Positions 1 through 64,000 of a stretch of 64,000 bases of DNA are shown one piece after another. Position 1 is the first letter of the stretch, and every line of letters begins with the position of its first letter. The translations under genes were made by a program, and so were the position numbers. The notes beneath the pieces were generated by a model. It was not told the origin of the DNA, did no database searches, and was given only the letters and a program-made list of their open reading frames with translations. This DNA is from an uncultured virus (IMG/VR IMGVR_UViG_3300031132_000335) (taxonomy: Duplodnaviria > Heunggongvirae > Uroviricota > Caudoviricetes), in IMG/VR virus record IMGVR_UViG_3300031132_000335. One strand, 5' to 3'.

Positions 1-12
1 AAGACATGGCGT

Positions 13-678
13 TCAGATGAACGTCTGCGTGACTCCGACGACCTGAATCTTGCTGGCACGGGCAAGCATGCTGACGCTGCCAGGAGTCTCCCAACGGTTC
101 AGGTACCGAACTGCATCGTACACCTGAATCTCGTTCTTCCAGTCCACAGGCTCCCAGGAGTCAGCGTATCGCTCATCCGAGTTGGTGTGAGTCGGCCAAA
201 CGTTGTCGTCAGAAAGGATGTGGGAGGCCAGGTTTGTGTCCTCCATGAGCGTCACTTCGTACAGGTAGAACTCGCCGCCCTTGTGGTCCAGGGAGTCGTG
301 GATTCGCTCAATCGCTGCGCTCTTCGTTCCCAGGTGCACGTAGAGGTCACCTTCACGTGGGTTGCGGACAAGGATGTTCTTGTCCCAGTTCTCCCGCGTC
401 GTTGCGTGGTACCAGACGGTGGTACGCGCAGCGCTGTCCTCAATCAGTTCAGCGGAACGGCTCTCCACGTCAACCTTGCAGTTGTCAGGGGTGAACTCAC
501 GGAAGGTGTTGTCTGCATCGTTCTCGCAGTGCTGGCAGGTGATGAGGTCGCCGTAGGCTGCCAGGTCCCGCTTGGTTCCCCACTCACGGCGGGTCATGTG
601 CTTACCGCAGTTCTCGTTCGGGCAGATGAGGCCGACAGTGTTCGGTTCAGCGACTGCGTAGTCCGTGAGGATGGTCAT
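13..678 (-). CDS. Zn-ribbon + ART-like domain protein, family A copy 1
   Basis: CPNxxC...CxxC, then WYHAT..HLG..ER..YLYEV..YLNRWExPGSVS; paralog of 1975-2628 and 4697-5368; ATG 6 nt after TATGCT -10 box. Confidence 0.75.
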   Translation of the reverse strand: MTILTDYAVAEPNTVGLICPNENCGKHMTRREWGTKRDLAAYGDLITCQHCENDADNTFREFTPDNCKVDVESRSAELIEDSAARTTVWYHATTRENWDKNILVRNPREGDLYVHLGTKSAAIERIHDSLDHKGGEFYLYEVTLMEDTNLASHILSDDNVWPTHTNSDERYADSWEPVDWKNEIQVYDAVRYLNRWETPGSVSMLARASKIQVVGVTQTFI

Positions 679-682
679 GAAT

Positions 683-713
683 TCAGCATACACGTTTCCT
701 GACGGGTTGCAAC
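683..713 (-). promoter_or_regulatory. sigma70-type promoter TTGCAA-N17-TATGCT, leaderless
   Basis: Near-identical -10 region CGTGTATGCTG also precedes the genes starting at 2628, 3112, 3639 and 5368. Confidence 0.7.
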
Positions 714-738
714 CCGCCAGCTCAGATTCGTTCCAACG

Positions 739-780
739 AAAATGAGGCTACAACCCTGAGTTGGGTTGTAGCCTCATTTT
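739..780. terminator. bidirectional intrinsic terminator
   Basis: AAAATGAGGCTACAACC / GGTTGTAGCCTCATTTT inverted repeat. Confidence 0.75.
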
Positions 781-792
781 TTGACTGAGCAG

Positions 793-1287
793 TTAGCGGA
801 CCAGCGTCAACTTTTCCTGCTTCTCCGTCTCCTGAGCCAAGAGGAGGTTTGCCTCAGCCAGAGCCGTCTCCGCCTCAAACTGCTCCTCAGGGGTCTTTGC
901 GCGCTTCACGGCAGTGGTGTTGAAGATGACAGCCATCTTCGCCTGCTCCATGTTGAAGGAGACGTACGGAGCGTACTGGTCGTCCAGGGTCTGAGTGGTG
1001 CCCGTCTCGGTAAACCACGCGATGCTGTCAAACTCCTCCGAAAGCTCGGTGGGGGTGTACTGCTTGCCGCTCAGGAGCGAAGTGAACGCCTTGATGTCCG
1101 TGAACTCGGGGAACTCGGAATCACCACTGTCCAGCGCGTCACCTGCCATCGGAAGACGAGCGATGATGTCACCGCCACGACCGCCGCTGCGGTACATCTC
1201 AAAGGTGGCACAGGTGCGGTTGACAGCGGGGATGACGTGGCCGTTGTCCAGGATGGTCGGGTGGAAGATTGCAGTTGCGGTAGCCAT
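793..1287 (-). CDS. hypothetical protein
   Basis: SD GGAGAG before MATATAIF; upstream promoter; typical codon usage. Confidence 0.7.
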   Translation of the reverse strand: MATATAIFHPTILDNGHVIPAVNRTCATFEMYRSGGRGGDIIARLPMAGDALDSGDSEFPEFTDIKAFTSLLSGKQYTPTELSEEFDSIAWFTETGTTQTLDDQYAPYVSFNMEQAKMAVIFNTTAVKRAKTPEEQFEAETALAEANLLLAQETEKQEKLTLVR

Positions 1288-1432
1288 GATGTTGGCTCTC
1301 CTTCTTGTTGTTATTTTGACCCGAGCGTTCAAGCAACCTCGGTTGATGTCTTCAACACTACACCCGTTCTGATGCGTGCGCAACTCCAAACGAAAACTTT
1401 TTTGGGATGACTTGCTCGTTCCCCTCTGAGTG

Positions 1433-1831
1433 TTACAGCGCCAGGAGAAGGACGATTTCTTGGGCGTACTGCTCAGCCTGCTCGCCTTCCTTCGTGTGCG
1501 GTGTGCGCTCGTACTTCGCGCGGAACGCTTCCTCGTTCTCCTCGCCAGCCCACTCCCAACCATCAATGTCACCCATCTCAATGAGGTCGTCGGTGGTGGC
1601 GTACTCAGCCCAGCGGTCAACCCATTCGCCTGCATCGTGGATGCCTTCAATGTCTACAACCAGGTCCTCAGTGAGGAGCAGACCACAGTGGAGGTAGCCG
1701 CCGTTCTCACCTGCAACAGCCATCAAAGGAAGGCCAGTCTGCTTCGCCAGTGCAAGAGCGAGGGCATCGCAGTCAGCATCGGTGAAGGCGGTGACAACGT
1801 TCTCGGGAAAGGTGAACTCCGTGGTTTCCAT
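1433..1831 (-). CDS. putative Cys-His-Asp (papain/transglutaminase-like) protein
   Basis: DCDALALAL...LHC...VDIEG; paralog of 19105-19491. Confidence 0.55.
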   Translation of the reverse strand: METTEFTFPENVVTAFTDADCDALALALAKQTGLPLMAVAGENGGYLHCGLLLTEDLVVDIEGIHDAGEWVDRWAEYATTDDLIEMGDIDGWEWAGEENEEAFRAKYERTPHTKEGEQAEQYAQEIVLLLAL

Positions 1832-1974
1832 GTGTTCAGTCTACGGAGGACTACTGACATTCGGGCAGAGGAGGAAGAACTCAGGACACCCACGACATCA
1901 GGTGAAGCCACTGATGTCGTGGGTGTTGAAAAAAGACATGTGAGCTGATGCGGTAACCTCAGCGGACTGAGGTC

Positions 1975-2628
1975 TTAGCCCTTGACGACGATGCGCTTCT
2001 TCACGGTGATGAGGTTTGCGTTGACAGCCAGGCTGATGCTACCAGGAGCCTCGTAACGGTTCACGTATCGCACAGCGTCAGCGCCCTGAAACTCAGGGTG
2101 GTCATCCCCGTGGACTTCACTCATGAGTTCAGGCCAGTGGTTGTCATCCGACATGATGGAGTCCGACACAACCACGTCAGAGTTCAGTGTCACTTCATAC
2201 AGGTAGTACTCGTCTTCCATGAGCGTGTCAGCAGCACGCTCCTTCGCTGCATCCTTCGTACCGAGGTGAACAACCAGGCCAGCAGCGTTCTCCGAGCTGA
2301 TGATTTCGGTAGCCCAGTCCTCCATGTAGGTAGCGTGGAACCAGGTCTGATTCTTCACAGTCCTCTTGTTCAGGAGCTTCTTCGCCTCATCCGCGACCCG
2401 AAGACCAGCAGATTCAAGCCAGAATGAACCCTTCTGACGACCGTAACCGTTGCGAACGTAGTCCTCATAGGAACCCTCGCCGCAGTTCAGGCAGAACAGA
2501 CCAAGAGCGGAGTGGACCCGCTGGTGTGACCAAACCGACTGGGGCATTTCCCAATTGCAGTCAGCGTTCGGGCAGATGATGCCCGTGCTGTGCTTCTTCG
2601 TCGGAGTGAGGTCCGTGAGGATGGTCAT
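1975..2628 (-). CDS. Zn-ribbon + ART-like protein, family A copy 2
   Basis: MTILTD start, CPNADC/CLNC, WFHAT, YVNRYEAPGSIS. Confidence 0.75.
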   Translation of the reverse strand: MTILTDLTPTKKHSTGIICPNADCNWEMPQSVWSHQRVHSALGLFCLNCGEGSYEDYVRNGYGRQKGSFWLESAGLRVADEAKKLLNKRTVKNQTWFHATYMEDWATEIISSENAAGLVVHLGTKDAAKERAADTLMEDEYYLYEVTLNSDVVVSDSIMSDDNHWPELMSEVHGDDHPEFQGADAVRYVNRYEAPGSISLAVNANLITVKKRIVVKG

Positions 2629-2740
2629 AAGTTCAGCATACACGTTTGGATCAGGGGTGCAACTGCTTCGTGGAACTTTTTGAGCAGGCATCCAAGGAGG
2701 GGCAGAGCTTGGTAGCAGCTCTGGCCCTCCTTGGATGTTC

Positions 2741-3112
2741 TCAGCGGTTGAACAGCGCCAGAATCTGACGGCCCATGTCGCCCGTGATGACTGCCGAAAC
2801 CTCGTTGTTCCAGTCGCTCCACTCAGCGAGGTCAATTACGGACTGGTCGCTGCCGAGTCGCGTGAGACGACCCCTGTACTTCTCGTCAAGACCGAACGGA
2901 ACCTCCACGTAGGAACCGTCATCCTTCAAGATGGTGGTGAGACCGTCCAGGAACTGCCCCAGCTGAGCGTCAGTGAGAGCAGCCTCTTCGCCGTTCTCCC
3001 AGTCCTGCCACTCAGCAAGAGTGATGATGGCAGCGTAGGAGGTCGCTGCGTTCCCAGGCTCAATGAGGCCCGCGTACTTCTCGTCACCGAACTGAATGCT
3101 TGCAACAGTCAT
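2741..3112 (-). CDS. hypothetical protein, family B copy 1
   Basis: SD AGGAG; paralog of the next three genes. Confidence 0.75.
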   Translation of the reverse strand: MTVASIQFGDEKYAGLIEPGNAATSYAAIITLAEWQDWENGEEAALTDAQLGQFLDGLTTILKDDGSYVEVPFGLDEKYRGRLTRLGSDQSVIDLAEWSDWNNEVSAVITGDMGRQILALFNR

Positions 3113-3267
3113 GATGTTCTCCTGAGGTTGTTCGGGAGGCCGTTCCTCCCTGATAGGTCCAGCATACACGCCCAGATCGGAAACGCAACTGCTGTGAGCA
3201 ACTTTTTTCACAAAAAGACGAGGAGGGGCAGAGCTTACAGGTAGCTCTGCCCCTCCTCGGTGAGTTC

Positions 3268-3639
3268 TCAGCGGTTGAACAGCGCCAGAATCTCACGAGC
3301 GGAGTCAGCGTTGATGACAGCCTCCACAGCGTTGTTCCAGTCGCTCCACTCAGCGATTTCAACCAGTGCCTGGTCCTGAGTCAGACGAGTCAGACGACCC
3401 GCGTACTTATCCCAGCCGAACAGCACCTCCACGTAGGAACCGTCATCCTTCAAGATGGTGGTGAGACCGTCCAGGAAGCGATTGAGCTGCTCCTCAGAAA
3501 GGGTGGTCTCCTCCCCGTTGTTCCACTCCTGCCACTCTGCAAGTGTGATGAAAGCAGCGAACAGAAAACGGTCCGACTCAGAAGCAACCTGGATGAGACC
3601 AGCGTACTTGTCGTCACCGAACTTGACATTTGCAGACAT
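3268..3639 (-). CDS. hypothetical protein, family B copy 2
   Basis: FLDGLTTILKDDGSYVEV identical to copy 1. Confidence 0.75.
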   Translation of the reverse strand: MSANVKFGDDKYAGLIQVASESDRFLFAAFITLAEWQEWNNGEETTLSEEQLNRFLDGLTTILKDDGSYVEVLFGWDKYAGRLTRLTQDQALVEIAEWSDWNNAVEAVINADSAREILALFNR

Positions 3640-3793
3640 GTGATTCTCTCCTGAGATGTTCGGGAGGCCGTTCCTCCCTGATAAGTCCAGCATACACGTT
3701 TGGCTCAGGAGCGCAACCACTCCGCGTATTTTTTAGACGAAAAAGAGGAGGGGGCAGAGCTAGTCGGCAGCTCCGCCCCTCCTCAGGGAGTTC

Positions 3794-4165
3794 TCAGCGG
3801 TTGAACAGTGCCAGAATCTCACGAGCCTGGTCAGGTTCAATAATGGCTTCTGCTGAATCCGCCCACTCATCCCACCAAGCCCACTTAGCAATCTCAACGA
3901 TTGCCTGACCCTCAAAATTGTCCAGACGACCACTGTACTCATACTCCCCGAACAGCATCATACGGGAAGTTCCTGTCGTCAAGATGGCGGACAGACTATC
4001 CAGGAACTGGTTCAGCTGCTCCTCAGAGAGGGCGCTCTCCATTTCCTCATTGGCTGTCCCTGATAGCGTGATGGATGCCGTAAGAGGAGAGCCATCAGAT
4101 TTGACCGCCAGCTGAATGCGACCAGCGTACTCAGCATCTCCAAACTGAACACTTGCAACGGACAT
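3794..4165 (-). CDS. hypothetical protein, family B copy 3
   Basis: FGDAEYAG...AREILALFNR. Confidence 0.75.
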   Translation of the reverse strand: MSVASVQFGDAEYAGRIQLAVKSDGSPLTASITLSGTANEEMESALSEEQLNQFLDSLSAILTTGTSRMMLFGEYEYSGRLDNFEGQAIVEIAKWAWWDEWADSAEAIIEPDQAREILALFNR

Positions 4166-4267
4166 TGTTTTCTCCTCAGTTGTTCGGGTGATATCTTATT
4201 CTAATGCGCTTACTGTACCCGACTTTGGAAAAGGACGCAATTGTTTTCAGGGAGTTACCAGGTGCAG

Positions 4268-4627
4268 TTACTTGCGAAGAGCAATTAGTTCTCGGGCCTG
4301 AGATTCTGTAATGACAGTACTGGCACCGTCCGACCAGCTTCCTGTCTTAGTGATGTCAAGGATGCCAACAGCACCTCCTAAGCGATTCAGTCTACCGAAC
4401 GCGTTGAGGTTCCCGAATAGCACTTCCACATACGAACCATCATCAGCAAGAATAGCGGTAAGACCATTCAGAATGTCTTCCAACTGCTGATTTGTCACAA
4501 CAGCGTTTTCTTTTCTCCCATCTGACTCAGTAGAAACAAACGCTGCAACGTCAGCATGTGAGGCTTTTACCGTCTCAAACGTTCCAGTAGTACCTTCGGC
4601 TCCCAGAGTGATTGCAGCAAGCTCCAT
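4268..4627 (-). CDS. hypothetical protein, family B copy 4 (divergent)
   Basis: LNGLTAILADDGSYVEVLFG. Confidence 0.7.
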   Translation of the reverse strand: MELAAITLGAEGTTGTFETVKASHADVAAFVSTESDGRKENAVVTNQQLEDILNGLTAILADDGSYVEVLFGNLNAFGRLNRLGGAVGILDITKTGSWSDGASTVITESQARELIALRK

Positions 4628-4696
4628 AATAATTCTCTTCCCTAAAAATGATGGTCTTCATTTCATAATACACTTGTTTTTAGGAAAGACGCAACC

Positions 4697-5368
4697 TTAG
4701 AAAACGTTTCGGGGTCCGACTCGGGTGAAGAGCTTCTTCTTGACGGTGAGCTTTGTTGCGTCCACAAGCAAGCTAATGCTACCAGGAGCTTCATAACGGT
4801 TCACGTACCGCACAGCGTCAACACCAACGTACTCAGGGAAGTTCGCAGCTTCGCCTTCCATTTCCTCCTTGAACGTCGGCCAGGAGTTCTCATCATCCAC
4901 AATGCCGTCAAGGATGTGGGTGTCAGGTGCGATGCTGACTTCGTACAGGTAGAAAGTACGATTCCAGAACGTATCCTTCGCGCGCTCCATTGCAGTTTCA
5001 CGGTCTCCTACATGGACCATAAGACCACCACGTTCAGAAGTGCTGGCGGACTGGATTGCTTCTGCCCAGTTGCCTCGTTTCGTTGCGTGGAACCAGCGTT
5101 CCTGTGGCACCTCTTCCTTGTTCATTAGATGCGCGGAACGGGAAACGACACGGATAGGGCAGACCTCCCCAGCGAACGCATTCTTGTTGTAGGAGAAGGC
5201 ACCATCCTTGACCATTTTCTTGCAGCTGGTGCAGTTCAGCCCGAAGCTGTAACGCTTTCGCTGCTGACCCCAGGAACGTCGGGACATCTCTGCGCCACAA
5301 GCAGGGTTCGGGCAGACAAAGCCCGTGTTGTTCGGGGCTGCCACCGTGAGGTCCGTGAGGATGGTCAT
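4697..5368 (-). CDS. Zn-ribbon + ART-like protein, family A copy 3
   Basis: MTILTD, CPNPAC/CTSC, WFHAT, YVNRYEAPGSIS. Confidence 0.75.
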   Translation of the reverse strand: MTILTDLTVAAPNNTGFVCPNPACGAEMSRRSWGQQRKRYSFGLNCTSCKKMVKDGAFSYNKNAFAGEVCPIRVVSRSAHLMNKEEVPQERWFHATKRGNWAEAIQSASTSERGGLMVHVGDRETAMERAKDTFWNRTFYLYEVSIAPDTHILDGIVDDENSWPTFKEEMEGEAANFPEYVGVDAVRYVNRYEAPGSISLLVDATKLTVKKKLFTRVGPRNVF

Positions 5369-5459
5369 GGGTTCAGCATACACGTTTGGATCAGGGATGC
5401 AAGACGGAACCCCTACCATTTTTGAGCTTGGTAGGGGTTCCGTAAAAAGACAATAGGTG

Positions 5460-5606
5460 TTAGCCGAGGAGGATGACATCCATCGGTTCTGCGAACTGCA
5501 CCTTGGTGTTTAGCTCACGGATGTTCTCACGCACCGTCAGACCCGAAGGAAGGATGGAGAGAACGTGCGGCTCATACACGAGACCCGTGGTGATGAGACG
5601 GTGGAT
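5460..5606 (-). pseudogene. 48-aa ORF with ATC where the start codon is expected
   Basis: SD GGAGAG then ACC ATC CAC; typical codon usage; in-frame TGA just upstream. Confidence 0.4.
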
Positions 5607-5800
5607 GGTGCGTTCTCTCCGAGTTCATAGATGAAGTCAAGGGGTTCCTGACTTGGATGTTCACTACGCTAACACCTTCGCTGACCGTACGCAACCAGCG
5701 AAGCTCGCGCTGTCAGTAAATTGTCAGAGACCAGCTGTTGCGTTCAGGCAGATCATCAAGTAGACTCTGATGTAATCCACTATGAGGAAAGAGAGCTTTC

Positions 5801-6436
5801 ATGACGACGACAGATGAGACGACCACTGAGGTTCGTTACGAGTACGCAACGTCCAGTGAGCAGTTCGTTACCCTGGACCCTGAGGTTCAGGGGATGCACG
5901 GAGTTTGGACTGGTGACTCCGAGTACACGTACCCCAAGGGCTGGTCCCCTGTGCGCCAGAAGCAGCTGGACTACGAGAAGAAGTACAACAAGCTGAACCG
6001 CGCAGTACTGGACCGTGAGGGTGTGTTGGAGTACCTGAACAGCAAGTACGGCCCTGAGAGCGGAGCCATTCCTGGTTCGTTCAAGGTCCGTGAGGTTACC
6101 ACAACTACTCACATCGTTCACTCGCGTACCGAGGATGCTGACGGCAACCTGACAGAGGACCGTCAGGAGCATGTCACCACGACTGCCGAGGTGTTCCACA
6201 TCTTCAAGCGAGCCTTTGAGGACTGGAAGCGATTCACGTACGCTCCTCGCCAGGAGATGCGCGAGCAGCAGGAGACGTGGCGTATCAAGGACGAGACCAA
6301 GCGTGCTGCGGAGCAGGAGGCTCGGGAAGCGAATCGCTCGTTCAACGCCCTCGTAGACGGTACGAACAAGCAGGCAGACAAGGCCAGCTCGGAGTCACGG
6401 AAGTTCGTGATGGAGCCAATCATCATCACCCGCTGA
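5801..6436 (+). CDS. hypothetical coiled-coil protein
   Basis: Promoter and SD; shares PGS(F/Y)KxREV..TT with 6593-7240. Confidence 0.75.
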   Translation: MTTTDETTTEVRYEYATSSEQFVTLDPEVQGMHGVWTGDSEYTYPKGWSPVRQKQLDYEKKYNKLNRAVLDREGVLEYLNSKYGPESGAIPGSFKVREVTTTTHIVHSRTEDADGNLTEDRQEHVTTTAEVFHIFKRAFEDWKRFTYAPRQEMREQQETWRIKDETKRAAEQEAREANRSFNALVDGTNKQADKASSESRKFVMEPIIITR

Positions 6437-6592
6437 GAACGGAACCAGAGGAGGCAAGGGATTCATTTCTCTTGCCTCCTCTGTCGTAAAAAGACATTTC
6501 TTTTATCCTGTTGCGTAACCCAGGCTGATCGTGTACGCTGAACACATCAAGGCATGAGAGATGCCTTCCCCAACCTCAGGAGAGAACACGCG

Positions 6593-7240
6593 ATGAGCGA
6601 CATCCAGACTTCCGTCCACACACAGGTCACTTACGAGCTTTCTCGTGCGAACGAGCAGTATGCAACGCAGGACCGCTCCCTCCACTCGGAGGAAGAGGAA
6701 ATCGCGGAGAAGTACACCTACCGCAAGTGGGGTGAAATCCCTGTCAAGTACGTTGAAGAACGCGCGCACCTCCTGACCAACAAGGCATACGGTCGTGAGA
6801 GCATCAAGGAAATCGTGGCTGAGGAATGGGAGCGTGAGGACATCTTCCGCCCTGGCTCCTACAAGCTTCGTGAGGTCAAGAAGACCACGACGGTGGAGAC
6901 CAGCGACGACCAGCAGGGTAACACGTTCCGTCGTGAGACCGTTGCTGATGAGACCACTGTCTTCTACACCTACTTCCGTTCGGGGGAGGAGTTCAAGGAC
7001 GTGACGCAGAAGCTTGCGGTGAAGAAGGTGGAGTGGGCGGCTCGGGATGCTGAGCGAGAGCGCATTGAGGCTGAGGTTCAGTCTCGTGTTGCTGCGGAGC
7101 TGGCAAAGGGAGGCAAGAAGACCACGGCGGATGACTACAAGGTGGAGTACTTTACTCCCCGCGCCAAGGTGGAGTACATCGCTCCCCGCGGTGAGGATGC
7201 TCCGAAGAAAAGCTTCTTGGACCGCTTCCTCGGACGCTGA
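6593..7240 (+). CDS. hypothetical protein, distant paralog of 5801-6436
   Basis: SD AGGAGAG; promoter TTGCGT..TACGCT. Confidence 0.75.
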   Translation: MSDIQTSVHTQVTYELSRANEQYATQDRSLHSEEEEIAEKYTYRKWGEIPVKYVEERAHLLTNKAYGRESIKEIVAEEWEREDIFRPGSYKLREVKKTTTVETSDDQQGNTFRRETVADETTVFYTYFRSGEEFKDVTQKLAVKKVEWAARDAERERIEAEVQSRVAAELAKGGKKTTADDYKVEYFTPRAKVEYIAPRGEDAPKKSFLDRFLGR

Positions 7241-7335
7241 CGAATAGGAGGAGGGGAACCTGGATAACTCAGGTTCCCCTCCTCCTATTTTTGTAGTTCC
7301 TCCTGAATGTCAGAGGTTCCAGCTACGCTGATCGC

Positions 7336-7749
7336 ATGACCTTCTACCACGGCACAAACGCTGACCTGGCCATCGGAGACATCTTGGTCCCTGGTGCGAA
7401 TTTGGGCATGTCTGCGAACCACGGACGCAGTGAGCATGTCTACATGACGTGGGATGGCTTTACGGAGGACGCTGATGAGGGCTACCGTGTAGCAATGACG
7501 GAAGCGCTCGCTTGGGCGCGAACCGCCTGCATGGTGGCAGAGGATGAGCAAGACGCAGAAGACCCTGAGGCGTTCGTGTACATCGTGGAGCCGCTGGGTG
7601 CGGTGGAACCTGATGGAGCTATTGACGAGCAGGTTGGTGAGGAAGCACGACGCACCAGCTCAGCTCGCATCATCGGTGTGGTTGACCCATACGACTTGGA
7701 GCTGTACCTGCCAAAGCCATGCTACGGCAGCACGTACCTGCCCGTGTAA
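7336..7749 (+). CDS. Arr-like (rifampin ADP-ribosyltransferase family) ART
   Basis: FYHGTxADLxIGDxLxPG, HVYMT, VYIVEPLG, RIIGVV match Arr family motifs; leaderless. Confidence 0.75.
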   Translation: MTFYHGTNADLAIGDILVPGANLGMSANHGRSEHVYMTWDGFTEDADEGYRVAMTEALAWARTACMVAEDEQDAEDPEAFVYIVEPLGAVEPDGAIDEQVGEEARRTSSARIIGVVDPYDLELYLPKPCYGSTYLPV

Positions 7750-7764
7750 AAAGACATTGAGTTA

Positions 7765-8631
7765 CTACTTGTCGGAGCTAAATTCCTTTTCCAGGTAGTC
7801 GTCAAGAGCTGCGACCTTCTCTTCAAGAACGAGTTCCAGCTCGCTCTTCTCGTACTCCACGTTCTCACGCTCGGAGCCGTCCACCTCAAAGAACTGGTAG
7901 ACCTTCGCAGCAAGCTGGATGATGGCTTCCTCGTAGGTGGGAGCGTAGACATCCAGACGGAGGTCGTGGTAGTGGTGGGTGCGACTACCACGGACAGCGG
8001 CACCGTGTTCCAGCATGATGACAGTGTTACCCTCACGGTCAGCACTCACACCCATCCAAATGTGAGCGTTGCTCTCTGTGGACCAGTAGAAGTCACCCTC
8101 GCTACGACGAGACCAGAATGCAGGGTGATGGTCAAGCCAGTTCCACGCGGTACGGAAGTCATCTGGGTCCTTCTCATAGCGCAGAGTAGATTCCAGGAAG
8201 CTCTGGTAGCGACCCTTCGCAAGGAACACATCAGTGTCTTCTGTGCGCTCAATAGAGAGGGAGATGTAGTACCCCTTGGTGTTAAGGTACGAAGGGAACA
8301 GCTCAGGCTCACCCTTCATCGGAAGAAGAGCATGGTCACCTGAGAGCTGAACAAGACCGCCAAGGTCATTCCTGATGAGGTTGTGAGCGTCCACGATGTT
8401 CTGCGGAGCGTTCTCCACAAGCGTTCCATCAGGGGCACTGATTTCCAGCGTGAAGCTCTCATCATCGTTTTTGATGACGTTGACAGTGTAGAGCGGCTTG
8501 CGCGGCTTGAAGGTGTAGAAGGAAGGCAGAGGGAAGTCTGCAATGAAGCGCTTCTGGAACTCTGGGTACTCTTCTTCGGTGATCGCGTTAAAGTCAGGCC
8601 ACTGGGCGAGGATATCTTCGGCGGTTGTCAT
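7765..8631 (-). CDS. hypothetical protein
   Basis: SD AGGAGG before MTTAEDIL; long ORF. Confidence 0.75.
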   Translation of the reverse strand: MTTAEDILAQWPDFNAITEEEYPEFQKRFIADFPLPSFYTFKPRKPLYTVNVIKNDDESFTLEISAPDGTLVENAPQNIVDAHNLIRNDLGGLVQLSGDHALLPMKGEPELFPSYLNTKGYYISLSIERTEDTDVFLAKGRYQSFLESTLRYEKDPDDFRTAWNWLDHHPAFWSRRSEGDFYWSTESNAHIWMGVSADREGNTVIMLEHGAAVRGSRTHHYHDLRLDVYAPTYEEAIIQLAAKVYQFFEVDGSERENVEYEKSELELVLEEKVAALDDYLEKEFSSDK

Positions 8632-8745
8632 ATTCCTCCTATCATAGCATGTCAACTGAGCTACGTCAACATTTATCTGCATTTTTGCTTCGTCTTAAAA
8701 AGACGAAAAATAAGAACTAAAAGACGAAGCTGGTAAAGTGAACTC

Positions 8746-9195
8746 ATGAATATTTTTCACGAAGTTGCTCCCGAGCATGCCGTCTCTGACACTCTGACTA
8801 TCCTAAGCCTGATCGTAGGTGGGTTAGGGCTTCTTTCCATTGTAGCTTATATCCTTCTACAATGGAAAAAGAAGCCTTATGTATGGGCAATTGCTACTGG
8901 TTTCGCCGCGTTAGGAGTTGCTGTTGTTTTAGCTGGCACTTTTTCTGTTATGACCTCGGTTGAACAAGTAGCAGCGAGAGAAAAGACGAGTTCTTCCTTG
9001 CAGTCATGGTCCAAAGACAATTACGGAATTGAACTGTCCAGAAACAATGCTGATGATTTGACAGGTTTGGAGCAAAGAGCAAAAGCTGTCGCTGTTGACT
9101 ACAACGGTAAACCGACTGTTGTCCAGCTTGTTGACTATAAGGACGGGTACATCCTCGTGAACAATGAAAACCAGGCTGTTCTTCCTCAAAAGTAA
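8746..9195 (+). CDS. membrane protein (2 TM)
   Basis: Two hydrophobic helices; leaderless TAAAGT-N6-ATG. Confidence 0.7.
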   Translation: MNIFHEVAPEHAVSDTLTILSLIVGGLGLLSIVAYILLQWKKKPYVWAIATGFAALGVAVVLAGTFSVMTSVEQVAAREKTSSSLQSWSKDNYGIELSRNNADDLTGLEQRAKAVAVDYNGKPTVVQLVDYKDGYILVNNENQAVLPQK

Positions 9196-9352
9196 TTGTA
9201 CGTTGTGCAGTACAGGTTGACAAATAGGTCGTTGAGCTGATAGGATAAGGACTATGAGTATTTTTGAGCAGGTGTATTACAGCTATCCGTGCGCGGGTGA
9301 GCTGTTCTAAACGCATGCTGTTCAACGTCTGAGATTCTCAGTTCGTGTCAGT

Positions 9353-9395
9353 AAGGGAGAGGCTCATCCGCGAGAAGGATGAGCCTCTCCCTTTT
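9353..9395. terminator. intrinsic terminator hairpin
   Basis: AAGGGAGAGGCTCATCC/GGATGAGCCTCTCCCTT followed by TT. Confidence 0.7.
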
Positions 9396-9459
9396 GCATA
9401 CCCTCCTGCCAGCTGTTAGCGCTGGCGTAAAAAGACACGACTTGAAAGAAGACGAAACC

Positions 9460-10761
9460 ATGAACGATATGCTCTGTACGCAAAAGAACGACAGCTCCTT
9501 CCCTGGTGTGTGGGATGAACTCATCTGGCGTGGGCTAGTGAAGATGAGCACTGATGACCAGGAACTCCGCAAGATTTTGAACGGCTCACCTGTGAGCTTC
9601 TACTGCGGATTTGACCCGACAGCTCCGTCCCTGCATGTTGGGAACCTGGTGCAGCTGCTGGTCATGCGACGCTTACAGCTTGCAGGTCACCATCCTGTTG
9701 CGCTGGTCGGTGGTTCCACTGGCCTCATCGGAGACCCTCGTCCAACTGCTGAGCGGGTACTTAACGATGAAGAGACCGTCTCTGGTTGGGTGGACAAGTT
9801 GCAGGCTCAGGTGGAGAAGTTTTTGAGCAACTCTGGCCCTGCGCCTGTGAAGCTCGTGAACAACCTGGACTGGTTCTCTGGTGTGAGCGCAATCAACTTC
9901 CTCCGCGATGTCGGGAAGTTCTTCCGAGTGAACACCATGCTCAAAAAGGATGCTGTGCGAACACGCTTAGAATCTGATGCTGGTATCAGCTTCACTGAGT
10001 TCTCATACCAGTTGCTGCAAGCTTCTGACTTCTTAGAGCTACACAAAAGCGAAGGCTGTGTCTTGCAGACTGGTGGAAGTGACCAGTGGGGCAACCTGAT
10101 TGGTGGAGTGGAGCTTGTTGGTCGTGCCACAGGTGACACTGTTCATGCTTTGGGGACTCCTCTGATTACGAACACGGATGGCACGAAGTTCGGTAAGAGT
10201 GAAGGCAACGCCATCTGGTTAGACCCCACAATGACTTCCCCGTTTGAGTTCTTCCAGTTCTGGATGAACACTGCTGACGCTGATGTCATTGACCGTGTGA
10301 AGGTCTTCACCTTTTTGAACCGAGCTGAGGTTCGTGAGTTGGAGCTTGAAGTTGATGAACGTCCTGGCGCTCGTGTCGCGCAGCGGAAGCTAGCGTTTGA
10401 AGTGACCGCACTGGTTCATGGTGTGGAAGCTGCGGAGAACGCTCAGGCTGTCAGTGGGGTCATGTTTGGTTCAGGAGACTTGGACATGTTGGATGTGAAG
10501 ACGCTAGCGGATGCCATGCAGAGCTTGAATGAGCCTGTTGAGGTTGAGGAGGGCCAGTCAACTGCGGAGGTAGCTGTTGCTGCTGGTGTTGCGTCTAGCC
10601 TTGGTGAAGCTCGGAGACTGATGAAGCAAAACGGTCTGACCTTCAACCATCGGAAGCTGGACTCTGACACGAAGCTGCATCAGAGTGACTTCATCAACGG
10701 GAAGTTCATGCTGGTGAAGAAGGGGAAGAAAACACTCGTGTCAGTCAGGGTAAAGGACTAA
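9460..10761 (+). CDS. tyrS: tyrosyl-tRNA synthetase
   Basis: YCGFDPTAPSLHVGN (HIGH), QTGGSDQWGN, KFGKS (KMSKS), C-terminal S4-like domain. Confidence 0.97.
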   Translation: MNDMLCTQKNDSSFPGVWDELIWRGLVKMSTDDQELRKILNGSPVSFYCGFDPTAPSLHVGNLVQLLVMRRLQLAGHHPVALVGGSTGLIGDPRPTAERVLNDEETVSGWVDKLQAQVEKFLSNSGPAPVKLVNNLDWFSGVSAINFLRDVGKFFRVNTMLKKDAVRTRLESDAGISFTEFSYQLLQASDFLELHKSEGCVLQTGGSDQWGNLIGGVELVGRATGDTVHALGTPLITNTDGTKFGKSEGNAIWLDPTMTSPFEFFQFWMNTADADVIDRVKVFTFLNRAEVRELELEVDERPGARVAQRKLAFEVTALVHGVEAAENAQAVSGVMFGSGDLDMLDVKTLADAMQSLNEPVEVEEGQSTAEVAVAAGVASSLGEARRLMKQNGLTFNHRKLDSDTKLHQSDFINGKFMLVKKGKKTLVSVRVKD

Positions 10762-10830
10762 AAAAGGGGCCTTCCTCAGAATCTTGGTATTCTTATCCCA
10801 GGATCGTAATTGAGGAAGGCCCCTTTCACT

Positions 10831-11229
10831 ATGAGTACAAGTTTCATCACACGGCGACGGAATTTGATTGAACCTAAACCGAAAAAATATAGAGAGCCTT
10901 TCTATTTCAGCGATATCTTCTCGGCAGATTTGATCGTAGGGATATTGATGATTCTACCGATGATGGCGATTATTGGAGTGACGATCTTCTATGTGATCCC
11001 AGCATTCCAGTACAAAATGGACCTCTCATCTTCCATACAATCAAAGTGCGGATTCACGCCTTACTCATCAGCAAAAGACAAAGGTCTTCGCCTTGATGAT
11101 GGGTCTGTTGGGTTCGTAACCATGAAGAGCGACGGTAAGAAAGTCCCAGTGGAGGTTACCCGCACTGAGAAGCGGCTCACGTTCACAAACTTTGAAAGCC
11201 ACGAGGCTCTGTGCACTGTTAAGCTGTGA
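10831..11229 (+). CDS. single-TM membrane protein
   Basis: Hydrophobic segment LIVGILMILPMMAIIGVTIFYV. Confidence 0.65.
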   Translation: MSTSFITRRRNLIEPKPKKYREPFYFSDIFSADLIVGILMILPMMAIIGVTIFYVIPAFQYKMDLSSSIQSKCGFTPYSSAKDKGLRLDDGSVGFVTMKSDGKKVPVEVTRTEKRLTFTNFESHEALCTVKL

Positions 11230-11321
11230 CTGAGCTGGTTGACAACAGCTGTTGGAGGAGCTAAGCTTCCCATGAGCTGATACCCCAGCTCAGCAACCTT
11301 CATCTCACAAAGGAACCTTCC

Positions 11322-12248
11322 GTGGCTGTGCGCAACTACTACCTGCTGATGTCAGTAGTCAACAATGAGCAGGACCCGAAGTACGACAACAGGTACGTTG
11401 TTGGCGCTCTGACGGACGGTGTGACGATTCTGCCGTTCATCGGTCGTACTCATGAGGAGGTTCGCGGCGAGGTCTTCAAGCTCCTTGGACAGACGGAAGA
11501 CCAGTACAACATCCGTACTCAGCATGGGCCGTCTCTCCGTGCGGAACACCCTGAGAACGTCGCTGTTGTACTTGGAATGCTGCCCCACGACCAGAACCGT
11601 TACGTGCGCGCTGTTCTGCGAGGCATTGGCGCTGACATCATGCTGGCTCACCCTCCTGTCATTGAGGAGGAGTCTGAGTCTGGTGACGAGGAGCTTCCGA
11701 ACAAGCTGACGGTGAGCAGCAAGAACGCCCGTAAGGTTGCGGTGGAGGTCTACACCGATGCTTCGGCTCCTGTGAACAACACGAAGCGCAGCCGAGGTGT
11801 GTACGGCTGGGTGCAGAAGGTGAACAAGTCCTCTGATGTCACCTTCCAGTTCGCCCCTGCGTCAGCTGACACTGACACCTTGGAAATTCGTGCCATCGTT
11901 GATGCTATCTCCCAGCACCTGAACTCTCACCATCTCATCATCCACTCTGACTCGCAGAACGCTATTGCTGTCTTCAACCGTTACGCACGGATGCAGTTCC
12001 GCGAGGTCACTGCTGAGTTGGAAAAGAAGTACCAGGTGGATGAGAAAGTAGCCTACCGCGTGATGCAGGCTATTCAGCGCCAGCAGGTTGAGCTGGTCTG
12101 GGTGAAGTCTCACCAGGACAACACGTGGAATGTGTGCGCTGACCAGATGGTTCGTTACGCTCGGGCGCGGATGCGTTCCACCAACGAATCAGCTGCCATT
12201 GCTGCGGAGGTCAAGCTGATGCTCACGAACCTCATCAACAATCGTTGA
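11322..12248 (+). CDS. RNase HI-domain protein with unknown N-terminal domain
   Basis: YTDAS, LEIRA, HSDSQ, WVKSH, NVCAD: catalytic DEDD intact. Confidence 0.85.
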   Translation: MAVRNYYLLMSVVNNEQDPKYDNRYVVGALTDGVTILPFIGRTHEEVRGEVFKLLGQTEDQYNIRTQHGPSLRAEHPENVAVVLGMLPHDQNRYVRAVLRGIGADIMLAHPPVIEEESESGDEELPNKLTVSSKNARKVAVEVYTDASAPVNNTKRSRGVYGWVQKVNKSSDVTFQFAPASADTDTLEIRAIVDAISQHLNSHHLIIHSDSQNAIAVFNRYARMQFREVTAELEKKYQVDEKVAYRVMQAIQRQQVELVWVKSHQDNTWNVCADQMVRYARARMRSTNESAAIAAEVKLMLTNLINNR

Positions 12249-12291
12249 ACTTAATGTAAAAAGACATGGAATACTAAAAGGAGGTAAGCTA

Positions 12292-13203
12292 ATGGCTGTG
12301 CGGGAGTACTATCTTCAAACATTGACTGTCAATGGCAGAAAAGAAGACCATGATAACTCCTACCTTGTTGCAGCGTTGACCGATGGAACGACAGTCATCC
12401 CGTTCATTGCGAAGACCTGGAAAACGCTCCGTCAGCAGCTGTACCGCCTGCTGGAAACAACAGCTCACCATTACATCATTCGGGTCTCTGACAGCTCGTT
12501 CTCTCATGCGAAGACTCCTCTGAACATCGTCTTCATGGGTGGTAGGTTGAGAGCTTCCAAGTCCATCTTCGTAGATGCCGTCCTCCGTGACATCGCAGCA
12601 GACATTCTCGTAGCTCACCCACCTCGGAAAGAGGCAGAGGGAAGACTTTCTCAGGAAAAGACAAAGCCTTCCCTCTCCATGAAGAATGTAAAGCGGGTTC
12701 GCATGGATGTCTACACTGACGCATCCATGCAAGCAGGGCATCAGACGGGCGTGTACGGCTGGATTCAAAAAACGGAGGACCAGTCAGAGCTACGGTTCAG
12801 CTTCACCATTGCTGGTGGAGACTCCAACGACTTAGAAGTCCGAGCCATCGCAGATGCTATTACTGAGTATCGTGACGTGTCAGAGCTGGTCATCCACACT
12901 GATTCCCAGCACGCCATCCAGCTTTTCAAAAAACTCAGCAGTAAGACCCGAGGGCAAATTCAATCTGCTTTGGTGAAGATGAAGCTCTCCGACAGAGTGG
13001 CCTCTCTGACAGCTCAGGCTCTCCATGCTCAGCAGGTCAAGTTGGTCTGGGTGAAGTCCCATCAGGACGACACCTGGAATGTCTGCGCTGACCAGATGGT
13101 TCGGTACGCTCGGGCGCGGGTCCGAACTGAGCCAAGTACGAAGCTAATTCATGAAGAGGTAAAGCTGATGTTGACAAACCTCCTCCACAATCGTCAGCTC
13201 TGA
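12292..13203 (+). CDS. RNase HI-domain protein, paralog
   Basis: YTDAS, LEVRA, HTDSQ, WVKSH, NVCAD. Confidence 0.85.
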   Translation: MAVREYYLQTLTVNGRKEDHDNSYLVAALTDGTTVIPFIAKTWKTLRQQLYRLLETTAHHYIIRVSDSSFSHAKTPLNIVFMGGRLRASKSIFVDAVLRDIAADILVAHPPRKEAEGRLSQEKTKPSLSMKNVKRVRMDVYTDASMQAGHQTGVYGWIQKTEDQSELRFSFTIAGGDSNDLEVRAIADAITEYRDVSELVIHTDSQHAIQLFKKLSSKTRGQIQSALVKMKLSDRVASLTAQALHAQQVKLVWVKSHQDDTWNVCADQMVRYARARVRTEPSTKLIHEEVKLMLTNLLHNRQL

Positions 13204-13308
13204 TGTAAAAAGACAAGGCAGTAGCTCCACAGCTGATTCCCGAGCTGTGGAGCTACTGCCTTGTTAGGAATGAAGATGTCCTCCTGATCGTATGAAAGGC
13301 TCCTTCTC

Positions 13309-13839
13309 ATGGCTGAACTTCCTCCTCAGTTCCACATCACATCCCGTGGTGAAGTGGATAGCTGCGATGCTCGTCGTCGTCCATGTCCTCTTGGCGGACA
13401 GCACTATGACACAAAGCAGCAGGCAGAGGAAGCGAACCTGTTGAAGAAGCAGGTGGAACAGCGTCTCCGTGAGCGCAACAACACGATCAACTGCAACCAA
13501 GAACGCCAGGTAGGAACTCGTCAGTTCATCAGCGTCAGTGACCGTCTCCGTCAGCAGGGAGTGAAAAGCATTCTTCGTACGGAACGCCCACAGGAGCAGT
13601 TCCTCCTCACCATGCAGGATGGCCGCAAGTTCTTCTTAGAACTGGAAGAGATGCCTCGTACCCACCAAGACAACATGGCTAAAGGAGTTGTCGCTAGCCC
13701 CGAGTTCACAGCAGAGTTCGGTCAGTTCAGCCGGTCTTGGACGATGCAACCAAAGATGCGGTTCGTAGACCGGTTACATCAGCAGCTCCTGAACGCTCGC
13801 TTCTTCTCCGCACCGGTCAGAACACCCCAACTGGCGTGA
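13309..13839 (+). CDS. HCCH N-terminal module + unknown C-terminal domain
   Basis: FHITSRGEVDSCDARRRPCPLGGQHYDTKQQA. Confidence 0.7.
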   Translation: MAELPPQFHITSRGEVDSCDARRRPCPLGGQHYDTKQQAEEANLLKKQVEQRLRERNNTINCNQERQVGTRQFISVSDRLRQQGVKSILRTERPQEQFLLTMQDGRKFFLELEEMPRTHQDNMAKGVVASPEFTAEFGQFSRSWTMQPKMRFVDRLHQQLLNARFFSAPVRTPQLA

Positions 13840-13908
13840 GCTCCTACAGTTTCTGCGAGCTCTCTACCCCCTAACTCTTCTTCTTTTTGAAATGAGCCCA
13901 TCTCCATC

Positions 13909-14925
13909 ATGACTAAGTACCACATCTCTACCTCCGGTGAGCCCGTCCTATGCGAGGCAAGGATCAATCCTTGTCCTCGTGGGCATTTCGCTACGAAGCA
14001 GGAAGCTCGTGATTCTGAGCTGTTCAAAAAACAGCTGAGTTCACACTTGAAGACATCCGTTCCAGCTAGCCGGTCAGCCGGGTTCTCTGATGAAGAGCTG
14101 CGTAGCCGGTTGACTGGGATGAAGAAAGTTGATGCTAAAGAAGTTCAAGACCTTCTAGATGAGTTCAACGATGGCGGAGACCGAGTGTTTTTACCAGGCT
14201 CTCTTCGTCTCAACAATGCAAGGAAGTCCGTCATCGGAAGCTTCACCGGCATTGAAGATGGCCGGCGATATGAAGTGCAGATCACTGCGGGGAAGTTTTT
14301 GATGGTGTACGACAGCTACGAGAACGATGATGAAGATGAAGAGGCATTCCTGACTGAGGCTCGCGCGAAAGTCAGCAGAGAGATGGAAGAACTGGACTAC
14401 TCTGAGACCATTACCCGCCCTGGTCAGGAAGGATGGGAGACCGATGTGGTGGCTGACAACCTGTTCCAGCTCATGGAAGACGTGCAGGATGGTCGTGACT
14501 GGAACCATGACACAGGAGCTGCGGAGTTCATGTACTTCGGGGAAGCCTTCTCCGACATCAACATGAACCTGCGTAACGGTGACCGTCTCAATAAAAACTT
14601 AGTAGCTACACTGGATAGGTCAATGGAAAAAGACACGCTGACTGAACCTGTGACCGTATACCGTGGTGTACGGATAAGTAACGAGGCAACTCGTCAAAAG
14701 TTAGTCAGTGGAAGCTACTCAGACCCTGCGTACTTATCAACGTCCACGGATGAGCAGACAGCTCGGAGCTTCGCTGGTGGTGGGAAGCGGCCTGGGTTAG
14801 TGATGAAGCTCACATTGCCTGCTGGTACACAATGCCGTGACCAACGCGATGATACAGAACAAGAAATCACGCTTCCTCGGAATTTTGACCTGTCCTCAGC
14901 GGAATGGATTGCAATAGGGGAATGA
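13909..14925 (+). CDS. HCCH module + VIP2-like ADP-ribosyltransferase
   Basis: YHISTSGEPVLCEARINPCPRGH; INMNLR, VYRG, YLSTS, EQEITLPR (R-S-E ART). Confidence 0.85.
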   Translation: MTKYHISTSGEPVLCEARINPCPRGHFATKQEARDSELFKKQLSSHLKTSVPASRSAGFSDEELRSRLTGMKKVDAKEVQDLLDEFNDGGDRVFLPGSLRLNNARKSVIGSFTGIEDGRRYEVQITAGKFLMVYDSYENDDEDEEAFLTEARAKVSREMEELDYSETITRPGQEGWETDVVADNLFQLMEDVQDGRDWNHDTGAAEFMYFGEAFSDINMNLRNGDRLNKNLVATLDRSMEKDTLTEPVTVYRGVRISNEATRQKLVSGSYSDPAYLSTSTDEQTARSFAGGGKRPGLVMKLTLPAGTQCRDQRDDTEQEITLPRNFDLSSAEWIAIGE

Positions 14926-14926
14926 G

Positions 14927-14972
14927 AAAAGGGAAGAGGCGCTACCGCATCTGGTAGCGCCTCTTCCCTTTT
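14927..14972. terminator. bidirectional terminator between convergent genes
   Basis: AAAAGGGAAGAGGCGCTACC/GGTAGCGCCTCTTCCCTTTT. Confidence 0.8.
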
Positions 14973-14979
14973 GCTGAAA

Positions 14980-15261
14980 TCAAATCCAGCGGTCGTCCGT
15001 CTCATCCTCACGCCCGAGCGCGATGTACACCTTACGAGTGACGTTCGCGGAAACTCCGCCACCAGCAGCGACGCTCCACAGGAGGTTGCGGAACTGGTCT
15101 GCACGCTTCTGAGCCTGGGCCTGGTGCTTGTTCTCTGCCGTCAGGATGGCCACCAGGCGGTCTTCCGTCTCCTGGTCGTACCCGAAGCGGGCGTAGGTCT
15201 GTCGGGCGACTTCCAGAGCTTCCTGGGCCTGCTCAGCGGTGGTCTTGATGATGGTAGCCAT
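14980..15261 (-). CDS. hypothetical protein
   Basis: SD AAGGAGAG; TTGACA promoter. Confidence 0.7.
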   Translation of the reverse strand: MATIIKTTAEQAQEALEVARQTYARFGYDQETEDRLVAILTAENKHQAQAQKRADQFRNLLWSVAAGGGVSANVTRKVYIALGREDETDDRWI

Positions 15262-15424
15262 TGGTTCTCTCCTTGACTGGGATGAAGTGATGAGCGGTCT
15301 CTCTTTCCGCCTACTCTTTGATCCTACTACCTCTGTTGCAGGTGTGTCAACAGCATCAGGAAATTCTCAGACTGTAACATCAGTCGGGGAAGGACGAGAG
15401 ATTCCTCTTCCTTCCCCGACTGGT

Positions 15425-15697
15425 TCAGTGCGCGTTGATGAGGAGCATCGGCTTCTCAAAAGTCTCATGCGAGTCCATGAGGAGGAAGAGGTTCGCCTTG
15501 TTGGTGTTGATGTTCAGGAGGTAGTTCACCACGGTGTCAGCCTTCTTGATGACGATGTGCACGTCACCATCAGCGTCACGGAGCAGGTCCCAGTTGTTCA
15601 GGTCCATGACCTCACCGTAGTTGTGGATGAGCGGTGCTCCATCGTTCACGAGTTCCTCATAGGAACGGTAGCGGGGCTGAGCGATTGCGGTTTCCAT
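15425..15697 (-). CDS. hypothetical protein
   Basis: SD AAGGAGAG before METAIAQ. Confidence 0.7.
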   Translation of the reverse strand: METAIAQPRYRSYEELVNDGAPLIHNYGEVMDLNNWDLLRDADGDVHIVIKKADTVVNYLLNINTNKANLFLLMDSHETFEKPMLLINAH

Positions 15698-15824
15698 GTG
15701 TCTCTCCTTTGTCTTCAAGGCTTCTCTCCGACCTTGATGAGTACAGGCTATCAGAGGCCACCGACATCCGAAAAAGAAAGAGAGGGGAGTGCGCAGAGAA
15801 CAATTCTGCGCACTCCCCTCTCTT

Positions 15825-16190
15825 TCAGATTCCCTGACGTTCCGAGTGAGTTAGAAACTCCGAAATATCCCAGTTAAGCTTGACATCCTGGATGAACGTA
15901 AGCATTGCATCCCCGAACAAAATTTGAAGAGGGAGCAGGCCAGGGATGACTACGGTACCACGGTTGGTGAGAAAATCGTACTCCATCTGCACGAACACGT
16001 GACTGATGCGGTCAGGAATATACTCGTACAGAATAGGCCAGTCTTCCTTCAACGGCCTCGTAGGAACATTGAAGGTGTTGATGACGAGCTGCGGAGTCGG
16101 GGATTCCAGAGTAAGAAGGTTATCCCCGCGAATGAACTGCTTCTTGTACATACGCTTTCCAATGGTTGGAGGATGTTGATTACTTGACAC
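15825..16190 (-). CDS. hypothetical protein
   Basis: ORF ending at a hairpin; start uncertain. Confidence 0.5.
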   Translation of the reverse strand: MSSNQHPPTIGKRMYKKQFIRGDNLLTLESPTPQLVINTFNVPTRPLKEDWPILYEYIPDRISHVFVQMEYDFLTNRGTVVIPGLLPLQILFGDAMLTFIQDVKLNWDISEFLTHSERQGI

Positions 16191-16203
16191 CCTACACTAT
16201 GGT

Positions 16204-16470
16204 TTACTCCTGCGCAACAGGTTCCAGATTTCCAATGAACTGACTGTTGAAGCGGTGCATGTCGTCAGGGTCTCGCATGGTTTCTACTTCAATGATTTCC
16301 CACTGTGCAGTGTTACCTGATTGCATATCAACAAGGAGCACGTCTCCAACATATAATCGCTGCTCATTGAAAGCAAAGCCACTCATCTGAGCTTTCTCCC
16401 TATTAATTTCAAGCATCTGTAAGGAGTAGCCCCAGCGGCGCTTGGCGGTGGAGTAATCGTACACAGTCAT
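16204..16470 (-). CDS. hypothetical protein
   Basis: SD GAGGGG. Confidence 0.65.
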   Translation of the reverse strand: MTVYDYSTAKRRWGYSLQMLEINREKAQMSGFAFNEQRLYVGDVLLVDMQSGNTAQWEIIEVETMRDPDDMHRFNSQFIGNLEPVAQE

Positions 16471-16620
16471 GGTTGTCCCCTCTTGTTCTGTATCACCTCA
16501 GTATACACGAGTAATATTTCTGATGTAAGAAAGTAGAGATAGGCTGGTAGAAGGACGCAAAAGCTATTCTGATCTGGGATTTTGGTTGATTTTGTCAGTT
16601 GGGTATGATATACTAAGCTT

Positions 16621-17049
16621 ATGATTGACTTCAAGATGCAGGATGACACGCTGACAAAGCGACAGGCTGAGTACCTCCACTTGGTGAGCTATGCACAGGA
16701 CCGCGTTCTCAGCGCTTCATTCTCAGATGTAGCTCAGGCGAAGGCTGAGTACGAAGCGCTGGTGAACCGCGCTGATGAGTTCTTCGGTGAAGGTACCATC
16801 AAAGAGTCAGAGAAGGCCATGTCATACGGCTGGATGCTGGACACGTTGAGCCAGGAAGTTCTCAGTGCTGTACACTCAATGGTCGCTGCTCGGGATGCTG
16901 GGAGTGTTTCCGAGTTTACCCAGTACGCAGACTACTACTCTCTCTACCTGTGGGAGGACAAGGCTCTCAGCAAGTACATGATTGGTTACCAGCCTGCTGA
17001 GTTCTTTACTGACGACGAATACCGTGAGGCTGTCAAAGCATTCGGATAA
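16621..17049 (+). CDS. hypothetical protein
   Basis: Leaderless TATACT-N6-ATG. Confidence 0.7.
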   Translation: MIDFKMQDDTLTKRQAEYLHLVSYAQDRVLSASFSDVAQAKAEYEALVNRADEFFGEGTIKESEKAMSYGWMLDTLSQEVLSAVHSMVAARDAGSVSEFTQYADYYSLYLWEDKALSKYMIGYQPAEFFTDDEYREAVKAFG

Positions 17050-17109
17050 AGACATGAAGAAGCCCTCCTCTACTTTTTGAGAGGAGGGCTTCTTCATGAG
17101 TATCAGGAC

Positions 17110-17529
17110 TTACAGGTCATACTCGTCCAGTGCCGAGACCTGGTGGTCACGGTCCAGCTCAAACGTGTACTTGACGTTCTCAGCCCCGTACTTACCAACA
17201 GCGAACTCGTAGAAGTCCGACCAGACAGTGCCGAGACGGAAACGAGCAATCTCAGCCCATCCGTCCAGCTCACGCATGTGCAGAACGTACTCACCTCCAA
17301 GGAGTGGAATCTTGCCATCCTCCTCGGTGTAGACCTTCACGCTGCGTCCCAGGAAGTCATCATGCTCCTCAATCGGAGCGTTCTCTGCCACGTCAGCGAC
17401 GAAGACGAGGATTTCCTTTGCGCGCTCGGGAGTCTCTGCCTCAACGAAGACCTTACGGTTGTCCTTGTCTCGCGTGGTGTAGATGCTCTTGCCTGCGAGC
17501 TTACGGGTCTCTTCTGCCATGCTTACCAT
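17110..17529 (-). CDS. hypothetical protein
   Basis: SD GAGGAG. Confidence 0.7.
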   Translation of the reverse strand: MVSMAEETRKLAGKSIYTTRDKDNRKVFVEAETPERAKEILVFVADVAENAPIEEHDDFLGRSVKVYTEEDGKIPLLGGEYVLHMRELDGWAEIARFRLGTVWSDFYEFAVGKYGAENVKYTFELDRDHQVSALDEYDL

Positions 17530-17660
17530 TGGATTCTCCTCATTGGTTGGTCAAGAACTGAATGTTTTGAGGCTATCACGTCTTTGAATCTTCGTCAACC
17601 AGGTTCGCTCTGTATCGGAGGACTTTTTCTACTACTTCACGATTAGCGAAGCTAAGGGTG

Positions 17661-18026
17661 TTAGAGGATGCGAGCGAACGCATCCATAGCGATGAGGTAG
17701 TCCATAGCCTGGGTGTAACCAGCGATGAAGAACTCACGGGTCATGCGGTACTCAACCGTGGCGAGGTTGCTCGCGCTGCCACCAGCGTAGAAAAGGTCCC
17801 ACGTGGTAGCGGCAAGGGCGCGGAACTCGCGGTTCGTACGGTGGGCGTTTACCCCCGCATCGTTGAAATTCAGAAGAGCAAGAAGGTAGCCATCCTTGTA
17901 GCCACTGGTGGCTGCATCAGCGAGAGTGTCGCCCATGCCTGCAAAATCCGCACGGAATGTCGCTTTGAAGTCATCCCATGCCTTGTTGGCAATGTCCGTC
18001 ATCTGGGTTTGCGTGTAGCGGGTCAT
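17661..18026 (-). CDS. hypothetical protein
   Basis: SD AGGAGG; TTGACA promoter. Confidence 0.7.
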   Translation of the reverse strand: MTRYTQTQMTDIANKAWDDFKATFRADFAGMGDTLADAATSGYKDGYLLALLNFNDAGVNAHRTNREFRALAATTWDLFYAGGSASNLATVEYRMTREFFIAGYTQAMDYLIAMDAFARIL

Positions 18027-18102
18027 AATACCCTCCTAATTGGCGTTCCTGTCTTGCTTGTATGTTTATCATAGCACACAGATACGCGAAGGTGTCAACC
18101 TT

Positions 18103-18255
18103 CTACGACAGATTAGGGTTCTGTGGGCGTTTGTCTTCCGCCTCAGAGTAGCTTAGCTTCGCACTCTGGATAACTTCGTACGGAAGCTGCTTCCCTGACA
18201 GGCGAGCTAAGGCAACACGCGCTTTCGCTCGCGCAATCTGTTCAACGGTCACCAT
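18103..18255 (-). CDS. small protein (50 aa, not in ORF track)
   Basis: SD AGGAG; MVTVEQIARAKARVALARLSGK... Confidence 0.55.
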   Translation of the reverse strand: MVTVEQIARAKARVALARLSGKQLPYEVIQSAKLSYSEAEDKRPQNPNLS

Positions 18256-18325
18256 TAGTATTCTCCTGCCCATTAATGCTTATTGCCTGAGGTTAGCATA
18301 TTCACTAACCTCAGGCAATAAAAGC

Positions 18326-18619
18326 TTACTCGTAGATGACCTTCGTGACGGTCTTCGGGAAGACCTCGCGCGGGGCAAGGATGTCAGCCGAAGTCTGGTC
18401 GTAGAAGTTGTAGTCACCAGACCAGTGAATCCACTGGAAGACAATTCGGACGAAGCGGCTGTCAGGAGTACGAACGATGACACTGTGCAGGTCTTCGTGT
18501 TCCTCAGCTGAGATGAGTTCCGTCTGCACAACAGTGTAGCCGTCCAGCTCCTGGTTCCCATCACGGAGGTTCATGCGGTCCAGAACGTGGAAGTCAATGT
18601 CCAGAGTTGCGGTAGCCAT
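18326..18619 (-). CDS. hypothetical protein
   Basis: Paralog of 18744-19022 (VRT.D..APREVFP..YE). Confidence 0.7.
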   Translation of the reverse strand: MATATLDIDFHVLDRMNLRDGNQELDGYTVVQTELISAEEHEDLHSVIVRTPDSRFVRIVFQWIHWSGDYNFYDQTSADILAPREVFPKTVTKVIYE

Positions 18620-18743
18620 GTGTTGTGTCTCCTTCAAAAAGTTCGGCAAGATGTTTGCCTGTATCCAGTGTAGGGGTTCTCCCACTACCTGTCAACCAGG
18701 GAACCTGAGTTTACGCTGAGAGACTCAGGTTCCCTGGTTCAGC

Positions 18744-19022
18744 TTACTCGTACTGCTCAAAAGGGAAGACCTCGCGCGGAGCGAAGTCAGCAGCCAGCGG
18801 AACTCCGAAATCAATGCCCTCAAAGAAGTCGTAGTCATCAGTGTCGGTGTTCCACGAGAAGTGGATGAGGAAGTAACGACCCTCATCAGTGCGGACGACA
18901 GACGTGTAGAGCCAGTCACTCTCATCTGAGAGGACGCTGTTTGTCATCGTCATGTAGCCGCCGTAAGTAAAGCCCTCCTCCGTGAGGTTCAGCTGACTCA
19001 CAGTTGCGAAATCCAGACGCAT
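18744..19022 (-). CDS. hypothetical protein
   Basis: Paralog of 18326-18619. Confidence 0.7.
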   Translation of the reverse strand: MRLDFATVSQLNLTEEGFTYGGYMTMTNSVLSDESDWLYTSVVRTDEGRYFLIHFSWNTDTDDYDFFEGIDFGVPLAADFAPREVFPFEQYE

Positions 19023-19104
19023 GTTCATTCCTTCAAAAATTGATGATGAGCAGTTGCTCGGATCAAGCCTACATATAGCAGACTCACTTGTCAAGAGATG
19101 GTAT

Positions 19105-19491
19105 TTACGCTGCGGCAGCGTCCAGAACCTTCTGAACCCAGTCAGCTGGTTCCTCACCGTGCCAGAGACTTTCATTGGAGATGCTGGCTCCACCGTCTGC
19201 CCATGAGCAAATGAAGACGCTTCCGTCCCAGTTGTATTCCTCAACCAGGTCTTCCACATCAAAGACACCCTTCCAGCGCTCAGTCCAGGAATCCTCATCC
19301 CAGAGACCTTCAATGTCCAGAATCTGGCCGTCAGGGGTACGGACGGCAGCGTGGACGAACTCCCAGTCTTCGGGACCAGAGACCGTCACAACGGTATAGC
19401 CAGTGGCGTTGTGAAGTGCGATGGCCAGCTCAACGCAGTCACCGCGAGTGAACGCTTCAACAACGTTCTCGGGGAAAGAGAAGTGCTTCAT
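19105..19491 (-). CDS. putative Cys-His-Asp protein
   Basis: FPENVV.AFT.GDCVELAIAL..VHAA..LDIEG; paralog of 1433-1831. Confidence 0.6.
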   Translation of the reverse strand: MKHFSFPENVVEAFTRGDCVELAIALHNATGYTVVTVSGPEDWEFVHAAVRTPDGQILDIEGLWDEDSWTERWKGVFDVEDLVEEYNWDGSVFICSWADGGASISNESLWHGEEPADWVQKVLDAAAA

Positions 19492-19611
19492 GATGACTCC
19501 TGGGATGGTCTTGGCTGGCTGGGTTGTGTTCAGCGTACATGAAAATGCCTGAGCCTGCAACAGATTCGTTGCAGGCTCAGGCAAAAGACAGGCTACTTAC
19601 AGGTTGAGTGA

Positions 19612-19980
19612 TTAGTCCTGGTTGGTCAGACGCTCAATCTCAGGCTCGTTGTTCGGAGAGATGCCCACAGACCACTCAGTAGTGGAGTTCAGCAGGAGTC
19701 GCAGCACCGTCGTGGAGTCAGTCCATTCCAGTTCATCATCCGTCAGAGCAGGAGTGTGCTTGATGATGGCGCTGTACGAGTTCCCCTCAACATCCGAGTT
19801 GGGGAGAACCGCTACCAGCTCGTGAACACGAATCAGCTGGTAACCCTTCGTGACCAGGAACTCGCCCTCGTACTCAGTGTCACGGGAGGTGTACCCAGCG
19901 TTCAGGAGAGCGATGTGGACCCTGTTCAGGTTCTGCTCGTCAGTGAAGCTCAGAGAAAGGGTTGCGCTGTCGGAAATCAT
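19612..19980 (-). CDS. hypothetical protein
   Basis: SD GAAAGG; typical codon usage. Confidence 0.65.
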   Translation of the reverse strand: MISDSATLSLSFTDEQNLNRVHIALLNAGYTSRDTEYEGEFLVTKGYQLIRVHELVAVLPNSDVEGNSYSAIIKHTPALTDDELEWTDSTTVLRLLLNSTTEWSVGISPNNEPEIERLTNQD

Positions 19981-20056
19981 GGTGATGCCTTTCATTGGAA
20001 GAACAGGTGTGAACCCAGGCTACCACATAAAGAAGCGCCTGACAACAGGGGATTGT

Positions 20057-20401
20057 TCAGGCAGGAACAGCCTGAGACTGGCGAACCGTCTCAGAAAGAC
20101 GAATCAGCTCAGCCTGAGCAATGGCACGGACGTTCGCGTTGTCCAGCTCGGCACAGATGTCCAAACGCTTCTGGATGAACGCCAGTAGAGCTTCTTCCTT
20201 GCTGTGATGCTGGCACGGGTTGATGTGTACACGAGCAAACAGGAGGTTCGCATTCGCGTCCTGGCGTGCCATTTTGAGGAGGCTGATACGGATACGGTTC
20301 GCATCATTACGATTCTGCTGGTGCAGACGGATGGCCTCGTCAAAAGTGGCGACGATGTACTTCCACTGTGCGGTAGCGCAGTCACGGACGTTCATGTTCA
20401 T
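20057..20401 (-). CDS. hypothetical protein
   Basis: Typical codon usage; upstream promoter. Confidence 0.65.
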   Translation of the reverse strand: MNMNVRDCATAQWKYIVATFDEAIRLHQQNRNDANRIRISLLKMARQDANANLLFARVHINPCQHHSKEEALLAFIQKRLDICAELDNANVRAIAQAELIRLSETVRQSQAVPA

Positions 20402-20495
20402 TCTCTCTCAGACAAGGGTTGTTCGGATCAGTTGATCGTATCACTAACGGCTGTGGGAGACAACCTTTTCAGCTGTCTCCCACATGAAAGTTGTC

Positions 20496-20792
20496 TTACT
20501 GCGCGAACGAAGCGAATGCCCACTCATCACGGGAGGTGATGGTTGCCTTGCCGAACTCCTTGGAACCGTTGATACGGGGAGCGCGGAGGGTGGCGATGAT
20601 TTCACCGCCGAGACGGATGTTTCGCGTCTGGTGGCTGGTCTGCGTGCCAACGGTGACACGGACCTTCCCGAAGAGAATGTTGTCCAGGTTCGCAGCGACA
20701 GTGAGCTTGTCCGTCTGGACCTCGGTGGGGAGAACAGGGTTCAGGTCGTAGTCACGACGGTACTGGCGAGCGATGCGCTTCATGTTGTTCAT
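20496..20792 (-). CDS. hypothetical protein
   Basis: SD AGGAG; TTGCGT..TACGCT promoter. Confidence 0.7.
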   Translation of the reverse strand: MNNMKRIARQYRRDYDLNPVLPTEVQTDKLTVAANLDNILFGKVRVTVGTQTSHQTRNIRLGGEIIATLRAPRINGSKEFGKATITSRDEWAFASFAQ

Positions 20793-20909
20793 GAGGTGTC
20801 TCCTGAGTCAGTGGGGCAGCGTTCCTGCCCTGTTGAGATTCAGCGTACACACCTGCTGAGCTGCACGCAACTCCTGCGGCAAGAAAATTTTCCCTCAGCT
20901 TCTGCCGAG

Positions 20910-21374
20910 CTACTGGTTCTCCATCAGGTTGTCGTCCTTGTCAAAGGTGGCCGTTGCTCCCTCAGCGGTACGGTTGAACTGCCCCTCGGTCACGTTGAAC
21001 GTGTTCTCGTCCTCGCCCTTGGTGATGGTGAGCTTCCAGGACGGCTGTTCGTACTGACCAGCGCAGCTGTTCTCCACGTTGTTGATACCGTAGGAGTCAA
21101 TGCACCACTGAGGCCAGTGTCCTGCCGTGTAGACCTTCTCTGTCACGGTTCCCTGGTGGATGCCGTTTGCGTGGCCGATGCTGTCCGCAATCACGAAGAC
21201 GAAAGCGAAGATGATGAGCGCCAGGGGAACACCGATTGTGAAACCCAGGAGAATCTTGATGAAGATGTCTTCCTCTGCATCCGCTTTCTGCTGACGAGCA
21301 CGTGCAACATTCTCGCGCTGATAAGCTCGCTTGTTGGACTGCTCTTGCTTCTCCCATGCGTTTGGCTCAGCCAC
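20910..21374 (-). CDS. single-TM membrane protein
   Basis: TM helix; SD AAGGAG, GTG start. Confidence 0.7.
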   Translation of the reverse strand: MAEPNAWEKQEQSNKRAYQRENVARARQQKADAEEDIFIKILLGFTIGVPLALIIFAFVFVIADSIGHANGIHQGTVTEKVYTAGHWPQWCIDSYGINNVENSCAGQYEQPSWKLTITKGEDENTFNVTEGQFNRTAEGATATFDKDDNLMENQ

Positions 21375-21551
21375 GATGAGTCTCCTTTTACAAGTTATAC
21401 GACTGTTGAACGGTAACGTTCCTTCCCTACGTTACCCCATCACCTGCTCATATGCAAGCAATCTGCACCTTTTGGTGACAGCAGTAGGGATAGGACATGC
21501 ATCTGGTTGTCACACACGAACGCATACTAACGGGGTCTAATTCAGCGGCTA

Positions 21552-21620
21552 CCTTCTACTTCCTTGATTTTACGCGGAAGTAGAAGGCAATATCTTGACA
21601 AAAGACGGCAAAATGACCCT
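21552..21620 (+). repeat. conserved hairpin + TTGACAAAAGACGG element, copy 1
   Basis: CTACTTCC-TTGATTTTAC-nn-GGAAGTAG; second copy at 34767. Confidence 0.7.
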
Positions 21621-21752
21621 GTTTTCCTGACACCAGCCGGCTGTCAGGAACCTTTGGCGGGTTCGTGTTGCACTGATGCAAGGAACCTGGTACCGTGAAG
21701 GTATCACTCTGAGAGGAATCGTCTCCCCACACTCTTACTAAGGAGAATACCC

Positions 21753-21977
21753 ATGCTCGGAAACATCGCCCTCACCATCGGTGCTATCCTGCTCATCCTC
21801 GCTGTCCTGGCAGCCATCGTCATCCCGATTCTGCGCGTAGCGGAGCACAAGGGGAAGGAAGCAGCTCAGGTCAAGCCGGATAATTCTTCCCAGGACATTG
21901 AGGGTTCTGACAGGACGCTGGCACAGGCTCGTGCTGAGGTTGACGCTTCGGCTCGTCAGAAGCTGAACGTTCAGTAG
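21753..21977 (+). CDS. small membrane protein
   Basis: N-terminal TM; SD AAGGAG. Confidence 0.7.
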   Translation: MLGNIALTIGAILLILAVLAAIVIPILRVAEHKGKEAAQVKPDNSSQDIEGSDRTLAQARAEVDASARQKLNVQ

Positions 21978-22103
21978 CACCAATCAGGGTTCCCGAGTGA
22001 ATCCTGTGATCTGAAAGATTTTTTGATTCTGAGTTGACAAGCCCTACTGGGGTATGTAGGCTGATACCAGAACGACAGAGAAACCTGCTTCACAACTCAA
22101 CAT

Positions 22104-22186
22104 GCCTTCTTGGTGGAATTGGTAGACGCGCTTGACTCAAAATCAAGTTCCCAAAAGGAGTGAGGGTTCAAGTCCCTCAGGAGGCA
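22104..22186 (+). tRNA. trnL: tRNA-Leu(CAA)
   Basis: Acceptor GCCTTCT/AGGAGGC, D-loop GGAATTGGTAGAC, anticodon arm CTTGA-CTCAAAA-TCAAG, long variable arm, GGTTCAAGTCC; CCA not encoded; TTGACA..TAGGCT promoter upstream. Confidence 0.95.
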
Positions 22187-22229
22187 CAAGTCATCAATCA
22201 CTGCACTACCAACCGAAAGGTGTAACGCA

Positions 22230-22388
22230 ATGGGTATGCTCGTCAACATCAAGGCCGCTCGGGTCTGCTGCGCGGAATGCGATGCCAGCTTCGGCCTTGC
22301 GAAGAACCGCAAGAACCGTCAGACTCTCAAGCGCACCCTCCGTCGCCGTGAGAAGCAGCAGTTCCAGCGAGAGCTGCGGAACGCCTAA
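22230..22388 (+). CDS. small basic protein with CCxxC (not in ORF track)
   Basis: SD GAAAGG; MGMLVNIKAARVCCAEC...RRREKQQF; followed by a hairpin. Confidence 0.6.
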   Translation: MGMLVNIKAARVCCAECDASFGLAKNRKNRQTLKRTLRRREKQQFQRELRNA

Positions 22389-22484
22389 CAACTCCATGAA
22401 GGGGCTGACACGAAACAGTGTCAGCCCCTTTGTCATGCCCGATAGGTATATCACCGACCATTCATGGATGAAGGAAAGGACTCA

Positions 22485-22607
22485 ATGATGAGTTACGGTG
22501 AAGGTATCAACAGTATCAACCCACAGTCAGGGGAAGGTGTAAGCAACGCAGCACTTTACGGAGTACTGGGTGACCAGAATTGTCAGACCTGCGGTTCACA
22601 GCAGTGA
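22485..22607 (+). CDS. 40-aa peptide with CxxC
   Basis: SD GAAAGGA; MMSYGEGINS...NCQTCGSQQ. Confidence 0.4.
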   Translation: MMSYGEGINSINPQSGEGVSNAALYGVLGDQNCQTCGSQQ

Positions 22608-22648
22608 GCTGATATCATAATTGACAAAAGCGCACAAAAGGACATAGC

Positions 22649-22834
22649 ATGGTATTGATATACAGAGAAATTGATCCAGGTTTATTTGAGGACATGGAAA
22701 TCGCGGCAATCATTCGTGAACGCATCGCGGCAGGTGAACCTACCTCTATGGATGACCTCTTAGCCAAATACGGCACTAACCTCAGTAATTCCGCCGGCGA
22801 GCTGGACCCATTGAAACTTGGGAAGACTTCATAG
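22649..22834 (+). CDS. small hypothetical protein
   Basis: TTGACA upstream; start uncertain. Confidence 0.35.
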   Translation: MVLIYREIDPGLFEDMEIAAIIRERIAAGEPTSMDDLLAKYGTNLSNSAGELDPLKLGKTS

Positions 22835-22921
22835 CCTCATATCCAAACTCTCCTCATACGAAGAGACCCTGCTAACAGCGTTAGTCTGTGTTAGCAGGGT
22901 CTCTTCTGTTTTTTGAACAGG

Positions 22922-23197
22922 CTACTTGACTTCAATCGTGTAGTTGATGACAAGACCAAGCTCATTGGCGAGGTATCGCAGCTCTGTAAGGTTTGGAGCT
23001 CGTTCCAGAGTGAGAATCTCGGTGATGTACTCCTCCGAAGCTTCAAAGGTCTTAGCGAACTCAGCGTAAGACAAACCTGTCTCAGCGAAAGCTTCTACGA
23101 TGGCTTCCATCAAACTTACCTGGTTGTTGTAGTTCTCGGAAGCTCGTTCAATTTCACGTTCAGTGAATGGAACAGGGTTGATATCGTCGGTACTCAT
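22922..23197 (-). CDS. XRE-family HTH protein
   Basis: GLSYAEFAKTFEASEEYITEIL..ERAPNLTELRYLANELG. Confidence 0.75.
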   Translation of the reverse strand: MSTDDINPVPFTEREIERASENYNNQVSLMEAIVEAFAETGLSYAEFAKTFEASEEYITEILTLERAPNLTELRYLANELGLVINYTIEVK

Positions 23198-23326
23198 AAA
23201 TCTCCTCGTCAGTCTGTGTATAAAAAAGACAAGACCTATTCTACCACAGGAGGAGCTGATGGCGACAAAAAGGAAGGAGGCCCGAGCGTGAACTCGGGCC
23301 TCCTGTTTTTCAAGGTCTGTTTGGGG

Positions 23327-23557
23327 TCAGACCATGAAAGGCGCGCGGATGGAGTTGAGAGTGTAGGAACCGTCAGCCTGAGACTGGATGCGGTAGCGGC
23401 GGCGGGTTCCGTCAGCGATGACATCCCATGCTACTGCTCCTGCCGCGAGGGCGTTCTGGATGAGGTTCTCCCAAGTGCCGTCGTACGTGAACTGCGTGTT
23501 CTTCTTCTCCACGGTCGCGGTGATGGTGCGGCCAGCTTCGTTGCTGTTCTCGCTCAT
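23327..23557 (-). CDS. hypothetical protein
   Basis: SD GAAAGG. Confidence 0.7.
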   Translation of the reverse strand: MSENSNEAGRTITATVEKKNTQFTYDGTWENLIQNALAAGAVAWDVIADGTRRRYRIQSQADGSYTLNSIRAPFMV

Positions 23558-23728
23558 GATGTGTTGCCTTTCAATGCGGATGGTGTGTTACTGATCTTAC
23601 CGAGTAATCGGATGAACTGCCATATTCCTAACGACTTCCTGTTACCCGTTTTCAGGGGACAAGCACAAAAGAGGAGGGAGGAGCAAGCCATGAAAATGCT
23701 TGCTCCTCCCTCCTCTGGATGAGTCAGG

Positions 23729-24268
23729 TCAGACCTTTGTCAGTGTGAGGTTCTCTGCCTTCCGAGCCTCCTCCTGGACGAGACGAACGTCCTCCGTAGG
23801 CTCCATGAACATCAGTGACCCGACACCCCAGCCCCATGCGATAAGGCCAGCAGGAACCAAGAGGGACCACCAGATACTGCTGTGAATCTGAGACTCCTCG
23901 CCAGTCAGGACCATGAAGCCCGAGACTCCGAGAGCAATCACCCAGGTCAAACCGAAGAGGAACAAAAGCCCCGACACAACCTCATTCGTGCGGACCTGCT
24001 CCTTGAACGCAGCCCAGTAGCGGGAAAGGAAGGTCTCGTGCGAGTAGTAGCCGACCGTCTGGTAGATGTCCAGGTCATCCCAGCTTGCAGTGTTGTCCAG
24101 GAACCAGGAGAAACGCCAACGCTTCTTCTCGGCCTCCTTCTTGGAAAAAGACACCTGCGGATTGCGAGCAAGGTGCTTCGCAATCTTCTCTGCGAGGTGC
24201 TCATCCTGACCCGTGTACTTCATGCGGTACTCAACGCGTGTGCGAAGCATGACTTCACTCTCTCTCAT
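23729..24268 (-). CDS. membrane protein (2 TM)
   Basis: Paralog of 24347-24874 (RTRVEY, SRYWAA.K..VRTNE, WWSLL). Confidence 0.75.
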   Translation of the reverse strand: MRESEVMLRTRVEYRMKYTGQDEHLAEKIAKHLARNPQVSFSKKEAEKKRWRFSWFLDNTASWDDLDIYQTVGYYSHETFLSRYWAAFKEQVRTNEVVSGLLFLFGLTWVIALGVSGFMVLTGEESQIHSSIWWSLLVPAGLIAWGWGVGSLMFMEPTEDVRLVQEEARKAENLTLTKV

Positions 24269-24346
24269 TCATTCGTGAATTTTTCAGGTACAGCTCTGAC
24301 CCTATCATCACCTACCAGAGCTGTCAACCAGAAAGACGAAATAGTG

Positions 24347-24874
24347 TCAGACCTTCGCCATGTCTACATGGGATAGTTTCTCCTGTTGCTTCTCAACAGG
24401 CACCCATTCACTTCGCTTCACCTGGCAACCAAGTCCCCAGATAAGGAGCATGAACCCGACAGGGAACAGTAGGGACCACCAAAGCAAGCTATTCACATGG
24501 GTAATACCTCCATTGGCAACTCCAATCCATGTCCAAAGCGCTACGGCAATCCATGTAAGGTACGGAAAGGTAAGAATGGGAACAGCAGCTTCATTAGTAC
24601 GGACTTCCTTTTTGACAGCAGCCCAGTAACGGGAACGCCAGCGCTCCTTCTGATACTCACCGAGCTTCTGGATGAGGATGAAGTCATCCGCATCAGCACC
24701 CTCATCGAAGAAAGTCCTCGCAGCGCGCCACAGTAGCTTCTGAGCGTCCTTTTTGGAGTAGGCCACCCACGTACTCATCTGTCGCGTGATACGCTCCCCA
24801 GCAGCCTTCAATGGCCCTATGTAGTGGACGTAGTACTCAACTCGTGTACGTGTGATGATGTTCTTCTGCTCCAT
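24347..24874 (-). CDS. membrane protein (2 TM)
   Basis: Paralog of 23729-24268. Confidence 0.75.
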   Translation of the reverse strand: MEQKNIITRTRVEYYVHYIGPLKAAGERITRQMSTWVAYSKKDAQKLLWRAARTFFDEGADADDFILIQKLGEYQKERWRSRYWAAVKKEVRTNEAAVPILTFPYLTWIAVALWTWIGVANGGITHVNSLLWWSLLFPVGFMLLIWGLGCQVKRSEWVPVEKQQEKLSHVDMAKV

Positions 24875-25143
24875 TATGCATCCAAACTCAGGTAGTGCTT
24901 CTGCGCCTTTTCATACTCGTCTCCTGCGCCACTGTGAACATTCAGTTCCACCATTCCAGCGAGGAGAAGGCCGAACTCCTCGGGAGTTTCCTCGTTCAGC
25001 ATACGGCGAAGGTTCACCAGCCCTGCGAGTCGCTCAATGCGTTCAGAACTTGCCGTTTGAACATCAATGCCTTCTCCGAATACGACGTGCAGTTCGGTCT
25101 CCACATAGTCACGCATTGCTGCAATCTTCTCAGTCATCTGCAT
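24874..25143 (-). CDS. hypothetical protein
   Basis: SD GAAGGG; stop overlaps the next start. Confidence 0.65.
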   Translation of the reverse strand: MQMTEKIAAMRDYVETELHVVFGEGIDVQTASSERIERLAGLVNLRRMLNEETPEEFGLLLAGMVELNVHSGAGDEYEKAQKHYLSLDA

Positions 25144-25205
25144 TGTTTTACCCTTCAAAAGAATCAGTCCCACAAAGCTATCATGGCTTTGCGGGACTGT
25201 CAAGG

Positions 25206-26096
25206 TTAGTGGTGCTTGTTCTGAGCGAAGACACTACCATGAAGGTTTGCTGCGTCAGTGACAACAATAACTGCATCAGGGTCCACTGCTTCAACAGCTT
25301 CCACCAGTTCAGGCTCCTCAACCCGAGCAACGAACGTCATGACAATCTTCAAGGTGTCGTTGATGTCATCCTTGTGGGCATCCATGAAGATGACCTTACG
25401 GTTGAGGGCGTTGTGAATAGCCTCAGCGACTTCCTCATGGTTCTTACTCATCACCTGGATGGTCTTCATTTCATTGCCACCTTCAATGATTTTCTTGATG
25501 ATGGGAGTAACCACAACGTAGAACAGCAGGAAAGAAGCCATTGCCTTCTCAGGGGAAGTGGTGAATGCTGCGACGACAAAGATGCAGAAGTTCACGGAAA
25601 GAATGATTTGGTTGACGCTGTACCGTGTGCGGTTTGCAACGTAGACGGCAAGAATCTCTGTTCCGTCAAGCGCACCACCGTACCGAAGTGCAATGCCGAC
25701 ACCAGCTCCAACCAGCAGGCCACCGTAACCCAAGGCAAGGACGAACTCATGAGTCAGCTCATGGAAGTGATGTAGGAGAAGCGTGGAGATGGCGAGAGCT
25801 GCGATACCCAGCGCTGTGCGATACGCTGATTTGATTCCTGCATGCTTATACGCGATGAAGAGGAAGGGTAGGTTCAGCACACCGATGAACAGACCCAGCG
25901 GCATGTTGATTGCCTGAGACAGAAGGATGGACACACCTGTCACACCACCGTCAAGGAATCCGTTCGGAACGAGGAACAGTTCCAGCCCTGTTGCTACGGA
26001 GACAGCTCCGATGATAATGGCAATGATACGAAGCAGCTCATTGATGACTGGGTTCTTTGCACGGTGAACAATTTGGGCTTTGGCGGCTTTCAACAT
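25206..26096 (-). CDS. YitT-family membrane protein
   Basis: PNGFLDGGVTG, NLPF, GGALDGTEIL, C-terminal DPDAVIVV. Confidence 0.9.
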   Translation of the reverse strand: MLKAAKAQIVHRAKNPVINELLRIIAIIIGAVSVATGLELFLVPNGFLDGGVTGVSILLSQAINMPLGLFIGVLNLPFLFIAYKHAGIKSAYRTALGIAALAISTLLLHHFHELTHEFVLALGYGGLLVGAGVGIALRYGGALDGTEILAVYVANRTRYSVNQIILSVNFCIFVVAAFTTSPEKAMASFLLFYVVVTPIIKKIIEGGNEMKTIQVMSKNHEEVAEAIHNALNRKVIFMDAHKDDINDTLKIVMTFVARVEEPELVEAVEAVDPDAVIVVTDAANLHGSVFAQNKHH

Positions 26097-26254
26097 GGAA
26101 GTCGTCTTTCTCTCTTATTTATCGTTACATCAACCTTATCATGTTCTCAGCTTCATAGCAACTCATGAAGAAGTCAACCTACTGAAAAGCATTGTGGCGG
26201 GCATAGTAAAAGGACGCAACAGAAACGTTTCTGTTGCGTCCTTCGTGGTGAGAG

Positions 26255-26443
26255 TTACTCGCTGCCCAGCTCGTCCAGAGCCGTCAGCGCCTCCTCCGTG
26301 ACCTCAGTCACCTTGTAGTCAACGTCCAGGAACGTGAAACCTGCACTGTTGAACATTGCCTCGTCCACGTGTCCACGACCGAACTTCGCCAGGTCCTCAG
26401 CATTGTCGCTGGTAACCGTGACAACAAACGTCTTCTTACCCAT
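26255..26443 (-). CDS. hypothetical protein
   Basis: SD AAGGAG before MGKKTFVV. Confidence 0.65.
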   Translation of the reverse strand: MGKKTFVVTVTSDNAEDLAKFGRGHVDEAMFNSAGFTFLDVDYKVTEVTEEALTALDELGSE

Positions 26444-26555
26444 AATGTTCTCCTTACTTTTGGGAGGTGGTTCCTCCTCTTGATAGATCAAAGGTAGCAG
26501 AAGTGAGAGCCTAATACAAGCTCTTCCCTCTGCTACCTGAGGTGATTCAGCCTCA

Positions 26556-26816
26556 CTACTGCTTGATACGAGCAAGCTTCTCAGCCTGCGTCTGCATCTC
26601 GGCAATTCCCTTGTGAATCTGGCCCCAGTTGGTAGCGTTGGTCTGGAAGTTCTGCTCAATGCTGTCCCAGAGAGTGTCCGTCTCCGTGCGGAGAGCAGCA
26701 CGACGAGCCTGGACGGCCTTTGTGCGAGCGGTCTCGTACTTGTAAAGCTTGATGGCAACGAACGTAACGAACGCAACCCCAATGATGACAACCAGTGCGA
26801 CGAGGAAAGTGTGCAT
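26556..26816 (-). CDS. small membrane-anchored protein
   Basis: N-terminal TM; SD AAGGAG. Confidence 0.7.
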   Translation of the reverse strand: MHTFLVALVVIIGVAFVTFVAIKLYKYETARTKAVQARRAALRTETDTLWDSIEQNFQTNATNWGQIHKGIAEMQTQAEKLARIKQ

Positions 26817-26939
26817 GATGTTCTCCTTGAAAATGTTCGGGCGGCTGTTCCGCCCTGATGACTCAACTCTACACGATCAGGGGCGGTACGCAACCCCAGA
26901 CAGGAAGTTTTTCCTGGGATGTTTCTGAGAACGTGACAG

Positions 26940-27218
26940 TCAGCTGTGCAGCGAGGTAGTGAGTGCGCGGTCAGCTGAAAGGGCATTAACAGCATCCGTG
27001 CGAGTAGGCCAGAGGAACGGGAATCCGCTACGGAACTCATCTTCGCTCAGTGCAAAGCCCCACTTCTTGGGTGAACGAGTGATACCACTCTTGCTGGTCG
27101 TCGGGAATGCCTTACGAGCGACAAAACCCAGCACCTCATCGTTCTCGTCTTTCACCTCATACACAAGCTCAGACTGGGTGACATTCTCAACTGTGACCTC
27201 ATGCTTGACGAAATTCAT
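26940..27218 (-). CDS. hypothetical protein
   Basis: SD AGGAGAG before MNFVKHEV. Confidence 0.65.
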   Translation of the reverse strand: MNFVKHEVTVENVTQSELVYEVKDENDEVLGFVARKAFPTTSKSGITRSPKKWGFALSEDEFRSGFPFLWPTRTDAVNALSADRALTTSLHS

Positions 27219-27453
27219 TGGACTCTCCTGTGTTTGTAAGGTTGGAGGGAGAGGCTTTGCCTTCCCTAATGCTACTGGCAAGTCTACACACAAGGAGCGA
27301 AGAGTGCAAGAGGCTTACACAAGTAACACCCCATTTCCCAGCTTGTTCCAAGCAAAAATCTGAGTTGTGAGTTGCGCATGTCAGGGAAGGCGTGTACGCT
27401 GATGTCAGAAGGAACCCGCAGGAGAGCGGGTCCATGAGTTTGAGGAGAGAAAC

Positions 27454-27816
27454 ATGAGCAAGAACGCCCAGTACGAGAAGCTGGTTGACTTCCTGAACGC
27501 CCGTGAGACGTGGTTGACGGACCAGCGGGACATGGTGCGCCTGACCATCGCTCACAACGCTAACATCGTCTACTCGGATGTTGAGCGCATGGCTCTCATC
27601 GGCGGCTCAGCGGGACCCATTGCCATCCTTAGCTCCCTGGTTGACGGTGTTACCGAGGGTTCTCTGACCGCGGCTCAGGCTGTGAAGGAGGCAAAGAGTG
27701 AAGCAGAAGCTAACCTGCTTCACAACTCCCCGTTCGGCACTTCCTCCATCGGTTACTCTCTCATCGTCGCCAACACCACGGCGTTCTGGCAGGAGTTCAG
27801 CCGTCACATGCTGTAA
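27454..27816 (+). CDS. hypothetical protein
   Basis: SD GAGGAG; promoter. Confidence 0.7.
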   Translation: MSKNAQYEKLVDFLNARETWLTDQRDMVRLTIAHNANIVYSDVERMALIGGSAGPIAILSSLVDGVTEGSLTAAQAVKEAKSEAEANLLHNSPFGTSSIGYSLIVANTTAFWQEFSRHML

Positions 27817-27889
27817 GGCTTGCTGAGAAAAGACATTGAAGGCCCCAACCTGTATTAGGTTGGGGCCTTCTGGTTGTTGGGGGGGTTAC

Positions 27890-28111
27890 TTAGACGTTGT
27901 ACTCAGGGAAATCCCACATCACGGCTGTGAATCGGTTCGCCTGTTCTCGGGTTGCTCCGTACAGCTCCTGAACGCCCTTCCAGACAAGGTGGCGGGTGAA
28001 ATCAGTGTAGAGGATGTAATCCCTGAGAGCATCGTGTTGCTCCTGGGTTGCGTTAGGGAACTGCTCTTTGCCGACAAGAACCAGCTCGTCAGCGAGGTCG
28101 CTCAAATCCAT
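27890..28111 (-). CDS. hypothetical protein
   Basis: SD AAAGGA. Confidence 0.65.
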   Translation of the reverse strand: MDLSDLADELVLVGKEQFPNATQEQHDALRDYILYTDFTRHLVWKGVQELYGATREQANRFTAVMWDFPEYNV

Positions 28112-28192
28112 GATGGGTCTTCCTTTCAAAAACTTGCAGAGTGATGAGGACGGAAGAGGCGAAGCCATGACAGCTCCGCCTCTTCCGTGTGT

Positions 28193-28978
28193 TCAGTTCA
28201 GGAGCGTGAACTCCTTGGACGGCAGGTGCAGGATTCCGATGTTGTGCGCATCGTTGTCCTTGTCCAGTCCGATGCTGTGAAGCTGGTAGGACTCACCCAG
28301 GTCATCCGTAAGGTCTGTGACCGTGTTGATGTAGTGGTGGTAGTGACCGTGGAACAGCAGGCCAGGCTTCACTCCGTCAACAGCAACCCGAAGGTCATCA
28401 CGGGACTGGTAGGCGTACTCCAACGCGTGCTGCTGCCACTTGCTGTCATCACGGTGGTCGCTGAACAGCTCCACCCCAGTCGGGCAGTCGTGAGCGAGGA
28501 AAACGTCAGCGTGGCCACCCGAAAGCGTACGCATGATGTCACCGTAGCTCATGCTCTCACCAGCCCACCAGTCAACGCCCTCCATAAGGTCGTAACGGTT
28601 GATGGAGTGCGCCCCTCCAAGGGACACGAACGAGACACCAGCCCACTCCCAACGCTGCCCACGGGTTGCGTAGAGGATGTTCGGGAACTCTGCGTTGAAC
28701 TGCCAGCCCTCGTACTCACCAAACGTGAGTGTGTCAAGCTGGCCAACCATCTCGTAGTTCTCGTGGTTGCCGAGCGTCACCAGGAGAACCTGTCCGTTAT
28801 CCAGGAGAGTCTGGTTCACCTGGGTCAGGAACTCAGTGCCGCGCTCATCGTGCCAGATGCCGAAGTCACCGAGCTGCATGATGATGCTGATGCTCTCAGC
28901 GTGGAAGTCATTCAGGCGCTCAACAGCCCACGGGGTGTTCCCGTGCCAGTCTCCTGCAACGCCGATTCGCATGTTCAT
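28193..28978 (-). CDS. calcineurin-like metallophosphoesterase
   Basis: GDWHG, LGDFG, GNHE, AHDCP, HGHYH. Confidence 0.9.
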   Translation of the reverse strand: MNMRIGVAGDWHGNTPWAVERLNDFHAESISIIMQLGDFGIWHDERGTEFLTQVNQTLLDNGQVLLVTLGNHENYEMVGQLDTLTFGEYEGWQFNAEFPNILYATRGQRWEWAGVSFVSLGGAHSINRYDLMEGVDWWAGESMSYGDIMRTLSGGHADVFLAHDCPTGVELFSDHRDDSKWQQHALEYAYQSRDDLRVAVDGVKPGLLFHGHYHHYINTVTDLTDDLGESYQLHSIGLDKDNDAHNIGILHLPSKEFTLLN

Positions 28979-29070
28979 GGTTACAGCGTACATGACGGGT
29001 AGAGCTGGCGCAACCCATTAACAGGAAATGCCCCCATCTTTTTCATGATGGGGACATTTCCTTGCTGGTG

Positions 29071-29760
29071 TTACTTGCCGCTCTTGGAACTGCTGCTGTC
29101 CGCCGCCTCAGCAACCTCGTTCACGATAGCGACAGTCCAGATGGCGTTCAGAGCAGACACGTCCTTATCAGCGGTCTGGCTGGTGAGGGTGATGTTTGCA
29201 CCCATGGAGAACATCGCCCTGTCCGCCGACCATTCCTTCTGACCTGCCTTGTCGGTGATGTCACCCTTCAAGTTGAACCCAAAGCCCTGCTTGAACTTAC
29301 CAACCTGAGCGCCCGTGGTGTCAATGATGTTGAACTGGTAGAGAAGGGAGAATCGCTGGGCGTTGATGCTGCCAGCCTTGTGACCCTGGTAGTCGTAGGT
29401 CTCCGCCTGGCGACCCGAGAGGATGTGAATCTGCTCCTGCTCAGCGCCAATGAACGTGCCATCCATGGTGTACATGCTGTACGTGTCACCCCAGACCTTG
29501 AACGCCTCACCCTTGATGGTGGCGACTTCCTTGTCATCAGCCTTGACGGTCCAGGAATCACCCATGGAGAAAGCTGCCTTCTTCATGGTGATGGTCTTCG
29601 CGCTGTTCAGCTCGGAGATGACCGACTGCACCTGGTCAGGGTTCTGACCGAACTGAGCAGTGGAGAGCTGATTGGTGGAGCAAGCAGCAGCGGTGAGCAG
29701 CAGGCCAGCGGCGACAGCCGTAGCGGCGAGGGCCTTGATGGAGCGCTTGATGCTGAACAT
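29071..29760 (-). CDS. lipoprotein, LURP-one/scramblase-like domain
   Basis: Signal peptide with lipobox AAAC; KKAAFSMGDSWTV..G repeated beta-hairpins. Confidence 0.65.
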   Translation of the reverse strand: MFSIKRSIKALAATAVAAGLLLTAAACSTNQLSTAQFGQNPDQVQSVISELNSAKTITMKKAAFSMGDSWTVKADDKEVATIKGEAFKVWGDTYSMYTMDGTFIGAEQEQIHILSGRQAETYDYQGHKAGSINAQRFSLLYQFNIIDTTGAQVGKFKQGFGFNLKGDITDKAGQKEWSADRAMFSMGANITLTSQTADKDVSALNAIWTVAIVNEVAEAADSSSSKSGK

Positions 29761-29908
29761 TCGGGGTGTCTCCTGAGGTTGGTAGGGCATCTCTCCTGCC
29801 CTGTTGATACCCAGCGTACACCATCTGTCGCAGGATGCAAGTCCCATCAAGAACTTTTTCCTGTGGGTTTTCTGATCGCTACATGCGTAGCTAATGGGAA
29901 AGGACGAG

Positions 29909-30079
29909 CTACTCGTAGTGGTCCTGGTTCATCTCATCGTTCATCCACTGCTCCGACTCGTCATCGTGCGGGAAGCTACGCGAGCAACCAGGGATGACGT
30001 TCCAACTCTTCGGAGCAGGACCAATCGGGTACAGGTAACGCAAGCCACTTTCGGAAGCAGAAGCAGGGATAAAGCTCAT
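29909..30079 (-). CDS. small protein (not in ORF track)
   Basis: SD GAAAGG; MSFIPASASESGLRYLYPIG... Confidence 0.5.
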   Translation of the reverse strand: MSFIPASASESGLRYLYPIGPAPKSWNVIPGCSRSFPHDDESEQWMNDEMNQDHYE

Positions 30080-30153
30080 GGAACTTACCTTTCAAAAAGT
30101 TGCAGCGCAGATCACCCTCTCACTCTCTGATGAGAAGGGTTGCAACCCCAAGC

Positions 30154-30702
30154 CTAACGGCGGCGAGCGCTGTTGGTGACCGTCCGACTATGGGTAGTGG
30201 TGGTAGTCACGGTGTAGCTCGCCTTGAAGCAGAGGAAGAGGACCAGACCGAGGATGACCCAGAACCACGCCCAGCCGTTGTTGATGCTGTGATGCTGGAA
30301 CATGTCCCAGACACCCCAACCAATCATGACGAGACCAGACAGCTTGATTCCGAGGAACACGACGAAGAGGACCACGAAGTTGAAGCCGAGGGTGGCGAAA
30401 CCGAGGATGGGAGCGAGGACCGAGTGCATCGTCTGCTGGCGGCGGAACTTGCGCTGGCGGCGGAGGACTTCCTCCTGGGAAATATGACGCTTGACTCGGA
30501 CGGGACGACCGTTGGCGTACTCCGTCTCAATGATGGTACGACCCTGACCATCCGCAGCGTACCAGCTGGTGCGCTCTTCACGACGAGGGAGGCCCGCCTC
30601 TGCCTGCTTGATGAGGCGAGCACGCTCCTGGCGCTCTGCGCGGTCACCCATGCGCTTGCCCATCTCACGTGCGTGCTGGTTCTTCTTCATCGTGATGCCC
30701 AT
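30154..30702 (-). CDS. membrane protein
   Basis: Basic N-terminus, 2-3 TM. Confidence 0.7.
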   Translation of the reverse strand: MGITMKKNQHAREMGKRMGDRAERQERARLIKQAEAGLPRREERTSWYAADGQGRTIIETEYANGRPVRVKRHISQEEVLRRQRKFRRQQTMHSVLAPILGFATLGFNFVVLFVVFLGIKLSGLVMIGWGVWDMFQHHSINNGWAWFWVILGLVLFLCFKASYTVTTTTTHSRTVTNSARRR

Positions 30703-30868
30703 GATGCTCTCCCTACGTTTGAGAAGGTCTCTCTCTGACCTCTTGCTTTCAGCGTACCACGGTTAGCAGCTCTGTCAACAGATGATCGGAAGTTTTTCCT
30801 GAGAAACAGCTGTAACCCCGAGTAGACATCTACTCGGGGTTACAGTATGCGGACAAGGACGGACAAAA

Positions 30869-31237
30869 TCAGTCCCAAATGGTCTTGGTCTCCCAGTAGT
30901 CCTGCTCCACATGGCGAGTCTTGATGCGACCCTCACGGAACTCTACCTTCCCATCAATGCCGCCCTTGAACGGGGAGAATGTCTCCTGGTACACAGGGTC
31001 AGGGAATAGTGCTGCGAACTCCTTACCGTCTGACTGGCGGCGAATGACGAACATGCCGTTACTGAACCCACGGCTGTAACGGCCTTCCAAGTGATGCAGA
31101 GCGACAGGAGCAAAGCCTTCCAGGTGGTGACTGAAATCAGCGCCAGCACCAAGTTCCTCATCAAAACACAGGTTCACCTTGTCAGCAGGCAAGTAGATGT
31201 TCTCAGGTCGCTCAGTAGTGAGAGTTGTTTCAGGCAT
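30869..31237 (-). CDS. hypothetical protein
   Basis: Paralog of 31230-31628 (FVI.R.SDGK.F). Confidence 0.7.
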   Translation of the reverse strand: MPETTLTTERPENIYLPADKVNLCFDEELGAGADFSHHLEGFAPVALHHLEGRYSRGFSNGMFVIRRQSDGKEFAALFPDPVYQETFSPFKGGIDGKVEFREGRIKTRHVEQDYWETKTIWD

Positions 31238-31628
31238 TTGTCGTTCCTTTGTAGTCCCAGATGGGGTTGAAATAGTCTGATTGAGGGTCAGCAGAGAGAG
31301 GGTCGGCGAAGCCGTAGGCAGTAGCCTGGATAACCTTTGTTACCAGCTCATGGAACTCCACGACTTCCTGACCATTGTGAAGTGTGATATGGACAGGGCC
31401 GTAGTAAGCAGAATACGCGCTGCACTTACAACCGAAGAGCTTGCCATCGCTGTCACGCTTGATGACAAAAAGACCAACCAGATTATCCTGGTGGCGAGGG
31501 AAATACGGGTCCTGGATATGGGAAATCGTGAAACCCTCAATTTCTTCACTCGGCTTGTGGTCATAGCCGTAGGCACGCTCAAAAGCCTCCTGCGCAATTT
31601 CAGGCTTGATGTAAACAGTTTCAGACAA
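31230..31628 (-). CDS. hypothetical protein
   Basis: TTG start with SD GGGAGAG; paralog of 30869-31237. Confidence 0.65.
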   Translation of the reverse strand: MSETVYIKPEIAQEAFERAYGYDHKPSEEIEGFTISHIQDPYFPRHQDNLVGLFVIKRDSDGKLFGCKCSAYSAYYGPVHITLHNGQEVVEFHELVTKVIQATAYGFADPLSADPQSDYFNPIWDYKGTTNA

Positions 31629-31863
31629 GTAGACTCTCCCTTAGTAAATGGTCTCTCTGATGCAACGGTAGCATATTTCATAACTATTGTCTACCCTTCG
31701 GGAAAAGACAGAGAGTAAGCTGAGGGGCTTAGCTGGAACGAACTCACTGACCGGCCAGAACTTGAATAATATTTTACTGGAAATCTTCACGAAGAGGTTG
31801 CGCTTGTCAGGGGTGTACGCTACGCTCAGATCAGATAGCCCAATGAGTAGAGAGTGAGCGGCT

Positions 31864-33402
31864 ATGTTCAAGAAGCTTGCAGCGGTGGTAGTCATCGCTG
31901 GCGCGACCCTGTTTGGGGCTGTTGCCCCAGCTCAGGCAGCAGAGCAGACCCCTGTTGTTCTTGACGGTGGGGACATGTTCTCCGCTGACCAGGAGATTCA
32001 GCTGACCGCCGCCATTCAGGGCGCTGACGAGAAGTACGGTCTCCGCTTCGTTGTGGAGACTGTGGGCAACCTGGACGGTAAGGACATCGTTTCCTACACT
32101 GAGCAGCGTGCTACTGACCTGGGTGTGGGTGAGAAGGGTGCGGACAACGGCGTGTTCATCCTGACCTCCCGTGACGACCACAAGGTGCAGATTCAGACAG
32201 GCAACGGCGTTGCTCCGAACGTATCTGACTCTGATGTGCAGTCCATCGTGGATTCTTCGGTTCTCCCGCAGTTCCGTGAGGGGAATTTCTACCAGGGAAC
32301 TGTTGACGGCATCAACGCTGTTGGAGCAAAGTACACGAACGAGCAGGCCACCCTGTACTCTCAGGCGGAGAACGCAGTCAACAATGCCATCATGCTTCAC
32401 CTCCTTGGGCTGATTCTGGTTGTTGTTATCTTGGCCGTTTTCTTTACTGTTATCCTCCCGAAGATTCGCAGCACCATCAAGCGTGTGAAGCGTGAGCGTG
32501 CGTATGAGGAGAAGAAGCGGAAGATTGCTGAGGCTGCTGCTGAGGAGGCAAAGAAGCAGGCGTACCGTCTTGCAGTGAAGGATGCTGTTGCTGACACGGT
32601 GAACATCCTCATGGCTTCCCCGAAGCAGGAGGTTCATTTCTTGACGGTTAGCCCGAAGAACCGTGAGCGCATTGCTACTGAGGCTCTTGCTGAGGTATTC
32701 ACTGAGTTCCCGAACGAGGACCAGGCTTCACTGGTTCAGGACTTCTCTACTGAGTTCCTTCGTCGTCAGAAGCGCATTGTTGCGAACAAGCACCGTGCGT
32801 TCAACCTGACACACAACGAGCCGCAGAGCTTTGAGTTTGAGCGTGCTTCGTTCAAGGATGCCCTCGTGACGTACGAGGAGCGTTGCAAGAAGGCTCGCAG
32901 TGAGGATGACCGTCGCCGTGAGTTGCAGCGGAAGCAGAAGGCTGAGGAGCAGCGTCTTCGCATGGAGCGTGAGAAGATTGCCAAGCGTGAGCGTGAGGCT
33001 CGTGCGGCTGCGGCTGAGGAGCGTAAGCGTTTGGAGAAGGCCGCAGCAAAGGCTCTGTGGAGCAAGATTCCTGCTGAGGGTAAGCGTTCCATCAAGATGG
33101 CTCATACCAAGGCTATGAAGACTGAGGTGTTGGGCATCTACAACGACTCCCCGCTGGACAACGCGGTGATGTTCGGTGTCCTGTATGGCCTGTACAGCTC
33201 GCAGATTGGCGCGCCTGCATCGGACTACTACGGCTCCTCCTCCCGTTCGTCCTCCTCGTCTACGCACGACAGTGGTTACACCTCTCGTTCCTCCTCGCAC
33301 GGTTCCTCGGGTGGCGGAAGCTACACATCCCCGTCATTTGACTCGGGTTCGTATGGTGGAGGCAGCTTTGACAGCGGCTCTGCGGGCGGCGGAAGCTGGT
33401 AA
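31864..33402 (+). CDS. TPM-domain (YgcG-like) membrane protein
   Basis: Signal peptide, GEKGADNGVFIL, PQFREGNFYQG, TM, coiled coil, GGGSF..GGGSW tail. Confidence 0.85.
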   Translation: MFKKLAAVVVIAGATLFGAVAPAQAAEQTPVVLDGGDMFSADQEIQLTAAIQGADEKYGLRFVVETVGNLDGKDIVSYTEQRATDLGVGEKGADNGVFILTSRDDHKVQIQTGNGVAPNVSDSDVQSIVDSSVLPQFREGNFYQGTVDGINAVGAKYTNEQATLYSQAENAVNNAIMLHLLGLILVVVILAVFFTVILPKIRSTIKRVKRERAYEEKKRKIAEAAAEEAKKQAYRLAVKDAVADTVNILMASPKQEVHFLTVSPKNRERIATEALAEVFTEFPNEDQASLVQDFSTEFLRRQKRIVANKHRAFNLTHNEPQSFEFERASFKDALVTYEERCKKARSEDDRRRELQRKQKAEEQRLRMEREKIAKREREARAAAAEERKRLEKAAAKALWSKIPAEGKRSIKMAHTKAMKTEVLGIYNDSPLDNAVMFGVLYGLYSSQIGAPASDYYGSSSRSSSSSTHDSGYTSRSSSHGSSGGGSYTSPSFDSGSYGGGSFDSGSAGGGSW

Positions 33403-33466
33403 CATCAAATAAGCGAGGGAAAGTACCAACTTGGTACTTTCCCTCGCTTATTTTTATCCAGACCCG

Positions 33467-34087
33467 TCAAATACGCTCAGGGTTCAAATACTCCAAAGAG
33501 ATAGCTTTGACAGTGAGTAACGTTTGCACCATTGTTACAGCTTCTTCCAATAGGATGCGCTCTAATGAGAAAGATTGTAGCTGAGGGTTTTGCTCCCTCA
33601 GCTCAGCGGCATCTTCTGGATTGGAGTTTAGCATAGACATAACATTTTCTGCTGCATGCTGTAATGACTGCTCCTGCTGTAATTGGGCGAGTAGAAGCAT
33701 CCCAGCATCTCTTAATGGGAATATTACTCCATTGGAGAAAAATGTAGCTGTCTCAGCTGTTTCATCTTGAAGCGTGATAGCGTTCCGTATAACTGGAAAA
33801 ACATCTAACTCTGCCAGACCTGCCTGTTTGTTCATAACATGAATTAAGTGATTACGAGCTGCACTAAGCAGAAAGCCTTTGTCATTCACCGAAAGTTGAC
33901 TGGTATCCTCGAAGTGAGGAAGGTTTGCAAGAAGGACATATTGTTCGGCTGAAAGCTTGTAACCAAATTGCTTTCTTGCTGGGAGTTCTGTCACTGTTAT
34001 CTTGTAGTCTCCCTGAGAGTCAAGACTCCCTAAGGGTAATAGCACCACATCTGGGTCGTGAAAAATAGAAGGATCAAAAACATGCAT
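33467..34087 (-). CDS. hypothetical protein (AT-richer)
   Basis: Long ORF; start uncertain. Confidence 0.55.
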   Translation of the reverse strand: MHVFDPSIFHDPDVVLLPLGSLDSQGDYKITVTELPARKQFGYKLSAEQYVLLANLPHFEDTSQLSVNDKGFLLSAARNHLIHVMNKQAGLAELDVFPVIRNAITLQDETAETATFFSNGVIFPLRDAGMLLLAQLQQEQSLQHAAENVMSMLNSNPEDAAELREQNPQLQSFSLERILLEEAVTMVQTLLTVKAISLEYLNPERI

Positions 34088-34261
34088 AACAACGATTCTT
34101 TCTTTGATAATTATGTCTTTGGTTATAGGCTGAGAACAAAAAGATTTCCCCAGTGGTTGTCTAGCTTTTCGAGGGATCATATGGTAGAATTCACCCGATC
34201 AAGAGTTTATTTAGATACCAGCAGGCTCTTTTCATTTTCGTAAACATGATTGGAAAAAGAC

Positions 34262-34711
34262 ATGACTGACACAGCTTCAAATGACCTGCTCAACGGAGCT
34301 GTCAACAAGCTCAAAGAGAAGATGCGCCTTACCCTGCGTAAGACTGTGGAGAAGCAGTTGCAGACACAGCGGGTAAAAGTTCCGAACGTCAAGGACTACT
34401 CCGAGAAGTACCTTGCGGAGCGAGCAGCATTTGTTCGCATGTGGGAGCAGGTTTGCACGGAGGGTCAGGAGAAGGGTTTCCTGGCCTGGACGAACGACCA
34501 TCCTGGCTCTCACCTTGCCGCAAACGAGGAGACGACCTACGTGGATGGTGAGAGTTTCGCTGACACGGAAGAGGAGTTCCAGACCGCTGTTGATGAGGAA
34601 GTGGAGCGTCGCTTGGAGGACTACGAGCAGACCCTCCGGAAGGAAGCAGCAGGTGTGAAGAACGGAGCTGCATATCTGAGGACTGTCTACAACCGTAGGA
34701 TGCAGCGCTAA
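34262..34711 (+). CDS. hypothetical protein
   Basis: Typical codon usage. Confidence 0.7.
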   Translation: MTDTASNDLLNGAVNKLKEKMRLTLRKTVEKQLQTQRVKVPNVKDYSEKYLAERAAFVRMWEQVCTEGQEKGFLAWTNDHPGSHLAANEETTYVDGESFADTEEEFQTAVDEEVERRLEDYEQTLRKEAAGVKNGAAYLRTVYNRRMQR

Positions 34712-34766
34712 CTCACTGCTCTGCCCTCCTCGTCACCACCATATAAAGTAGGCCCAAATCAGAGCT

Positions 34767-34840
34767 ATACCCGCTACTTCCTTGATTTTACAGGGAAGTA
34801 GCGGGTATTTGTTTGACAAAAGACGGAAAAAACTGACCTG
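34767..34840 (+). repeat. conserved hairpin + TTGACAAAAGACGG element, copy 2
   Basis: Matches 21552-21620 with a covarying outer stem. Confidence 0.7.
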
Positions 34841-34884
34841 TGAAAGGGGTGGCATCTATGAGTTTGTTATGGTAGGATCACAGC

Positions 34885-35253
34885 ATGAGCAAACTCACTT
34901 ACTTCGTCGCTGTGACCCGCAGGCAGTACGAGCGTGCAGTCAAGAAGAACAAGCGCGTCATGTGCAGTGTCTTCAACTACGAAGCGAAGCCTCTCTCCTA
35001 CTCGTGGCACCACTACCAGGAAACTCCTGGACTTGATAATGGGAAGAACCTTCGCACGTACTACTACGTGGAAACCACTGCTGACGGGTATGAGCGATTC
35101 TCCTCCCATCGCCGTAAGATGCGTCGGGGCGGACAGATGGCTTGGAGTAAGCAGAACTTCATTGAACTTTTGAACCCCGAGAGCTATCGTCATGCTGACT
35201 TTGGCGCTGAGTTCACTGAGTGGATTGCTCAGCGATTCCAGACTGTCAATTAG
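34885..35253 (+). CDS. hypothetical protein
   Basis: Leaderless TAGGAT-N6-ATG. Confidence 0.7.
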   Translation: MSKLTYFVAVTRRQYERAVKKNKRVMCSVFNYEAKPLSYSWHHYQETPGLDNGKNLRTYYYVETTADGYERFSSHRRKMRRGGQMAWSKQNFIELLNPESYRHADFGAEFTEWIAQRFQTVN

Positions 35254-35265
35254 GAAGGAAAAGAC

Positions 35266-36120
35266 ATGAAGGTCATGGACCAAAACATTCGCAGTTTTCA
35301 GGACCTTGAAGCTGCATATGATGAGTACCTGAGTTTTCACGAGGGTGATGATTCAGTCAAATTTTTTGTGGAATGGAATGACTACACTCTGTATCCTTTC
35401 ACGTGCCATTACTGCAATGAGGAATTCGTCGCTTATGTGAAAGAGGTGCAGAAGGTTCTTCCGAATCTCTGTTCACCTGAGCATCAGGTTCTCCACCAGC
35501 TCAGTCATGTTCATCCTAATGACAAGGCTGGCATTGAGGCTGTCCTCGGTAAGCTTCAAGCGATGGGTCTCGTCAAGGAAGCGATGAAGACTCTGAGCAT
35601 CGTCAACAATGATGAGTACGTTCAGGAGACCTATAAGCCGCAGCGCCGTCAGGTTCCTACTACTCGTGAGCATGTTCAGAAGGTGAGCAAGCGTCGGTCT
35701 ACGGAGCGGATGCTGGACTTCCGTTGCCCGACCCCGTACAAGCAGACGTTCCACTCTTTGGATGAGGCGCAGAGTTTCATTGACATGGTGCATTCCGATG
35801 ACCCAGGTCTGGAACCGTACTTGTGTCGCTGTGGAGCACACCATTTTGGTCACAAGAAGGGCACGAAGCGTCTGGGAACCCCTCTGGCAGCCCCTGTGAG
35901 CGATTCTGAGGCTCTTTGGTGCGTGTCACCTAAGCTGACCCATTACGCCACTGCTGAGGCCGCAGAAGCCTACGTAGCGGAAGAGGTTCCTGCTGAGGTC
36001 GCAGCCCTGGGTGTTCGGGTGAAGAAGTGTTCCTGTGACAGATACCGTCTGAGCTTCTCTGGGGCGGCACGTGAGAAGCAGAGGAAGCTCACAAGCCAGC
36101 GCCGCATGGCCATCTCTTAG
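35266..36120 (+). CDS. Cys/His-rich putative Zn-binding protein
   Basis: CHYC; CPTPYK...YLCRCGAHH, partly repeated as CVSPK...CSC. Confidence 0.65.
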   Translation: MKVMDQNIRSFQDLEAAYDEYLSFHEGDDSVKFFVEWNDYTLYPFTCHYCNEEFVAYVKEVQKVLPNLCSPEHQVLHQLSHVHPNDKAGIEAVLGKLQAMGLVKEAMKTLSIVNNDEYVQETYKPQRRQVPTTREHVQKVSKRRSTERMLDFRCPTPYKQTFHSLDEAQSFIDMVHSDDPGLEPYLCRCGAHHFGHKKGTKRLGTPLAAPVSDSEALWCVSPKLTHYATAEAAEAYVAEEVPAEVAALGVRVKKCSCDRYRLSFSGAAREKQRKLTSQRRMAIS

Positions 36121-36173
36121 TAAAAAGACATTGCCTCCACTGAATTATCAAGGTGGAGGCAATGTCTTTTAGG

Positions 36174-36398
36174 TTAGAGGGAGATGCTTGAATCAAGCCA
36201 TTGCTGAGACCAATCGTGGAACTCATGAGTTGAATCAGAGTGAGCGTCTTCTGCCACAGCTGTCATCTGTGCATCAACCTGATTCGGGCAGCAATCGTAG
36301 AAAAGGTCCATGTGGCGATACTCTGCTCCCAGCTTTCGGAAACGAAGATACATCTCCACACGGTTACGAACCTGGTGGTCGGACAAAGTGGCAGTCAT
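36174..36398 (-). CDS. hypothetical protein
   Basis: SD AAGGAG. Confidence 0.6.
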   Translation of the reverse strand: MTATLSDHQVRNRVEMYLRFRKLGAEYRHMDLFYDCCPNQVDAQMTAVAEDAHSDSTHEFHDWSQQWLDSSISL

Positions 36399-36551
36399 CT
36401 TGGTACTCCTTCAAAAGTTTTGGGAATGACGCTTTTCAGCAAGTACTATATCATATAGTCCAACAAAGTTACAAATTAGAACTATGTGTCGTTTAATGGC
36501 TGTGGCCTCCCTGAAAATTTTCAGGGAGGCCACAGCCATTAAACGAGTGAA

Positions 36552-36971
36552 CTACTTGCGACCCAAAGTGAAGTAGCAGCTGATGATGACGACTGGAACC
36601 CACACGATGAACCCGAGAACAGCTCCGAGAATCCACCCGACTGTTGTTCCATCCCAGTTGTTGTTGATGCCGTTCACGACATTCGTCACGACGATGCCAG
36701 TAAGAGCGATGAAGCCTGCGACGATGAGGGTGATTGAGGTGAATGCGCCAGGGATGAAGAAACCCGTGTCAATGAAGATGCAAGCAGTCGTGACGGAGAA
36801 GCCCCAAATGATGAATCCAAGGACAGCTCCGAGAATCCAGCCGACAACTTCACCGCTCCAACCGTTGTTGATGCCGTTCACGATGTTAGTGATGACGATG
36901 ATGCCACCTGCGAGAAGACCTGCCAGGACCAACAGTACGCCCGTAACGGTGACAGTAAAAAATCCCTTCAT
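36552..36971 (-). CDS. membrane protein with internal duplication
   Basis: TN.VNGINN.W.G..VGWILGAVLGFI.W occurs twice. Confidence 0.75.
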   Translation of the reverse strand: MKGFFTVTVTGVLLVLAGLLAGGIIVITNIVNGINNGWSGEVVGWILGAVLGFIIWGFSVTTACIFIDTGFFIPGAFTSITLIVAGFIALTGIVVTNVVNGINNNWDGTTVGWILGAVLGFIVWVPVVIISCYFTLGRK

Positions 36972-36973
36972 GG

Positions 36974-37291
36974 CTACCGCTCACCTCGTCCGAGGCAGGA
37001 GCTGCAACGAACACGCTCAGTAACTGTCCTGTATCGCGGGAAAAGACCCACACCAAGAGCAGAACCCATAATAATGGAGGAGGTGGTGTCCAGCTCAGTA
37101 CGGTTCTCTGTACGGTATCCACTGCCATTGCAGTAAACGCAAAGCGTCTTGTCCTCAGTCTTAGTCGTCACCTGGCGAGCCTGCTCCCTCGCGGCAGTCA
37201 CGTTGGCCTGAGCTGCTGCGAGGGCTGCCTCTGCCGTTGCCAGGGCTGCGTCGGCTTCTACCTGAGCTTCGTTCTTGTTGTTCTCCGTCAT
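36974..37291 (-). CDS. DnaJ-type Zn-finger protein
   Basis: CVYCNGSG and CSSCLGRG; leaderless. Confidence 0.65.
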   Translation of the reverse strand: MTENNKNEAQVEADAALATAEAALAAAQANVTAAREQARQVTTKTEDKTLCVYCNGSGYRTENRTELDTTSSIIMGSALGVGLFPRYRTVTERVRCSSCLGRGER

Positions 37292-37468
37292 ACCTAAACT
37301 CTACCCACAGCTACTGAGGCTTGTCAACCTCAGTAGCAAAAAAAATTCTGAGAGCAGGAACTGGTCAGTGCGACTCTACGAACACACCGATCCATCCTTA
37401 GTTGGAGCAAAGAAAAAGGGATGCTAACCCTTTGCTGGGTTAGCATCCCTTGAAAAATCTGAGGTGAA

Positions 37469-37753
37469 TCAGATGTAGTGGATGTTGTTCTCGTACGCCT
37501 CAACAAGGTGGCCCTTGCCCTGCGAGTAGAGACGGTCCAGGTCATCCTGGGTCGGCTCGCCGCAGAAGTGGTCGCAGTCGCCGTTCAGGCAGTCCATGTC
37601 TGCGTCCTCAACCAGGTTGAAGATGCCCTTACGGGTCTTCTCCCGCTCGTTCTCAGCAGCGATGTCAGCGAACCAGGTGTCCAGGTCGTCCGTCGTCGTC
37701 TCCTCGTCAACAGCGGTGAACTTGGTGTCGTCAATCTCGTCAAACTCGGTCAT
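37469..37753 (-). CDS. acidic hypothetical protein
   Basis: SD AGGAG. Confidence 0.7.
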   Translation of the reverse strand: MTEFDEIDDTKFTAVDEETTTDDLDTWFADIAAENEREKTRKGIFNLVEDADMDCLNGDCDHFCGEPTQDDLDRLYSQGKGHLVEAYENNIHYI

Positions 37754-37965
37754 GGTTGGTTCTCCTAAATCTTGGGGAAGCTGGGTGATTGCTTCGTTGA
37801 CACCACTCTATACACAACCTGGTTGGTGATGCAACTCCAAACCGAAATTTTTTCCTGAAAATTAGCTGTGACAGGTGCTGCGGAAGGATGCAATTGCAAG
37901 CACCGTTCAACTGTGATAGGCTTACCGAGTACCAACGACATGTACCAATAAGAAGAGAGAACTAC

Positions 37966-38262
37966 ATGCCCTACGACATGATTCGTGAGCCTGATGAGAC
38001 CAACGTCAAGTACCTGGACTCCATGTACATGGACAATCCTTGGCGGGATATCATCTGGGATGCGCACAACAAGCTCGTCCAGATTGACCCTGACTACACC
38101 ATCACCCAGGTGAAGGCGAAGTTCAACCGTCTCCGTTTCTACTACTCGCCGTCCCAGCCGCAGTTCCGTGAGCAGATGGGCGCAGTGATTGCAGAAGCTG
38201 AGGCAGCAGTGGACAAGTTGGAGAACGTGAAGAGCATCGGAGCCAGGTCTCTGAACCTGTAA
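37966..38262 (+). CDS. hypothetical protein
   Basis: QVKAKFNRLRFYY resembles the phage QxKEKFGxLRFY family. Confidence 0.65.
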   Translation: MPYDMIREPDETNVKYLDSMYMDNPWRDIIWDAHNKLVQIDPDYTITQVKAKFNRLRFYYSPSQPQFREQMGAVIAEAEAAVDKLENVKSIGARSLNL

Positions 38263-38370
38263 ACTCTGAGTTTACGATTTCCCGTAAAAGACGAAAATCA
38301 GATGGCGCACAAATACTCATTTTTGTGCGCCATCTGCCGTTCAATCTCTAAACCATGTTAGGATGAGCGC

Positions 38371-38979
38371 ATGACGAAAAAACTCCACGATCAATTTCTC
38401 ACCGATGTAGTCGGTCATGAGATGACAGTTCTCAAAGATGATGGGCTGTACCGTCATCTGCTTGTTAAGAACCCTCATGAATCAACCTACTGGTATGAAA
38501 TTACCACCACTCCGAATCTCATCACCATTCATGGAGATATGGGAACATATGTGTTTAGCGCACACGGTCGTGATGACATGTTTGTCTTCTTCCGTAACGA
38601 CCTTGGCTACATCAATGAGCAATACTGGACTGAGAAGCTCATCGCGTGTGATGACGAACCACGGAAGTACTCTCAGACCAACTTCACTGAAACCATCATT
38701 GATGTGCTGCGAGAAGAAATGGAATGGGAAGGTGAGAAGCTCACGCACGATGAAGCCAAGACTATCCTTAAACCAGTGTTGGCTTTCGTCTACTCAGAGT
38801 ATGACGCACGAGAAGCGCTGGAAGCTTTCGAATACAAGGGCTTCTCCTTCTCTGATACCTGGGAGTACGATTTCAAGGACTACCGTCACAGCTACCTCTG
38901 GTGCTTGCATGCCATCGTTTGGGCTATCTACAAATACGACGAAGCGAAGAAGACTGAGGCAGAGCCTAAGGTAGCTTGA
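38371..38979 (+). CDS. conserved phage-type hypothetical protein
   Basis: DDGLYRHL, GDMGTYVF, YLWCLHAIVWAI; leaderless. Confidence 0.75.
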   Translation: MTKKLHDQFLTDVVGHEMTVLKDDGLYRHLLVKNPHESTYWYEITTTPNLITIHGDMGTYVFSAHGRDDMFVFFRNDLGYINEQYWTEKLIACDDEPRKYSQTNFTETIIDVLREEMEWEGEKLTHDEAKTILKPVLAFVYSEYDAREALEAFEYKGFSFSDTWEYDFKDYRHSYLWCLHAIVWAIYKYDEAKKTEAEPKVA

Positions 38980-39039
38980 CTTTCCTGAGAGTTTCAGGGC
39001 AAGCGTTGCGTTCCTCGCAAAAGTATGTAGAGTAGAGGC

Positions 39040-39351
39040 ATGACTACACACTACGGCGTTTACAGCGCACGTTCCCCTGAGGGTGTTCGCCTTCATGCTC
39101 GGGCTTGGGCTGACACCAACTACCAGCTTTCCCAGTGGTACATCGTCAATCTCCTGGCTGTGTTCGTTGCTGTTGCAATGGCAGGGTTGGGTGTCTCCAT
39201 GTTCACAACTGGGCAGGTCGGCATCGGCAGCATCGCCAGCTTGGTCTTCATCGGAGCTATCGCTGCTTTGAACTTCGTCCGCAAGCAGGTACGAATGTGG
39301 AGTAACGCATTGCGGACGCTGGAAAAGGAAGCTCAGGAAAGCCGCTGGTGA
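39040..39351 (+). CDS. membrane protein (2 TM)
   Basis: Leaderless TAGAGT-N6-ATG; upstream region similar to that of 39491. Confidence 0.7.
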   Translation: MTTHYGVYSARSPEGVRLHARAWADTNYQLSQWYIVNLLAVFVAVAMAGLGVSMFTTGQVGIGSIASLVFIGAIAALNFVRKQVRMWSNALRTLEKEAQESRW

Positions 39352-39490
39352 GATAGTAGAAGTCCCCGAACAGCTCTTGTTCGGGGACTTCCTCATTTAA
39401 ACGAAAAGACAGCCGTAGCGACATGAACTACTTTCCTGAGAGTTTCAGGATCGGTGTTGCATTTTGCGGCCAGAGGTGTAGAGTAGCGGT

Positions 39491-39838
39491 ATGAAGCGAT
39501 ACCGACTCATCAATCCTAGCACCTACAAGAGTGGGGTGGCTATTGAATCCATCAGACTCCGAGTAGCTGACCAGAAAGAGATGTGGCTTATTCTCTCCCT
39601 GGCGCTCAGCTTCCTCCCCGCTATCTCATTTGTCGTCCTGCTCCTTGCAGGACTTTCGGCAATCAACAGCAACATCGCAATTGTGCCTGTTGTCCTTTCC
39701 CCTCTGTTCATCGTGATTCACAGTCTCATTGTCACAGTTGGTGGAGCTGCGGCTGTCTACACGGGACGTGAGTGTGGACGCTGGGAGAAGGAACTGGACC
39801 GTCTTCACACAGCGCAGATGGCTATGTACCGCCTGTAA
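39491..39838 (+). CDS. membrane protein (2 TM)
   Basis: Leaderless; same terminator family as the preceding gene. Confidence 0.7.
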   Translation: MKRYRLINPSTYKSGVAIESIRLRVADQKEMWLILSLALSFLPAISFVVLLLAGLSAINSNIAIVPVVLSPLFIVIHSLIVTVGGAAAVYTGRECGRWEKELDRLHTAQMAMYRL

Positions 39839-39894
39839 GATGTAAATGAGGAAAGCCCCGAACGATTCTTGTTCGGGGCTTTCCTCATTTTAGG

Positions 39895-40515
39895 TTAGGA
39901 CTTCTTGCGAAGTGTCGCCTCAGCATCAGTAGCAACGTCAAAGAGCTGGTAGCTGTCCTCAGTAACTTCAACCCAACGGTAGGCTTTCATCTTCTCGCCT
40001 GATCCAAGACGGAAATCAGACCCATAGGAGTTCCATTCCACTACGTGGTCAGATGGCAGTACGTAGCGCTGCTTAGCCCATTGGTTAGCTCTGAACGCAG
40101 CCAGCAGCTCACTCTCCTTCTCGGACAGCTCCACCTGCTTGTCAAACTTCTTCTTTCTCCATACGGAAACACGAGCGATGAAGGTGAAGTAGGCGACAGT
40201 GACGATGATGCCACCAACGAAGAGGGAAGCAGGAACGTACAGGTTCAGTTTGAGGATGAGGGTGATGAGAGCTGGAACAGCGATGAGTGCGGGAAAGAAC
40301 CAAGCTTGGAAGCGAACCAGCTTGGAGTAACGAGCCTGCCAGTCAGCTCGGAGAAGAGCAATCTGTTCACGGACAGGATTGTCTGAGGATCGGTATTGCT
40401 CAGGGTGGAAGAAGTCATCCTTCTGAGCAGGGACAGCTGCACGGACGGTCTTTTTGAGTTCATCGTCACTCATCAGCAGTACTTGTTCTTCGGTCAACGC
40501 CATGATCGTCGTCAT
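39895..40515 (-). CDS. membrane protein (2 TM)
   Basis: Hydrophobic hairpin in mid-protein. Confidence 0.7.
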   Translation of the reverse strand: MTTIMALTEEQVLLMSDDELKKTVRAAVPAQKDDFFHPEQYRSSDNPVREQIALLRADWQARYSKLVRFQAWFFPALIAVPALITLILKLNLYVPASLFVGGIIVTVAYFTFIARVSVWRKKKFDKQVELSEKESELLAAFRANQWAKQRYVLPSDHVVEWNSYGSDFRLGSGEKMKAYRWVEVTEDSYQLFDVATDAEATLRKKS

Positions 40516-40808
40516 CTTCTTTCATCTTCAACCAGTAGGTCGGGGTTAGGGGGCGTAGAACCTATCGGATGACTGCACCCATGCCTGAGGTGATGAAAAA
40601 AGACATGAGTTCTATTAGGAGGTGAACCAATGAGTGTTCTAGTCGGCGAGCTCTCTCACCTCGGTGAGTATGTCATCAGACATCACTTCTTCACTTTTTT
40701 GAACAGAATCACACACTCTAGGTGCTCTAGCTGGATTAGTCATTGCATTGCCTCCTTTGTCGTGGTAGGCTCAGCTCATATCATTCCCCTACAACAAAGG
40801 ACGAACAC

Positions 40809-41159
40809 ATGGCTACCAGCAACATTTTCATCAACGGCAAGAGCGTCAGCATTTCAGGTCAGAGCATCAGCATCATCAACGGACAGGTTATCGTTGACGG
40901 CAAGCAGGTGAACTTGGATGACTACGCTGATGACACGAAGGTTTTCAACATCTCCGTTGAAGGGAACGTTGAGCGCATCTCTGGTGGTTTCGCAGACATC
41001 GCAGTGTCAGGTAACGCTGGTTCCGTGAACTCCCAGTCAGGCAGCGTGACGGTGGAGGGTGATGTCGCAGGTAGCGTCTCCACCATGTCAGGGTCTGTGC
41101 GAGTGCAGGGTGACATCAGCGGTAGCGTTTCCACGATGTCAGGTAGCATCAAGCGCTGA
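40809..41159 (+). CDS. beta-solenoid repeat protein (DUF4097-like)
   Basis: Repeats of VxGDxxGSVSTMSGS. Confidence 0.7.
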   Translation: MATSNIFINGKSVSISGQSISIINGQVIVDGKQVNLDDYADDTKVFNISVEGNVERISGGFADIAVSGNAGSVNSQSGSVTVEGDVAGSVSTMSGSVRVQGDISGSVSTMSGSIKR

Positions 41160-41185
41160 GTGAGTTGTTCTATCAAGGAGTAAAG

Positions 41186-41227
41186 CAAGGAAGGGGAGCT
41201 ACCGAATCAGGTAGCTCCCCTTCCTTG
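41186..41227. terminator. GGGGAGCTACC-family bidirectional terminator
   Basis: Perfect inverted repeat between convergent genes. Confidence 0.8.
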
Positions 41228-41476
41228 TCATCCAACTGTAACAAAGAGAGTATGAGAATCTACATGCACGCTCCTGTGTGCACGAGCATATGTCATGACG
41301 TACTTTGCATCGCCCCAACCAATGTGTTCAGTACGAACCATTTGTTTCATCACTTCTTTTACTTTCAAAGGCATAGAAGAAGTCTTGATTAGATCGCGCA
41401 GCTGCTGAGTTAAGTACTCATACGCTTGCGCACGATCCTCATAGTTCATCCTGTCAATTGTCGTAGTAATGTGCAT
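41228..41476 (-). CDS. hypothetical protein
   Basis: SD AAGGAG. Confidence 0.6.
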   Translation of the reverse strand: MHITTTIDRMNYEDRAQAYEYLTQQLRDLIKTSSMPLKVKEVMKQMVRTEHIGWGDAKYVMTYARAHRSVHVDSHTLFVTVG

Positions 41477-41508
41477 GGTTTGACTCCTTCAAAGATGAGG
41501 CTGTTCTA

Positions 41509-41751
41509 CTATTCTACCAGTTCTAGCTCGGTGTAAGCCTTTTCCTCAGCTTTGGCGGCTACGAATGCATCCAGCTGTTCCCATGTGAAGTTCTTACTGC
41601 CGGCGAAACGCTCATCAATGATTTGACGGAACTGAGTTGAACCAACCGTCTCTGCGTAAGTGACTGGGGCGATGGAGACTTTGAAGGATGAACGGAAAGC
41701 GCGAGTCGGATTCACGAAGTCACCATCAGCAATTCCAGGGGAACTACCCAC
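41509..41751 (-). CDS. hypothetical protein
   Basis: ORF; start uncertain. Confidence 0.5.
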   Translation of the reverse strand: MGSSPGIADGDFVNPTRAFRSSFKVSIAPVTYAETVGSTQFRQIIDERFAGSKNFTWEQLDAFVAAKAEEKAYTELELVE

Positions 41752-41754
41752 TAT

Positions 41755-41960
41755 GCGCTACAAGTACCCCAGACTAATTCTGAGAGTTTTTACTTGTAGC
41801 GCCACGTTCTTGTGGGTATGTAATGCTTGCCACATTACATTTCCGCGACCTCCAAGGAGGAAGGGATGCTTGTATGCCATTCCCGATGGAATGGTGCAAC
41901 AGGATTGAACACCCTGTCTCGGAACCTAATGTCCGTCACCACTGAATCACTCAGCTGAAT
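41755..41960. ncRNA. candidate structured RNA
   Basis: Five consecutive hairpins in a gene-free gap. Confidence 0.4.
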
Positions 41961-42104
41961 TTGATAAGTTTATCACAACCATTTTTATACACTCATATTT
42001 GACTATCTCCGAAATTTACATCTTCTAAGCTGTTCCAGGTATAGGAAAAGGACAAGCCTGCAACTGAGTACAGTTGCAGGCTTGTCCTTTATGCTGTTGA
42101 GGGC

Positions 42105-42284
42105 TTAGAGCGCGAAGTACGCTTCCATCACGTCCGCAGGGGTAGCATCCGCAGAAACCTCAATGGAGTTCCCCGTCTCATGGCCGAAGCGCGTTTCCGC
42201 GTAACGAACAGTATCGTTCTCCGTGTAGCCGTCCTCACGAACGAGGAGGAGGTTCTGGTCTGCGTCAATGGTAAGGGTGGACAT
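42105..42284 (-). CDS. hypothetical protein
   Basis: SD AAGGAG before MSTLTIDAD. Confidence 0.65.
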   Translation of the reverse strand: MSTLTIDADQNLLLVREDGYTENDTVRYAETRFGHETGNSIEVSADATPADVMEAYFAL

Positions 42285-42437
42285 GAAGGTGTACTCCTTG
42301 ATGATAGCCAATACGAGGAGAGAAGCTTGATACTGTTGCTTCCCTTGTTGATGTACCAATCATAGCAGACAGCCTCTGGCTCACGCAACTCAAAACAGCC
42401 TGTTCATGGGGAAATCTTCCTCAGCTTTAGCAGTTGC

Positions 42438-42728
42438 TTAGCTCTCCCAGAGACCCTGATCCATACGAAGCTTGTACCACGTCAGCAGAGTCAGCGTTGC
42501 GTCTTCCAAGCTCGCGTACGGCCCCAGCGAGTCACCAGGAAGGTCCCATGGGTAAGCGTAGAAGAACGTATCCGATTCCGTGGCTTCCACGAACCCCAAC
42601 CAGCCGTAATCAGCATGCTGGCGCTCTTTACTCACCCAGACATCGTACAGAGTCGTGTCTAACTGGAAATGGCTCTCAGAGTCTTCTAAATACACTCCAC
42701 GGCTATCAGTGAAACCTTCTTCACTCAT
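42438..42728 (-). CDS. hypothetical protein
   Basis: Coupled to the upstream gene. Confidence 0.65.
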   Translation of the reverse strand: MSEEGFTDSRGVYLEDSESHFQLDTTLYDVWVSKERQHADYGWLGFVEATESDTFFYAYPWDLPGDSLGPYASLEDATLTLLTWYKLRMDQGLWES

Positions 42729-42731
42729 CCG

Positions 42732-43127
42732 TTATGCCTCTTTCGGAGTTTCCTGCTTGCTCTCTTCCAGGAGAGTCTGACCCATCTGCTCCATTGCAGC
42801 GGTTGCGTTCGTGAGGAGCGCAACGTAGTTCTCCACGAACTCCTCAGTCAGCGTGTCCAGCTTTGAGTTGGTTGCTACCACCAGCTCCTGCTGGGAAGCA
42901 TCCTGGGACTCAACTTGCAGCTCCTGGTCTTCCGTGAGGATAATGGTGAACTCAGCGCTGTTCACCCCTGTGAAGGTGAAACCAGTGAACTCCTTCTCGC
43001 CGTTCTCCTCAGCAATGGCAGCGGCGATGAACCCGTCAGCTGCAACCTCATCCATTCCGAGGTTCTGCTTGAAGATGTCCACCGTGTCATTCAGGTACTT
43101 GTCTTGCATTTTAATAGCAGTAGTCAT
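42732..43127 (-). CDS. acidic hypothetical protein
   Basis: Typical codon usage. Confidence 0.7.
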   Translation of the reverse strand: MTTAIKMQDKYLNDTVDIFKQNLGMDEVAADGFIAAAIAEENGEKEFTGFTFTGVNSAEFTIILTEDQELQVESQDASQQELVVATNSKLDTLTEEFVENYVALLTNATAAMEQMGQTLLEESKQETPKEA

Positions 43128-43239
43128 TGGTGTATTCTCTCAGATTTAGGCTAAGCATTATCTCAGCGCATCAGAAAAAGCTTACCGGAAAAGACTTATA
43201 TCTGCAACAAAGAATGTTTCATAGTATGGGAAAAGACAA

Positions 43240-43488
43240 TTACTGAGCCAAAGGGAGCATGGTTTGTGCGGTGGCGCACAGGGTTGGAGTGGAGTACTCA
43301 ACAACTTCATCCGCCAGTATCTGCTCCTGGTAGCTGAGACGGTTCTTGAAGAAACCTGTCTTCACCACGAGAGTCTGCACCAGCTGGACACGCACACGGT
43401 CACAACCAATCTGCTCCACACACCAACGGAACCCTTGGCCCAGATGCGGAAGGGTGTGGATGGGGATGGTGTGTGCTACCAGGCTCAT
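43240..43488 (-). CDS. hypothetical protein
   Basis: Leaderless TAGAAT-N6-ATG. Confidence 0.6.
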   Translation of the reverse strand: MSLVAHTIPIHTLPHLGQGFRWCVEQIGCDRVRVQLVQTLVVKTGFFKNRLSYQEQILADEVVEYSTPTLCATAQTMLPLAQ

Positions 43489-43578
43489 ATGTTCATTCTA
43501 ACCACGGATCATGAGAAAACGCGCATCCTCATCAGAAAAGTTGCTGAGGATGCGCGTTTTTAGGATTGAGCTACCTGG

Positions 43579-43923
43579 TCACGGAAGCGGCTGGACCTCG
43601 TAGTCCTTGTAGAGAAAGCCACCGAACGGGTCAGCGTTGAACAGTGCGGTCATGAAGTTCTCCGATGTGTCCAGGAAGTACTTCTTTGCCGTCTCCCCGT
43701 TGCTGAGCTTCGCAGGAGTCTTGTAGCTCGCAGGCTTGACCAGCTCAAAGGTGTCAAGGTCAATGAAAGCGTACACGCTCTTGTCGCGGATGATGCGGTC
43801 ATACTTGCGTCCACCTTCAATGGTGAACACGTTGTGCAGGTTACCGAACCCTGCATCTCGCTGCGGGAACTTTGTTGCGATGGCTTCCACGAACTCAATG
43901 GTGATGTTGTGAGGCTGGGACAT
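43579..43923 (-). CDS. conserved phage-type hypothetical protein
   Basis: GRKYDRI..SVYAFID..KPASYKTPAK; SD AAGGAG. Confidence 0.7.
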   Translation of the reverse strand: MSQPHNITIEFVEAIATKFPQRDAGFGNLHNVFTIEGGRKYDRIIRDKSVYAFIDLDTFELVKPASYKTPAKLSNGETAKKYFLDTSENFMTALFNADPFGGFLYKDYEVQPLP

Positions 43924-44013
43924 GGTGCGCTCCTTCACGGTTGATGATGAGTCCACTGTAACACAGAAGTGCGCCGAAAGGAACAGTCCTCCCGGCGCAC
44001 TATCAGTTTGGCC

Positions 44014-44448
44014 TTACTTGTTGAGAAGCGTCTTCAACTCAGCAAGAGTTGCTGCATCCAGACCGTTAACGAGGTCCTCAGCTTTCTCACGAGCAGTGTG
44101 CTTCTTCGCGGCTTCCATCATCTTGGACAGACTACCTTCAAATGGCCAGTTCTCATGCAGGAATGAAGTTGGTTCAATCCCTCCACGAGAGCTTGGTTCA
44201 GCCCAACCAGCTGCGATAAGAGCAGCTTCCTCTTCTGGTGTCACGGAGAGGTAATCAAGAAAGTCAACCAGTTTACTGATGAGCCTCAGGCTGATGGCGA
44301 CTTCACCTGACTTCTCAGGAGCGTTCCATTTCTTCATGAACTCATCATCATAGTGACGAGCAGGGATAACGTATGGAAGCATGACGTATGCTTCATACTC
44401 GGCTTTCAAGGGTGTTACAATGGTGAGTTCATCAAGCGTCAAAGCCAT
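44014..44448 (-). CDS. hypothetical protein
   Basis: SD AAGGAG. Confidence 0.65.
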   Translation of the reverse strand: MALTLDELTIVTPLKAEYEAYVMLPYVIPARHYDDEFMKKWNAPEKSGEVAISLRLISKLVDFLDYLSVTPEEEAALIAAGWAEPSSRGGIEPTSFLHENWPFEGSLSKMMEAAKKHTAREKAEDLVNGLDAATLAELKTLLNK

Positions 44449-44500
44449 GATGGGAACTCCTTTCAAAAGGGTATGGAAAAAAGACATGGAAGGCGAAGAG

Positions 44501-45184
44501 TTACTTCACCTGAGGAAGTGCATCCAAAGCTGATTGCACTTCCTGTCGGGCAGTGGGCAGAACGTCATTCAGTTCCAGGATTCGCTCCAACTGCTCGCGC
44601 ACTTCACCCAGCTTCTCATCGCCCTTGCTGCGAAGCTCAATGCCTGAGTAGCAGCCGTAGTTCCACATGAACTGCACCGAGGAAGGAGTGTCGTTCACCG
44701 CAGGGACATAAGTCAACTCAAAAGAATCCGAGTTATACCCACAGTACTCACATGAATACCCCTCAGTGACATCCACATATGATGCAACAATACTCGGAAA
44801 GACGCTGTTGAAGTCAACCAGCTTCTGACGGACATCCTTCGGGAAGGAGATTCCATAGCGAGCTTCAATAGCAGCGATGGTAGAATCCAAAGCTGCGAAG
44901 TCAGACTTCTCAGGAGTAGAAACCCATGACAGAGCTTCCTTCTCTGCCTCCGTCAAGCTCGGGTCAGCGACACGCAAAGCTGAGACGAAGAAGTCATCAA
45001 ACGTCTGGTACTCAGTCCAGCAGTATGTGTCATCCCCAGGAAGCTCAACAGTGTCCTGATACCAAGGGTCCACCTTGCGCTGTTCAGCGTCCCAAGAAGA
45101 CTCACCCTCAAAAGGGTTTGTGTCCGAGCCAAACTCGTCGCTATCAAACGCGTCAAAGTTTACGTAGTCGTATTCTGTGGTCAT
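44501..45184 (-). CDS. acidic hypothetical protein
   Basis: SD AAGGAGAG; CEYC. Confidence 0.7.
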   Translation of the reverse strand: MTTEYDYVNFDAFDSDEFGSDTNPFEGESSWDAEQRKVDPWYQDTVELPGDDTYCWTEYQTFDDFFVSALRVADPSLTEAEKEALSWVSTPEKSDFAALDSTIAAIEARYGISFPKDVRQKLVDFNSVFPSIVASYVDVTEGYSCEYCGYNSDSFELTYVPAVNDTPSSVQFMWNYGCYSGIELRSKGDEKLGEVREQLERILELNDVLPTARQEVQSALDALPQVK

Positions 45185-45354
45185 GATTCTCTCCTTCTAT
45201 GATCCTCAATGAAATATCATACCACAGTAGACCATGTTCTGGCAAGTAGCTGCGTCTCCGAAAAATCTTGGGAGAAGGTTGACATCAGCTGCGGACCGTG
45301 TAAGCTGAAACTATCAGGGAGGAACAGCCTCCCAAACTACTTTCAGGAGACACC

Positions 45355-45651
45355 ATGCACGCCAGTGAAGTTGCCGCCACCGTTGAGTCCACTGACTACC
45401 TTGACTTTGTTGAGCAGCAGCTGCTCACGGTCATCAGCAAGGAAGAGGCTCAGGACCTGGTTGTTGAGACGGGAGTGTTCCGTGGAACCAACCGTCGTGA
45501 CTTCCGAGGCTTCGCCGTTCGGGTGTACGACAAGAACAACGTCCTGGTGACCTCCAAGCGTTTCAGCCCGAACCGTGACCCGCAGGGCGCACTGACGAAG
45601 CTGGCCATCAAGAAGCTTGCTCGGAAGGCTCGGAAGGCTCGGAAGCGCTGA
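45355..45651 (+). CDS. hypothetical protein with basic tail
   Basis: TTGACA promoter, leader hairpin, SD. Confidence 0.7.
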   Translation: MHASEVAATVESTDYLDFVEQQLLTVISKEEAQDLVVETGVFRGTNRRDFRGFAVRVYDKNNVLVTSKRFSPNRDPQGALTKLAIKKLARKARKARKR

Positions 45652-45765
45652 CTCTCCCTCAATTGGGCAGCAAGTTGTTGCCCAATTGGATCATGTAGCT
45701 GGAACCTATCAATGTCAGAGGTTCCAGCTACTCTGGTTTAACACACAACATGAAGGAGAAAGAAC

Positions 45766-46023
45766 ATGGCGTTCCTGTACATTGATAAGCAGACTGGCAC
45801 TATCGGTGAACCGAGCCAGCTTGTACTGATTGAAGTTGGCAGTGAAGCAGAAGAGCTGGATGGCCTGTCAGACAGCGAAGTTGCTGGCTTCGCTGAGGAT
45901 GCAGCAAATGACTCTACTGGCATCGCTCTTACTGATGCTGTGGCGCTGCTACGTGAAGTCGCTGAGAAGCAGGGTGACTGGGAGGCTACGCTGGATTACG
46001 TCATCCAGTCGCTCTCTGAGTAG
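45766..46023 (+). CDS. hypothetical protein
   Basis: SD AAGGAG. Confidence 0.7.
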   Translation: MAFLYIDKQTGTIGEPSQLVLIEVGSEAEELDGLSDSEVAGFAEDAANDSTGIALTDAVALLREVAEKQGDWEATLDYVIQSLSE

Positions 46024-46111
46024 TTTGGTGTTGCGAAGCTCTGACAGGCGTGTTACATTGGAATCAATCAGCAAGAACAACCGTTCAACTTGAAGATGAA
46101 AGAAGACACTC

Positions 46112-46489
46112 ATGGGCAAGCACGCAGACGCTACCAACGAGACGACCTCAGACTTGGGCTGGGTTGACGGGTTCCACAAGGCTGTCGCCAAGTTCCTCCT
46201 CTCCAACGACCACCCGACCAGCGGTAGCGGTTGGGGCTTTCGGGTGGAGTTCAACAAGCTGACGGACTTCGCTGCCCACGTCCAGGAGTGTGGCATCGGT
46301 AAGGTTGATGACTTCACGCAGGATGCGGAGAGGATTAGCACGTTGGACACGTTTGACTCGGATGCTGGCTACCCCGCTATCATCACCAGTGCAACTATCA
46401 CCTGTGTTTGCGGTGAGCACAAGAAGCAGCTGAGCCACGAGGGTGGCGTGAACGAGGTTATCTGGGCAGTGTCCAATTCCGTGAACTGA
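46112..46489 (+). CDS. hypothetical protein
   Basis: Typical codon usage; promoter. Confidence 0.7.
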   Translation: MGKHADATNETTSDLGWVDGFHKAVAKFLLSNDHPTSGSGWGFRVEFNKLTDFAAHVQECGIGKVDDFTQDAERISTLDTFDSDAGYPAIITSATITCVCGEHKKQLSHEGGVNEVIWAVSNSVN

Positions 46490-46634
46490 GCGTAACCTGA
46501 AAGTACACTGCTGACAACAGGTTACTCAAAAGAGGGGCTACAAGACCTTTTCGTCTTGTAGCCCCTCTTTCTATTAATGGAGTGTGTTCTCAGTAAAGCG
46601 GACGATAAGGGTTGGCATATGACAAGGAGGAACC

Positions 46635-46970
46635 ATGAGTAAGAAGAAACCAACCGAGTATGAGAATCTGTTCGCTGTTGTTGACTTAGCCACAGTCCGA
46701 GGACCTGAGCTGTTCTTGGATAAGAAGTATTTGAAGAGCATTCCGAAGGAGGAGAAGGAGCTTCGCAAAGCGGTCAAAAAGTTTGTGAAAGCTCATAAGA
46801 CTGCATCCAAAGCTTTGTTGCAGCTATTGGAGAAAGACAAGTTCATTGCCGCAGCTCAGGACAATGCCTGGCATTCCCATGGGCATTCTGAGAACGGTTA
46901 CGGCGATTCGTATGCCGAGTTTGTGCAAGCAGCGCGTAAACGCTTCGGGAAAAACCCTGAACTTCCATAA
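46635..46970 (+). CDS. hypothetical protein
   Basis: SD AAGGAGG. Confidence 0.7.
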   Translation: MSKKKPTEYENLFAVVDLATVRGPELFLDKKYLKSIPKEEKELRKAVKKFVKAHKTASKALLQLLEKDKFIAAAQDNAWHSHGHSENGYGDSYAEFVQAARKRFGKNPELP

Positions 46971-47131
46971 GGCATTGCAGCTACCGGCGGTGAGCGCTCC
47001 AGACTCTAGAGTCTGGAGCGCTTTTATGTGCGTCAAAAATATGAGGTGTTTCCTCTGATGCCGATACAATGGATCAACCGACCTGGCGGCAACCCCAGGA
47101 TATTGAAAACAACTAAACGAAAGGGACAACC

Positions 47132-48202
47132 ATGTCCACAACACATCCTTCCCGTAAATACGTCACCTTAGATGATGTCCGAGCTACATACGACCGGAAG
47201 AACGATTCCATTCATCTCACCTCTGGAGACCCAGACGTTCAAGCCGGCGGATTCCACATCAGTTTGAACCGCGGCACACAGACGGAGAAAACACTCCGTG
47301 AGCTCCTCACAGATGAGGGAGTCATCAAAAACAAGTGGATTCTGTCCGCAGCTCCGGGCTTCCAGCCTCGTGCAGTTGTTCCTCAACGGAATGATCGGGG
47401 AGCCATCATCGCTCTTACCGGTCGCGGTGGGTCAGGCAAGACAACCGCTGCTATCCTCCTGGCACAGAGCCTTGGAGAACAAGGCCACAAGGTCGCTTTA
47501 GTTGACTTTGACCTCCGCGATGGGCAACTCAGTTATTACCTCACGGTCAACAGCCCAAGTATTTTGAACATGTATGTAAATAGCGGTGAGAATCTTGACC
47601 GTAAAACCCTTGAGCGCAGCCTTGTGCGCGCTCCTGGAACAAGGTTCTCTGCTTTGCTAGCCCCGAAGAATGGAAAAGGAGCTGAACAAATCTCGCAGCG
47701 GTTACAGCAAGATACCCTTATCCTCTTACAACAGATGTTTGATTACGTCATCGTTGACACAGCAGTCTCAATTAGACAGTGCGATCCCAAAGCTCCTGGA
47801 GCAGCTTTGTACAACATTGCTGACTCATTCCTCTATCTTATGTCTGGGACAAGATTAGAACAGGCTGATTATGTGCAGTGGCATAACGTTATGCAAGAAG
47901 AGTTTCGGTTTGATCCGAGACAATTAGGTGTTGTACTGAATCGTCACACTACCGAAAAAGTAACCAGCCTTGCTGGAATTTTTGGACGAGATGTAACACA
48001 GACTCCTGTGGAGACGCTCCGCGCACTTCCTCGTCACATTGTTGCACACACCCCTTTGGACTTGAAAGCCGTAAAGGCAGCTCTCAACGGAGACGAGGGA
48101 TTGTTTTCCATTTTGAAAGACAGAAACTCCCCTGTCACGAAAGGTATTCATCAGCTCAGCTTGGTGATTGCTGACCGCTTCAAAGTAGAAGACGAAGCGT
48201 AA
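47132..48202 (+). CDS. ParA/MinD/CpaE-like ATPase with extra N-terminal domain
   Basis: Deviant Walker A GRGGSGKTT, LVDFDL, FDYVIVDT, VLNR. Confidence 0.85.
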   Translation: MSTTHPSRKYVTLDDVRATYDRKNDSIHLTSGDPDVQAGGFHISLNRGTQTEKTLRELLTDEGVIKNKWILSAAPGFQPRAVVPQRNDRGAIIALTGRGGSGKTTAAILLAQSLGEQGHKVALVDFDLRDGQLSYYLTVNSPSILNMYVNSGENLDRKTLERSLVRAPGTRFSALLAPKNGKGAEQISQRLQQDTLILLQQMFDYVIVDTAVSIRQCDPKAPGAALYNIADSFLYLMSGTRLEQADYVQWHNVMQEEFRFDPRQLGVVLNRHTTEKVTSLAGIFGRDVTQTPVETLRALPRHIVAHTPLDLKAVKAALNGDEGLFSILKDRNSPVTKGIHQLSLVIADRFKVEDEA

Positions 48203-48263
48203 GACTACATGGAAAAGGACAGAAGCTCATACCAGCGAGCTTCTGTCCTTTTCTTCCGTTGGG

Positions 48264-48494
48264 TTACTTGACGCTGAGGACAGTTGCCTTCTCAGCACTC
48301 GTACCGTACGCCCATCGGCCACGGTCACGGTACAGAGTGACATCTTCAAACTCTGCCCGACGCTCGTCACCTTCGCCCTGGATGCGGACGAACTTCGTGT
48401 CCATCTCGTACGGGTCATTCCCGAACTGCTTGCTGCCGTGCATCTTCAGCACAACATCCTGCCCTGCGGCCAGCTTGTCAATACGAACAGCCAT
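48264..48494 (-). CDS. hypothetical protein
   Basis: SD AAGGAGAG before MAVRIDKL. Confidence 0.7.
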   Translation of the reverse strand: MAVRIDKLAAGQDVVLKMHGSKQFGNDPYEMDTKFVRIQGEGDERRAEFEDVTLYRDRGRWAYGTSAEKATVLSVK

Positions 48495-48602
48495 GATGCT
48501 CTCTCCTTCATCGTTTGCTTGAATAACCTCAGTGTAGCACAAGCCACCGACATCCGTTAACAAGAAAATCCCCTTCCGATGGTTTTCTCAGGAAGAGGAT
48601 TA

Positions 48603-48770
48603 CTACTGGTCACTGCTGCGGATAGCTGCTCGCTTCGCGGTAGAGCGAGTGCGTTGACGGTTCGGTCTCGCATCATGCGTTCCAGCTGCGTTAGAGGAGC
48701 GCAGCCCGTGCATTTCAACCGCGTACTTGTGGTTCTCCACACCGCGATGCTTCTGAGTCTTCTTACCCAT
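48603..48770 (-). CDS. small basic protein (not in ORF track)
   Basis: SD GGAGG; MGKKTQKH...LRSSNAAGTH...RQRTRSTAKRAAI. Confidence 0.65.
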   Translation of the reverse strand: MGKKTQKHRGVENHKYAVEMHGLRSSNAAGTHDARPNRQRTRSTAKRAAIRSSDQ

Positions 48771-48847
48771 GCTCTTTCCCTCCTTCCTGATCGTATTGGG
48801 GACTTGATATCAACATTATACTATCTGCTAATATTTCCGCAACAGGC

Positions 48848-48891
48848 AAAACTAAGGGGAGCTACCAACGCAGGTAGCTCCCCTTAGTTTT
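48848..48891. terminator. GGGGAGCTACC-family terminator
   Basis: AAAACTAAGGGGAGCTACC/GGTAGCTCCCCTTAGTTTT. Confidence 0.8.
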
Positions 48892-49313
48892 CAAGCCCAG
48901 TATGCGCTCTCATCAAAGGAAATGGGAGGAGAATAGTACGGGTAGTAACCATAAGGGTCCTCAGATGCCTTGCGGCATTCCTCCTTGTATTGAGCCTCGT
49001 ATGCATCAGACTGCTTTTTCCACCGAGCATAAGCAACCTCACGCTCAGCGTCCAGCTCAGCCTGACGCTGTTCATGCTGCTTGATTCGCTGCTGGTATTC
49101 CTGGTACTGAGCGAACTTGAAGAATCCAAACCCGAAGCTCACAACGCCGATTCCGAGGAGGAGTGCATTGCTATTCATCTGGTCGTTGACAAACTCAGGA
49201 GCTACCTGAGGCTGATTGAGCATGAGAATAATGGTGAAGGCCAGAAAACCTACACCAAAAATCATTCCGAGGATGCCAGCTGCACCGTCAGGGTCTTTGA
49301 GCATCTTCCACAT
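48891..49313 (-). CDS. membrane protein (2 TM + coiled coil)
   Basis: SD AAGGAG. Confidence 0.7.
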   Translation of the reverse strand: MWKMLKDPDGAAGILGMIFGVGFLAFTIILMLNQPQVAPEFVNDQMNSNALLLGIGVVSFGFGFFKFAQYQEYQQRIKQHEQRQAELDAEREVAYARWKKQSDAYEAQYKEECRKASEDPYGYYPYYSPPISFDESAYWA

Positions 49314-49487
49314 GAGGTTCTCCTTTTGTTCAAATGGAACACTTCTGCCACTGATGCTACACCACGATCCTGCGGAGTGCAACCGTTACAGGTGAAGAAT
49401 AAGGACAAGGCGCAGATTCAGGCAACGCTCAGGAAAAACTTCTGATGAGAGTTGACACTCTTGGATGCAGCGGCGTACACTGAACTC

Positions 49488-49790
49488 ATGACCGATTTTG
49501 AGACCACCACTCCTGCTGGCTACGTCACCGTTGAGGCGGCAGCGAACACGCGCACCGAGATGGGTACCTTCTGGGAGCTTCACCCTGACGTGACCATCAC
49601 GCTGACCGAGTACTCGGACGAGGGTTACGTCCTGAACGACATTGAGGTCAGCACCAACGCTGCTCTCTACGACCTGGACGTGATTACGGACAACCTGTTC
49701 CTCATCTACGGCAACGAAGACGGCAACAAGTTCCAGGGTGAAGCGCTTCTGGACCCGTGGACTCCTGTCCGCCTGGTTGACGCTCGCTAA
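49488..49790 (+). CDS. acidic hypothetical protein
   Basis: TTGACA..TACACT-N6-ATG, leaderless. Confidence 0.7.
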   Translation: MTDFETTTPAGYVTVEAAANTRTEMGTFWELHPDVTITLTEYSDEGYVLNDIEVSTNAALYDLDVITDNLFLIYGNEDGNKFQGEALLDPWTPVRLVDAR

Positions 49791-49842
49791 GCAACCAACA
49801 CGTAAGCCCCAACGTCACTACATTGACGTTGGGGCTTACTAC

Positions 49843-50100
49843 TTAAAGCAAGTCCATCTCAGCATAGACGCTCTTGCGAGGGTTCACGATGTGGATGCTC
49901 TTACCTGCGTTCTGCTCATCGTTCAAGAAGGCGTACACTGCGATAGCTCGTCGGACCGTTTCCGTAACAGAAAGACCTTTCTCGTCTTTGAGGCCCTTCA
50001 ACTGTTCTGTCGTCTCTGCATTCATCATCACACTCAAACGAGTGAGTGGTTCTGGCAGAGAACCTTCTGGATCAACTTCTGACTCATCAACATCCATCAT
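49843..50100 (-). CDS. ribbon-helix-helix (CopG-like) protein
   Basis: TRLSVMMNAETTEQLKGL...GLSVTETVRRAI. Confidence 0.7.
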   Translation of the reverse strand: MMDVDESEVDPEGSLPEPLTRLSVMMNAETTEQLKGLKDEKGLSVTETVRRAIAVYAFLNDEQNAGKSIHIVNPRKSVYAEMDLL

Positions 50101-50211
50101 GAGCTCCTCCTTTTACGTCAAGGAGTTCATCCTACCATTGTTCGCTACTGGATCAAAAAATTGGGGAGTAAGCTGTATTGTCAGCTCACTCCCCAATCCT
50201 GATGTCGGACA

Positions 50212-51015
50212 TCAGTTACGGTGCGGGTCTCCGAAGAAGTCTTTCACGCGGAGCTTCGTACGTTTCCCGTCAGCTCCCCACCAGACAACACCTTCAATGC
50301 CGCGTTCTTTGTAACCGGCGAAGATGCTTTTCAGCTGCTCAAATGCTTGTTCCCTAGGAACTGTACGCATGTCAGGAATCTCCACAGCCGCATCATCACC
50401 ATGGGAGAGAAGCTTATGGGAGGTAAGGCTTTCAGGGTTTCCGTTGATTTTGGGCCCGCAGAGTTCGTACGTTCCAGGAGTCAATGTTTGACCAGCAGAT
50501 GCTTCCTTGAACATTTTAGCGAAGCCTGACTGTTCCACTGGCTCCAAGCCGAAGGTGTTCCCTGTGTAGGAGTCAGTTTCAGCTGGGATGAACCCTGCTG
50601 GGGCGTTCTTTCCTCGGCGGACCATACGGCGAGCATAGATGGTTCCGTCATCAGCGACTGTCACGCTTGTCCCGTCACGTTTGATGGTGGCTCGTGCTGG
50701 TTCGTCAAAAATCCAGGCAGCTGCTTCATTGATGTCAGTAGTGGCAATGTGAGCTTCCCGGTCAATGACGAACAACGCGGGCATTTTCTTTACGTTCCGG
50801 TATTGCTCATCATGGACAAACGCATCTGCATGCTTTTCAACAGACTGCTTCATGTTGTGATCCGCTGATGTTGCAGCGATTTCGGCTTTGAGTTTCTGTG
50901 CTGTCTTCGCTTCTTGGAAGCTTGAGTAATGCTCACGTGGGCATGCTCGTTCGTTTGCGCCACATGGGACAGGTTTTCCTGATGAGCTGATGTGGTGCTT
51001 CTGTGCGGTAGGCAT
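50212..51015 (-). CDS. HCCH module + RNA ligase (DUF5565/RLIG1-like)
   Basis: HHISSSGKPVPCGANERACPREH; KRDGT, TYELCGPKINGNP, EGVVW, terminal KL. Confidence 0.75.
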   Translation of the reverse strand: MPTAQKHHISSSGKPVPCGANERACPREHYSSFQEAKTAQKLKAEIAATSADHNMKQSVEKHADAFVHDEQYRNVKKMPALFVIDREAHIATTDINEAAAWIFDEPARATIKRDGTSVTVADDGTIYARRMVRRGKNAPAGFIPAETDSYTGNTFGLEPVEQSGFAKMFKEASAGQTLTPGTYELCGPKINGNPESLTSHKLLSHGDDAAVEIPDMRTVPREQAFEQLKSIFAGYKERGIEGVVWWGADGKRTKLRVKDFFGDPHRN

Positions 51016-51073
51016 AGGTTGATCCGTTCAAAAAATGAGGTTGTTCTTTCATCCTCATCTCTAACGAATCAGC

Positions 51074-51343
51074 TCAGGTGATATTTCGACGGCGGAAGAG
51101 CTTCCCGAGGAGCGTTTTGGGTTGACGCTCGCGGAGGAGATACTCCTCATATTGCTGGCGCTTCTGACTGAGATATTCCTGGTATTGAGGATGATGTGGA
51201 GCATTCTGAACGAACCACTGCACTACCTCTTCCAGTTCTACTGAGTGCGTTGATTCCTTCTTCATGTAGACACGCAGAAGAGCTGCCGTAGCATTCACCC
51301 GCAATCTGAATGCAGGACTATCTCCTGCTCTATCCTCAGTCAA
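51074..51343 (-). CDS. hypothetical protein
   Basis: TTG start, coupled to the upstream gene. Confidence 0.55.
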   Translation of the reverse strand: MTEDRAGDSPAFRLRVNATAALLRVYMKKESTHSVELEEVVQWFVQNAPHHPQYQEYLSQKRQQYEEYLLRERQPKTLLGKLFRRRNIT

Positions 51344-51347
51344 AAGC

Positions 51348-51608
51348 CTACTTCTCCTTGTATGGGGTTGGCTTCAACTTGAAGAACGCGCGGACGCGCT
51401 GCTGACGGCCATAGCGCTCCATCTCTTTGTACATCTCATGGGCTGTCTCAGGACTGTGCAGGAAGCATTCAGGGTGAGGATAAGCAATCTGGTAGCCAGC
51501 CTCAGGGACACCAATGTCATAGGAGGTCAAGCAGATACCGTTGCAGACTTCTTCGGTGATGCTTGCTTTACGCTGCTTGTTCTCTGTCAGGCGATCCAGA
51601 ATCTTCAT
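51348..51608 (-). CDS. hypothetical protein
   Basis: SD GGAGAG; C..C...HPECFLH. Confidence 0.65.
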   Translation of the reverse strand: MKILDRLTENKQRKASITEEVCNGICLTSYDIGVPEAGYQIAYPHPECFLHSPETAHEMYKEMERYGRQQRVRAFFKLKPTPYKEK

Positions 51609-51682
51609 GAGGCTCTCCGTTAATGTTTGTAGGTCAGAACTATTATATCAGTTCTGACCTACAAACACAAGGTTCTTACAGG

Positions 51683-52090
51683 TTATGCAAGCTTGCTCAG
51701 GCGGGCCTCAGCATCGGCAAGCTCCGCACGACGACGGGAGACCTCAGCCTCAGCCTCACGACGAGCAGCCTGCTGCTTGTCCTCGTCACGAACGGTCAGC
51801 ACTTCCTGGGCGGACTTCACAAGAGCGGCGACCTCGGGGTAAGCGCTCACAGACACATCCGAAAGTCGGAGGGTGACGCTGACAACCAGTTCGTCGCTCC
51901 AACCACGGTAGCTCTTGTTGCGCTCGTTCACCGCGTCACGGCTCTTCTCACCGTTGCGGTCGTACTCAGTGTAAATGGAGACCTCAGTAGGCTCCATACC
52001 AGCGATGCGCGTAACGAAAGCCGTAGCCTGGTCAACAACGAGAGCCTCGGTGAAGGTTTCGTTCTCTCGGGGAGCGAGGATGAAGTCCAT
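51683..52090 (-). CDS. hypothetical protein
   Basis: SD AAAGGA. Confidence 0.7.
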   Translation of the reverse strand: MDFILAPRENETFTEALVVDQATAFVTRIAGMEPTEVSIYTEYDRNGEKSRDAVNERNKSYRGWSDELVVSVTLRLSDVSVSAYPEVAALVKSAQEVLTVRDEDKQQAARREAEAEVSRRRAELADAEARLSKLA

Positions 52091-52202
52091 GATGTTTGTC
52101 CTTTACGTTGTGCGCTCCAACGTTTGGAGCAGCTAATGATTTGACTGTACCAGAGCCAGTCGGATCACGCAACCTGTTTTCGTAGATTGCGTTGGGTGAA
52201 GC

Positions 52203-52556
52203 TCAGTAGATGTGAGCGGCGAGGAAGTCACGCTTTGCAGCGGCCACCTGCTGCTCAAAGGTGATGCCTGTGAAGCGGTGGGTGCAGGTCGGGCAGAGGA
52301 AGGACTGGCTGGTCTGGCGAGGCAGCGACTCACGGACCTTCTGCTGGTCAACACGATACATGTCCATCTCAACCTCCTTACCACAGAGGGTCGGAGTCGG
52401 GACGGTACCCGTGTACGTCAGGCCCTGCTCATCCAGGACACGAATGTGCATCGGACCGTAGAGGCCCATGCCAACAACCTCACAGATTGCGTGCTGACCA
52501 GAAAAGTTCTCCGCCTGGGGCTTCTGGCTGAACAGACTCTTGATGAAGCGGAACAT
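52203..52556 (-). CDS. putative Zn-binding protein
   Basis: H...LCG...CPTC; SD GGGAG. Confidence 0.65.
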   Translation of the reverse strand: MFRFIKSLFSQKPQAENFSGQHAICEVVGMGLYGPMHIRVLDEQGLTYTGTVPTPTLCGKEVEMDMYRVDQQKVRESLPRQTSQSFLCPTCTHRFTGITFEQQVAAAKRDFLAAHIY

Positions 52557-52680
52557 GAGGTCTTCTCCCTTGGTTGGTTCGCAAGGTCTCTCTTCCTTGC
52601 TGGTTCCAACACTACACACTGAGGTGCCCGACCGCAACCAGGATGAGGAAAATCAGCGAACTGACAGGTTCGCTGCATGG

Positions 52681-52935
52681 TCAGTTCTTCGGGTAGTCAG
52701 GAACCTCAACATGGTCACGGATAGTGGACGGGTCGTAGGGAATAGAATCGCCATGCCAGCACACGCAGTCAGGGCCACCCTTGACATGGCCAATAACCAT
52801 GAATCGCTCATACTCACCGCTGATGACCTGAGCGAAAAACGTGTCCCCTATGTACATGTCGCTCACCTGCGGGCTGTCATAGACGTACCCGTCAGGTAAC
52901 TCATGCCCGTCAATCAGACTCTTCACCATGGACAT
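52681..52935 (-). CDS. hypothetical protein
   Basis: Typical codon usage. Confidence 0.6.
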   Translation of the reverse strand: MSMVKSLIDGHELPDGYVYDSPQVSDMYIGDTFFAQVISGEYERFMVIGHVKGGPDCVCWHGDSIPYDPSTIRDHVEVPDYPKN

Positions 52936-53077
52936 CTTCTTTCTTTTTGAAAGTCTCTTTGTTAGCAGGATACCCTGTATCTCCATTTTTCGCAACAGGC
53001 TAAGGAGAAGGACGATAGTAATTAGCGGATTCTTTCAGCGCGCAAGAACTAATGTAACCGTAGGAGAAGCAAGAACG

Positions 53078-53590
53078 ATGGATCAATTCAAAGTTGCAGA
53101 GTATTCTGATGTTCATTTAGGTGGGCTTCTTTCTGTGCTGTCAGAAGTTCGTAACACCTACCCAGTGTATCCACCACCAGCGAGTGCTGGTGATACAGCT
53201 GAGAGCTTTGTCTTATGGTTACAACGAGATGAAGGAATCGCTCGAAAGGTAGCAATTTCTCAGGAAAAAGTGATTGGGCATGGCATGCTCAGCATTCCTC
53301 ATGATTATATTGTAGATTGTTTGAGGCAAAACAACAGTCCTTTTGAAGCAAAATCTTTAGCAGAAATCGGCAAGCTCTTCGTGTCACCGTCCGTTTCTCA
53401 TGGTGGAACTGGCACAGCCCTAATACGTGAGCTTGTACGCTCTGCCAAAGAAACTGGTCACATTCCAGTGTCTTGTATTTTGGAAGACTCCCCTGAGTCC
53501 ATCGCGCTACATAGAAAGCTCGGATTTGAATGTATTGCATCCTTTGATGGAATATCAGGAATCAATTACATTTTCGCATTCATTGGATGA
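53078..53590 (+). CDS. GNAT-family N-acetyltransferase
   Basis: EIGKLFVSP..HGGTGTAL, SIALHRKLGF. Confidence 0.8.
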   Translation: MDQFKVAEYSDVHLGGLLSVLSEVRNTYPVYPPPASAGDTAESFVLWLQRDEGIARKVAISQEKVIGHGMLSIPHDYIVDCLRQNNSPFEAKSLAEIGKLFVSPSVSHGGTGTALIRELVRSAKETGHIPVSCILEDSPESIALHRKLGFECIASFDGISGINYIFAFIG

Positions 53591-53607
53591 TCGAAATCAA
53601 TTGATAA

Positions 53608-53653
53608 GACAGAGGAGGGGAGCTACCAAGACTGGTAGCTCCCCTCCTCTGTC
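53608..53653. terminator. GGGGAGCTACC-family bidirectional terminator
   Basis: Inverted repeat between convergent genes. Confidence 0.8.
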
Positions 53654-53661
53654 AATGTTGC

Positions 53662-54618
53662 TTACTGCTGTTGCAGGTAACTGAGTACTGCGTTGGATTC
53701 GTCAGCTGTCAATGTACGGTCCCAAGCGAGAGCTTGCTTGATGGTACCGTACGGAGCGAGATTCTCTACTGTGGAGTTGTTTCCACCAATGTTCAAACCT
53801 GTGATGTTCCCAGTTGTCTGAGGGATGGATGCATTGACGTTCTTGGAGTACAAGTTACCGCCAGCAGGGGTGATTGCTGATACCACTGCGTTTGTCTTAC
53901 CAGTGGTATCCAAAGCATTAGCCCATGAAGGAACAGCTGTCCAAGCTGGTCCTGTACCTGATAGAGACGTAAGCGTTGAACCATTCTGCTGGAACTTGTA
54001 GGACTGCTCAGCACCAATCAGCGTCTGATTTCCCTGAGGAGCGTTGGAAGTCCAGGCAACAGCTAAGGTGTAGCCAGTTGCAGGCTTCAAGTCAACTGTT
54101 TTCTTCATGTAGCCGTCAACGTTACTCTCGTTAACGACAGCTTCTTTCAAGAGCTTCTGGACAGTAGCATTTGGAAGAGCCTTCACAGTTGCTTCGGTCG
54201 GCCATGAGCATCCTGCTGGAAAACCTGCGGGAGCTGTTGCAGGCCATGCTCCTGCGTTGATTTTGGTAGGTGCTGTGCGCTTGTTCGTGCTGTAGAAGTA
54301 GTTTCCAGTAGCAGACTTTTGGACAGCTAAGTAGCAACTGTTCTCATCAGAGCTGATGAAAGTTTTTGCGTCCGCAGCGTTGTACAGGTCGGTCAAGACC
54401 GAGGAGTAATGTCCGTTCAATCCTACATTTGCAGATTCTGCCGAAGCCACACTATCCAGCTGCTGTTTCGCAGCATTATCTTGTGCCCAAGGGATGACAG
54501 CAAAAACGGTCGCAGCAATCACTGCGCCGATGAGGCCGATGACGATGATACCCACCATGATGGATGCAAGGTCAATTGCGGCTCGGGATGACTTGAAGAC
54601 TTGAGTAAACTTGTGCAT
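53662..54618 (-). CDS. type IV pilin-like protein with LamG/ConA-like C-terminus
   Basis: RAA|IDLASIMVGIIVIGLIGAVIAATVFAVIPW; GTIKQALAWDRTLTADE. Confidence 0.65.
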   Translation of the reverse strand: MHKFTQVFKSSRAAIDLASIMVGIIVIGLIGAVIAATVFAVIPWAQDNAAKQQLDSVASAESANVGLNGHYSSVLTDLYNAADAKTFISSDENSCYLAVQKSATGNYFYSTNKRTAPTKINAGAWPATAPAGFPAGCSWPTEATVKALPNATVQKLLKEAVVNESNVDGYMKKTVDLKPATGYTLAVAWTSNAPQGNQTLIGAEQSYKFQQNGSTLTSLSGTGPAWTAVPSWANALDTTGKTNAVVSAITPAGGNLYSKNVNASIPQTTGNITGLNIGGNNSTVENLAPYGTIKQALAWDRTLTADESNAVLSYLQQQ

Positions 54619-54761
54619 ATTCGCGTTTCGGGTTAGAGGAAGGTCTATAGGTGGTTATCGGTGCTCAAAAGTTTTTCCTCACCCCTACATGTGGGGACAA
54701 GCCCAGGTAACTCCCAGGTTTCTCGTGTTGCTTCTGACCTGATCCTGTGCTACGCTAAGGA

Positions 54762-55016
54762 TTAGCAAGAAGGTGAACTACTAAATGCTACTCGCTTCTT
54801 GTCACGAGTTATAGAGCGCAAAACCTTACAGTTCCATAAGCGAGACATACGAACCAAGCGGCTTAGTAGCAGGCCACCCCACCTCCTGTCGGATGCATAC
54901 GACAGGGATATGCGAAACACCAAGAGTGGAAGGTAAGCCTGGTTCAAAAAGTCTCCACTGCGGAAGTAGCCACTCAGGCAAGCATATCCCCACCTCAATG
55001 GTGGGGTTCCTTGTTT
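54762..55016 (+). ncRNA. candidate ~250-nt structured RNA
   Basis: Own promoter TTGCTT-N17-TACGCT, no substantial ORF, nested helices, terminal hairpin. Confidence 0.5.
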
Positions 55017-55054
55017 AATCGGGTCTTTTTCTTCTCATAAGGTACAATGAGAGT

Positions 55055-55303
55055 ATGAATGAAGCTCCTGTCACCGATCAGCAGTTACTCCTTACGGGCA
55101 AGCGCGTGTATAAGGAGAGCGTAGACGATGGTGGAATGTTCAACAGTACTCTCCTGGTCATTGTAGACGAGACTCCCAATGTTGAGAAGCCGTTCCTAGG
55201 AGTGGTGCAGGACGGCTGGGGTGGCGGTGTTGGACGACGCTTCGCTACGGAGAGTGAAGCAATTCGCTACGTGAACGACAAGTTTGAAGAGCTGCACGGG
55301 TAA
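55055..55303 (+). CDS. hypothetical protein
   Basis: Leaderless TACAAT-N6-ATG. Confidence 0.65.
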   Translation: MNEAPVTDQQLLLTGKRVYKESVDDGGMFNSTLLVIVDETPNVEKPFLGVVQDGWGGGVGRRFATESEAIRYVNDKFEELHG

Positions 55304-55321
55304 CAGGCTAAGGAGAAGGAC

Positions 55322-55774
55322 ATGTCAAAACTTATCAGTCAAAAAGAGCAGAACCTCAGGGTTGAGGAAGGGCTTGAACGGATCATTGAGGTACTCAAAG
55401 AAGAGAACGCACCAGTTCCCATTGACTACCTTCTCGAAACAGCAGCAAAGCGGGTCAAACGAGCTGTCATGATTCCCTCAGACCTCCGAGTGTCTCTGGC
55501 AGAAGGGGAGATGGACGGAAAGCTCCACCTTGACCATCAGGAGCGCGTGGCGTTCTTAGAGAAGGTAGACCGTCGCACAGAACACCGGTACTCCATTTTT
55601 GACGATGTGTTGAAAGCGCATGATGGACAGCTCCCGATGGATGAATTCTTTACCGTCTCATCCCATGAGTCAGGTGAACCAGCAGAACAGCTGGTCGGCG
55701 CGTTCCTTCGGGGAGTTGCCAAGAAAAAATACGTCATTGATTATGTCCATGCAACAGTACGAGCAGGAGAGTAA
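55322..55774 (+). CDS. hypothetical protein (possible tandem winged helix)
   Basis: Paralog of 55780-56229 (PV.I...LET.A.RV). Confidence 0.7.
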   Translation: MSKLISQKEQNLRVEEGLERIIEVLKEENAPVPIDYLLETAAKRVKRAVMIPSDLRVSLAEGEMDGKLHLDHQERVAFLEKVDRRTEHRYSIFDDVLKAHDGQLPMDEFFTVSSHESGEPAEQLVGAFLRGVAKKKYVIDYVHATVRAGE

Positions 55775-55779
55775 CACCT

Positions 55780-56229
55780 ATGTCCCAAGCCATTATGAAA
55801 CGATCCGAGCAGGTCAAGCTTTCCCAGCAAATTGACCAGGAGATTATCTCGCTGCTGACCGAAGCTGATGTTCCTGTAGATATCAATGAAGTGTTGGAAA
55901 CCGTAGCACAGCGCGTGCATCGCATCTCAAATGATGTCGTCTCTACCCTGTCGAGCGGGATCGCTCGGAAAACCTACCAGTGCGATTACACCAAAGGATG
56001 GGTGTTCATTGACGGAGCTGACGAGCGGAACGAACTCCGTCAAAAAGTTCTGGAGCAGGAGCTTACTCGCCAAGGTGGGACTGCTGACATGCGCGAACTG
56101 ATGAAGGCCACAGTCAGCAAAGTAGACGACAAGCAGAAGCTGGTCAGTTCTTTTCTCCTGGGTGTGAAGCAAGGCAAGTTCAGCGTTGATTACTTTGAAG
56201 CGCAAGTCAGTCTGCTGCGCTCAGCCTGA
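55780..56229 (+). CDS. hypothetical protein
   Basis: Paralog of 55322-55774. Confidence 0.7.
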   Translation: MSQAIMKRSEQVKLSQQIDQEIISLLTEADVPVDINEVLETVAQRVHRISNDVVSTLSSGIARKTYQCDYTKGWVFIDGADERNELRQKVLEQELTRQGGTADMRELMKATVSKVDDKQKLVSSFLLGVKQGKFSVDYFEAQVSLLRSA

Positions 56230-56364
56230 TTCTGTAGAGGCATCGGAGGAAAGACAGGCTGAACTTCTTCGCTCTGCCTGTTGCATGTTCGTCCCTGAAC
56301 TGTTACTCTTGAACTATCAAGCGGATCAGAGACACTGACCTGCGTCTTTTTCAAGGAGAACATC

Positions 56365-56889
56365 ATGGCTGTTTTGGTTATTGACGGAATGCGAGTTGCC
56401 TCAGGAGCTTCTTGGGGTAACCGTCGCACCCGTACCCGCCAGGAGTTCTTCACGCTGACGCGTTCCAACCGTCAGTTCGTCGTTCGCTCCACCCACCGCG
56501 CAGAGCAGCGCTTCCTGGCGGAGGCGGAGTTCGTGGCGTTCTTCCGTTCCACGTTCGGTGGATGGCGTGCAGAAATCCTCGCCGCTGAGGCTGAGCAGGT
56601 GCGCCGTGAGGCTGCTGAGCGTCAGTACGATGAGGCAGCGGCGTTCAACTCCTTCCTGGACCAGGTGGTTGCCGCAGGTATTGCTACGCAGGAAGAGGCT
56701 ATCCGCTTCACTCTCGGTGTAGCTCGTGATGCGGCTGAGGTTGCTGAGCAGCGCGGCTATGAGCGTGGTGAGATTGACGGTTATGGCCGCGGTTACGAGC
56801 AGGGTTCTGCACGTGACGAGTATGCAGTCCACGGCGTTCACGACGATGAGGACTTTGACTACCACCAGTGGGAGACTGAAAACTGGTGA
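56365..56889 (+). CDS. hypothetical protein
   Basis: Paralog of 57048-57563 (NRRTRT..EFFTL.R.NRQFVV, FFRSTFGGWR). Confidence 0.75.
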   Translation: MAVLVIDGMRVASGASWGNRRTRTRQEFFTLTRSNRQFVVRSTHRAEQRFLAEAEFVAFFRSTFGGWRAEILAAEAEQVRREAAERQYDEAAAFNSFLDQVVAAGIATQEEAIRFTLGVARDAAEVAEQRGYERGEIDGYGRGYEQGSARDEYAVHGVHDDEDFDYHQWETENW

Positions 56890-57047
56890 GCCGTAGCACC
56901 TGATGAGGAGGGCCTTGACATGACGTTGAGACCCTCCTCATTTTTCTTTTCGTCAACTGGTTGACAAGATCGTATCCAGTCTGTACACTGGTGATATCAG
57001 GGCTGGGAAGAGAGACCCCGCCCGCTAACTTTTCAAGGAGAGAAATC

Positions 57048-57563
57048 ATGCCTGTTGTTGTTGACGGTCACCGTCTTATCACTGGTTCGTCCTGGTCAAA
57101 CCGTCGTACCCGTACGAACCGCGAGTTCTTCACGCTTCGCCGTCAGAACCGTCAGTTCGTTGTGTCGTCTACCCGTTACGGTCGTGGGCAGTCGTTTGCT
57201 GATGAGGCTTCTTTCTCTGACTTCTTCCGTTCCACGTTCGGTGGATGGCGTGATGAGGTTGAGGTTGCTGACGCGCAGGAACGTGAGCGTGCGGCTGCTG
57301 TTGCACGCCAGGAGGAGCTGGACCGTCAGCACGAGGAGGCTATCCAGCTGAACGACTTCCTGGACCGTGTGGTTGCTTCTGGTGCTGTCTCCTTGGAGGA
57401 GGCTGTCCGCTTCACCGCTGGCTTCGCTCGGGAGGCGGCTGAGGTTGCTCGTCAGGCAGGCTATGATGACGGGCGTAGCGACGGCTATGACTCGGGTTAC
57501 AACGCTGGTTGGGAGTCCGCTTCGGAGGACCACTACTGTGAGCATGATGACTACGACTACTGA
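57048..57563 (+). CDS. hypothetical protein
   Basis: Paralog of 56365-56889. Confidence 0.75.
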   Translation: MPVVVDGHRLITGSSWSNRRTRTNREFFTLRRQNRQFVVSSTRYGRGQSFADEASFSDFFRSTFGGWRDEVEVADAQERERAAAVARQEELDRQHEEAIQLNDFLDRVVASGAVSLEEAVRFTAGFAREAAEVARQAGYDDGRSDGYDSGYNAGWESASEDHYCEHDDYDY

Positions 57564-57656
57564 TTGAGGTCGGTAGAAATGAGGGTGCGACTTCTTGAAT
57601 GAGGTTGCACCCTCATTCACGTATTCAGCAGATATTTTACAGTGGAGGTATTGATC

Positions 57657-57815
57657 GTGAAGCATTCAGGTATGGTGACGTTTTACGCACGCACAGGTTA
57701 TAAGGGAGTCTGCTCGTGCGGGTGGAAGGGAAAGGACGTAAGCGTTCAGAAGGATGCAGCAAAGACGCTGAAAGTGCACTTGTACCCGAAAGCACAAGTC
57801 AAATACGCTGCGTAA
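57657..57815 (+). CDS. small Zn-finger-like protein (not in ORF track)
   Basis: SD GGAGG, GTG start; H...CSCGW...H. Confidence 0.55.
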   Translation: MKHSGMVTFYARTGYKGVCSCGWKGKDVSVQKDAAKTLKVHLYPKAQVKYAA

Positions 57816-57869
57816 AAACTAAGGAGGGGAGTTACAGTAACTGGTAGCTCCCCTCCTTTATCTCTGCGC

Positions 57870-58259
57870 TCACTCCTGGTTCAGGAACCTGAACTGGGAA
57901 CCACCCTCAGTGTAGTATTCCTTCTGCATCATACGAAGACCCGTGTTCATCACGTCATCCTGTGCGACTCCAACCTCCACAGCGATGAAGAGGCTGTCCT
58001 CATCCAGGAAGTACACATCAAACGTGGTCGCGTCAGTAGCGTTCCGAATGGCGAACAGGGCGTACTCAACAGGAACGAGGTCCTGCTGGTACTTCACCAC
58101 ATGCAGGTCCTCACGGAACTTGGAGACAACCGCATCCACGCTGCTGTGACCGAGGATGATGCGAGCAAGGTGGCGGGTGTCGCTACCAGGGGTCTGCTCA
58201 ACGTACTCCTGGTACAGCCCGTGTGCGGTGTACGGAACCTTGTCGTAATCAAGGAACAT
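57870..58259 (-). CDS. hypothetical protein
   Basis: SD AGGAG. Confidence 0.7.
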   Translation of the reverse strand: MFLDYDKVPYTAHGLYQEYVEQTPGSDTRHLARIILGHSSVDAVVSKFREDLHVVKYQQDLVPVEYALFAIRNATDATTFDVYFLDEDSLFIAVEVGVAQDDVMNTGLRMMQKEYYTEGGSQFRFLNQE

Positions 58260-58383
58260 GGGGTTCTCCTGTGGTTGGGTGATGGTTGAACTACGATCAG
58301 TCTACACAGTATCTGCGGAAACGCAAGCCTACAAATAGAAGGAAGCTCCACAAGACAGGTTTCTTGTGGAGCTTCCTTGTGTC

Positions 58384-58797
58384 TCAGGCTTCCTGGATAC
58401 GGATGAGGCGGTTAGAACGGTCCGTGGTGGTGTCCGTCACGCCTTCCTTAGAGACAGTGGTGATGCTGGTGAGGTCCCGAGTAGTGGTAACATCAGTCAC
58501 TTCCCAGCCCTCATGGTAGATGTGGTCGCCAACCTTCACCTGCTCAGCACGGATAAGGTTCGGCTCTTCCACGAAAGTAACGTCTTCCGCCTTGTAGCCT
58601 GCACGGGCGCGAATGGTGAACTTGTTGTGAGCGTCGCAGTCGTAGAGGGAGTAACCGTTGTCTACGGCCAGACCAAGGTACACCCGACCTTCATGGAGAA
58701 TGACCTTCGTGATGGTGTTACGAAGATGCAGGCCCAGCTTGTCTCCAACGCGGAGCTGGTCTGCGCGGACTTCCTGGACGGCGGTCATTGTGGTCAT
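58384..58797 (-). CDS. hypothetical protein with internal repeat
   Basis: VRADQLRVGD / IRAEQVKVGD. Confidence 0.7.
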   Translation of the reverse strand: MTTMTAVQEVRADQLRVGDKLGLHLRNTITKVILHEGRVYLGLAVDNGYSLYDCDAHNKFTIRARAGYKAEDVTFVEEPNLIRAEQVKVGDHIYHEGWEVTDVTTTRDLTSITTVSKEGVTDTTTDRSNRLIRIQEA

Positions 58798-58963
58798 GAT
58801 GTCTTCTCCTTGTTTAAAAGTTGACTGTCTACATCAGCATACACGGTATGAACAAGATGCGCAACTCTTTCTCATTTTTCTTTTTGTCTTCTTGACAAGA
58901 ACTGCGGCTTGGCATAGCTTAGGGGATAAGACATCAATCCGCTGATAAAACGAAAGGTTCATC

Positions 58964-59221
58964 ATGAGTAAGTTCCAGAAAATTCTGTACGGCATCATGG
59001 GTATTGTCGCTGTTGCAATGATTAGTTTCACCGTCTACGCGTATGCAGTGCAGGGGTATGACGCTGGTCATCGCATGGTGCACTTAACAGGAGCTGCCCT
59101 TATTCTAACCCTCGGTATTGACCTCATCGTGATGATGGTTGAGTTCAGACAGAAGGAAGCTCAGAATGCCACTCCTCTCCTGTTTGAATGGGATGAGGAT
59201 ACGAATACGGTTAGTCTGTAA
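58964..59221 (+). CDS. membrane protein (2 TM)
   Basis: Hydrophobic helices; SD GAAAGG. Confidence 0.65.
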   Translation: MSKFQKILYGIMGIVAVAMISFTVYAYAVQGYDAGHRMVHLTGAALILTLGIDLIVMMVEFRQKEAQNATPLLFEWDEDTNTVSL

Positions 59222-59352
59222 TGCCTATTCGTCAGGAAGTCAAAGGGACAAACCATATGACTTCCTGACGAATTTTAAATTATTTTCCAAACATACCCCC
59301 AAAAGAGGGTCATGCTACCGATACTTTCTTCAACACAATGAAGGAGGGCATC

Positions 59353-59547
59353 ATGTCATTTGAACCAGCAGTTGAGAAGCTTCCAACGGGAGCCATCGTT
59401 ATCATTTCAGGTGAGTATCAACCAGTTGATGAGCGTGGGAATGAGACAGAAGCCCACACCACATTTTTCGGGTTCGGGGAGACTACTCCTCAGCTTGGAC
59501 ACACAGCAGAGTGGAAGCTTGCGGAGGCTTTTGACTTTGCCGCCTAA
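59353..59547 (+). CDS. hypothetical protein
   Basis: SD AAGGAGG. Confidence 0.6.
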   Translation: MSFEPAVEKLPTGAIVIISGEYQPVDERGNETEAHTTFFGFGETTPQLGHTAEWKLAEAFDFAA

Positions 59548-59627
59548 TCCTTAGGGCGTATGGAGTAGCGAGAACGAAAATGAGGGGCGAACCAGAATCA
59601 AATGGTTCGCCCCTCATTTTTTTGTAT

Positions 59628-60179
59628 TCAGGAGTGGTACAAGAATGCTACCTTGTAGCGGTCGTGAATTGCATTCGGCTTCGGACGGGAAGTGCGCACT
59701 TTGAAAGAATTCGTAGTATCCACGCTCGTCGGAACATAGAAAATCAACTCGGAGTCATCGCACCCAAGACGAAGCAGCTCCTGGGTAAGGGCGCGCTCCA
59801 CATTCGGCAGAGCATTATTCGCCCATTCCAGACCAAAGTAACGCGTCGCGTTGTTACGAGTTGAGGAAATTGCTGCGATGTCTTCCTCTGACAGTTCTAC
59901 CGAAACCTCATGAACGGTGACAATGGTGTCTTCATCTCGGCATACTCGGAGAACAATGCTCTGACCATCAGCCAGCAGAGTACTTTCATGGCGACCAACG
60001 TAATGCTGAGCCTGCTCAGCAGTCATCAGATTCTCAGGTCCGTTCACGGCTCCTGAGCGCTCATCTTCGTACACAGTGGAAGACTTTTCCCACTGCTTTA
60101 CCGCATCTTCCAGAGCATAGCTGCGCATGTAGTGATGCGGTTGATGCTGAATTGTCATTTCGACAGGGTACAAGCTCAT
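59628..60179 (-). CDS. hypothetical protein
   Basis: SD AAGGAGAG. Confidence 0.65.
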   Translation of the reverse strand: MSLYPVEMTIQHQPHHYMRSYALEDAVKQWEKSSTVYEDERSGAVNGPENLMTAEQAQHYVGRHESTLLADGQSIVLRVCRDEDTIVTVHEVSVELSEEDIAAISSTRNNATRYFGLEWANNALPNVERALTQELLRLGCDDSELIFYVPTSVDTTNSFKVRTSRPKPNAIHDRYKVAFLYHS

Positions 60180-60291
60180 GAAGCTCTCCTTTTCTCTCAG
60201 CTGCTACAGTAGCAAGAGCCTCTGACATTCCCTAACTTGTCTCAATTCTGAGACGGAATGCGAAAGTGTCTCAGAATTGAGACGAAACCTA

Positions 60292-60696
60292 TCAATAGAG
60301 GGTTTCGTAGCTATACGTTTCAATGTCATCAGCAGGCGTTCCATACAGTTTCTGAACCTTCTTGCAAGCTTCATCACCGTTCTCAGCTGCAATGTAGCGC
60401 CAAATTGAGTCTTCCCCTAGCACTAAGAACATTGTCATGTGTTCCAAAGGTGCAGGGACTTCTGACTCCACGATGGAAGCTTTGAGAACTTCCTCAATGG
60501 CTCGCTCTGTGGTCATACCATAATCCAGGTATGCATCCATGAATCTGTCTACGTCAACAAGGGCGTAGCGCTTTGGCTTCTCATTCAGATTGAGACGCTC
60601 TTCCAACTGCTGAGCAAGGTCGTTCTGTCCCATGTCTCGCAGGCGTTCTGCCATCGCCTGAGCTTCCTGCTTATCCGTTGCGTCCCGAGCCATCAT
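60292..60696 (-). CDS. hypothetical protein
   Basis: Start overlaps the upstream stop. Confidence 0.65.
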   Translation of the reverse strand: MMARDATDKQEAQAMAERLRDMGQNDLAQQLEERLNLNEKPKRYALVDVDRFMDAYLDYGMTTERAIEEVLKASIVESEVPAPLEHMTMFLVLGEDSIWRYIAAENGDEACKKVQKLYGTPADDIETYSYETLY

Positions 60697-61151
60697 GCAC
60701 GCTCCTGAATGAAACGCTCAGCGCACACCATGACCGTTTGAGCCTTCAACCCGAACTGAGTCAGAGTGTAGCTATCACTCTCCGCATAATGTGCCAGCTC
60801 TTGGATGGAGGAGAAGACGTTTAGCGCGTCCAGAGCTTTATCGCCCAGGTCAGCGATTTCCAGAAGATGGAACTCAAACTCAGGGTTGTGGTTGACCATC
60901 TCTAATGCGACCTGAGCCACCTCAGGATGCTTAGCCAGAACCTGATTCGTAGTGCCAAGGTACTGCTGGAAGGCAGCGGGAAGAGTCACGAAGTCAGGAC
61001 GAGCCTTAACAAGATTTTTTGCGTCAGCATGCAGATTTGAGACGAGCCAGTGGAACTCTTTGTCCTCCTGGATTGCGGAGAAAAGCTCAGCAAGGCTAGC
61101 TGTTGATTGATCGGAAGCAGACATAAAAATCCTTACATTTGATGATTGCAA
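60693..61151 (-). CDS. hypothetical protein
   Basis: SD GAGGAG, TTG start. Confidence 0.6.
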   Translation of the reverse strand: MQSSNVRIFMSASDQSTASLAELFSAIQEDKEFHWLVSNLHADAKNLVKARPDFVTLPAAFQQYLGTTNQVLAKHPEVAQVALEMVNHNPEFEFHLLEIADLGDKALDALNVFSSIQELAHYAESDSYTLTQFGLKAQTVMVCAERFIQERA

Positions 61152-61218
61152 TATCGCTCCTCATCATAACACATCTGCTGGGAAAAGACAACCTTGCTTG
61201 CCACGTTAGGAATCCCTC

Positions 61219-62211
61219 ATGACCAACATGCACATTGCACTCCGCGGCCCACGTAAAGATGAGTGGGTATCTTGTGACGCAAAGAAGCGTTGCCGAAACA
61301 GCCGGCTACATGTTACTCCTGAACAACTCCACGCTATTCAAGCATGGAAAGGCAGCAACACAGCAATCACTGAAAGCGATGTTCTCCATTACACGAAAGA
61401 ACTCAACTCTGGCGACCCTATTACCTTGATCGAAGCTGGACGAGCTCATCAGGAACGTGAGCGCCGGTTGCAGGAAATCCAGAAGCAGTTCCTCCCAGTT
61501 CAAAAAGTTCGTGAGAGTACCGCCCGTCAAGTTACAGCGGAGCAAGCTTCTGCTTGGGTGAACTCGCTCACTGAGGAGGAGAAGGAGGCTCTGACGGATT
61601 TCAGCCGGTGGGACTCAAACGAGACGAACCTCTACTTCTACAAAGACGATTTCCGTGAAGCGTTCGACAGTTATAACCTGCTTGCATACCCCGGTGCATA
61701 CACCTCAAAGTCTGAACCGGAGCAAATGAAGTTGATGAGAGCGTACCGTCAAAAACTTCTAGACCGTGTAGCTCATATGGATGCAGCTCTAGGTAAAGAG
61801 ACCCCATTCTCCGATGGTGTCCTGTTGTACCGAGGAGATGATGTCCCGTACACAGAAAATGAGAGTAAAGACATGCTGGAAGTCATTCGTGCAGCGTATC
61901 CGATTGGTTCCACCTACTCCCGTAGTTCATTCATGTCCACTTCATCCAATCCAGTAGTTGCTGGAGAGTTCGCTCGGTCGTTTGTGTTTGAGATTCTCAC
62001 TGACCGAGGCGGACCTATCCAGGATTTAGCTCATGTGCAACGAGAAGAGGAAGTCATCCTCCCTCGTAATGAAGAGTACGAAGTTGTAGCTGTGCACCCA
62101 AACGTAAAGTACCGCGACACTCAGTACAATTGGCGTGTGGAGACGATGGTGGAAAAAGACATCAAAGAGTACACAGTCGTGCAGTTGGTGTCCAAGCGAC
62201 TCCTGCCTTGA
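61219..62211 (+). CDS. HCCH module + VIP2-like ADP-ribosyltransferase
   Basis: MHIALRG...SCDAKKRCRNSRLH; LTEEEKEAL, LYRG, FMSTS, REEEVILPR. Confidence 0.85.
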   Translation: MTNMHIALRGPRKDEWVSCDAKKRCRNSRLHVTPEQLHAIQAWKGSNTAITESDVLHYTKELNSGDPITLIEAGRAHQERERRLQEIQKQFLPVQKVRESTARQVTAEQASAWVNSLTEEEKEALTDFSRWDSNETNLYFYKDDFREAFDSYNLLAYPGAYTSKSEPEQMKLMRAYRQKLLDRVAHMDAALGKETPFSDGVLLYRGDDVPYTENESKDMLEVIRAAYPIGSTYSRSSFMSTSSNPVVAGEFARSFVFEILTDRGGPIQDLAHVQREEEVILPRNEEYEVVAVHPNVKYRDTQYNWRVETMVEKDIKEYTVVQLVSKRLLP

Positions 62212-62250
62212 ATCATGATAAGATGATGTCTGCATTTTGAACAGACGGAG

Positions 62251-62484
62251 ATGATGATGGCACTATGTGATGCTTGGTATGCAGTTACTGCTCATGCAGG
62301 TGGAAGTGACCTTGTTCAGTGTGTGAAACCGATGAGCCATGAAGAACTGGTGGAAGGTAAGCACTACTCTCGTACTGAGATTGCACGAAAGAAGTCCCAC
62401 CTTTGGGTTTCACGAGATGGCACAGATAGAGAAAGCTGGTCTGAGTCTGAGACGCATTCTCATCGTGAGCCGTTGCCTTCTTGA
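62251..62484 (+). CDS. hypothetical protein
   Basis: SD GGAG. Confidence 0.5.
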   Translation: MMMALCDAWYAVTAHAGGSDLVQCVKPMSHEELVEGKHYSRTEIARKKSHLWVSRDGTDRESWSESETHSHREPLPS

Positions 62485-62538
62485 CGGAGGTAACCAAATA
62501 TGCTATGATATTGACATCACATCTATGAGGAGAAAATC

Positions 62539-62742
62539 ATGGTTATCGTCTACATCATTCTAGCGCTTTCCGTTCCTGCCATCGCTTATTACGTCCACTT
62601 GGCTTCTATTGCAGCTTCTGAGAGCAAAGTGAAGGTTGCTGAATTGCAGACTCAGGCAGCTCGGGAGCAGGCAGCTGCTGACCTGGCGCGAGCAGAGGCT
62701 GATAAAATGAAGGTGGAAGAGATGCGCTTGCAGCGTCTCTGA
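62539..62742 (+). CDS. small membrane-anchored coiled-coil protein
   Basis: SD GAGGAG; N-terminal TM. Confidence 0.65.
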   Translation: MVIVYIILALSVPAIAYYVHLASIAASESKVKVAELQTQAAREQAAADLARAEADKMKVEEMRLQRL

Positions 62743-62819
62743 GATGAAGAGCGTAGGGCAGGTAAACTTTTGAACATGAAAGTTTGCCTGCCTTTTCATT
62801 TGAGCTGATATACTTTGTA

Positions 62820-62975
62820 ATGGCGGGTCAACATTCGCCTGTCTTAGATGCTGCTTCTCCTACGCAGGAATCGCATCGCTAAGAGCAAGGTCTTCCACTC
62901 AGATCGTGTTGATAAGTTCAACCTTCATGACAGAGTACACATGGTTGGGCGTAGGGCAATCATGGCAGGAAAATC
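62820..62975 (+). promoter_or_regulatory. structured 5' leader (putative pseudoknot)
   Basis: TATACT -10 upstream; stem TCTTAGATGC/GCATCGCTAAGA with loop CCTACGC complementary to GCGTAGG near the SD. Confidence 0.45.
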
Positions 62976-64000
62976 ATGACGAAAAATACGAACAAGAAAA
63001 AGCGTGTCCGCAAGCAGATGGAACGCTCACAGACGAATTACCTTTCAGCAGCTCGGGTCTTACAGCAGAAAAGCCCTACGAAGCGGGTTCCCACTCCTTG
63101 GAGTCTCCTCAACAAGAGTCTACTTGGTGGTGGGCTAACAGTTGGTGTGCATGCTATCTCTATGCCAGAGGAACTGCATGGGAAGATGACCCGTGAAGCT
63201 TTTGACCAAAGAGCAATAAATGTACTTTTCTTGGAAACGGGCTACGAATACCGGGACAAGGAAAGCTATCAGAACTTTACAGGGTCTTCACGCTATGTGC
63301 AGGCTCTCAAAGATAACCCTTCTGGTAAAGCCAAAAACATCACTACGCATTACGGCTTTGAGACAATTGATATTCCTCTGGATGAATGGAGCAAGAACAT
63401 AGAGGCCGAACTTGTGAACATGGCTCCTCGTCTGCTCGTCATTAGCAGCCGAAGCTATGAAGGCATTAACCAGGACCATGGAGCTGTCACCCAAGTTTAC
63501 ATTGAGCAGTTGAAGCGTATCTCTCACCGATTTCAAATTCCAGTTGTCGTTGTCTACGGCACTAATGCTGAAAAATATACGGTGGAAGATATCTCTCAGG
63601 AATCACTAAATTCTTCTATCATCGGTATTCCTGATGAGAATGAGACGCAAGTTGTCGCAGCGTTTGAAGTCGTCTCGAATAACGAACCAGTAGTTGCTAC
63701 CCCTTGGGATAGTTTGAATACACTATTGAAAGGCGGTTATCGCGCTGGGTTCCATACCTTGACTTTGACAGAAGAGCAGCGACTCGGAGCCGTACGGGCA
63801 CTTCAAGACAACAAAGAAGTTCGCGTTCTACTTGTCTCAGACTGGAAAGACAACCAGTATTTATCCATGTCCCTGGCAACCAGAGGAGAACAAGAGCAGC
63901 TGTGGATTCATAAGCCCCAAAACCACAAGTACCCTGTACTAGACGAGTGGGTTGACAACCTTGTTGCTGACTTCAAAGTCTATGAACCAGACATACTGGT
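62976..64000 (+). CDS. partial ORF with tandem degenerate RecA/DnaB/KaiC-like domains (not in ORF track)
   Basis: Open to the window end; VPTPWSLLNKSLLGGGL and VATPWDSLNTLLKGGY; LKRISHRFQIPVVVV; no Walker A. Confidence 0.65.
   Translation, partial: MTKNTNKKKRVRKQMERSQTNYLSAARVLQQKSPTKRVPTPWSLLNKSLLGGGLTVGVHAISMPEELHGKMTREAFDQRAINVLFLETGYEYRDKESYQNFTGSSRYVQALKDNPSGKAKNITTHYGFETIDIPLDEWSKNIEAELVNMAPRLLVISSRSYEGINQDHGAVTQVYIEQLKRISHRFQIPVVVVYGTNAEKYTVEDISQESLNSSIIGIPDENETQVVAAFEVVSNNEPVVATPWDSLNTLLKGGYRAGFHTLTLTEEQRLGAVRALQDNKEVRVLLVSDWKDNQYLSMSLATRGEQEQLWIHKPQNHKYPVLDEWVDNLVADFKVYEPDIL

What the first reader, a model, noticed from the sequence alone, without database searches (positions are those of the whole stretch)
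1..64000. Strand-polarised AAAAGAC motif at gene boundaries, independent of gene direction
Seen: AAAAGAC, usually followed by A or G, on the + strand at or near gene boundaries at 1931, 3213, 5445, 6489, 7749, 8698, 8719, 9430, 12259, 13208, 19583, 21600, 23224, 27828, 31703, 34255, 34818, 35259, 36123, 38286, 39404, 40598, 43189, 43231, 44479 and 61183, plus AAAGGAC variants. I found the reverse GTCTTTT only about 4 times (~36164 within a palindrome, ~40448, ~55023, ~56344). It flanks + genes, - genes and convergent pairs alike, so it follows the DNA molecule rather than transcription. Forward copies thin out at 45-61 kb, where two reverse copies lie. Established: KOPS (FtsK), Chi and Streptomyces TraB clt repeats are polarised short motifs. 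Inference: an orienting signal for a translocase, packaging/injection motor or primase, or a cassette-insertion scar.
Basis: partly seen in the sequence, partly recalled or inferred. Interest (0 to 1): 0.72.

Follow-up and report, generated by a model that had tools for sequence, protein, structure and literature searches.

The report
One-strand AAAAGAC signal, giant phage-like element
A strict seven-base word, AAAAGAC, sits almost only on one DNA strand between the genes of a family of uncultivated, roughly 0.8-0.9 million-base phage-like elements from leaf surfaces; it is conserved and under selection, ordinary promoters and terminators do not explain it, and it most resembles the one-strand nicking sites known from a few small phages.

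Summary
AAAAGAC occurs 34 times on + and 4 times on - (about 10 expected in total) and is the most strand-skewed k-mer and the commonest intergenic 7-mer. A distant relative (TPM protein 30% identical, 789-kb contig) shows 16:1; 154 unrelated loci show 244:223. The core is nearly invariant between close relatives (391/392) while flanks are 96% identical. One-mismatch variants are not skewed.

"Independent of gene direction" is only partly right. Density is even across (+,+), divergent and convergent gaps but two- to threefold lower in (-,-) gaps. No - gene carries a sense copy, although + and - genes share promoters, codon usage and size.

Minus-strand terminator U-tracts explain at most 10 of 50 sites. 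Strain breakpoints do not track the motif.

Best reading (about 0.3): recognition site of a strand-specific DNA enzyme, as with the one-strand nick sites of phage tf. Rivals: a replication-polar tracking signal, or rightward-only transcription control.

The whole-replicon polarity plot could not be made, so the mechanism stays open.

The parts
1931..1937 (+). AAAAGAC copy in a (-,-) gap; 17-pair hairpin 2 nt to its left
3213..3219 (+). copy whose GAC is the foot of an 18-pair hairpin; doubles as the U-tract of the minus-strand terminator of gene 3268-3720
5445..5451 (+). copy directly 3' of a 15-pair hairpin, in the divergent region between a - gene promoter (about 5376) and + gene 5801; removed by a 1179-nt deletion in run X9
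6489..6495 (+). copy in a (+,+) gap, 52 nt after a + stop codon; hairpin 4 nt to its left
7749..7755 (+). copy overlapping the TAA stop of + gene 7336-7749; convergent gap
8698..8725 (+). two copies (8698, 8719) in the divergent gap upstream of + gene 8746
8981..8987 (+). copy inside + ORF 8746-9195
9430..9436 (+). copy in the 5' leader of the TyrRS gene, downstream of a sigma70-like promoter (9216-9246) and 26 nt before ATG 9463
11073..11079 (+). copy in a (+,+) gap, 165 nt upstream of a sigma70-like -35 box at 11238
12259..12265 (+). copy 10 nt after the stop of RNase H-like paralog 1 and 26 nt before the ATG of paralog 2; left edge of a paralog deletion in run X16
12656..12662 (+). copy inside + gene 12292-13203
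13208..13214 (+). copy 4 nt after the stop of RNase H-like paralog 2, followed by a hairpin of 20 or more pairs
14628..14634 (+). copy inside + gene 13909-14925
19583..19589 (+). copy in a (-,-) gap, abutting a 16-17-pair hairpin (minus-strand terminator 19583-19546) on its 5' side
21600..21606 (+). copy inside a roughly 60-nt repeat (hairpin plus TTGACAAAAGACGG), first of two
23224..23230 (+). copy 33 nt upstream of an SD plus ATG at 23264
24146..24152 (+). copy inside - gene 23729-24268 (antisense to it)
27828..27834 (+). copy in a convergent gap 11 nt after a + stop, followed by a 14-16-pair two-way terminator hairpin
31468..31474 (+). copy inside - gene 31230-31628
31703..31709 (+). copy in the divergent gap 154 nt upstream of the TPM-domain gene
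34255..34261 (+). copy abutting ATG 34262; stays with the downstream + gene across a gene replacement (33403-34230) relative to L001 and L002
34818..34824 (+). copy inside the second roughly 60-nt hairpin repeat
35259..35265 (+). copy between an SD-like GGAAGG and ATG 35266
36123..36170 (.). 20-pair palindrome whose two arms carry a forward (36123) and a reverse (36164) copy; two-way terminator of a convergent pair
37041..37047 (+). copy inside - gene 36974-37291
38286..38292 (+). copy in a (+,+) gap 23 nt after a + stop; 15-pair hairpin 5 nt to its right
39404..39410 (+). copy in a (+,+) gap; hairpin 11 nt to its left; the only copy changed in a close relative (AAAAGAT in L002)
40598..40604 (+). 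copy in a divergent gap, 25 nt before an SD plus ATG
43189..43237 (+). two copies (43189, 43231) in the divergent gap upstream of + gene 43264
44479..44485 (+). copy in a (-,-) intercistronic gap at the 5' end of - gene 44014-44487
44486..61182 (.). 16.7-kb stretch with no forward copy (two reverse copies at 55023 and 56344); same composition, gene size and strand mix as the rest
40448..40454 (-). reverse copy inside - gene 39895-40515
61183..61189 (+). copy in a divergent gap 29 nt upstream of ADP-ribosyltransferase-like + gene 61219
62154..62160 (+). copy inside + gene 61219-62211

Best explanation
AAAAGAC(R), with weak upstream preferences (G at -3, T at -4 and -7, G at -15), is the recognition site of a sequence- and strand-specific DNA enzyme encoded by this giant actinobacterial phage-like element. 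My leading candidate is a site-specific nickase of the kind that makes 'localized single-strand interruptions' in phages T5, phiKMV-like phages and tf. Shown: the word is strict, selected, kept on one strand at about one per 1.3-1.9 kb in two distant lineages, placed between genes, and able to overlap any other intergenic feature. Inferred: late in infection the enzyme cuts the + strand at these sites, so that packaged DNA carries regularly spaced nicks that are resealed after entry. In a genome this large, such nicks could act as swivels that release twist during packaging or ejection. Copies are rarer inside minus-strand operons because there the + strand is the template and the transcript would read GUCUUUU, which is harmful or terminating. 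I hold this at about 0.3. That some strand-specific DNA-level reader exists (nickase, primase or tracking motor together) I hold at about 0.55.
For: Strand exclusivity: 34:4 in the window, and 16:1, 15:1 and 14:1 in L004, L003 and L005, against 244:223 in 154 control loci. Strictness: one-mismatch variants are not skewed. Selection: core identical at 391/392 positions against 2691/2800 in the flanks, over 56 non-independent site pairs, P=1e-5. Site-by-site mapping: 16/16 copies kept in L001 and 14 of 15 aligned in L002. Turnover: by my manual tally, about 4 of roughly 20 orthologous boundaries share a copy between the window and L004, while density and polarity persist. The motif overlaps stop codons, SD-ATG spacers, a 5' leader, hairpin stems, loops and U-tracts alike, as expected for a site read on DNA and not for a positioned RNA or promoter element. 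Density is even across (+,+), divergent and convergent gaps (1.8, 2.0 and 2.7 per kb). + and - genes share sigma70-type promoters (7 and 7), codon usage, GC3 and length. Precedent: phage tf has 14 proven nicks at 5'-TACT/RTGMC-3', all in the top strand of a genome with two convergent arms; variants substituted at positions 1, 3 and 4 are not nicked; relatives keep the sites on one strand; the distribution is uneven (PMC3517423, passages and section 14). In the tf record I find 14 top and 0 bottom, 5/14 within 10 nt of a CDS boundary against 0.94 expected (P=0.0016), and 12/14 in the arm whose genes lie on the nicked strand. These peculiarities match those seen here.
Against: No nick was observed: only assembled contigs could be laid, and these show no molecule ends. 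No nickase is recognisable among the 102-103 window ORFs scanned, and the rest of the genome was out of reach. It is not shown that the element is a packaged phage. In tf, 9 of 14 sites lie inside genes, whereas here about three quarters are intergenic, which a nickase does not obviously require. A 16.7-kb stretch lacks the motif. Four reverse copies exist. The hairpin adjacency (19/35 against 13.3 expected, P=0.0005) has no counterpart that I know of in nick sites. The antisense-type excess in (-,-) gaps is not significant against its mirror class (8/60 against 2/32, P=0.48). So all strand asymmetry could in principle come from sense copies beside + genes.
Confidence: 0.3

Rival explanations
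1. Replication-polar tracking signal: the word is read by a machine that travels rightwards with the fork or along the replicon. It could be a lagging-strand priming site (primer starting opposite the C, next to SSB-free hairpins), or a KOPS/SRS/TraB-TRS-like cue for a DNA pump, or a Chi-like site. Polarity would flip at the origin and terminus.
For: The motif lies 5'->3' on the strand that is G-rich after gene orientation is averaged out: replication-like GC skew +0.022 (+0.034 at third codon positions) in the window and +0.072 (+0.143) in L004, where the intergenic DNA is also T-rich. Same polarity and density in a distant lineage despite site turnover. Spacing of about 1.3-1.9 kb is in the Okazaki-fragment range, and 45% of intervals fall in 850-1450 nt against 21% for random choice of gaps (P=0.007, but the range was chosen after seeing the data). 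Hairpin adjacency P=0.0005 fits priming at SSB-free hairpins (G4 and ssi origins, recalled). KOPS, SRS and TRS are 8-mers (recalled).
Against: Known KOPS and Chi words are not confined to intergenic DNA (recalled), whereas here density is 1.42 per kb between genes against 0.21 per kb elsewhere. The interval coefficient of variation equals random. A 16.7-kb gap with normal composition is hard to square with an obligatory priming site. Known primase sites are trinucleotides (recalled). 60 of 102 genes lie on the - strand, the opposite of the usual leading-strand gene bias. No polarity switch could be looked for.
Confidence: 0.25
2. Rightward-only transcription control: an asymmetric protein site (stoperator-like elongation block or insulator) or a short phage-specific promoter or gene-start element (T4-late-like) that acts only on + strand transcription.
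For: Sense copies flank + genes in 27 of 76 gaps but - genes in 2 of 104 (P=6e-10). About 10 of 50 copies lie 19-37 nt before a + start codon. Copy 34255 stays with its downstream gene across a gene replacement. A motif-free 16.7-kb domain fits a regulon. Cluster A mycobacteriophage repressors bind more than twenty asymmetric 13-mers in short intergenic spaces, and reversed sites do not repress (PMC9283540, passages). The likely host lineage is actinobacterial.
Against: Convergent gaps, which have no + gene downstream, carry the highest density (8 observed against 3.5 expected), and divergent gaps, which have no + gene upstream, carry 2.0 per kb. So neither a promoter nor a 3'-end signal fits all sites. 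In L004, 9 of 14 intergenic copies have a - gene to their right. Copies sit between SD and ATG (34255, 35259). Stoperator orientation follows transcription on both arms, whereas here none of the 60 window and 23 L004 - genes has a sense copy, yet + and - genes share sigma70-type promoters (7 and 7), codon usage and size. Orthologous genes do not keep the motif above chance (manual tally).
Confidence: 0.2
3. RNA-level punctuation: the + strand is transcribed in long units and AAAAGAC is a processing or protein-binding site in that RNA.
For: Copies punctuate + gene blocks at starts, between genes and at ends. Several lie in hairpin loops or beside hairpins.
Against: Copies are often base-paired in stems (3213, 36123, L004 19299). 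Copies occur in (-,-) gaps and inside - genes. - mRNAs would need the same processing but have none. No RNA data are available.
Confidence: 0.06
4. Recombination scar or cassette boundary (integron-like or transposon footprint).
For: The region is a mosaic of one- to three-gene units that differ between strains. One deletion in run X16 runs from copy 12259 to just past copy 13208.
Against: That deletion lies between two paralogs with homologous 3' ends. Another deletion (4270->5450) destroys a copy. About 6-7 of roughly 40 breakpoints lie within 25 nt of a copy, against about 5 expected from shared intergenic location (my tally). No inverted-repeat att-like structure is conserved around copies. 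Purifying selection acts on the core.
Confidence: 0.05
5. By-product of minus-strand intrinsic terminators.
For: In 10 of 50 copies a strong hairpin lies directly to the right, so the - transcript would read hairpin-GUCUUUU. 4 of 13 strong minus-strand terminators in 1-40 kb use it.
Against: 40 of 50 copies have no such geometry (8 have the hairpin on the other side, 4 are in loops, the rest have none nearby). None of the 6 strong plus-strand terminators uses GTCTTTT, so terminators as such do not need the word. The conserved GAC has no role in a U-tract.
Confidence: 0.03

Closest known systems
Localized single-strand interruptions (nickase sites) of phages T5/BF23, phiKMV-like phages and LUZ24-like phage tf (5'-TACT/RTGMC-3'; PMC3517423)
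   Same: A short strict asymmetric word found on one strand only, irrespective of gene direction. Near-variants are inactive or not enriched. Strand and approximate density are conserved in relatives. Distribution is uneven. In tf, by my own check, there is enrichment at gene boundaries (5/14 against 0.94 expected) and in the arm whose genes share the strand (12/14). Density is 1 per 3.3 kb overall in tf (about 1 per 2.1 kb in its + arm) against about 1 per 1.9 kb here.
   Different: No nick has been demonstrated here. The word is different and shorter (7-8 nt core). Three quarters of copies are intergenic, whereas in tf 9 of 14 lie inside genes. The genome is about 20 times larger, and it is not yet shown to be a packaged phage. 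No candidate nickase has been seen.
KOPS (FtsK), SRS (SpoIIIE), Chi (RecBCD/AddAB) and Streptomyces TraB clt/TRS repeats
   Same: Polar 5-8-mers over-represented on one strand, co-oriented with the G-rich strand, and maintained by selection while individual sites turn over.
   Different: Those words occur throughout coding DNA at roughly 1 per 5-12 kb, and TRS repeats cluster in a clt locus. This word is about sevenfold denser between genes than within them, is A-rich, and has a 16.7-kb gap. A switch at origin or terminus, and any cognate pump or nuclease, were not testable.
Stoperators of Cluster A mycobacteriophages (L5 gp71-type repressor; PMC9283540)
   Same: An asymmetric site bound (there) by a monomer, with more than twenty copies in short intergenic spaces of an actinobacteriophage and orientation-dependent action. 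About one site per 2 kb in L5 is my recollection.
   Different: Stoperator orientation follows the direction of transcription on both genome arms. Here none of 83 - genes has a sense copy, and copies are common in convergent gaps. Stoperators are 13-mers.
Short phage-specific promoters (T4 late TATAAATA; giant-virus AAAATTGA) (recalled)
   Same: An 8-nt strict word that is the commonest intergenic k-mer; a subset lies 19-37 nt before start codons.
   Different: Those words lie upstream of genes on whichever strand the gene is. This one is absent from - genes, frequent where no + gene follows, and sometimes sits between SD and ATG.

Membership tests
Phage nickase sites (localized single-strand interruptions) | Recognition word confined to one DNA strand irrespective of gene direction | tested here: met
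   34:4 in the window; 16:1, 15:1 and 14:1 in relatives; copies occur in all four gap types and inside genes of both strands. tf itself: 14:0.
Phage nickase sites (localized single-strand interruptions) | Strict word; single substitutions not used | tested here: met
   Tested by proxy only: 21 one-mismatch variants show little or no strand skew, and the core is identical at 391/392 positions between relatives.
Phage nickase sites (localized single-strand interruptions) | Physical nick (3'-OH/5'-P) at the site in virion DNA | not testable with these tools
   Only Logan contigs could be laid; no molecule ends were reported (table 6).
Phage nickase sites (localized single-strand interruptions) | Phage-encoded nicking function | not tested
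   No nuclease family found among the 102-103 window ORFs. The rest of the roughly 880-kb record was unreachable.
KOPS / SRS / Chi-type replichore-polar words | Skew co-oriented with the replication-type strand asymmetry | tested here: met
   Replication-like GC-skew component is positive on + in the window and in L004. This is a local result only.
KOPS / SRS / Chi-type replichore-polar words | Polarity switches at origin and terminus | not testable with these tools
   No whole genome is held, and the records behind L001 and L002 are not searchable.
KOPS / SRS / Chi-type replichore-polar words | Distributed through coding and non-coding DNA alike | tested here: not met
   1.42 per kb in intergenic DNA against 0.21 per kb elsewhere.
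Streptomyces TraB clt (TRS repeats) | Clustered direct 8-bp repeats in a clt locus next to traB | tested here: not met
   Copies are dispersed over 44 kb, with only two close pairs (8698/8719 and 43189/43231). No FtsK/TraB domain in the window ORFs.
Intrinsic terminator U-tract (minus strand) | G+C-rich hairpin immediately followed, on the - strand, by the T-run that contains the word | tested here: not met
   This geometry holds for at most 10 of 50 copies and for 4 of 13 strong minus-strand terminators.
Stoperator (Cluster A mycobacteriophages) | Asymmetric sites in short intergenic spaces | tested here: met
   38 of 50 copies are intergenic.
Stoperator (Cluster A mycobacteriophages) | Orientation correlates with the direction of transcription | tested here: not met
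   0 of 60 window - genes have a sense copy within 200 nt upstream. GTCTTTT occurs in 0 of 60 (-,-) gaps, while AAAAGAC occurs in 8 of 22 convergent gaps.
Promoter (sigma70 or short phage-specific) | Positioned upstream of the genes it serves, on either strand | tested here: not met
   16 of 38 intergenic copies have no + gene downstream. Upstream-of-+ count is 22 against 18.1 expected (not significant). Separate sigma70-type promoters serve both strands.
Integron attC / cassette boundary site | Imperfect inverted repeat with conserved core sites at each cassette junction; gain and loss of units exactly at the sites | tested here: not met
   No conserved inverted repeat around copies. Breakpoints are not enriched at copies.
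REP/BIME/MITE-type intergenic repeats | A conserved repeat body (usually a palindrome) shared by the copies | tested here: not met
   Neighbouring hairpins all differ in sequence. Only two copies share a roughly 60-nt body. Rfam finds only the tRNA.
Primase recognition site | Lies on the lagging-strand template at Okazaki-scale spacing throughout the replichore | tested here: inconclusive
   The strand agrees with GC skew. Spacing regularity is weak (CV equals random; a range chosen after the fact gives P=0.007). A 16.7-kb gap argues against it.

The most novel reading that the evidence does not exclude
A family of about 0.8-0.9 Mb actinobacterial giant phage-like elements marks its gene boundaries with a one-way 8-mer that orients a DNA-tracking machine over the whole replicon: a replisome primase, a pump, or a packaging or ejection motor. 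This would be a KOPS-like polarity code confined to intergenic DNA. Being A-rich in a high-G+C host, it would also distinguish the element's DNA from host DNA.
Probability: 0.2. Interest if true: 0.85.

Novelty: new variant of a known kind. Interest (0 to 1): 0.6.

Why it matters
One-strand words that ignore gene direction are rare. Those known either steer DNA motors (KOPS, Chi) or mark the still unexplained nick sites of a few small phages. Here such a word is the commonest intergenic 7-mer of elements larger than any published phage genome, found in leaf-surface and litter samples of at least 15 studies. If it is a nick site, it extends an unexplained phage trait to giant genomes and suggests a mechanical role, namely swivels during packaging of nearly a megabase. 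If it is a tracking signal, it would be the first such code placed at gene boundaries. Either way it gives a simple, testable handle (read ends, strand-specific breaks, binding protein) on the biology of uncultivated giant elements.

Tried and rejected
1. Whole-replicon polarity plot. No genome is held for the window, the records behind L001 and L002 are not searchable, and a region request with a locus id was not accepted. I did not pursue this further.

2. Relatives in annotated collections. Megablast of 20 kb against phages and plasmids gave no match. Three IMG/VR scans with window proteins found no relative. The GTDB genome scan found only unrelated TPM-domain genes, which I used as controls.

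3. RNA evidence. No RNA holder was listed. The one run guessed as RNA was reported as probably DNA. All four runs laid were contigs, so no starts, ends or strands were available.

4. Regular spacing. The coefficient of variation of intervals equals random choice of gaps; only a range chosen after the fact is enriched. Not used as evidence.

5. A substitute polar word in the motif-free 44.5-61.2 kb stretch. TACGTCA and GGCGTTC (8:0 there) are scattered in coding DNA with no shared context, and only SD-type words recur in its gaps.

6. Strand-segregated sigma70 promoters (a T4-like early/late split). A crude scan gave 9/42 against 10/60, and GTTGACA-type promoters are 7 and 7. Rejected.

7. Two classes of genes by strand. 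No difference in length, GC, GC3 or codon usage.

8. Motif as part of a -35 or -10 box. No partner hexamer at promoter spacing.

9. Known RNA family. Rfam finds only tRNA-Leu.

10. Literature. 'phyllosphere' with 'megaphage' gave 2 papers, and the five terms 'intergenic', 'same orientation', 'strand-biased', 'phage genome', 'motif' (at least four required) gave 29; neither listing showed a description of this motif or element.

11. Earlier notes of this scan. None on this motif or this DNA.

Full report
OBSERVATION. AAAAGAC occurs 38 times in the 64-kb window, 34 on + and 4 on -. Dinucleotide shuffles give 10.04 +/- 3.10, and none of 100 reached 38. Eight more exist, mostly inside ORFs. The split 34:4 has binomial P=6e-7. 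AAAGACA (32:2) and AAAAGAC (34:4) are the two most strand-skewed 7-mers in the window, and the extensions AAAAGACA (24:1) and AAAAAGACA (15:0) are the most skewed 8-mer and 9-mer. 31 of 34 copies are followed by A or G. Pooled with the distant relative L004 (n=50), the flanks add weak information: G at -3 in 37/50, T at -4 in 23/50, T at -7 in 26/50, G at -15 in 29/50, and a purine after the core in 47/50. The 21 one-mismatch variants show little or no skew (AAAGGAC 10:6, GAAAGAC 9:3, most others near 1:1), so the core is strict.

WHAT THE DNA IS. I called genes with a simple codon-usage score on ORFs of 50 aa or more: 102 genes, 42 on + and 60 on -, about 79% coding. These calls are crude, and every count below depends on them.
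- Of 102 ORFs, 13 match a Pfam family. The matches include TyrRS, two tandem RNase H-like paralogs, two ADP-ribosyltransferase-like genes, an Arr-like gene, YitT, a metallophosphoesterase, a TPM-domain protein, a ParA-like ATPase and an RNA ligase. A further handful match PHROGs of unknown function.
- There is one tRNA-Leu.
- One PHROG-only protein has its best hits, at 36-38% identity, in Arthrobacter, Mycobacterium and Gordonia phages.
- The nearest named TyrRS sequences, at 59-62%, are from Leifsonia, Microcella, Agromyces, Arthrobacter and similar Micrococcales.
- Nothing similar is in the phage, plasmid, IMG/VR or GTDB collections.
- The metagenome scan found near-identical DNA (96-98% protein identity) inside contigs of 878,612 and 883,042 bp, at different offsets. 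This is what a circular or permuted genome would give (inference). It also found a distant lineage (TPM protein 30% identical) in contigs of 61,745, 788,683 and 70,405 bp. TyrRS hits add a 776,559-bp contig.
- Runs holding the DNA are phyllosphere, leaf-litter and plant metagenomes from at least 15 studies.
I read the element as a giant phage-like element of leaf-surface Actinomycetota. Phage against plasmid is not settled.

THE POLARITY IS A CONSERVED, SELECTED PROPERTY.
- Relatives: L001 and L002 give 16:2 and 14:2. The distant L003, L004 and L005 give 15:1, 16:1 and 14:1, in loci oriented by the shared gene.
- Controls: 154 unrelated loci (1.93 Mb) give 244:223.
- Close relatives: all 16 window copies in the shared stretch are kept in L001 and 14 of 15 aligned in L002.
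- Over 56 site pairs (not independent), the 7-mer core is identical at 391/392 positions against 2691/2800 for the +/-25-nt flanks (P=1e-5).
- Between the two lineages 10-11 genes are colinear orthologs. By my manual tally, only about 4 of roughly 20 orthologous boundaries carry a copy in both, which is about chance. Density between TyrRS and YitT is nevertheless similar (9 copies in 14.4 kb against 4-5 in 5.3 kb). Sites turn over; density and orientation are kept.

WHERE IT SITS. AAAAGAC is the commonest 7-mer of intergenic DNA in both lineages (24:3 in the window, 14:1 in L004). In the window, 24 of 34 copies are intergenic, 1.42 per kb against 0.21 per kb elsewhere.

Gaps carrying at least one copy, window plus L004:

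| Gap type | AAAAGAC on + | Mirror word GTCTTTT on + |
|---|---|---|
| (+,+) | 13/32 | 2/32 |
| (-,+) divergent | 6/22 | 1/22 |
| (+,-) convergent | 8/22 | 1/22 |
| (-,-) | 8/60 | 0/60 |

- Sense copies therefore flank + genes in 27/76 gaps and - genes in 2/104 (P=6e-10).
- Per kb, the window density is 1.8, 2.0 and 2.7 in the first three gap types and 0.6 in (-,-) gaps.
- Weighted by gap length, copies are depleted in (-,-) gaps (8 against 16.3 expected, P=0.008). They are enriched in convergent gaps (8 against 3.5, P=0.02) and downstream of + genes (22 against 13.8, P=0.01). They are not enriched upstream of + genes (22 against 18.1, not significant).
Inside genes the split is 4 in + genes and 3 in - genes, against 1 reverse copy, too few to decide.
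- There is no fixed distance to start or stop codons. Copies overlap a TAA stop (7749; L004 1690), lie between SD and ATG (34255, 35259; L004 394), lie in the TyrRS leader downstream of its promoter (9430), or lie 19-37 nt before a start (about 10 of 50).

TERMINATORS AND HAIRPINS. Strong hairpins (stem of 12 or more) lie within about 14 nt of 22 of 50 copies: on the left in 8, on the right or overlapping in 10, and with the motif in the loop in 4, all four in L004. Only the right-hand class can be a minus-strand terminator U-tract. Of 13 strong minus-strand terminators in 1-40 kb, 4 use GTCTTTT. None of 6 strong plus-strand terminators does. Adjacency to hairpins is nevertheless above chance: 19 of 35 intergenic copies against 13.3 +/- 1.9 for random placement within the same gaps (P=0.0005).

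PROMOTERS AND GENE CLASSES. A different skewed word, CAGCATACACG (6:0), is the -10 region of a sigma70-type promoter (TTGCA-N17-TATGCT) of a paralogous family of - genes. The next recurrent intergenic word, GTTGACA, forms TTGACA-N17-TAnnnT promoters upstream of at least 7 + genes and 7 - genes. A crude sigma70 scan gives 9/42 against 10/60. + and - genes do not differ in length, GC, GC3 or codon usage (correlation 0.966, within the random-split range). I therefore find no sign that the two strands carry different gene classes, which weakens a T4-like early/late explanation.

RECOMBINATION. Close relatives and four other runs show many one-gene replacements and deletions.
- At the replacement 33403-34230, homology resumes about 25 nt before copy 34255, so the copy belongs to the downstream unit.
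- The X16 deletion 12266->13247 runs from one copy to just past the next, but it lies between two paralogs with homologous ends.
- The X9 deletion 4270->5450 destroys a copy.
- By my tally, 6-7 of about 40 breakpoints lie within 25 nt of a copy, against about 5 expected from shared intergenic location.
The scar reading gets no support. Several breakpoints fall instead in the conserved promoter and 5' region of the paralogous - genes.

STRAND ASYMMETRY AND THE GAP. After averaging + and - genes, GC skew on the + strand is +0.022 (+0.034 at third positions) in the window and +0.072 (+0.143) in L004, where intergenic DNA is also T-rich. The motif thus reads 5'->3' on the G-rich strand. No forward copy lies between 44479 and 61183 (P about 0.001). 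That stretch has the same tetranucleotide signature, similar GC and gene size and the same strand mix (14 of 30 genes on +), and no substitute word.

INTERPRETATION. A word that is strict, selected, one-stranded, evenly dense in three gap types and indifferent to what it overlaps looks like a site read on DNA by a strand-specific enzyme.

The closest documented phenomenon is the localized nick. In phage tf, 14 nicks at 5'-TACT/RTGMC-3' all lie in the top strand of a genome with two convergent arms. Variants substituted at positions 1, 3 and 4 are not cut. Related phages keep their sites on one strand. The distribution is uneven, and the function is unknown (PMC3517423: passages and section 14 read). 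In the tf record I find 14:0, 5 of 14 sites within 10 nt of a CDS boundary against 0.94 expected (P=0.0016), and 12 of 14 in the arm whose genes lie on the nicked strand. These peculiarities match those seen here.

I therefore put a nickase-type site first (about 0.3). A possible role is to provide swivels in packaging a near-megabase genome (inference). Under this reading, the depletion inside minus-strand operons follows because there the nicked strand would be the template and the RNA would read GUCUUUU.

A replication-polar tracking signal (primase, KOPS- or Chi-like) is nearly as likely (0.25). It fits the skew and the turnover, but not the intergenic restriction or the gap. Rightward-only transcription control, stoperator-like (PMC9283540, passages) or promoter-like, comes third (0.2). 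It fits the gap, the actinophage setting and the subset near start codons. It does not fit the convergent-gap enrichment, the L004 layout (9 of 14 intergenic copies with a - gene to the right) or the sameness of + and - genes.

WHAT IS MISSING. I could not plot the motif over the whole replicon, see molecule ends or RNA, or inspect the rest of the genome for a nickase, primase or pump. Supplements of the papers cited were not opened.

NOVELTY. In the two literature searches, and in this scan's earlier notes, I found no description of this motif or of these elements. The largest phage genome I found in print is BF3, 841,704 bp (preprint 10.1101/2025.01.14.633092, part 1 of 2 read). I file the finding as a new variant of a known kind, one-strand genome-wide recognition words, with the mechanism open.

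Noticed in passing
L001 and L002 (contigs of 878,612 and 883,042 bp); L004 (788,683 bp); P0051 (776,559-bp contig): The window belongs to elements whose single contigs exceed the largest phage genome I found in print (BF3, 841,704 bp; preprint read). The two near-identical contigs place the same locus at offsets about 210 kb apart, as a circular or permuted genome would. Whether they are phages, plasmids or something else is not settled.
   Followed up: partly
window 686, 2636, 3162, 3690, 5376, 58837 (all - sense): A paralogous family of - genes shares a conserved sigma70-type promoter (TTGCA-N17-TATGCT) and 5' region. Strain rearrangement breakpoints (3106-3156, 5257-5389, 19298-19335) cluster in or near these repeats.
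   Followed up: partly
window 21550-21615 and 34767-34830: Two copies of a roughly 60-nt element: a hairpin whose stem shows compensatory changes (CCTTCTAC/GTAGAAGG against CCCGCTAC/GTAGCGGG), followed by TTGACAAAAGACGG. No Rfam match.
   Followed up: partly
window 11322-13203: Tandem RNase H-like paralogs (308 and 303 aa, each with an N-terminal extension of about 130 aa). Run X16 carries only one copy.
   Followed up: partly
window 33403-34230: A - strand ORF (33467-34180, 237 aa) with its own terminator replaces a 48-bp terminator segment found in L001 and L002.
   Followed up: partly
window 7336-7749, 13909-14925, 61219-62211: An Arr-like (rifampin ADP-ribosyltransferase family) ORF and two ADP-ribosyltransferase-exoenzyme-like ORFs (Pfam E-values 8e-10, 1e-9 and 6e-15). 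These are family matches only.
   Followed up: no
window 22033-22187: tRNA-Leu(CAA) preceded by a good sigma70-type promoter (TTGACA-N17-TAGGCT).
   Followed up: no
window 9463-10761: The element's TyrRS is 59-62% identical to those of Microbacteriaceae and Micrococcaceae. The element is only 52% G+C, far below what I recall for such hosts, so an A-rich 7-mer should be very rare in host DNA (inference).
   Followed up: partly
phage tf, L160 (HE611333): The proven tf nick sites are enriched at CDS boundaries (5/14 within 10 nt against 0.94 expected), several overlapping start or stop codons, and 12/14 lie in the arm whose genes share the nicked strand. The passages I read in the paper do not mention the boundary enrichment.
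   Followed up: yes

Follow-up and report, generated by a model that had tools for sequence, protein, structure and literature searches.

A family of small domains of about 40 residues, each with four invariant His, Cys, Cys and His positions (the HCCH module), stands at the extreme N-terminus of many unrelated enzymes in large phage-like elements, with many such genes per genome. The family is large, its domain is autonomous and it was found in no library. Four module genes are found in the 64-kb window, the whole stretch of viral DNA analysed here. Our tentative best guess is that the module is a zinc knuckle that tethers enzymes to nucleic acid.

The first gene (13309..13839, + strand, 176 aa) carries the module at about residues 5-48 (nt 13321-13452; H9, C19, C26, H32), followed by an orphan C-terminal domain of about 125 aa that matches only its orthologues P0001 and P0009 and no family in Pfam/PHROGs-type libraries. 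The second (13909..14925, + strand, 338 aa) has the module at residues 1-44 (nt 13909-14040; H5, C15, C22, H26) and an ADP-ribosyltransferase (ART) domain at residues 209-328 (nt 14533-14892; R252, S278-T-S, E318-Q-E320) that belongs to PF03496 (38.1 bits, cut-off 23.4, E=1.3e-9). The third lies on the - strand (50212..51015, 267 aa; gene 51015(-)) and joins a module at residues 1-46 (nt 51015-50878) to an RLIG1/phrog_14301-type RNA ligase at residues 75-260 (nt 50793-50236; K113-R-D-G; PF17720 RLIG1, 28.8 bits, cut-off 25, E=7.4e-7; phrog_14301 'RNA ligase', E=1.7e-27). Homologous phage ligases align with it only from residue 66-75 onward, and thus are without the module. The fourth (61219..62211, + strand, 330 aa) begins with a divergent long-hairpin variant at residues 1-50 (nt 61219-61368; H5, C19, C25, H31) and has an ART domain at residues 177-299 (nt 61747-62115; R205, S241-T-S, E277-E-E279; PF03496, 55.5 bits, E=6.2e-15; PF01129, 32.8 bits, E=5.5e-8). 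Both ARTs are of the R-S-ExE type and the Alt/VIP2 class, with matches to phrog_802 and phrog_3895. The module pattern H-x9-C-x-A-x4-C-x3-5-H occurs in all four ORFs, and a regex search of all six frames of the window places the full motif nowhere else. Linkers of 30-150 residues separate module and catalytic domain. The four ORFs with a common N-terminus reported in the initial annotation exist, with the quoted peptides identical letter for letter, and its C-terminal assignments (an unknown domain, an ART, an RNA ligase and a second ART) hold in Pfam and PHROGs. An actinobacterial host is weakly suggested for the element, from a database rich in actinophages.

An external HMM of 58 module sequences, none of them from the window, was used to score the 1,212 stop-to-stop segments that its six reading frames yield. 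This HMM recovers 13309 (E=7e-19), 13909 (E=1e-17) and 51015(-) (E=1e-15), and the top unrelated segment scores 8.1 bits. Gene 61219 scores 6.8 bits (E=0.45), which by itself is not significant, and its membership is thus transitive, through bridging proteins, a motif variant and the fold. The bridges P0099 and P0122 score 24.5 and 21.4 bits, respectively, with the canonical profile and share 42-43% identity with the 61219-type N-terminus; the C-x-A-x3-C-R variant is common to 61219 and some canonical members; and the 61219 module is predicted to have the canonical beta-beta-alpha topology (pLDDT 81.6, helix at 34-48), from an alignment that included canonical members.

The score of 61219 under the external profile is one of two observations that would favor chance resemblance, or a common 5' DNA or regulatory cassette instead of a protein domain. 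The other is a DNA motif, YGTTAGRRAT, with four matches in the window (0.64 expected), three of them just upstream of module genes: at 13262..13271 (+ strand, 38 nt before the 13309 start codon), 51057..51066 (- strand, about 42 nt before that of 51015(-)) and 61204..61213 (+ strand, ending 5 nt before that of 61219 and containing an AGGA ribosome-binding-like core). However, a DNA alignment found no extended nucleotide conservation, and family members are conserved as proteins, at 30-50% identity. Chance or a cassette is therefore extremely improbable overall, and for 13309, 13909 and 51015(-) it is effectively refuted by the external-profile E-values, the protein conservation with H/C/C/H invariant in 253 domains, and a confidently predicted fold.

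A profile search of 1.84e9 representative proteins found 437 module clusters at E<=1e-3. Among the matches listed, 144 of 150 start at residue 7 or earlier, and the projected domain start is at residue 8 or earlier in 244 of 253 domains; most of the late-starting domains have an in-frame Met directly ahead of the module. The consensus is M-x-K-[YF]-H-I-x3-G-x4-C-x-A-x4-C-P-x-G-G-x(0-4)-H-[FY]-x-[ST]-x2-E-A. In the 253 domains, H5, C15 and C22 are conserved at or near 100%, H28 and A17 at 99%, and K3, aromatic 4, G10, P23, G25, aromatic 29, S/T31 and A35 at 80% or more each. The four invariant positions fit a zinc site, as had been proposed from the four genes, and the module probably binds zinc. 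The core is on average mildly basic (mean net charge +2.1, positive in 84% of 244 sequences), with basic residues clustered between the two cysteines at positions 16 and 18-20, and the helix after it is acidic (mean charge -1.7).

The module of 13909 is confidently predicted by AF2 as a beta-hairpin, loop and helix (pLDDT 89.5; beta 4-6, beta 12-14, helix 30-43). The helical linker described in the initial annotation corresponds to this helix and its counterpart in 61219, both seen in predictions. No matching model was found in Pfam-A, NCBIfam or PHROGs and no match among solved structures (PDB), and Foldseek of the predicted module returned nothing at E<=1e-3, which agrees with the earlier view that the motif is not a named family. 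The HMM search and structure prediction put forward there give matches nearly always at residues 1-8 on diverse cargoes, with no characterised domain matched, and a predicted hairpin-plus-helix module. Kunitz/BPTI domains and C2H2 zinc fingers were rejected as relatives, with scores within the range of common arrangements and no Foldseek hit at E<=1e-3. The C2H2 fingers differ from the H..C..C..H module in ligand order and spacing, and Kunitz domains, unlike the module, are disulfide-rich and extracellular.

The combination of a constant N-terminus with variable enzymatic C-termini extends far beyond the window. The cargoes include ARTs of three clades, with a PARP-type catalytic domain in one relative (G003, 442 aa) and an ART-PolyVal, as well as SprT-like (four cases), HD_4 (two cases), 2H-SAK, GmrSD_C/HNH, NTP_transf_2, Zeta/AAA_33 kinase, SF2 helicase, RNase_T exonuclease, Fic and alpha/beta hydrolase domains. 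Precomputed Pfam annotation adds PF01396, which we take to be a topoisomerase zinc finger, and PF01743+PF12627+PF01966, presumably a CCA-adding enzyme. No Pfam family was found for 122 of the 147 cargoes scanned. There are four module copies in the window, six in the 89-kb relative G003, 19 on off-GC contigs of a second genome (G002) and at least 11 among the proteins of one uncultured siphovirus (BFVD), and some are in tandem, such as three consecutive genes on G002 contig C412. The initial annotation spoke of a candidate polymorphic effector system; polymorphism in the allelic sense is not seen. All orthologues of the window genes keep their cargo, with no swapping between strains, and the 13309/13909 locus is spanned, without change, by contigs from four further runs.

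Genes 13309 and 13909 lie directly downstream of two RNase H fusion genes and a TyrRS gene. In G003, five of the six module genes are at 73-89 kb, with RNA ligases, RNase H, exonuclease, thymidine kinase, metallophosphoesterase and helicase as neighbors. These DNA/RNA-metabolism neighborhoods favor tethering, and so would the annotated cargoes, which appear to be largely nucleic-acid enzymes; this bias has a narrow base, as it rests on the 25 annotated cargoes. The helicase, exonuclease, predicted CCA-adding enzyme and predicted topoisomerase zinc finger would suit tethering no less than packaging. The zinc-stabilised knuckle would bind DNA or RNA, possibly at ends or damaged sites, and bring each enzyme (ART, RNA ligase, 2H phosphoesterase, kinase, exonuclease, helicase, SprT protease or nuclease) to a common class of substrate, putatively during infection. 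The basic inter-cysteine loop may contact the backbone, with the acidic helix and linker spacing the catalytic domain away from it. In PARP1 and DNA ligase III, N-terminal zinc fingers act for the catalytic domains in this way, and there too a zinc module (zf-PARP) precedes an ART or ligase domain. This is an analogy only, as zf-PARP is about 90 residues long with CCHC ligand order, and has no sequence or detectable fold relationship to the HCCH module.

Against tethering, the module carries only a modest positive net charge, and several cargoes (VIP2/C3-type ARTs, Fic, Zeta, alpha/beta hydrolase) are effectors of the classic kind that modify proteins. DNA-binding zinc fingers are also not usually restricted to residue 1, and an address or assembly role accounts better for a module placed almost without exception at the N-terminus.

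A live if rather doubtful rival is an address tag: host-takeover or anti-defence enzymes bearing the module would be loaded into the capsid, or onto packaged DNA, and injected together with the genome, in a system comparable to MuF toxins and polyvalent proteins but with one enzyme per protein. Its small size, constancy, strict N-terminal position and high copy number per element are in line with this, and a homologue of the P0013 kinase cargo lies within a cyanophage protein whose annotation reads 'minor head protein / head morphogenesis'. However, no head, portal, MuF or protease gene is fused or adjacent to module genes in PHROGs/Pfam annotation of the window and G003, where the neighborhoods are of DNA/RNA metabolism. 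One copy, in a bacterial MAG, adjoins the housekeeping gene ychF and is apparently chromosomal in its context, which suggests that module function is not tied to virions; the virions of the approximately 880-kb element are themselves putative. To our knowledge, there is no precedent for a zinc finger as a packaging signal. The virion or transfer-machine tag of the initial annotation thus finds no direct support.

Nevertheless, the cargoes (ARTs including ART-PolyVal, SprT/zincin peptidase, Zeta, Fic, HNH, HD, NTase, helicase) overlap in type with the domains of MuF toxins and polyvalent proteins, both presumed to be delivered with the virion, and this overlap counts for an address tag and against tethering. 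As described in PMC5576092, MuF toxins are likewise phage-encoded, with a constant N-terminus and variable C-terminal enzymes, among them nucleases, metallopeptidases, ARTs and RelA/HD-type domains. However, MuF is a large head-morphogenesis domain adjoining portal and terminase genes and occurs once per phage (PMC5576092), whereas the module is of about 40 residues, has no head genes nearby in the regions examined and is found in 4-19 genes per element. In 89.4% of cases a MuF toxin gene is followed by a small putative immunity ORF (PMC5576092), a pattern not evident for module genes. Polyvalent proteins resemble the module cargoes in their ART-PolyVal, zincin/SprT-like peptidase, NTase and helicase domains and in their likely role in early host manipulation, but they place 2-15 domains in one giant polypeptide (PMC5512222), in contrast to a separate small protein per enzyme here; the passages of that paper on zinc, Zn-binding, cysteine and histidine mention no such N-terminal module. 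The two window ARTs are alike in class to the head-packaged ARTs of phages, such as T4 Alt. Packaged ARTs are identified in PMC9503650 by MuF/portal fusion or location among head genes, and the window ARTs have neither.

It is also possible, but unlikely, that the module is a protein-protein adaptor, with cargoes docking on one hub (SSB, clamp, RNA polymerase, ribosome or a phage-made compartment) or paralogues assembling into a non-covalent multi-enzyme complex. A single handle common to up to 19 paralogues per genome, the tandem arrays, and surface conservation that extends past the four ligands would be consistent with docking, and the helicase, exonuclease and SprT cargoes resemble clients of replication and repair hubs. 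However, no partner was found: BLASTP of window proteins against those of G003 and G002, each element being represented by fragments, recovered module genes, one cargo domain and a short ParA-related match, and no conserved companion gene.

Cys/His zinc sites can serve as redox switches, and many of the cargoes resemble toxins (ART, Zeta, Fic, HNH), with no immunity gene recognisable beside module genes in the window, as the initial annotation had stated. The module might then be a zinc- or redox-sensitive switch, or an autoinhibitory cap, that silences toxic enzymes until a signal arrives. This is highly unlikely, as harmless enzymes (RNA ligase, helicase, predicted CCA-adding enzyme) carry the same module, and the length of the linkers in the window proteins speaks against one steric cap that would serve unrelated folds.

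The module profile (A3) has no match in the 497,513-bp record of Bacillus phage G. In that phage, a different module, a zinc ribbon, has undergone lineage-specific expansion to about 35 copies, described as possible transcription factors or DNA-binding proteins and not as enzyme handles (PMC7824862). In both cases, nonetheless, a single very large phage genome has many copies of a small zinc module, putative for HCCH.

Four open reading frames (ORFs) of the window, 13309-13839 (+, 176 aa), 13909-14925 (+, 338 aa), 50212-51015 (-, 267 aa) and 61219-62211 (+, 330 aa), begin with the same module of about 40 residues, named HCCH after its His-Cys-Cys-His set. The ORFs lie where the initial annotation had placed them and the peptides it quoted are exact; when the four are aligned, H, I, G, C, A, C and H are common to all, and regular-expression scanning of the entire window in all six frames finds the full motif in no other ORF. 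The C-terminal parts (cargoes) differ as had been claimed: with Pfam and PHROGs, 13309 has no known family, 13909 and 61219 carry ADP-ribosyltransferases (ARTs) and 51015(-) carries an RNA ligase of the RLIG1/phrog_14301 type. ADPrib_exo_Tox (PF03496) scores 38.1 bits in 13909 and 55.5 bits in 61219 (cut-off 23.4), PF01129 also being reached in the latter. R252, S278-T-S and E318-Q-E320 are present in 13909, and R205, S241-T-S and E277-E-E279 in 61219, in the Arg / Ser-Thr-Ser / Glu-x-Glu pattern that we take to be the R-S-E catalytic motif of ARTs; on score and catalytic residues, both are predicted PF03496 R-S-E ADP-ribosyltransferases. The product of 51015(-) matches RLIG1 (PF17720) with 28.8 bits (cut-off 25) over residues 177-256 only, and the phrog_14301 'RNA ligase' model (1.7e-27) over residues 75-260. 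It carries K113-R-D-G, presumably the K-x-D-G nucleotidyl-transferase motif I of ligases, and by score and motif I is a predicted RNA ligase of this type. A search with the C-terminus of 13309 recovered orthologues only. At 7336-7749 (+) there is a third gene of ART type, which lacks the module and resembles Arr-ms, of the rifampin ADP-ribosyltransferase family (PF12120, 7.7e-10).

Searched with a profile made from the four N-termini, 1.84 billion representative proteins yielded 437 clusters at E<=1e-3. The matches are N-terminal, as the initial annotation had expected: of the 150 listed, 144 start at residue 7 or before, and the proteins are 46-692 aa long; P0031, one of those listed, is a repeat artefact. 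As a non-circular test, an HMM from 58 external sequences only was scored on all 1,212 stop-to-stop segments of the window. Here 13309 (E=7e-19), 13909 (E=1e-17) and 51015 (E=1e-15) are recovered, and the best unrelated segment reaches 8.1 bits. 61219 scores just 6.8 bits (E=0.45), and thus its membership of the module family is transitive. Two relatives, P0099 and P0122, serve as bridges, with 24.5 and 21.4 bits against the canonical profile and 42-43% identity to the 61219-type N-terminus. The 'C-x-A-x3-C-R' form of 61219 is found in canonical members too, and its N-terminus is predicted to follow the canonical order of two strands and a helix, the hairpin being longer (AlphaFold2, pLDDT 81.6, from an alignment that included canonical members). 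That the likeness of the modules arose by chance or from a common DNA cassette is extremely unlikely; comparison at the DNA level led us to reject the idea that the N-terminal similarity stems from a DNA cassette or promoter common to the genes. The motif YGTTAGRRAT occurs four times in the window against 0.64 expected (13262-13271 (+), 23624-23633 (-), 51057-51066 (-) and 61204-61213 (+)). Three of the four copies are directly upstream of module genes, two of those three extending to GTTAGRRATGARGATG, and the motif could be a common 5' regulatory element or a duplication remnant.

Across 253 domains, H5, C15, C22 and H28 are 99-100% conserved with fixed spacing (first His and both Cys at or near 100%, last His 99%), in the manner of zinc-finger or zinc-knuckle ligands, and this ligand pattern points to a putative zinc site. 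Other conserved positions in the same set are Ala17 (99%), Gly10 (97%), Ala35 (96%), Gly25 (92%), Pro23 (91%) and Lys3 (80%), and positions 4 and 29 are aromatic in 94-96%. In 172 of 244 proteins the first His stands at position 5, and in 234 of the 244 it lies no later than residue 10. The few late-starting modules mostly have an in-frame Met directly before the module, and so are probably over-extended start calls. A second copy in the same protein was seen once only, and is partial. The canonical module is predicted to form two strands (residues 4-6 and 12-14) and one helix (residues 30-43) (AlphaFold2, 62-sequence alignment, pLDDT 89.5). Its hairpin and inter-cysteine loop have a mean charge of +2.1, positive in 84%.

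HCCH modules form a new family of autonomous N-terminal domains with a zinc-type ligand set, carried by many unrelated enzymes and present in multiple copies in large phage-like elements, and the family appears to be absent from Pfam-A (2025 copy), NCBIfam 20.0, PHROGs v4 and the PDB. No model lies over the module in the four window proteins with any of the three family collections, nor in 147 relatives with Pfam-A or 16 relatives with NCBIfam. A sequence-profile search of the PDB gave one chance match (E=0.44), Foldseek against the PDB reached E=1.1 at best, and in the ESM Atlas the best score was 0.81, to unnamed clusters. The initial annotation had not recognised the motif as a named family, and this stands for all of these collections. 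No description of the module was found in full-text literature searches or in the main texts of PMC9503650, PMC5512222 and PMC7824862. With the PADLOC defence models the four window proteins have no match, and 11 relatives have weak matches on cargo domains only. What we rate as new is the domain family, which would define a modular set of phage enzymes; an architecture of constant N-terminus and variable C-terminus was already known.

Among the 147 relatives scanned, 25 have a Pfam match at E<=1e-3, lying behind the module in all 25, and 122 have none. ADPrib_exo_Tox and SprT-like cargoes are found four times each and HD_4 twice. ART-PolyVal, Zeta_toxin/AAA_33, 2H-SAK, GmrSD_C/HNH, NTP_transf_2, Fic, alpha/beta hydrolase, DUF3228, DUF1642, YunG-like and LRV occur once each, plus a few weak matches. 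A second search of relatives gave 231 matches, with precomputed Pfam annotation; among the 120 listed, RNase_T, ART-PolyVal and another Zeta/AAA_33 are added, together with PF01396, which we take to be a topoisomerase zinc finger, and PF01743+PF12627+PF01966, presumably a CCA-adding enzyme. At related loci the module stands ahead of a 922-aa SF2 helicase and of a PARP-type catalytic domain. Tabulated with Pfam, the family thus combines a constant N-terminus with highly varied enzymatic C-termini, in agreement with the initial annotation. The cargo of one module protein (L039:8112-8999) of G003, an IMG/VR contig of 88,999 bp, is the C-terminal domain of three window paralogues without the HCCH module (13-693, 1975-2835 and 4697-5479, all (-)), and for this reason the module is regarded as an add-on that is shuffled independently of the cargo. 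In these paralogues a CxxC...CxxC ribbon precedes the conserved domain, which has no Pfam family and has motifs such as W-[FY]-H-A-T and Y-L-Y-E-V; a distant ART-like fold is our guess.

As in polymorphic toxins of the MuF, Rhs and CDI type, the C-terminal enzymes come from a pool common to other such systems (ADPrib_exo_Tox, ART-PolyVal, PARP, Zeta_toxin, Fic, GmrSD_C/HNH, SprT-like, HD_4, NTP_transf_2 and 2H-SAK). The allelic sense of 'polymorphic' is not borne out: orthologues P0001 and P0003-P0009 all keep their cargo, and contigs of metagenome runs X9, X11 and X16 bridge 13309 and 13909 unreplaced, mostly with 95-99% likeness (one locus). The sole structural difference seen at this locus is in run X11, where a contig skips 12266-13247 and so lacks the second RNase H paralogue. 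No convincing immunity gene was seen after the ART genes in the window; no credible same-strand small ORF follows 13909, and 61219 is followed by a 77-aa ORF without family (62251-62484). Downstream of 13309 is another module gene. About 110 nt downstream of the ligase gene, on the same strand, is an 85-aa ORF, 49843-50100 (-), with a weak ribbon-helix-helix match (RHH_1, E=0.009), overlapped by plus-strand ORFs. MuF toxins and polyvalent proteins have an architecture like that of the HCCH system. However, the HCCH system differs from them in having, in the sequences covered here, no known trafficking domain, head-gene linkage, clear immunity gene or allelic swapping.

The initial annotation had read the module as an address tag for a virion or transfer machine. 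Such a packaging tag is rather unlikely, in our estimate, and the near-absolute N-terminal position of the module is seen more typically in signals for addressing or assembly. No known trafficking, secretion or virion N-terminal family, and no MuF or portal fusion, was found with Pfam, PHROG and NCBIfam in the four window proteins and 147 relatives. Head-packaged ARTs of the T4 Alt type are marked by head, portal or MuF fusion or adjacency, and the window ARTs have neither within the 64 kb, where no head-and-packaging gene was found at E<=1e-3. The G003 fragment has no head- or tail-category PHROG at E<=1e-5, save for a weak likeness to terminase within an FtsK-like protein.

The favoured reading, held tentatively, is that the module may be a nucleic-acid-tethering device. 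PARP1 and ligase III are a functional parallel for tethering by a zinc module. The annotated cargoes are mostly DNA or RNA enzymes, the hairpin and inter-cysteine loop are basic, and the module genes have genes of nucleic-acid metabolism as neighbours. Two RNase H fusion genes and a tyrosyl-tRNA synthetase (TyrRS) gene precede 13309 and 13909 in the window. G003, with a GC content of 52.8%, near that of the window, encodes DnaB, a clamp, a UvsX-like recombinase, SSB, ribonucleotide reductase, SbcC and a Lon-like protease, as well as RNA ligases, RNase H and thymidine kinase, and five of its six module genes are at 73-89 kb amid RNA/DNA repair genes. One copy adjoins ychF in a bacterial MAG, which also favours tethering. 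Against it, the module is modestly charged, 122 of the 147 cargoes have no Pfam family, the N-terminal position suits an address better, and several cargoes are classical protein-modifying effectors. Such effectors are also carried by MuF toxins and polyvalent proteins (PMC9503650, PMC5512222 and PMC5576092). Because of these points, the packaging tag and an adaptor for a protein hub or co-assembly, itself unlikely, stay serious rivals of tethering; a regulatory cap is ranked below both and is very improbable.

A wider proposal, speculative and on the doubtful side, is that HCCH is a universal zinc 'address' with which very large phage-like elements would route up to about 20 different enzymes to a single destination, be it the capsid, the DNA that is injected, or a compartment or complex built by the phage. 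If so, it would be a non-covalent counterpart of polyvalent proteins and a new phage protein-sorting signal, transplantable onto any cargo. As a real targeting handle, a 40-residue sequence would mark as enzymes or effectors hundreds of phage proteins that otherwise escape annotation. The module may also explain how very large phage-like elements organise their sets of host-manipulating and nucleic-acid-repair enzymes, and for experiments it offers an easy way in, since one module bait serves all cargoes.

The relatives are mainly from metagenome assemblies, and contigs of 100-437 kb carry some of them. Genes of the window are found on metagenome contigs of 883,042, 881,636, 878,612 and 828,331 bp, with near-identical copies of the window locus on the 883,042- and 878,612-bp contigs (L022 and L023), and the window lies in an element of about 880 kb, which with phage-like gene content would be unusually large. 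There are four module copies in the 64-kb window, six in the 88,999 bp of G003 and one in the bacterial MAG G001. A further 19 matches, three in tandem, are on small contigs of 45-51% GC binned into MAG G002, and these look like mis-binned phage contigs. The contigs in question (C412, C415, C15 and others; L041-L051) encode mostly orphan ORFs, and the MAG is labelled Pararhizobium. With Foldseek, at least 11 BFVD proteins of the uncultured 'Siphoviridae sp. ctHip2' match the module (TM 0.66-0.83, identity 27-39%), one of them named 'Zeta toxin'.

Sequenced cellular genomes rarely contain the module. In 401 genomes of the phylum of G001, only G001 itself and one marginal, stop-containing match were recovered. 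A DNA pattern for C-P-L-G-G-E-H-[FY], a degenerate back-translation of a motif-specific peptide, found 19 stretches in 185,579 species genomes, only two of them true, and two in IMG/VR, one of them true. The phage collection searched, which does not include ctHip2, yielded no isolated phage that carries the module. Window:9000-15000 has no megablast match in plasmids and phages, the window ART has no relative in IMG/VR, and with tblastn against phages P0084 has no match, while P0237 and P0013 match by their cargo domains only, among the matches listed. The phage ligases among the matches listed are likewise without the module. Bacillus phage G, with no HCCH match, has a lineage-specific zinc-ribbon expansion, described in PMC7824862, that parallels the multiplication of HCCH with a different module. 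For two window genes, the nearest relatives among phages are in the majority actinophages (77 of 87 and 15 of 25 records) in a collection that is actinophage-rich, proteobacterial phages being represented too. DNA runs with window:13200-15000 are labelled as phyllosphere, leaf litter, plant or surface metagenomes and belong to more than 10 studies; no RNA run is listed with that stretch.

The two RNase H fusions, 11322-12248 (+) and 12292-13203 (+), are tandem paralogues with 44% identity over 308 aa, each with an N-terminal part of about 135 aa without family followed by RNase H (PF00075). The TyrRS gene is full-length (9379-10761 (+); PF00579 2e-76, phrog_9270 3e-134) and a tRNA-Leu(CAA) is located at 22104-22187 (+), translation genes of a kind typical of very large phages. 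A ParA/MinD-type ATPase (PF01656, PF13614) at 47132-48202 (+) hints at plasmid-like or phage-plasmid-like partitioning. Further tandem paralogue sets are 3268/3794/4268, 5801/6554, 18326/18744, 23729/24347, 55322/55780 and 56365/56961, and with about 90% of the ORFs called having no Pfam family, the element is rich in duplications and orphans.
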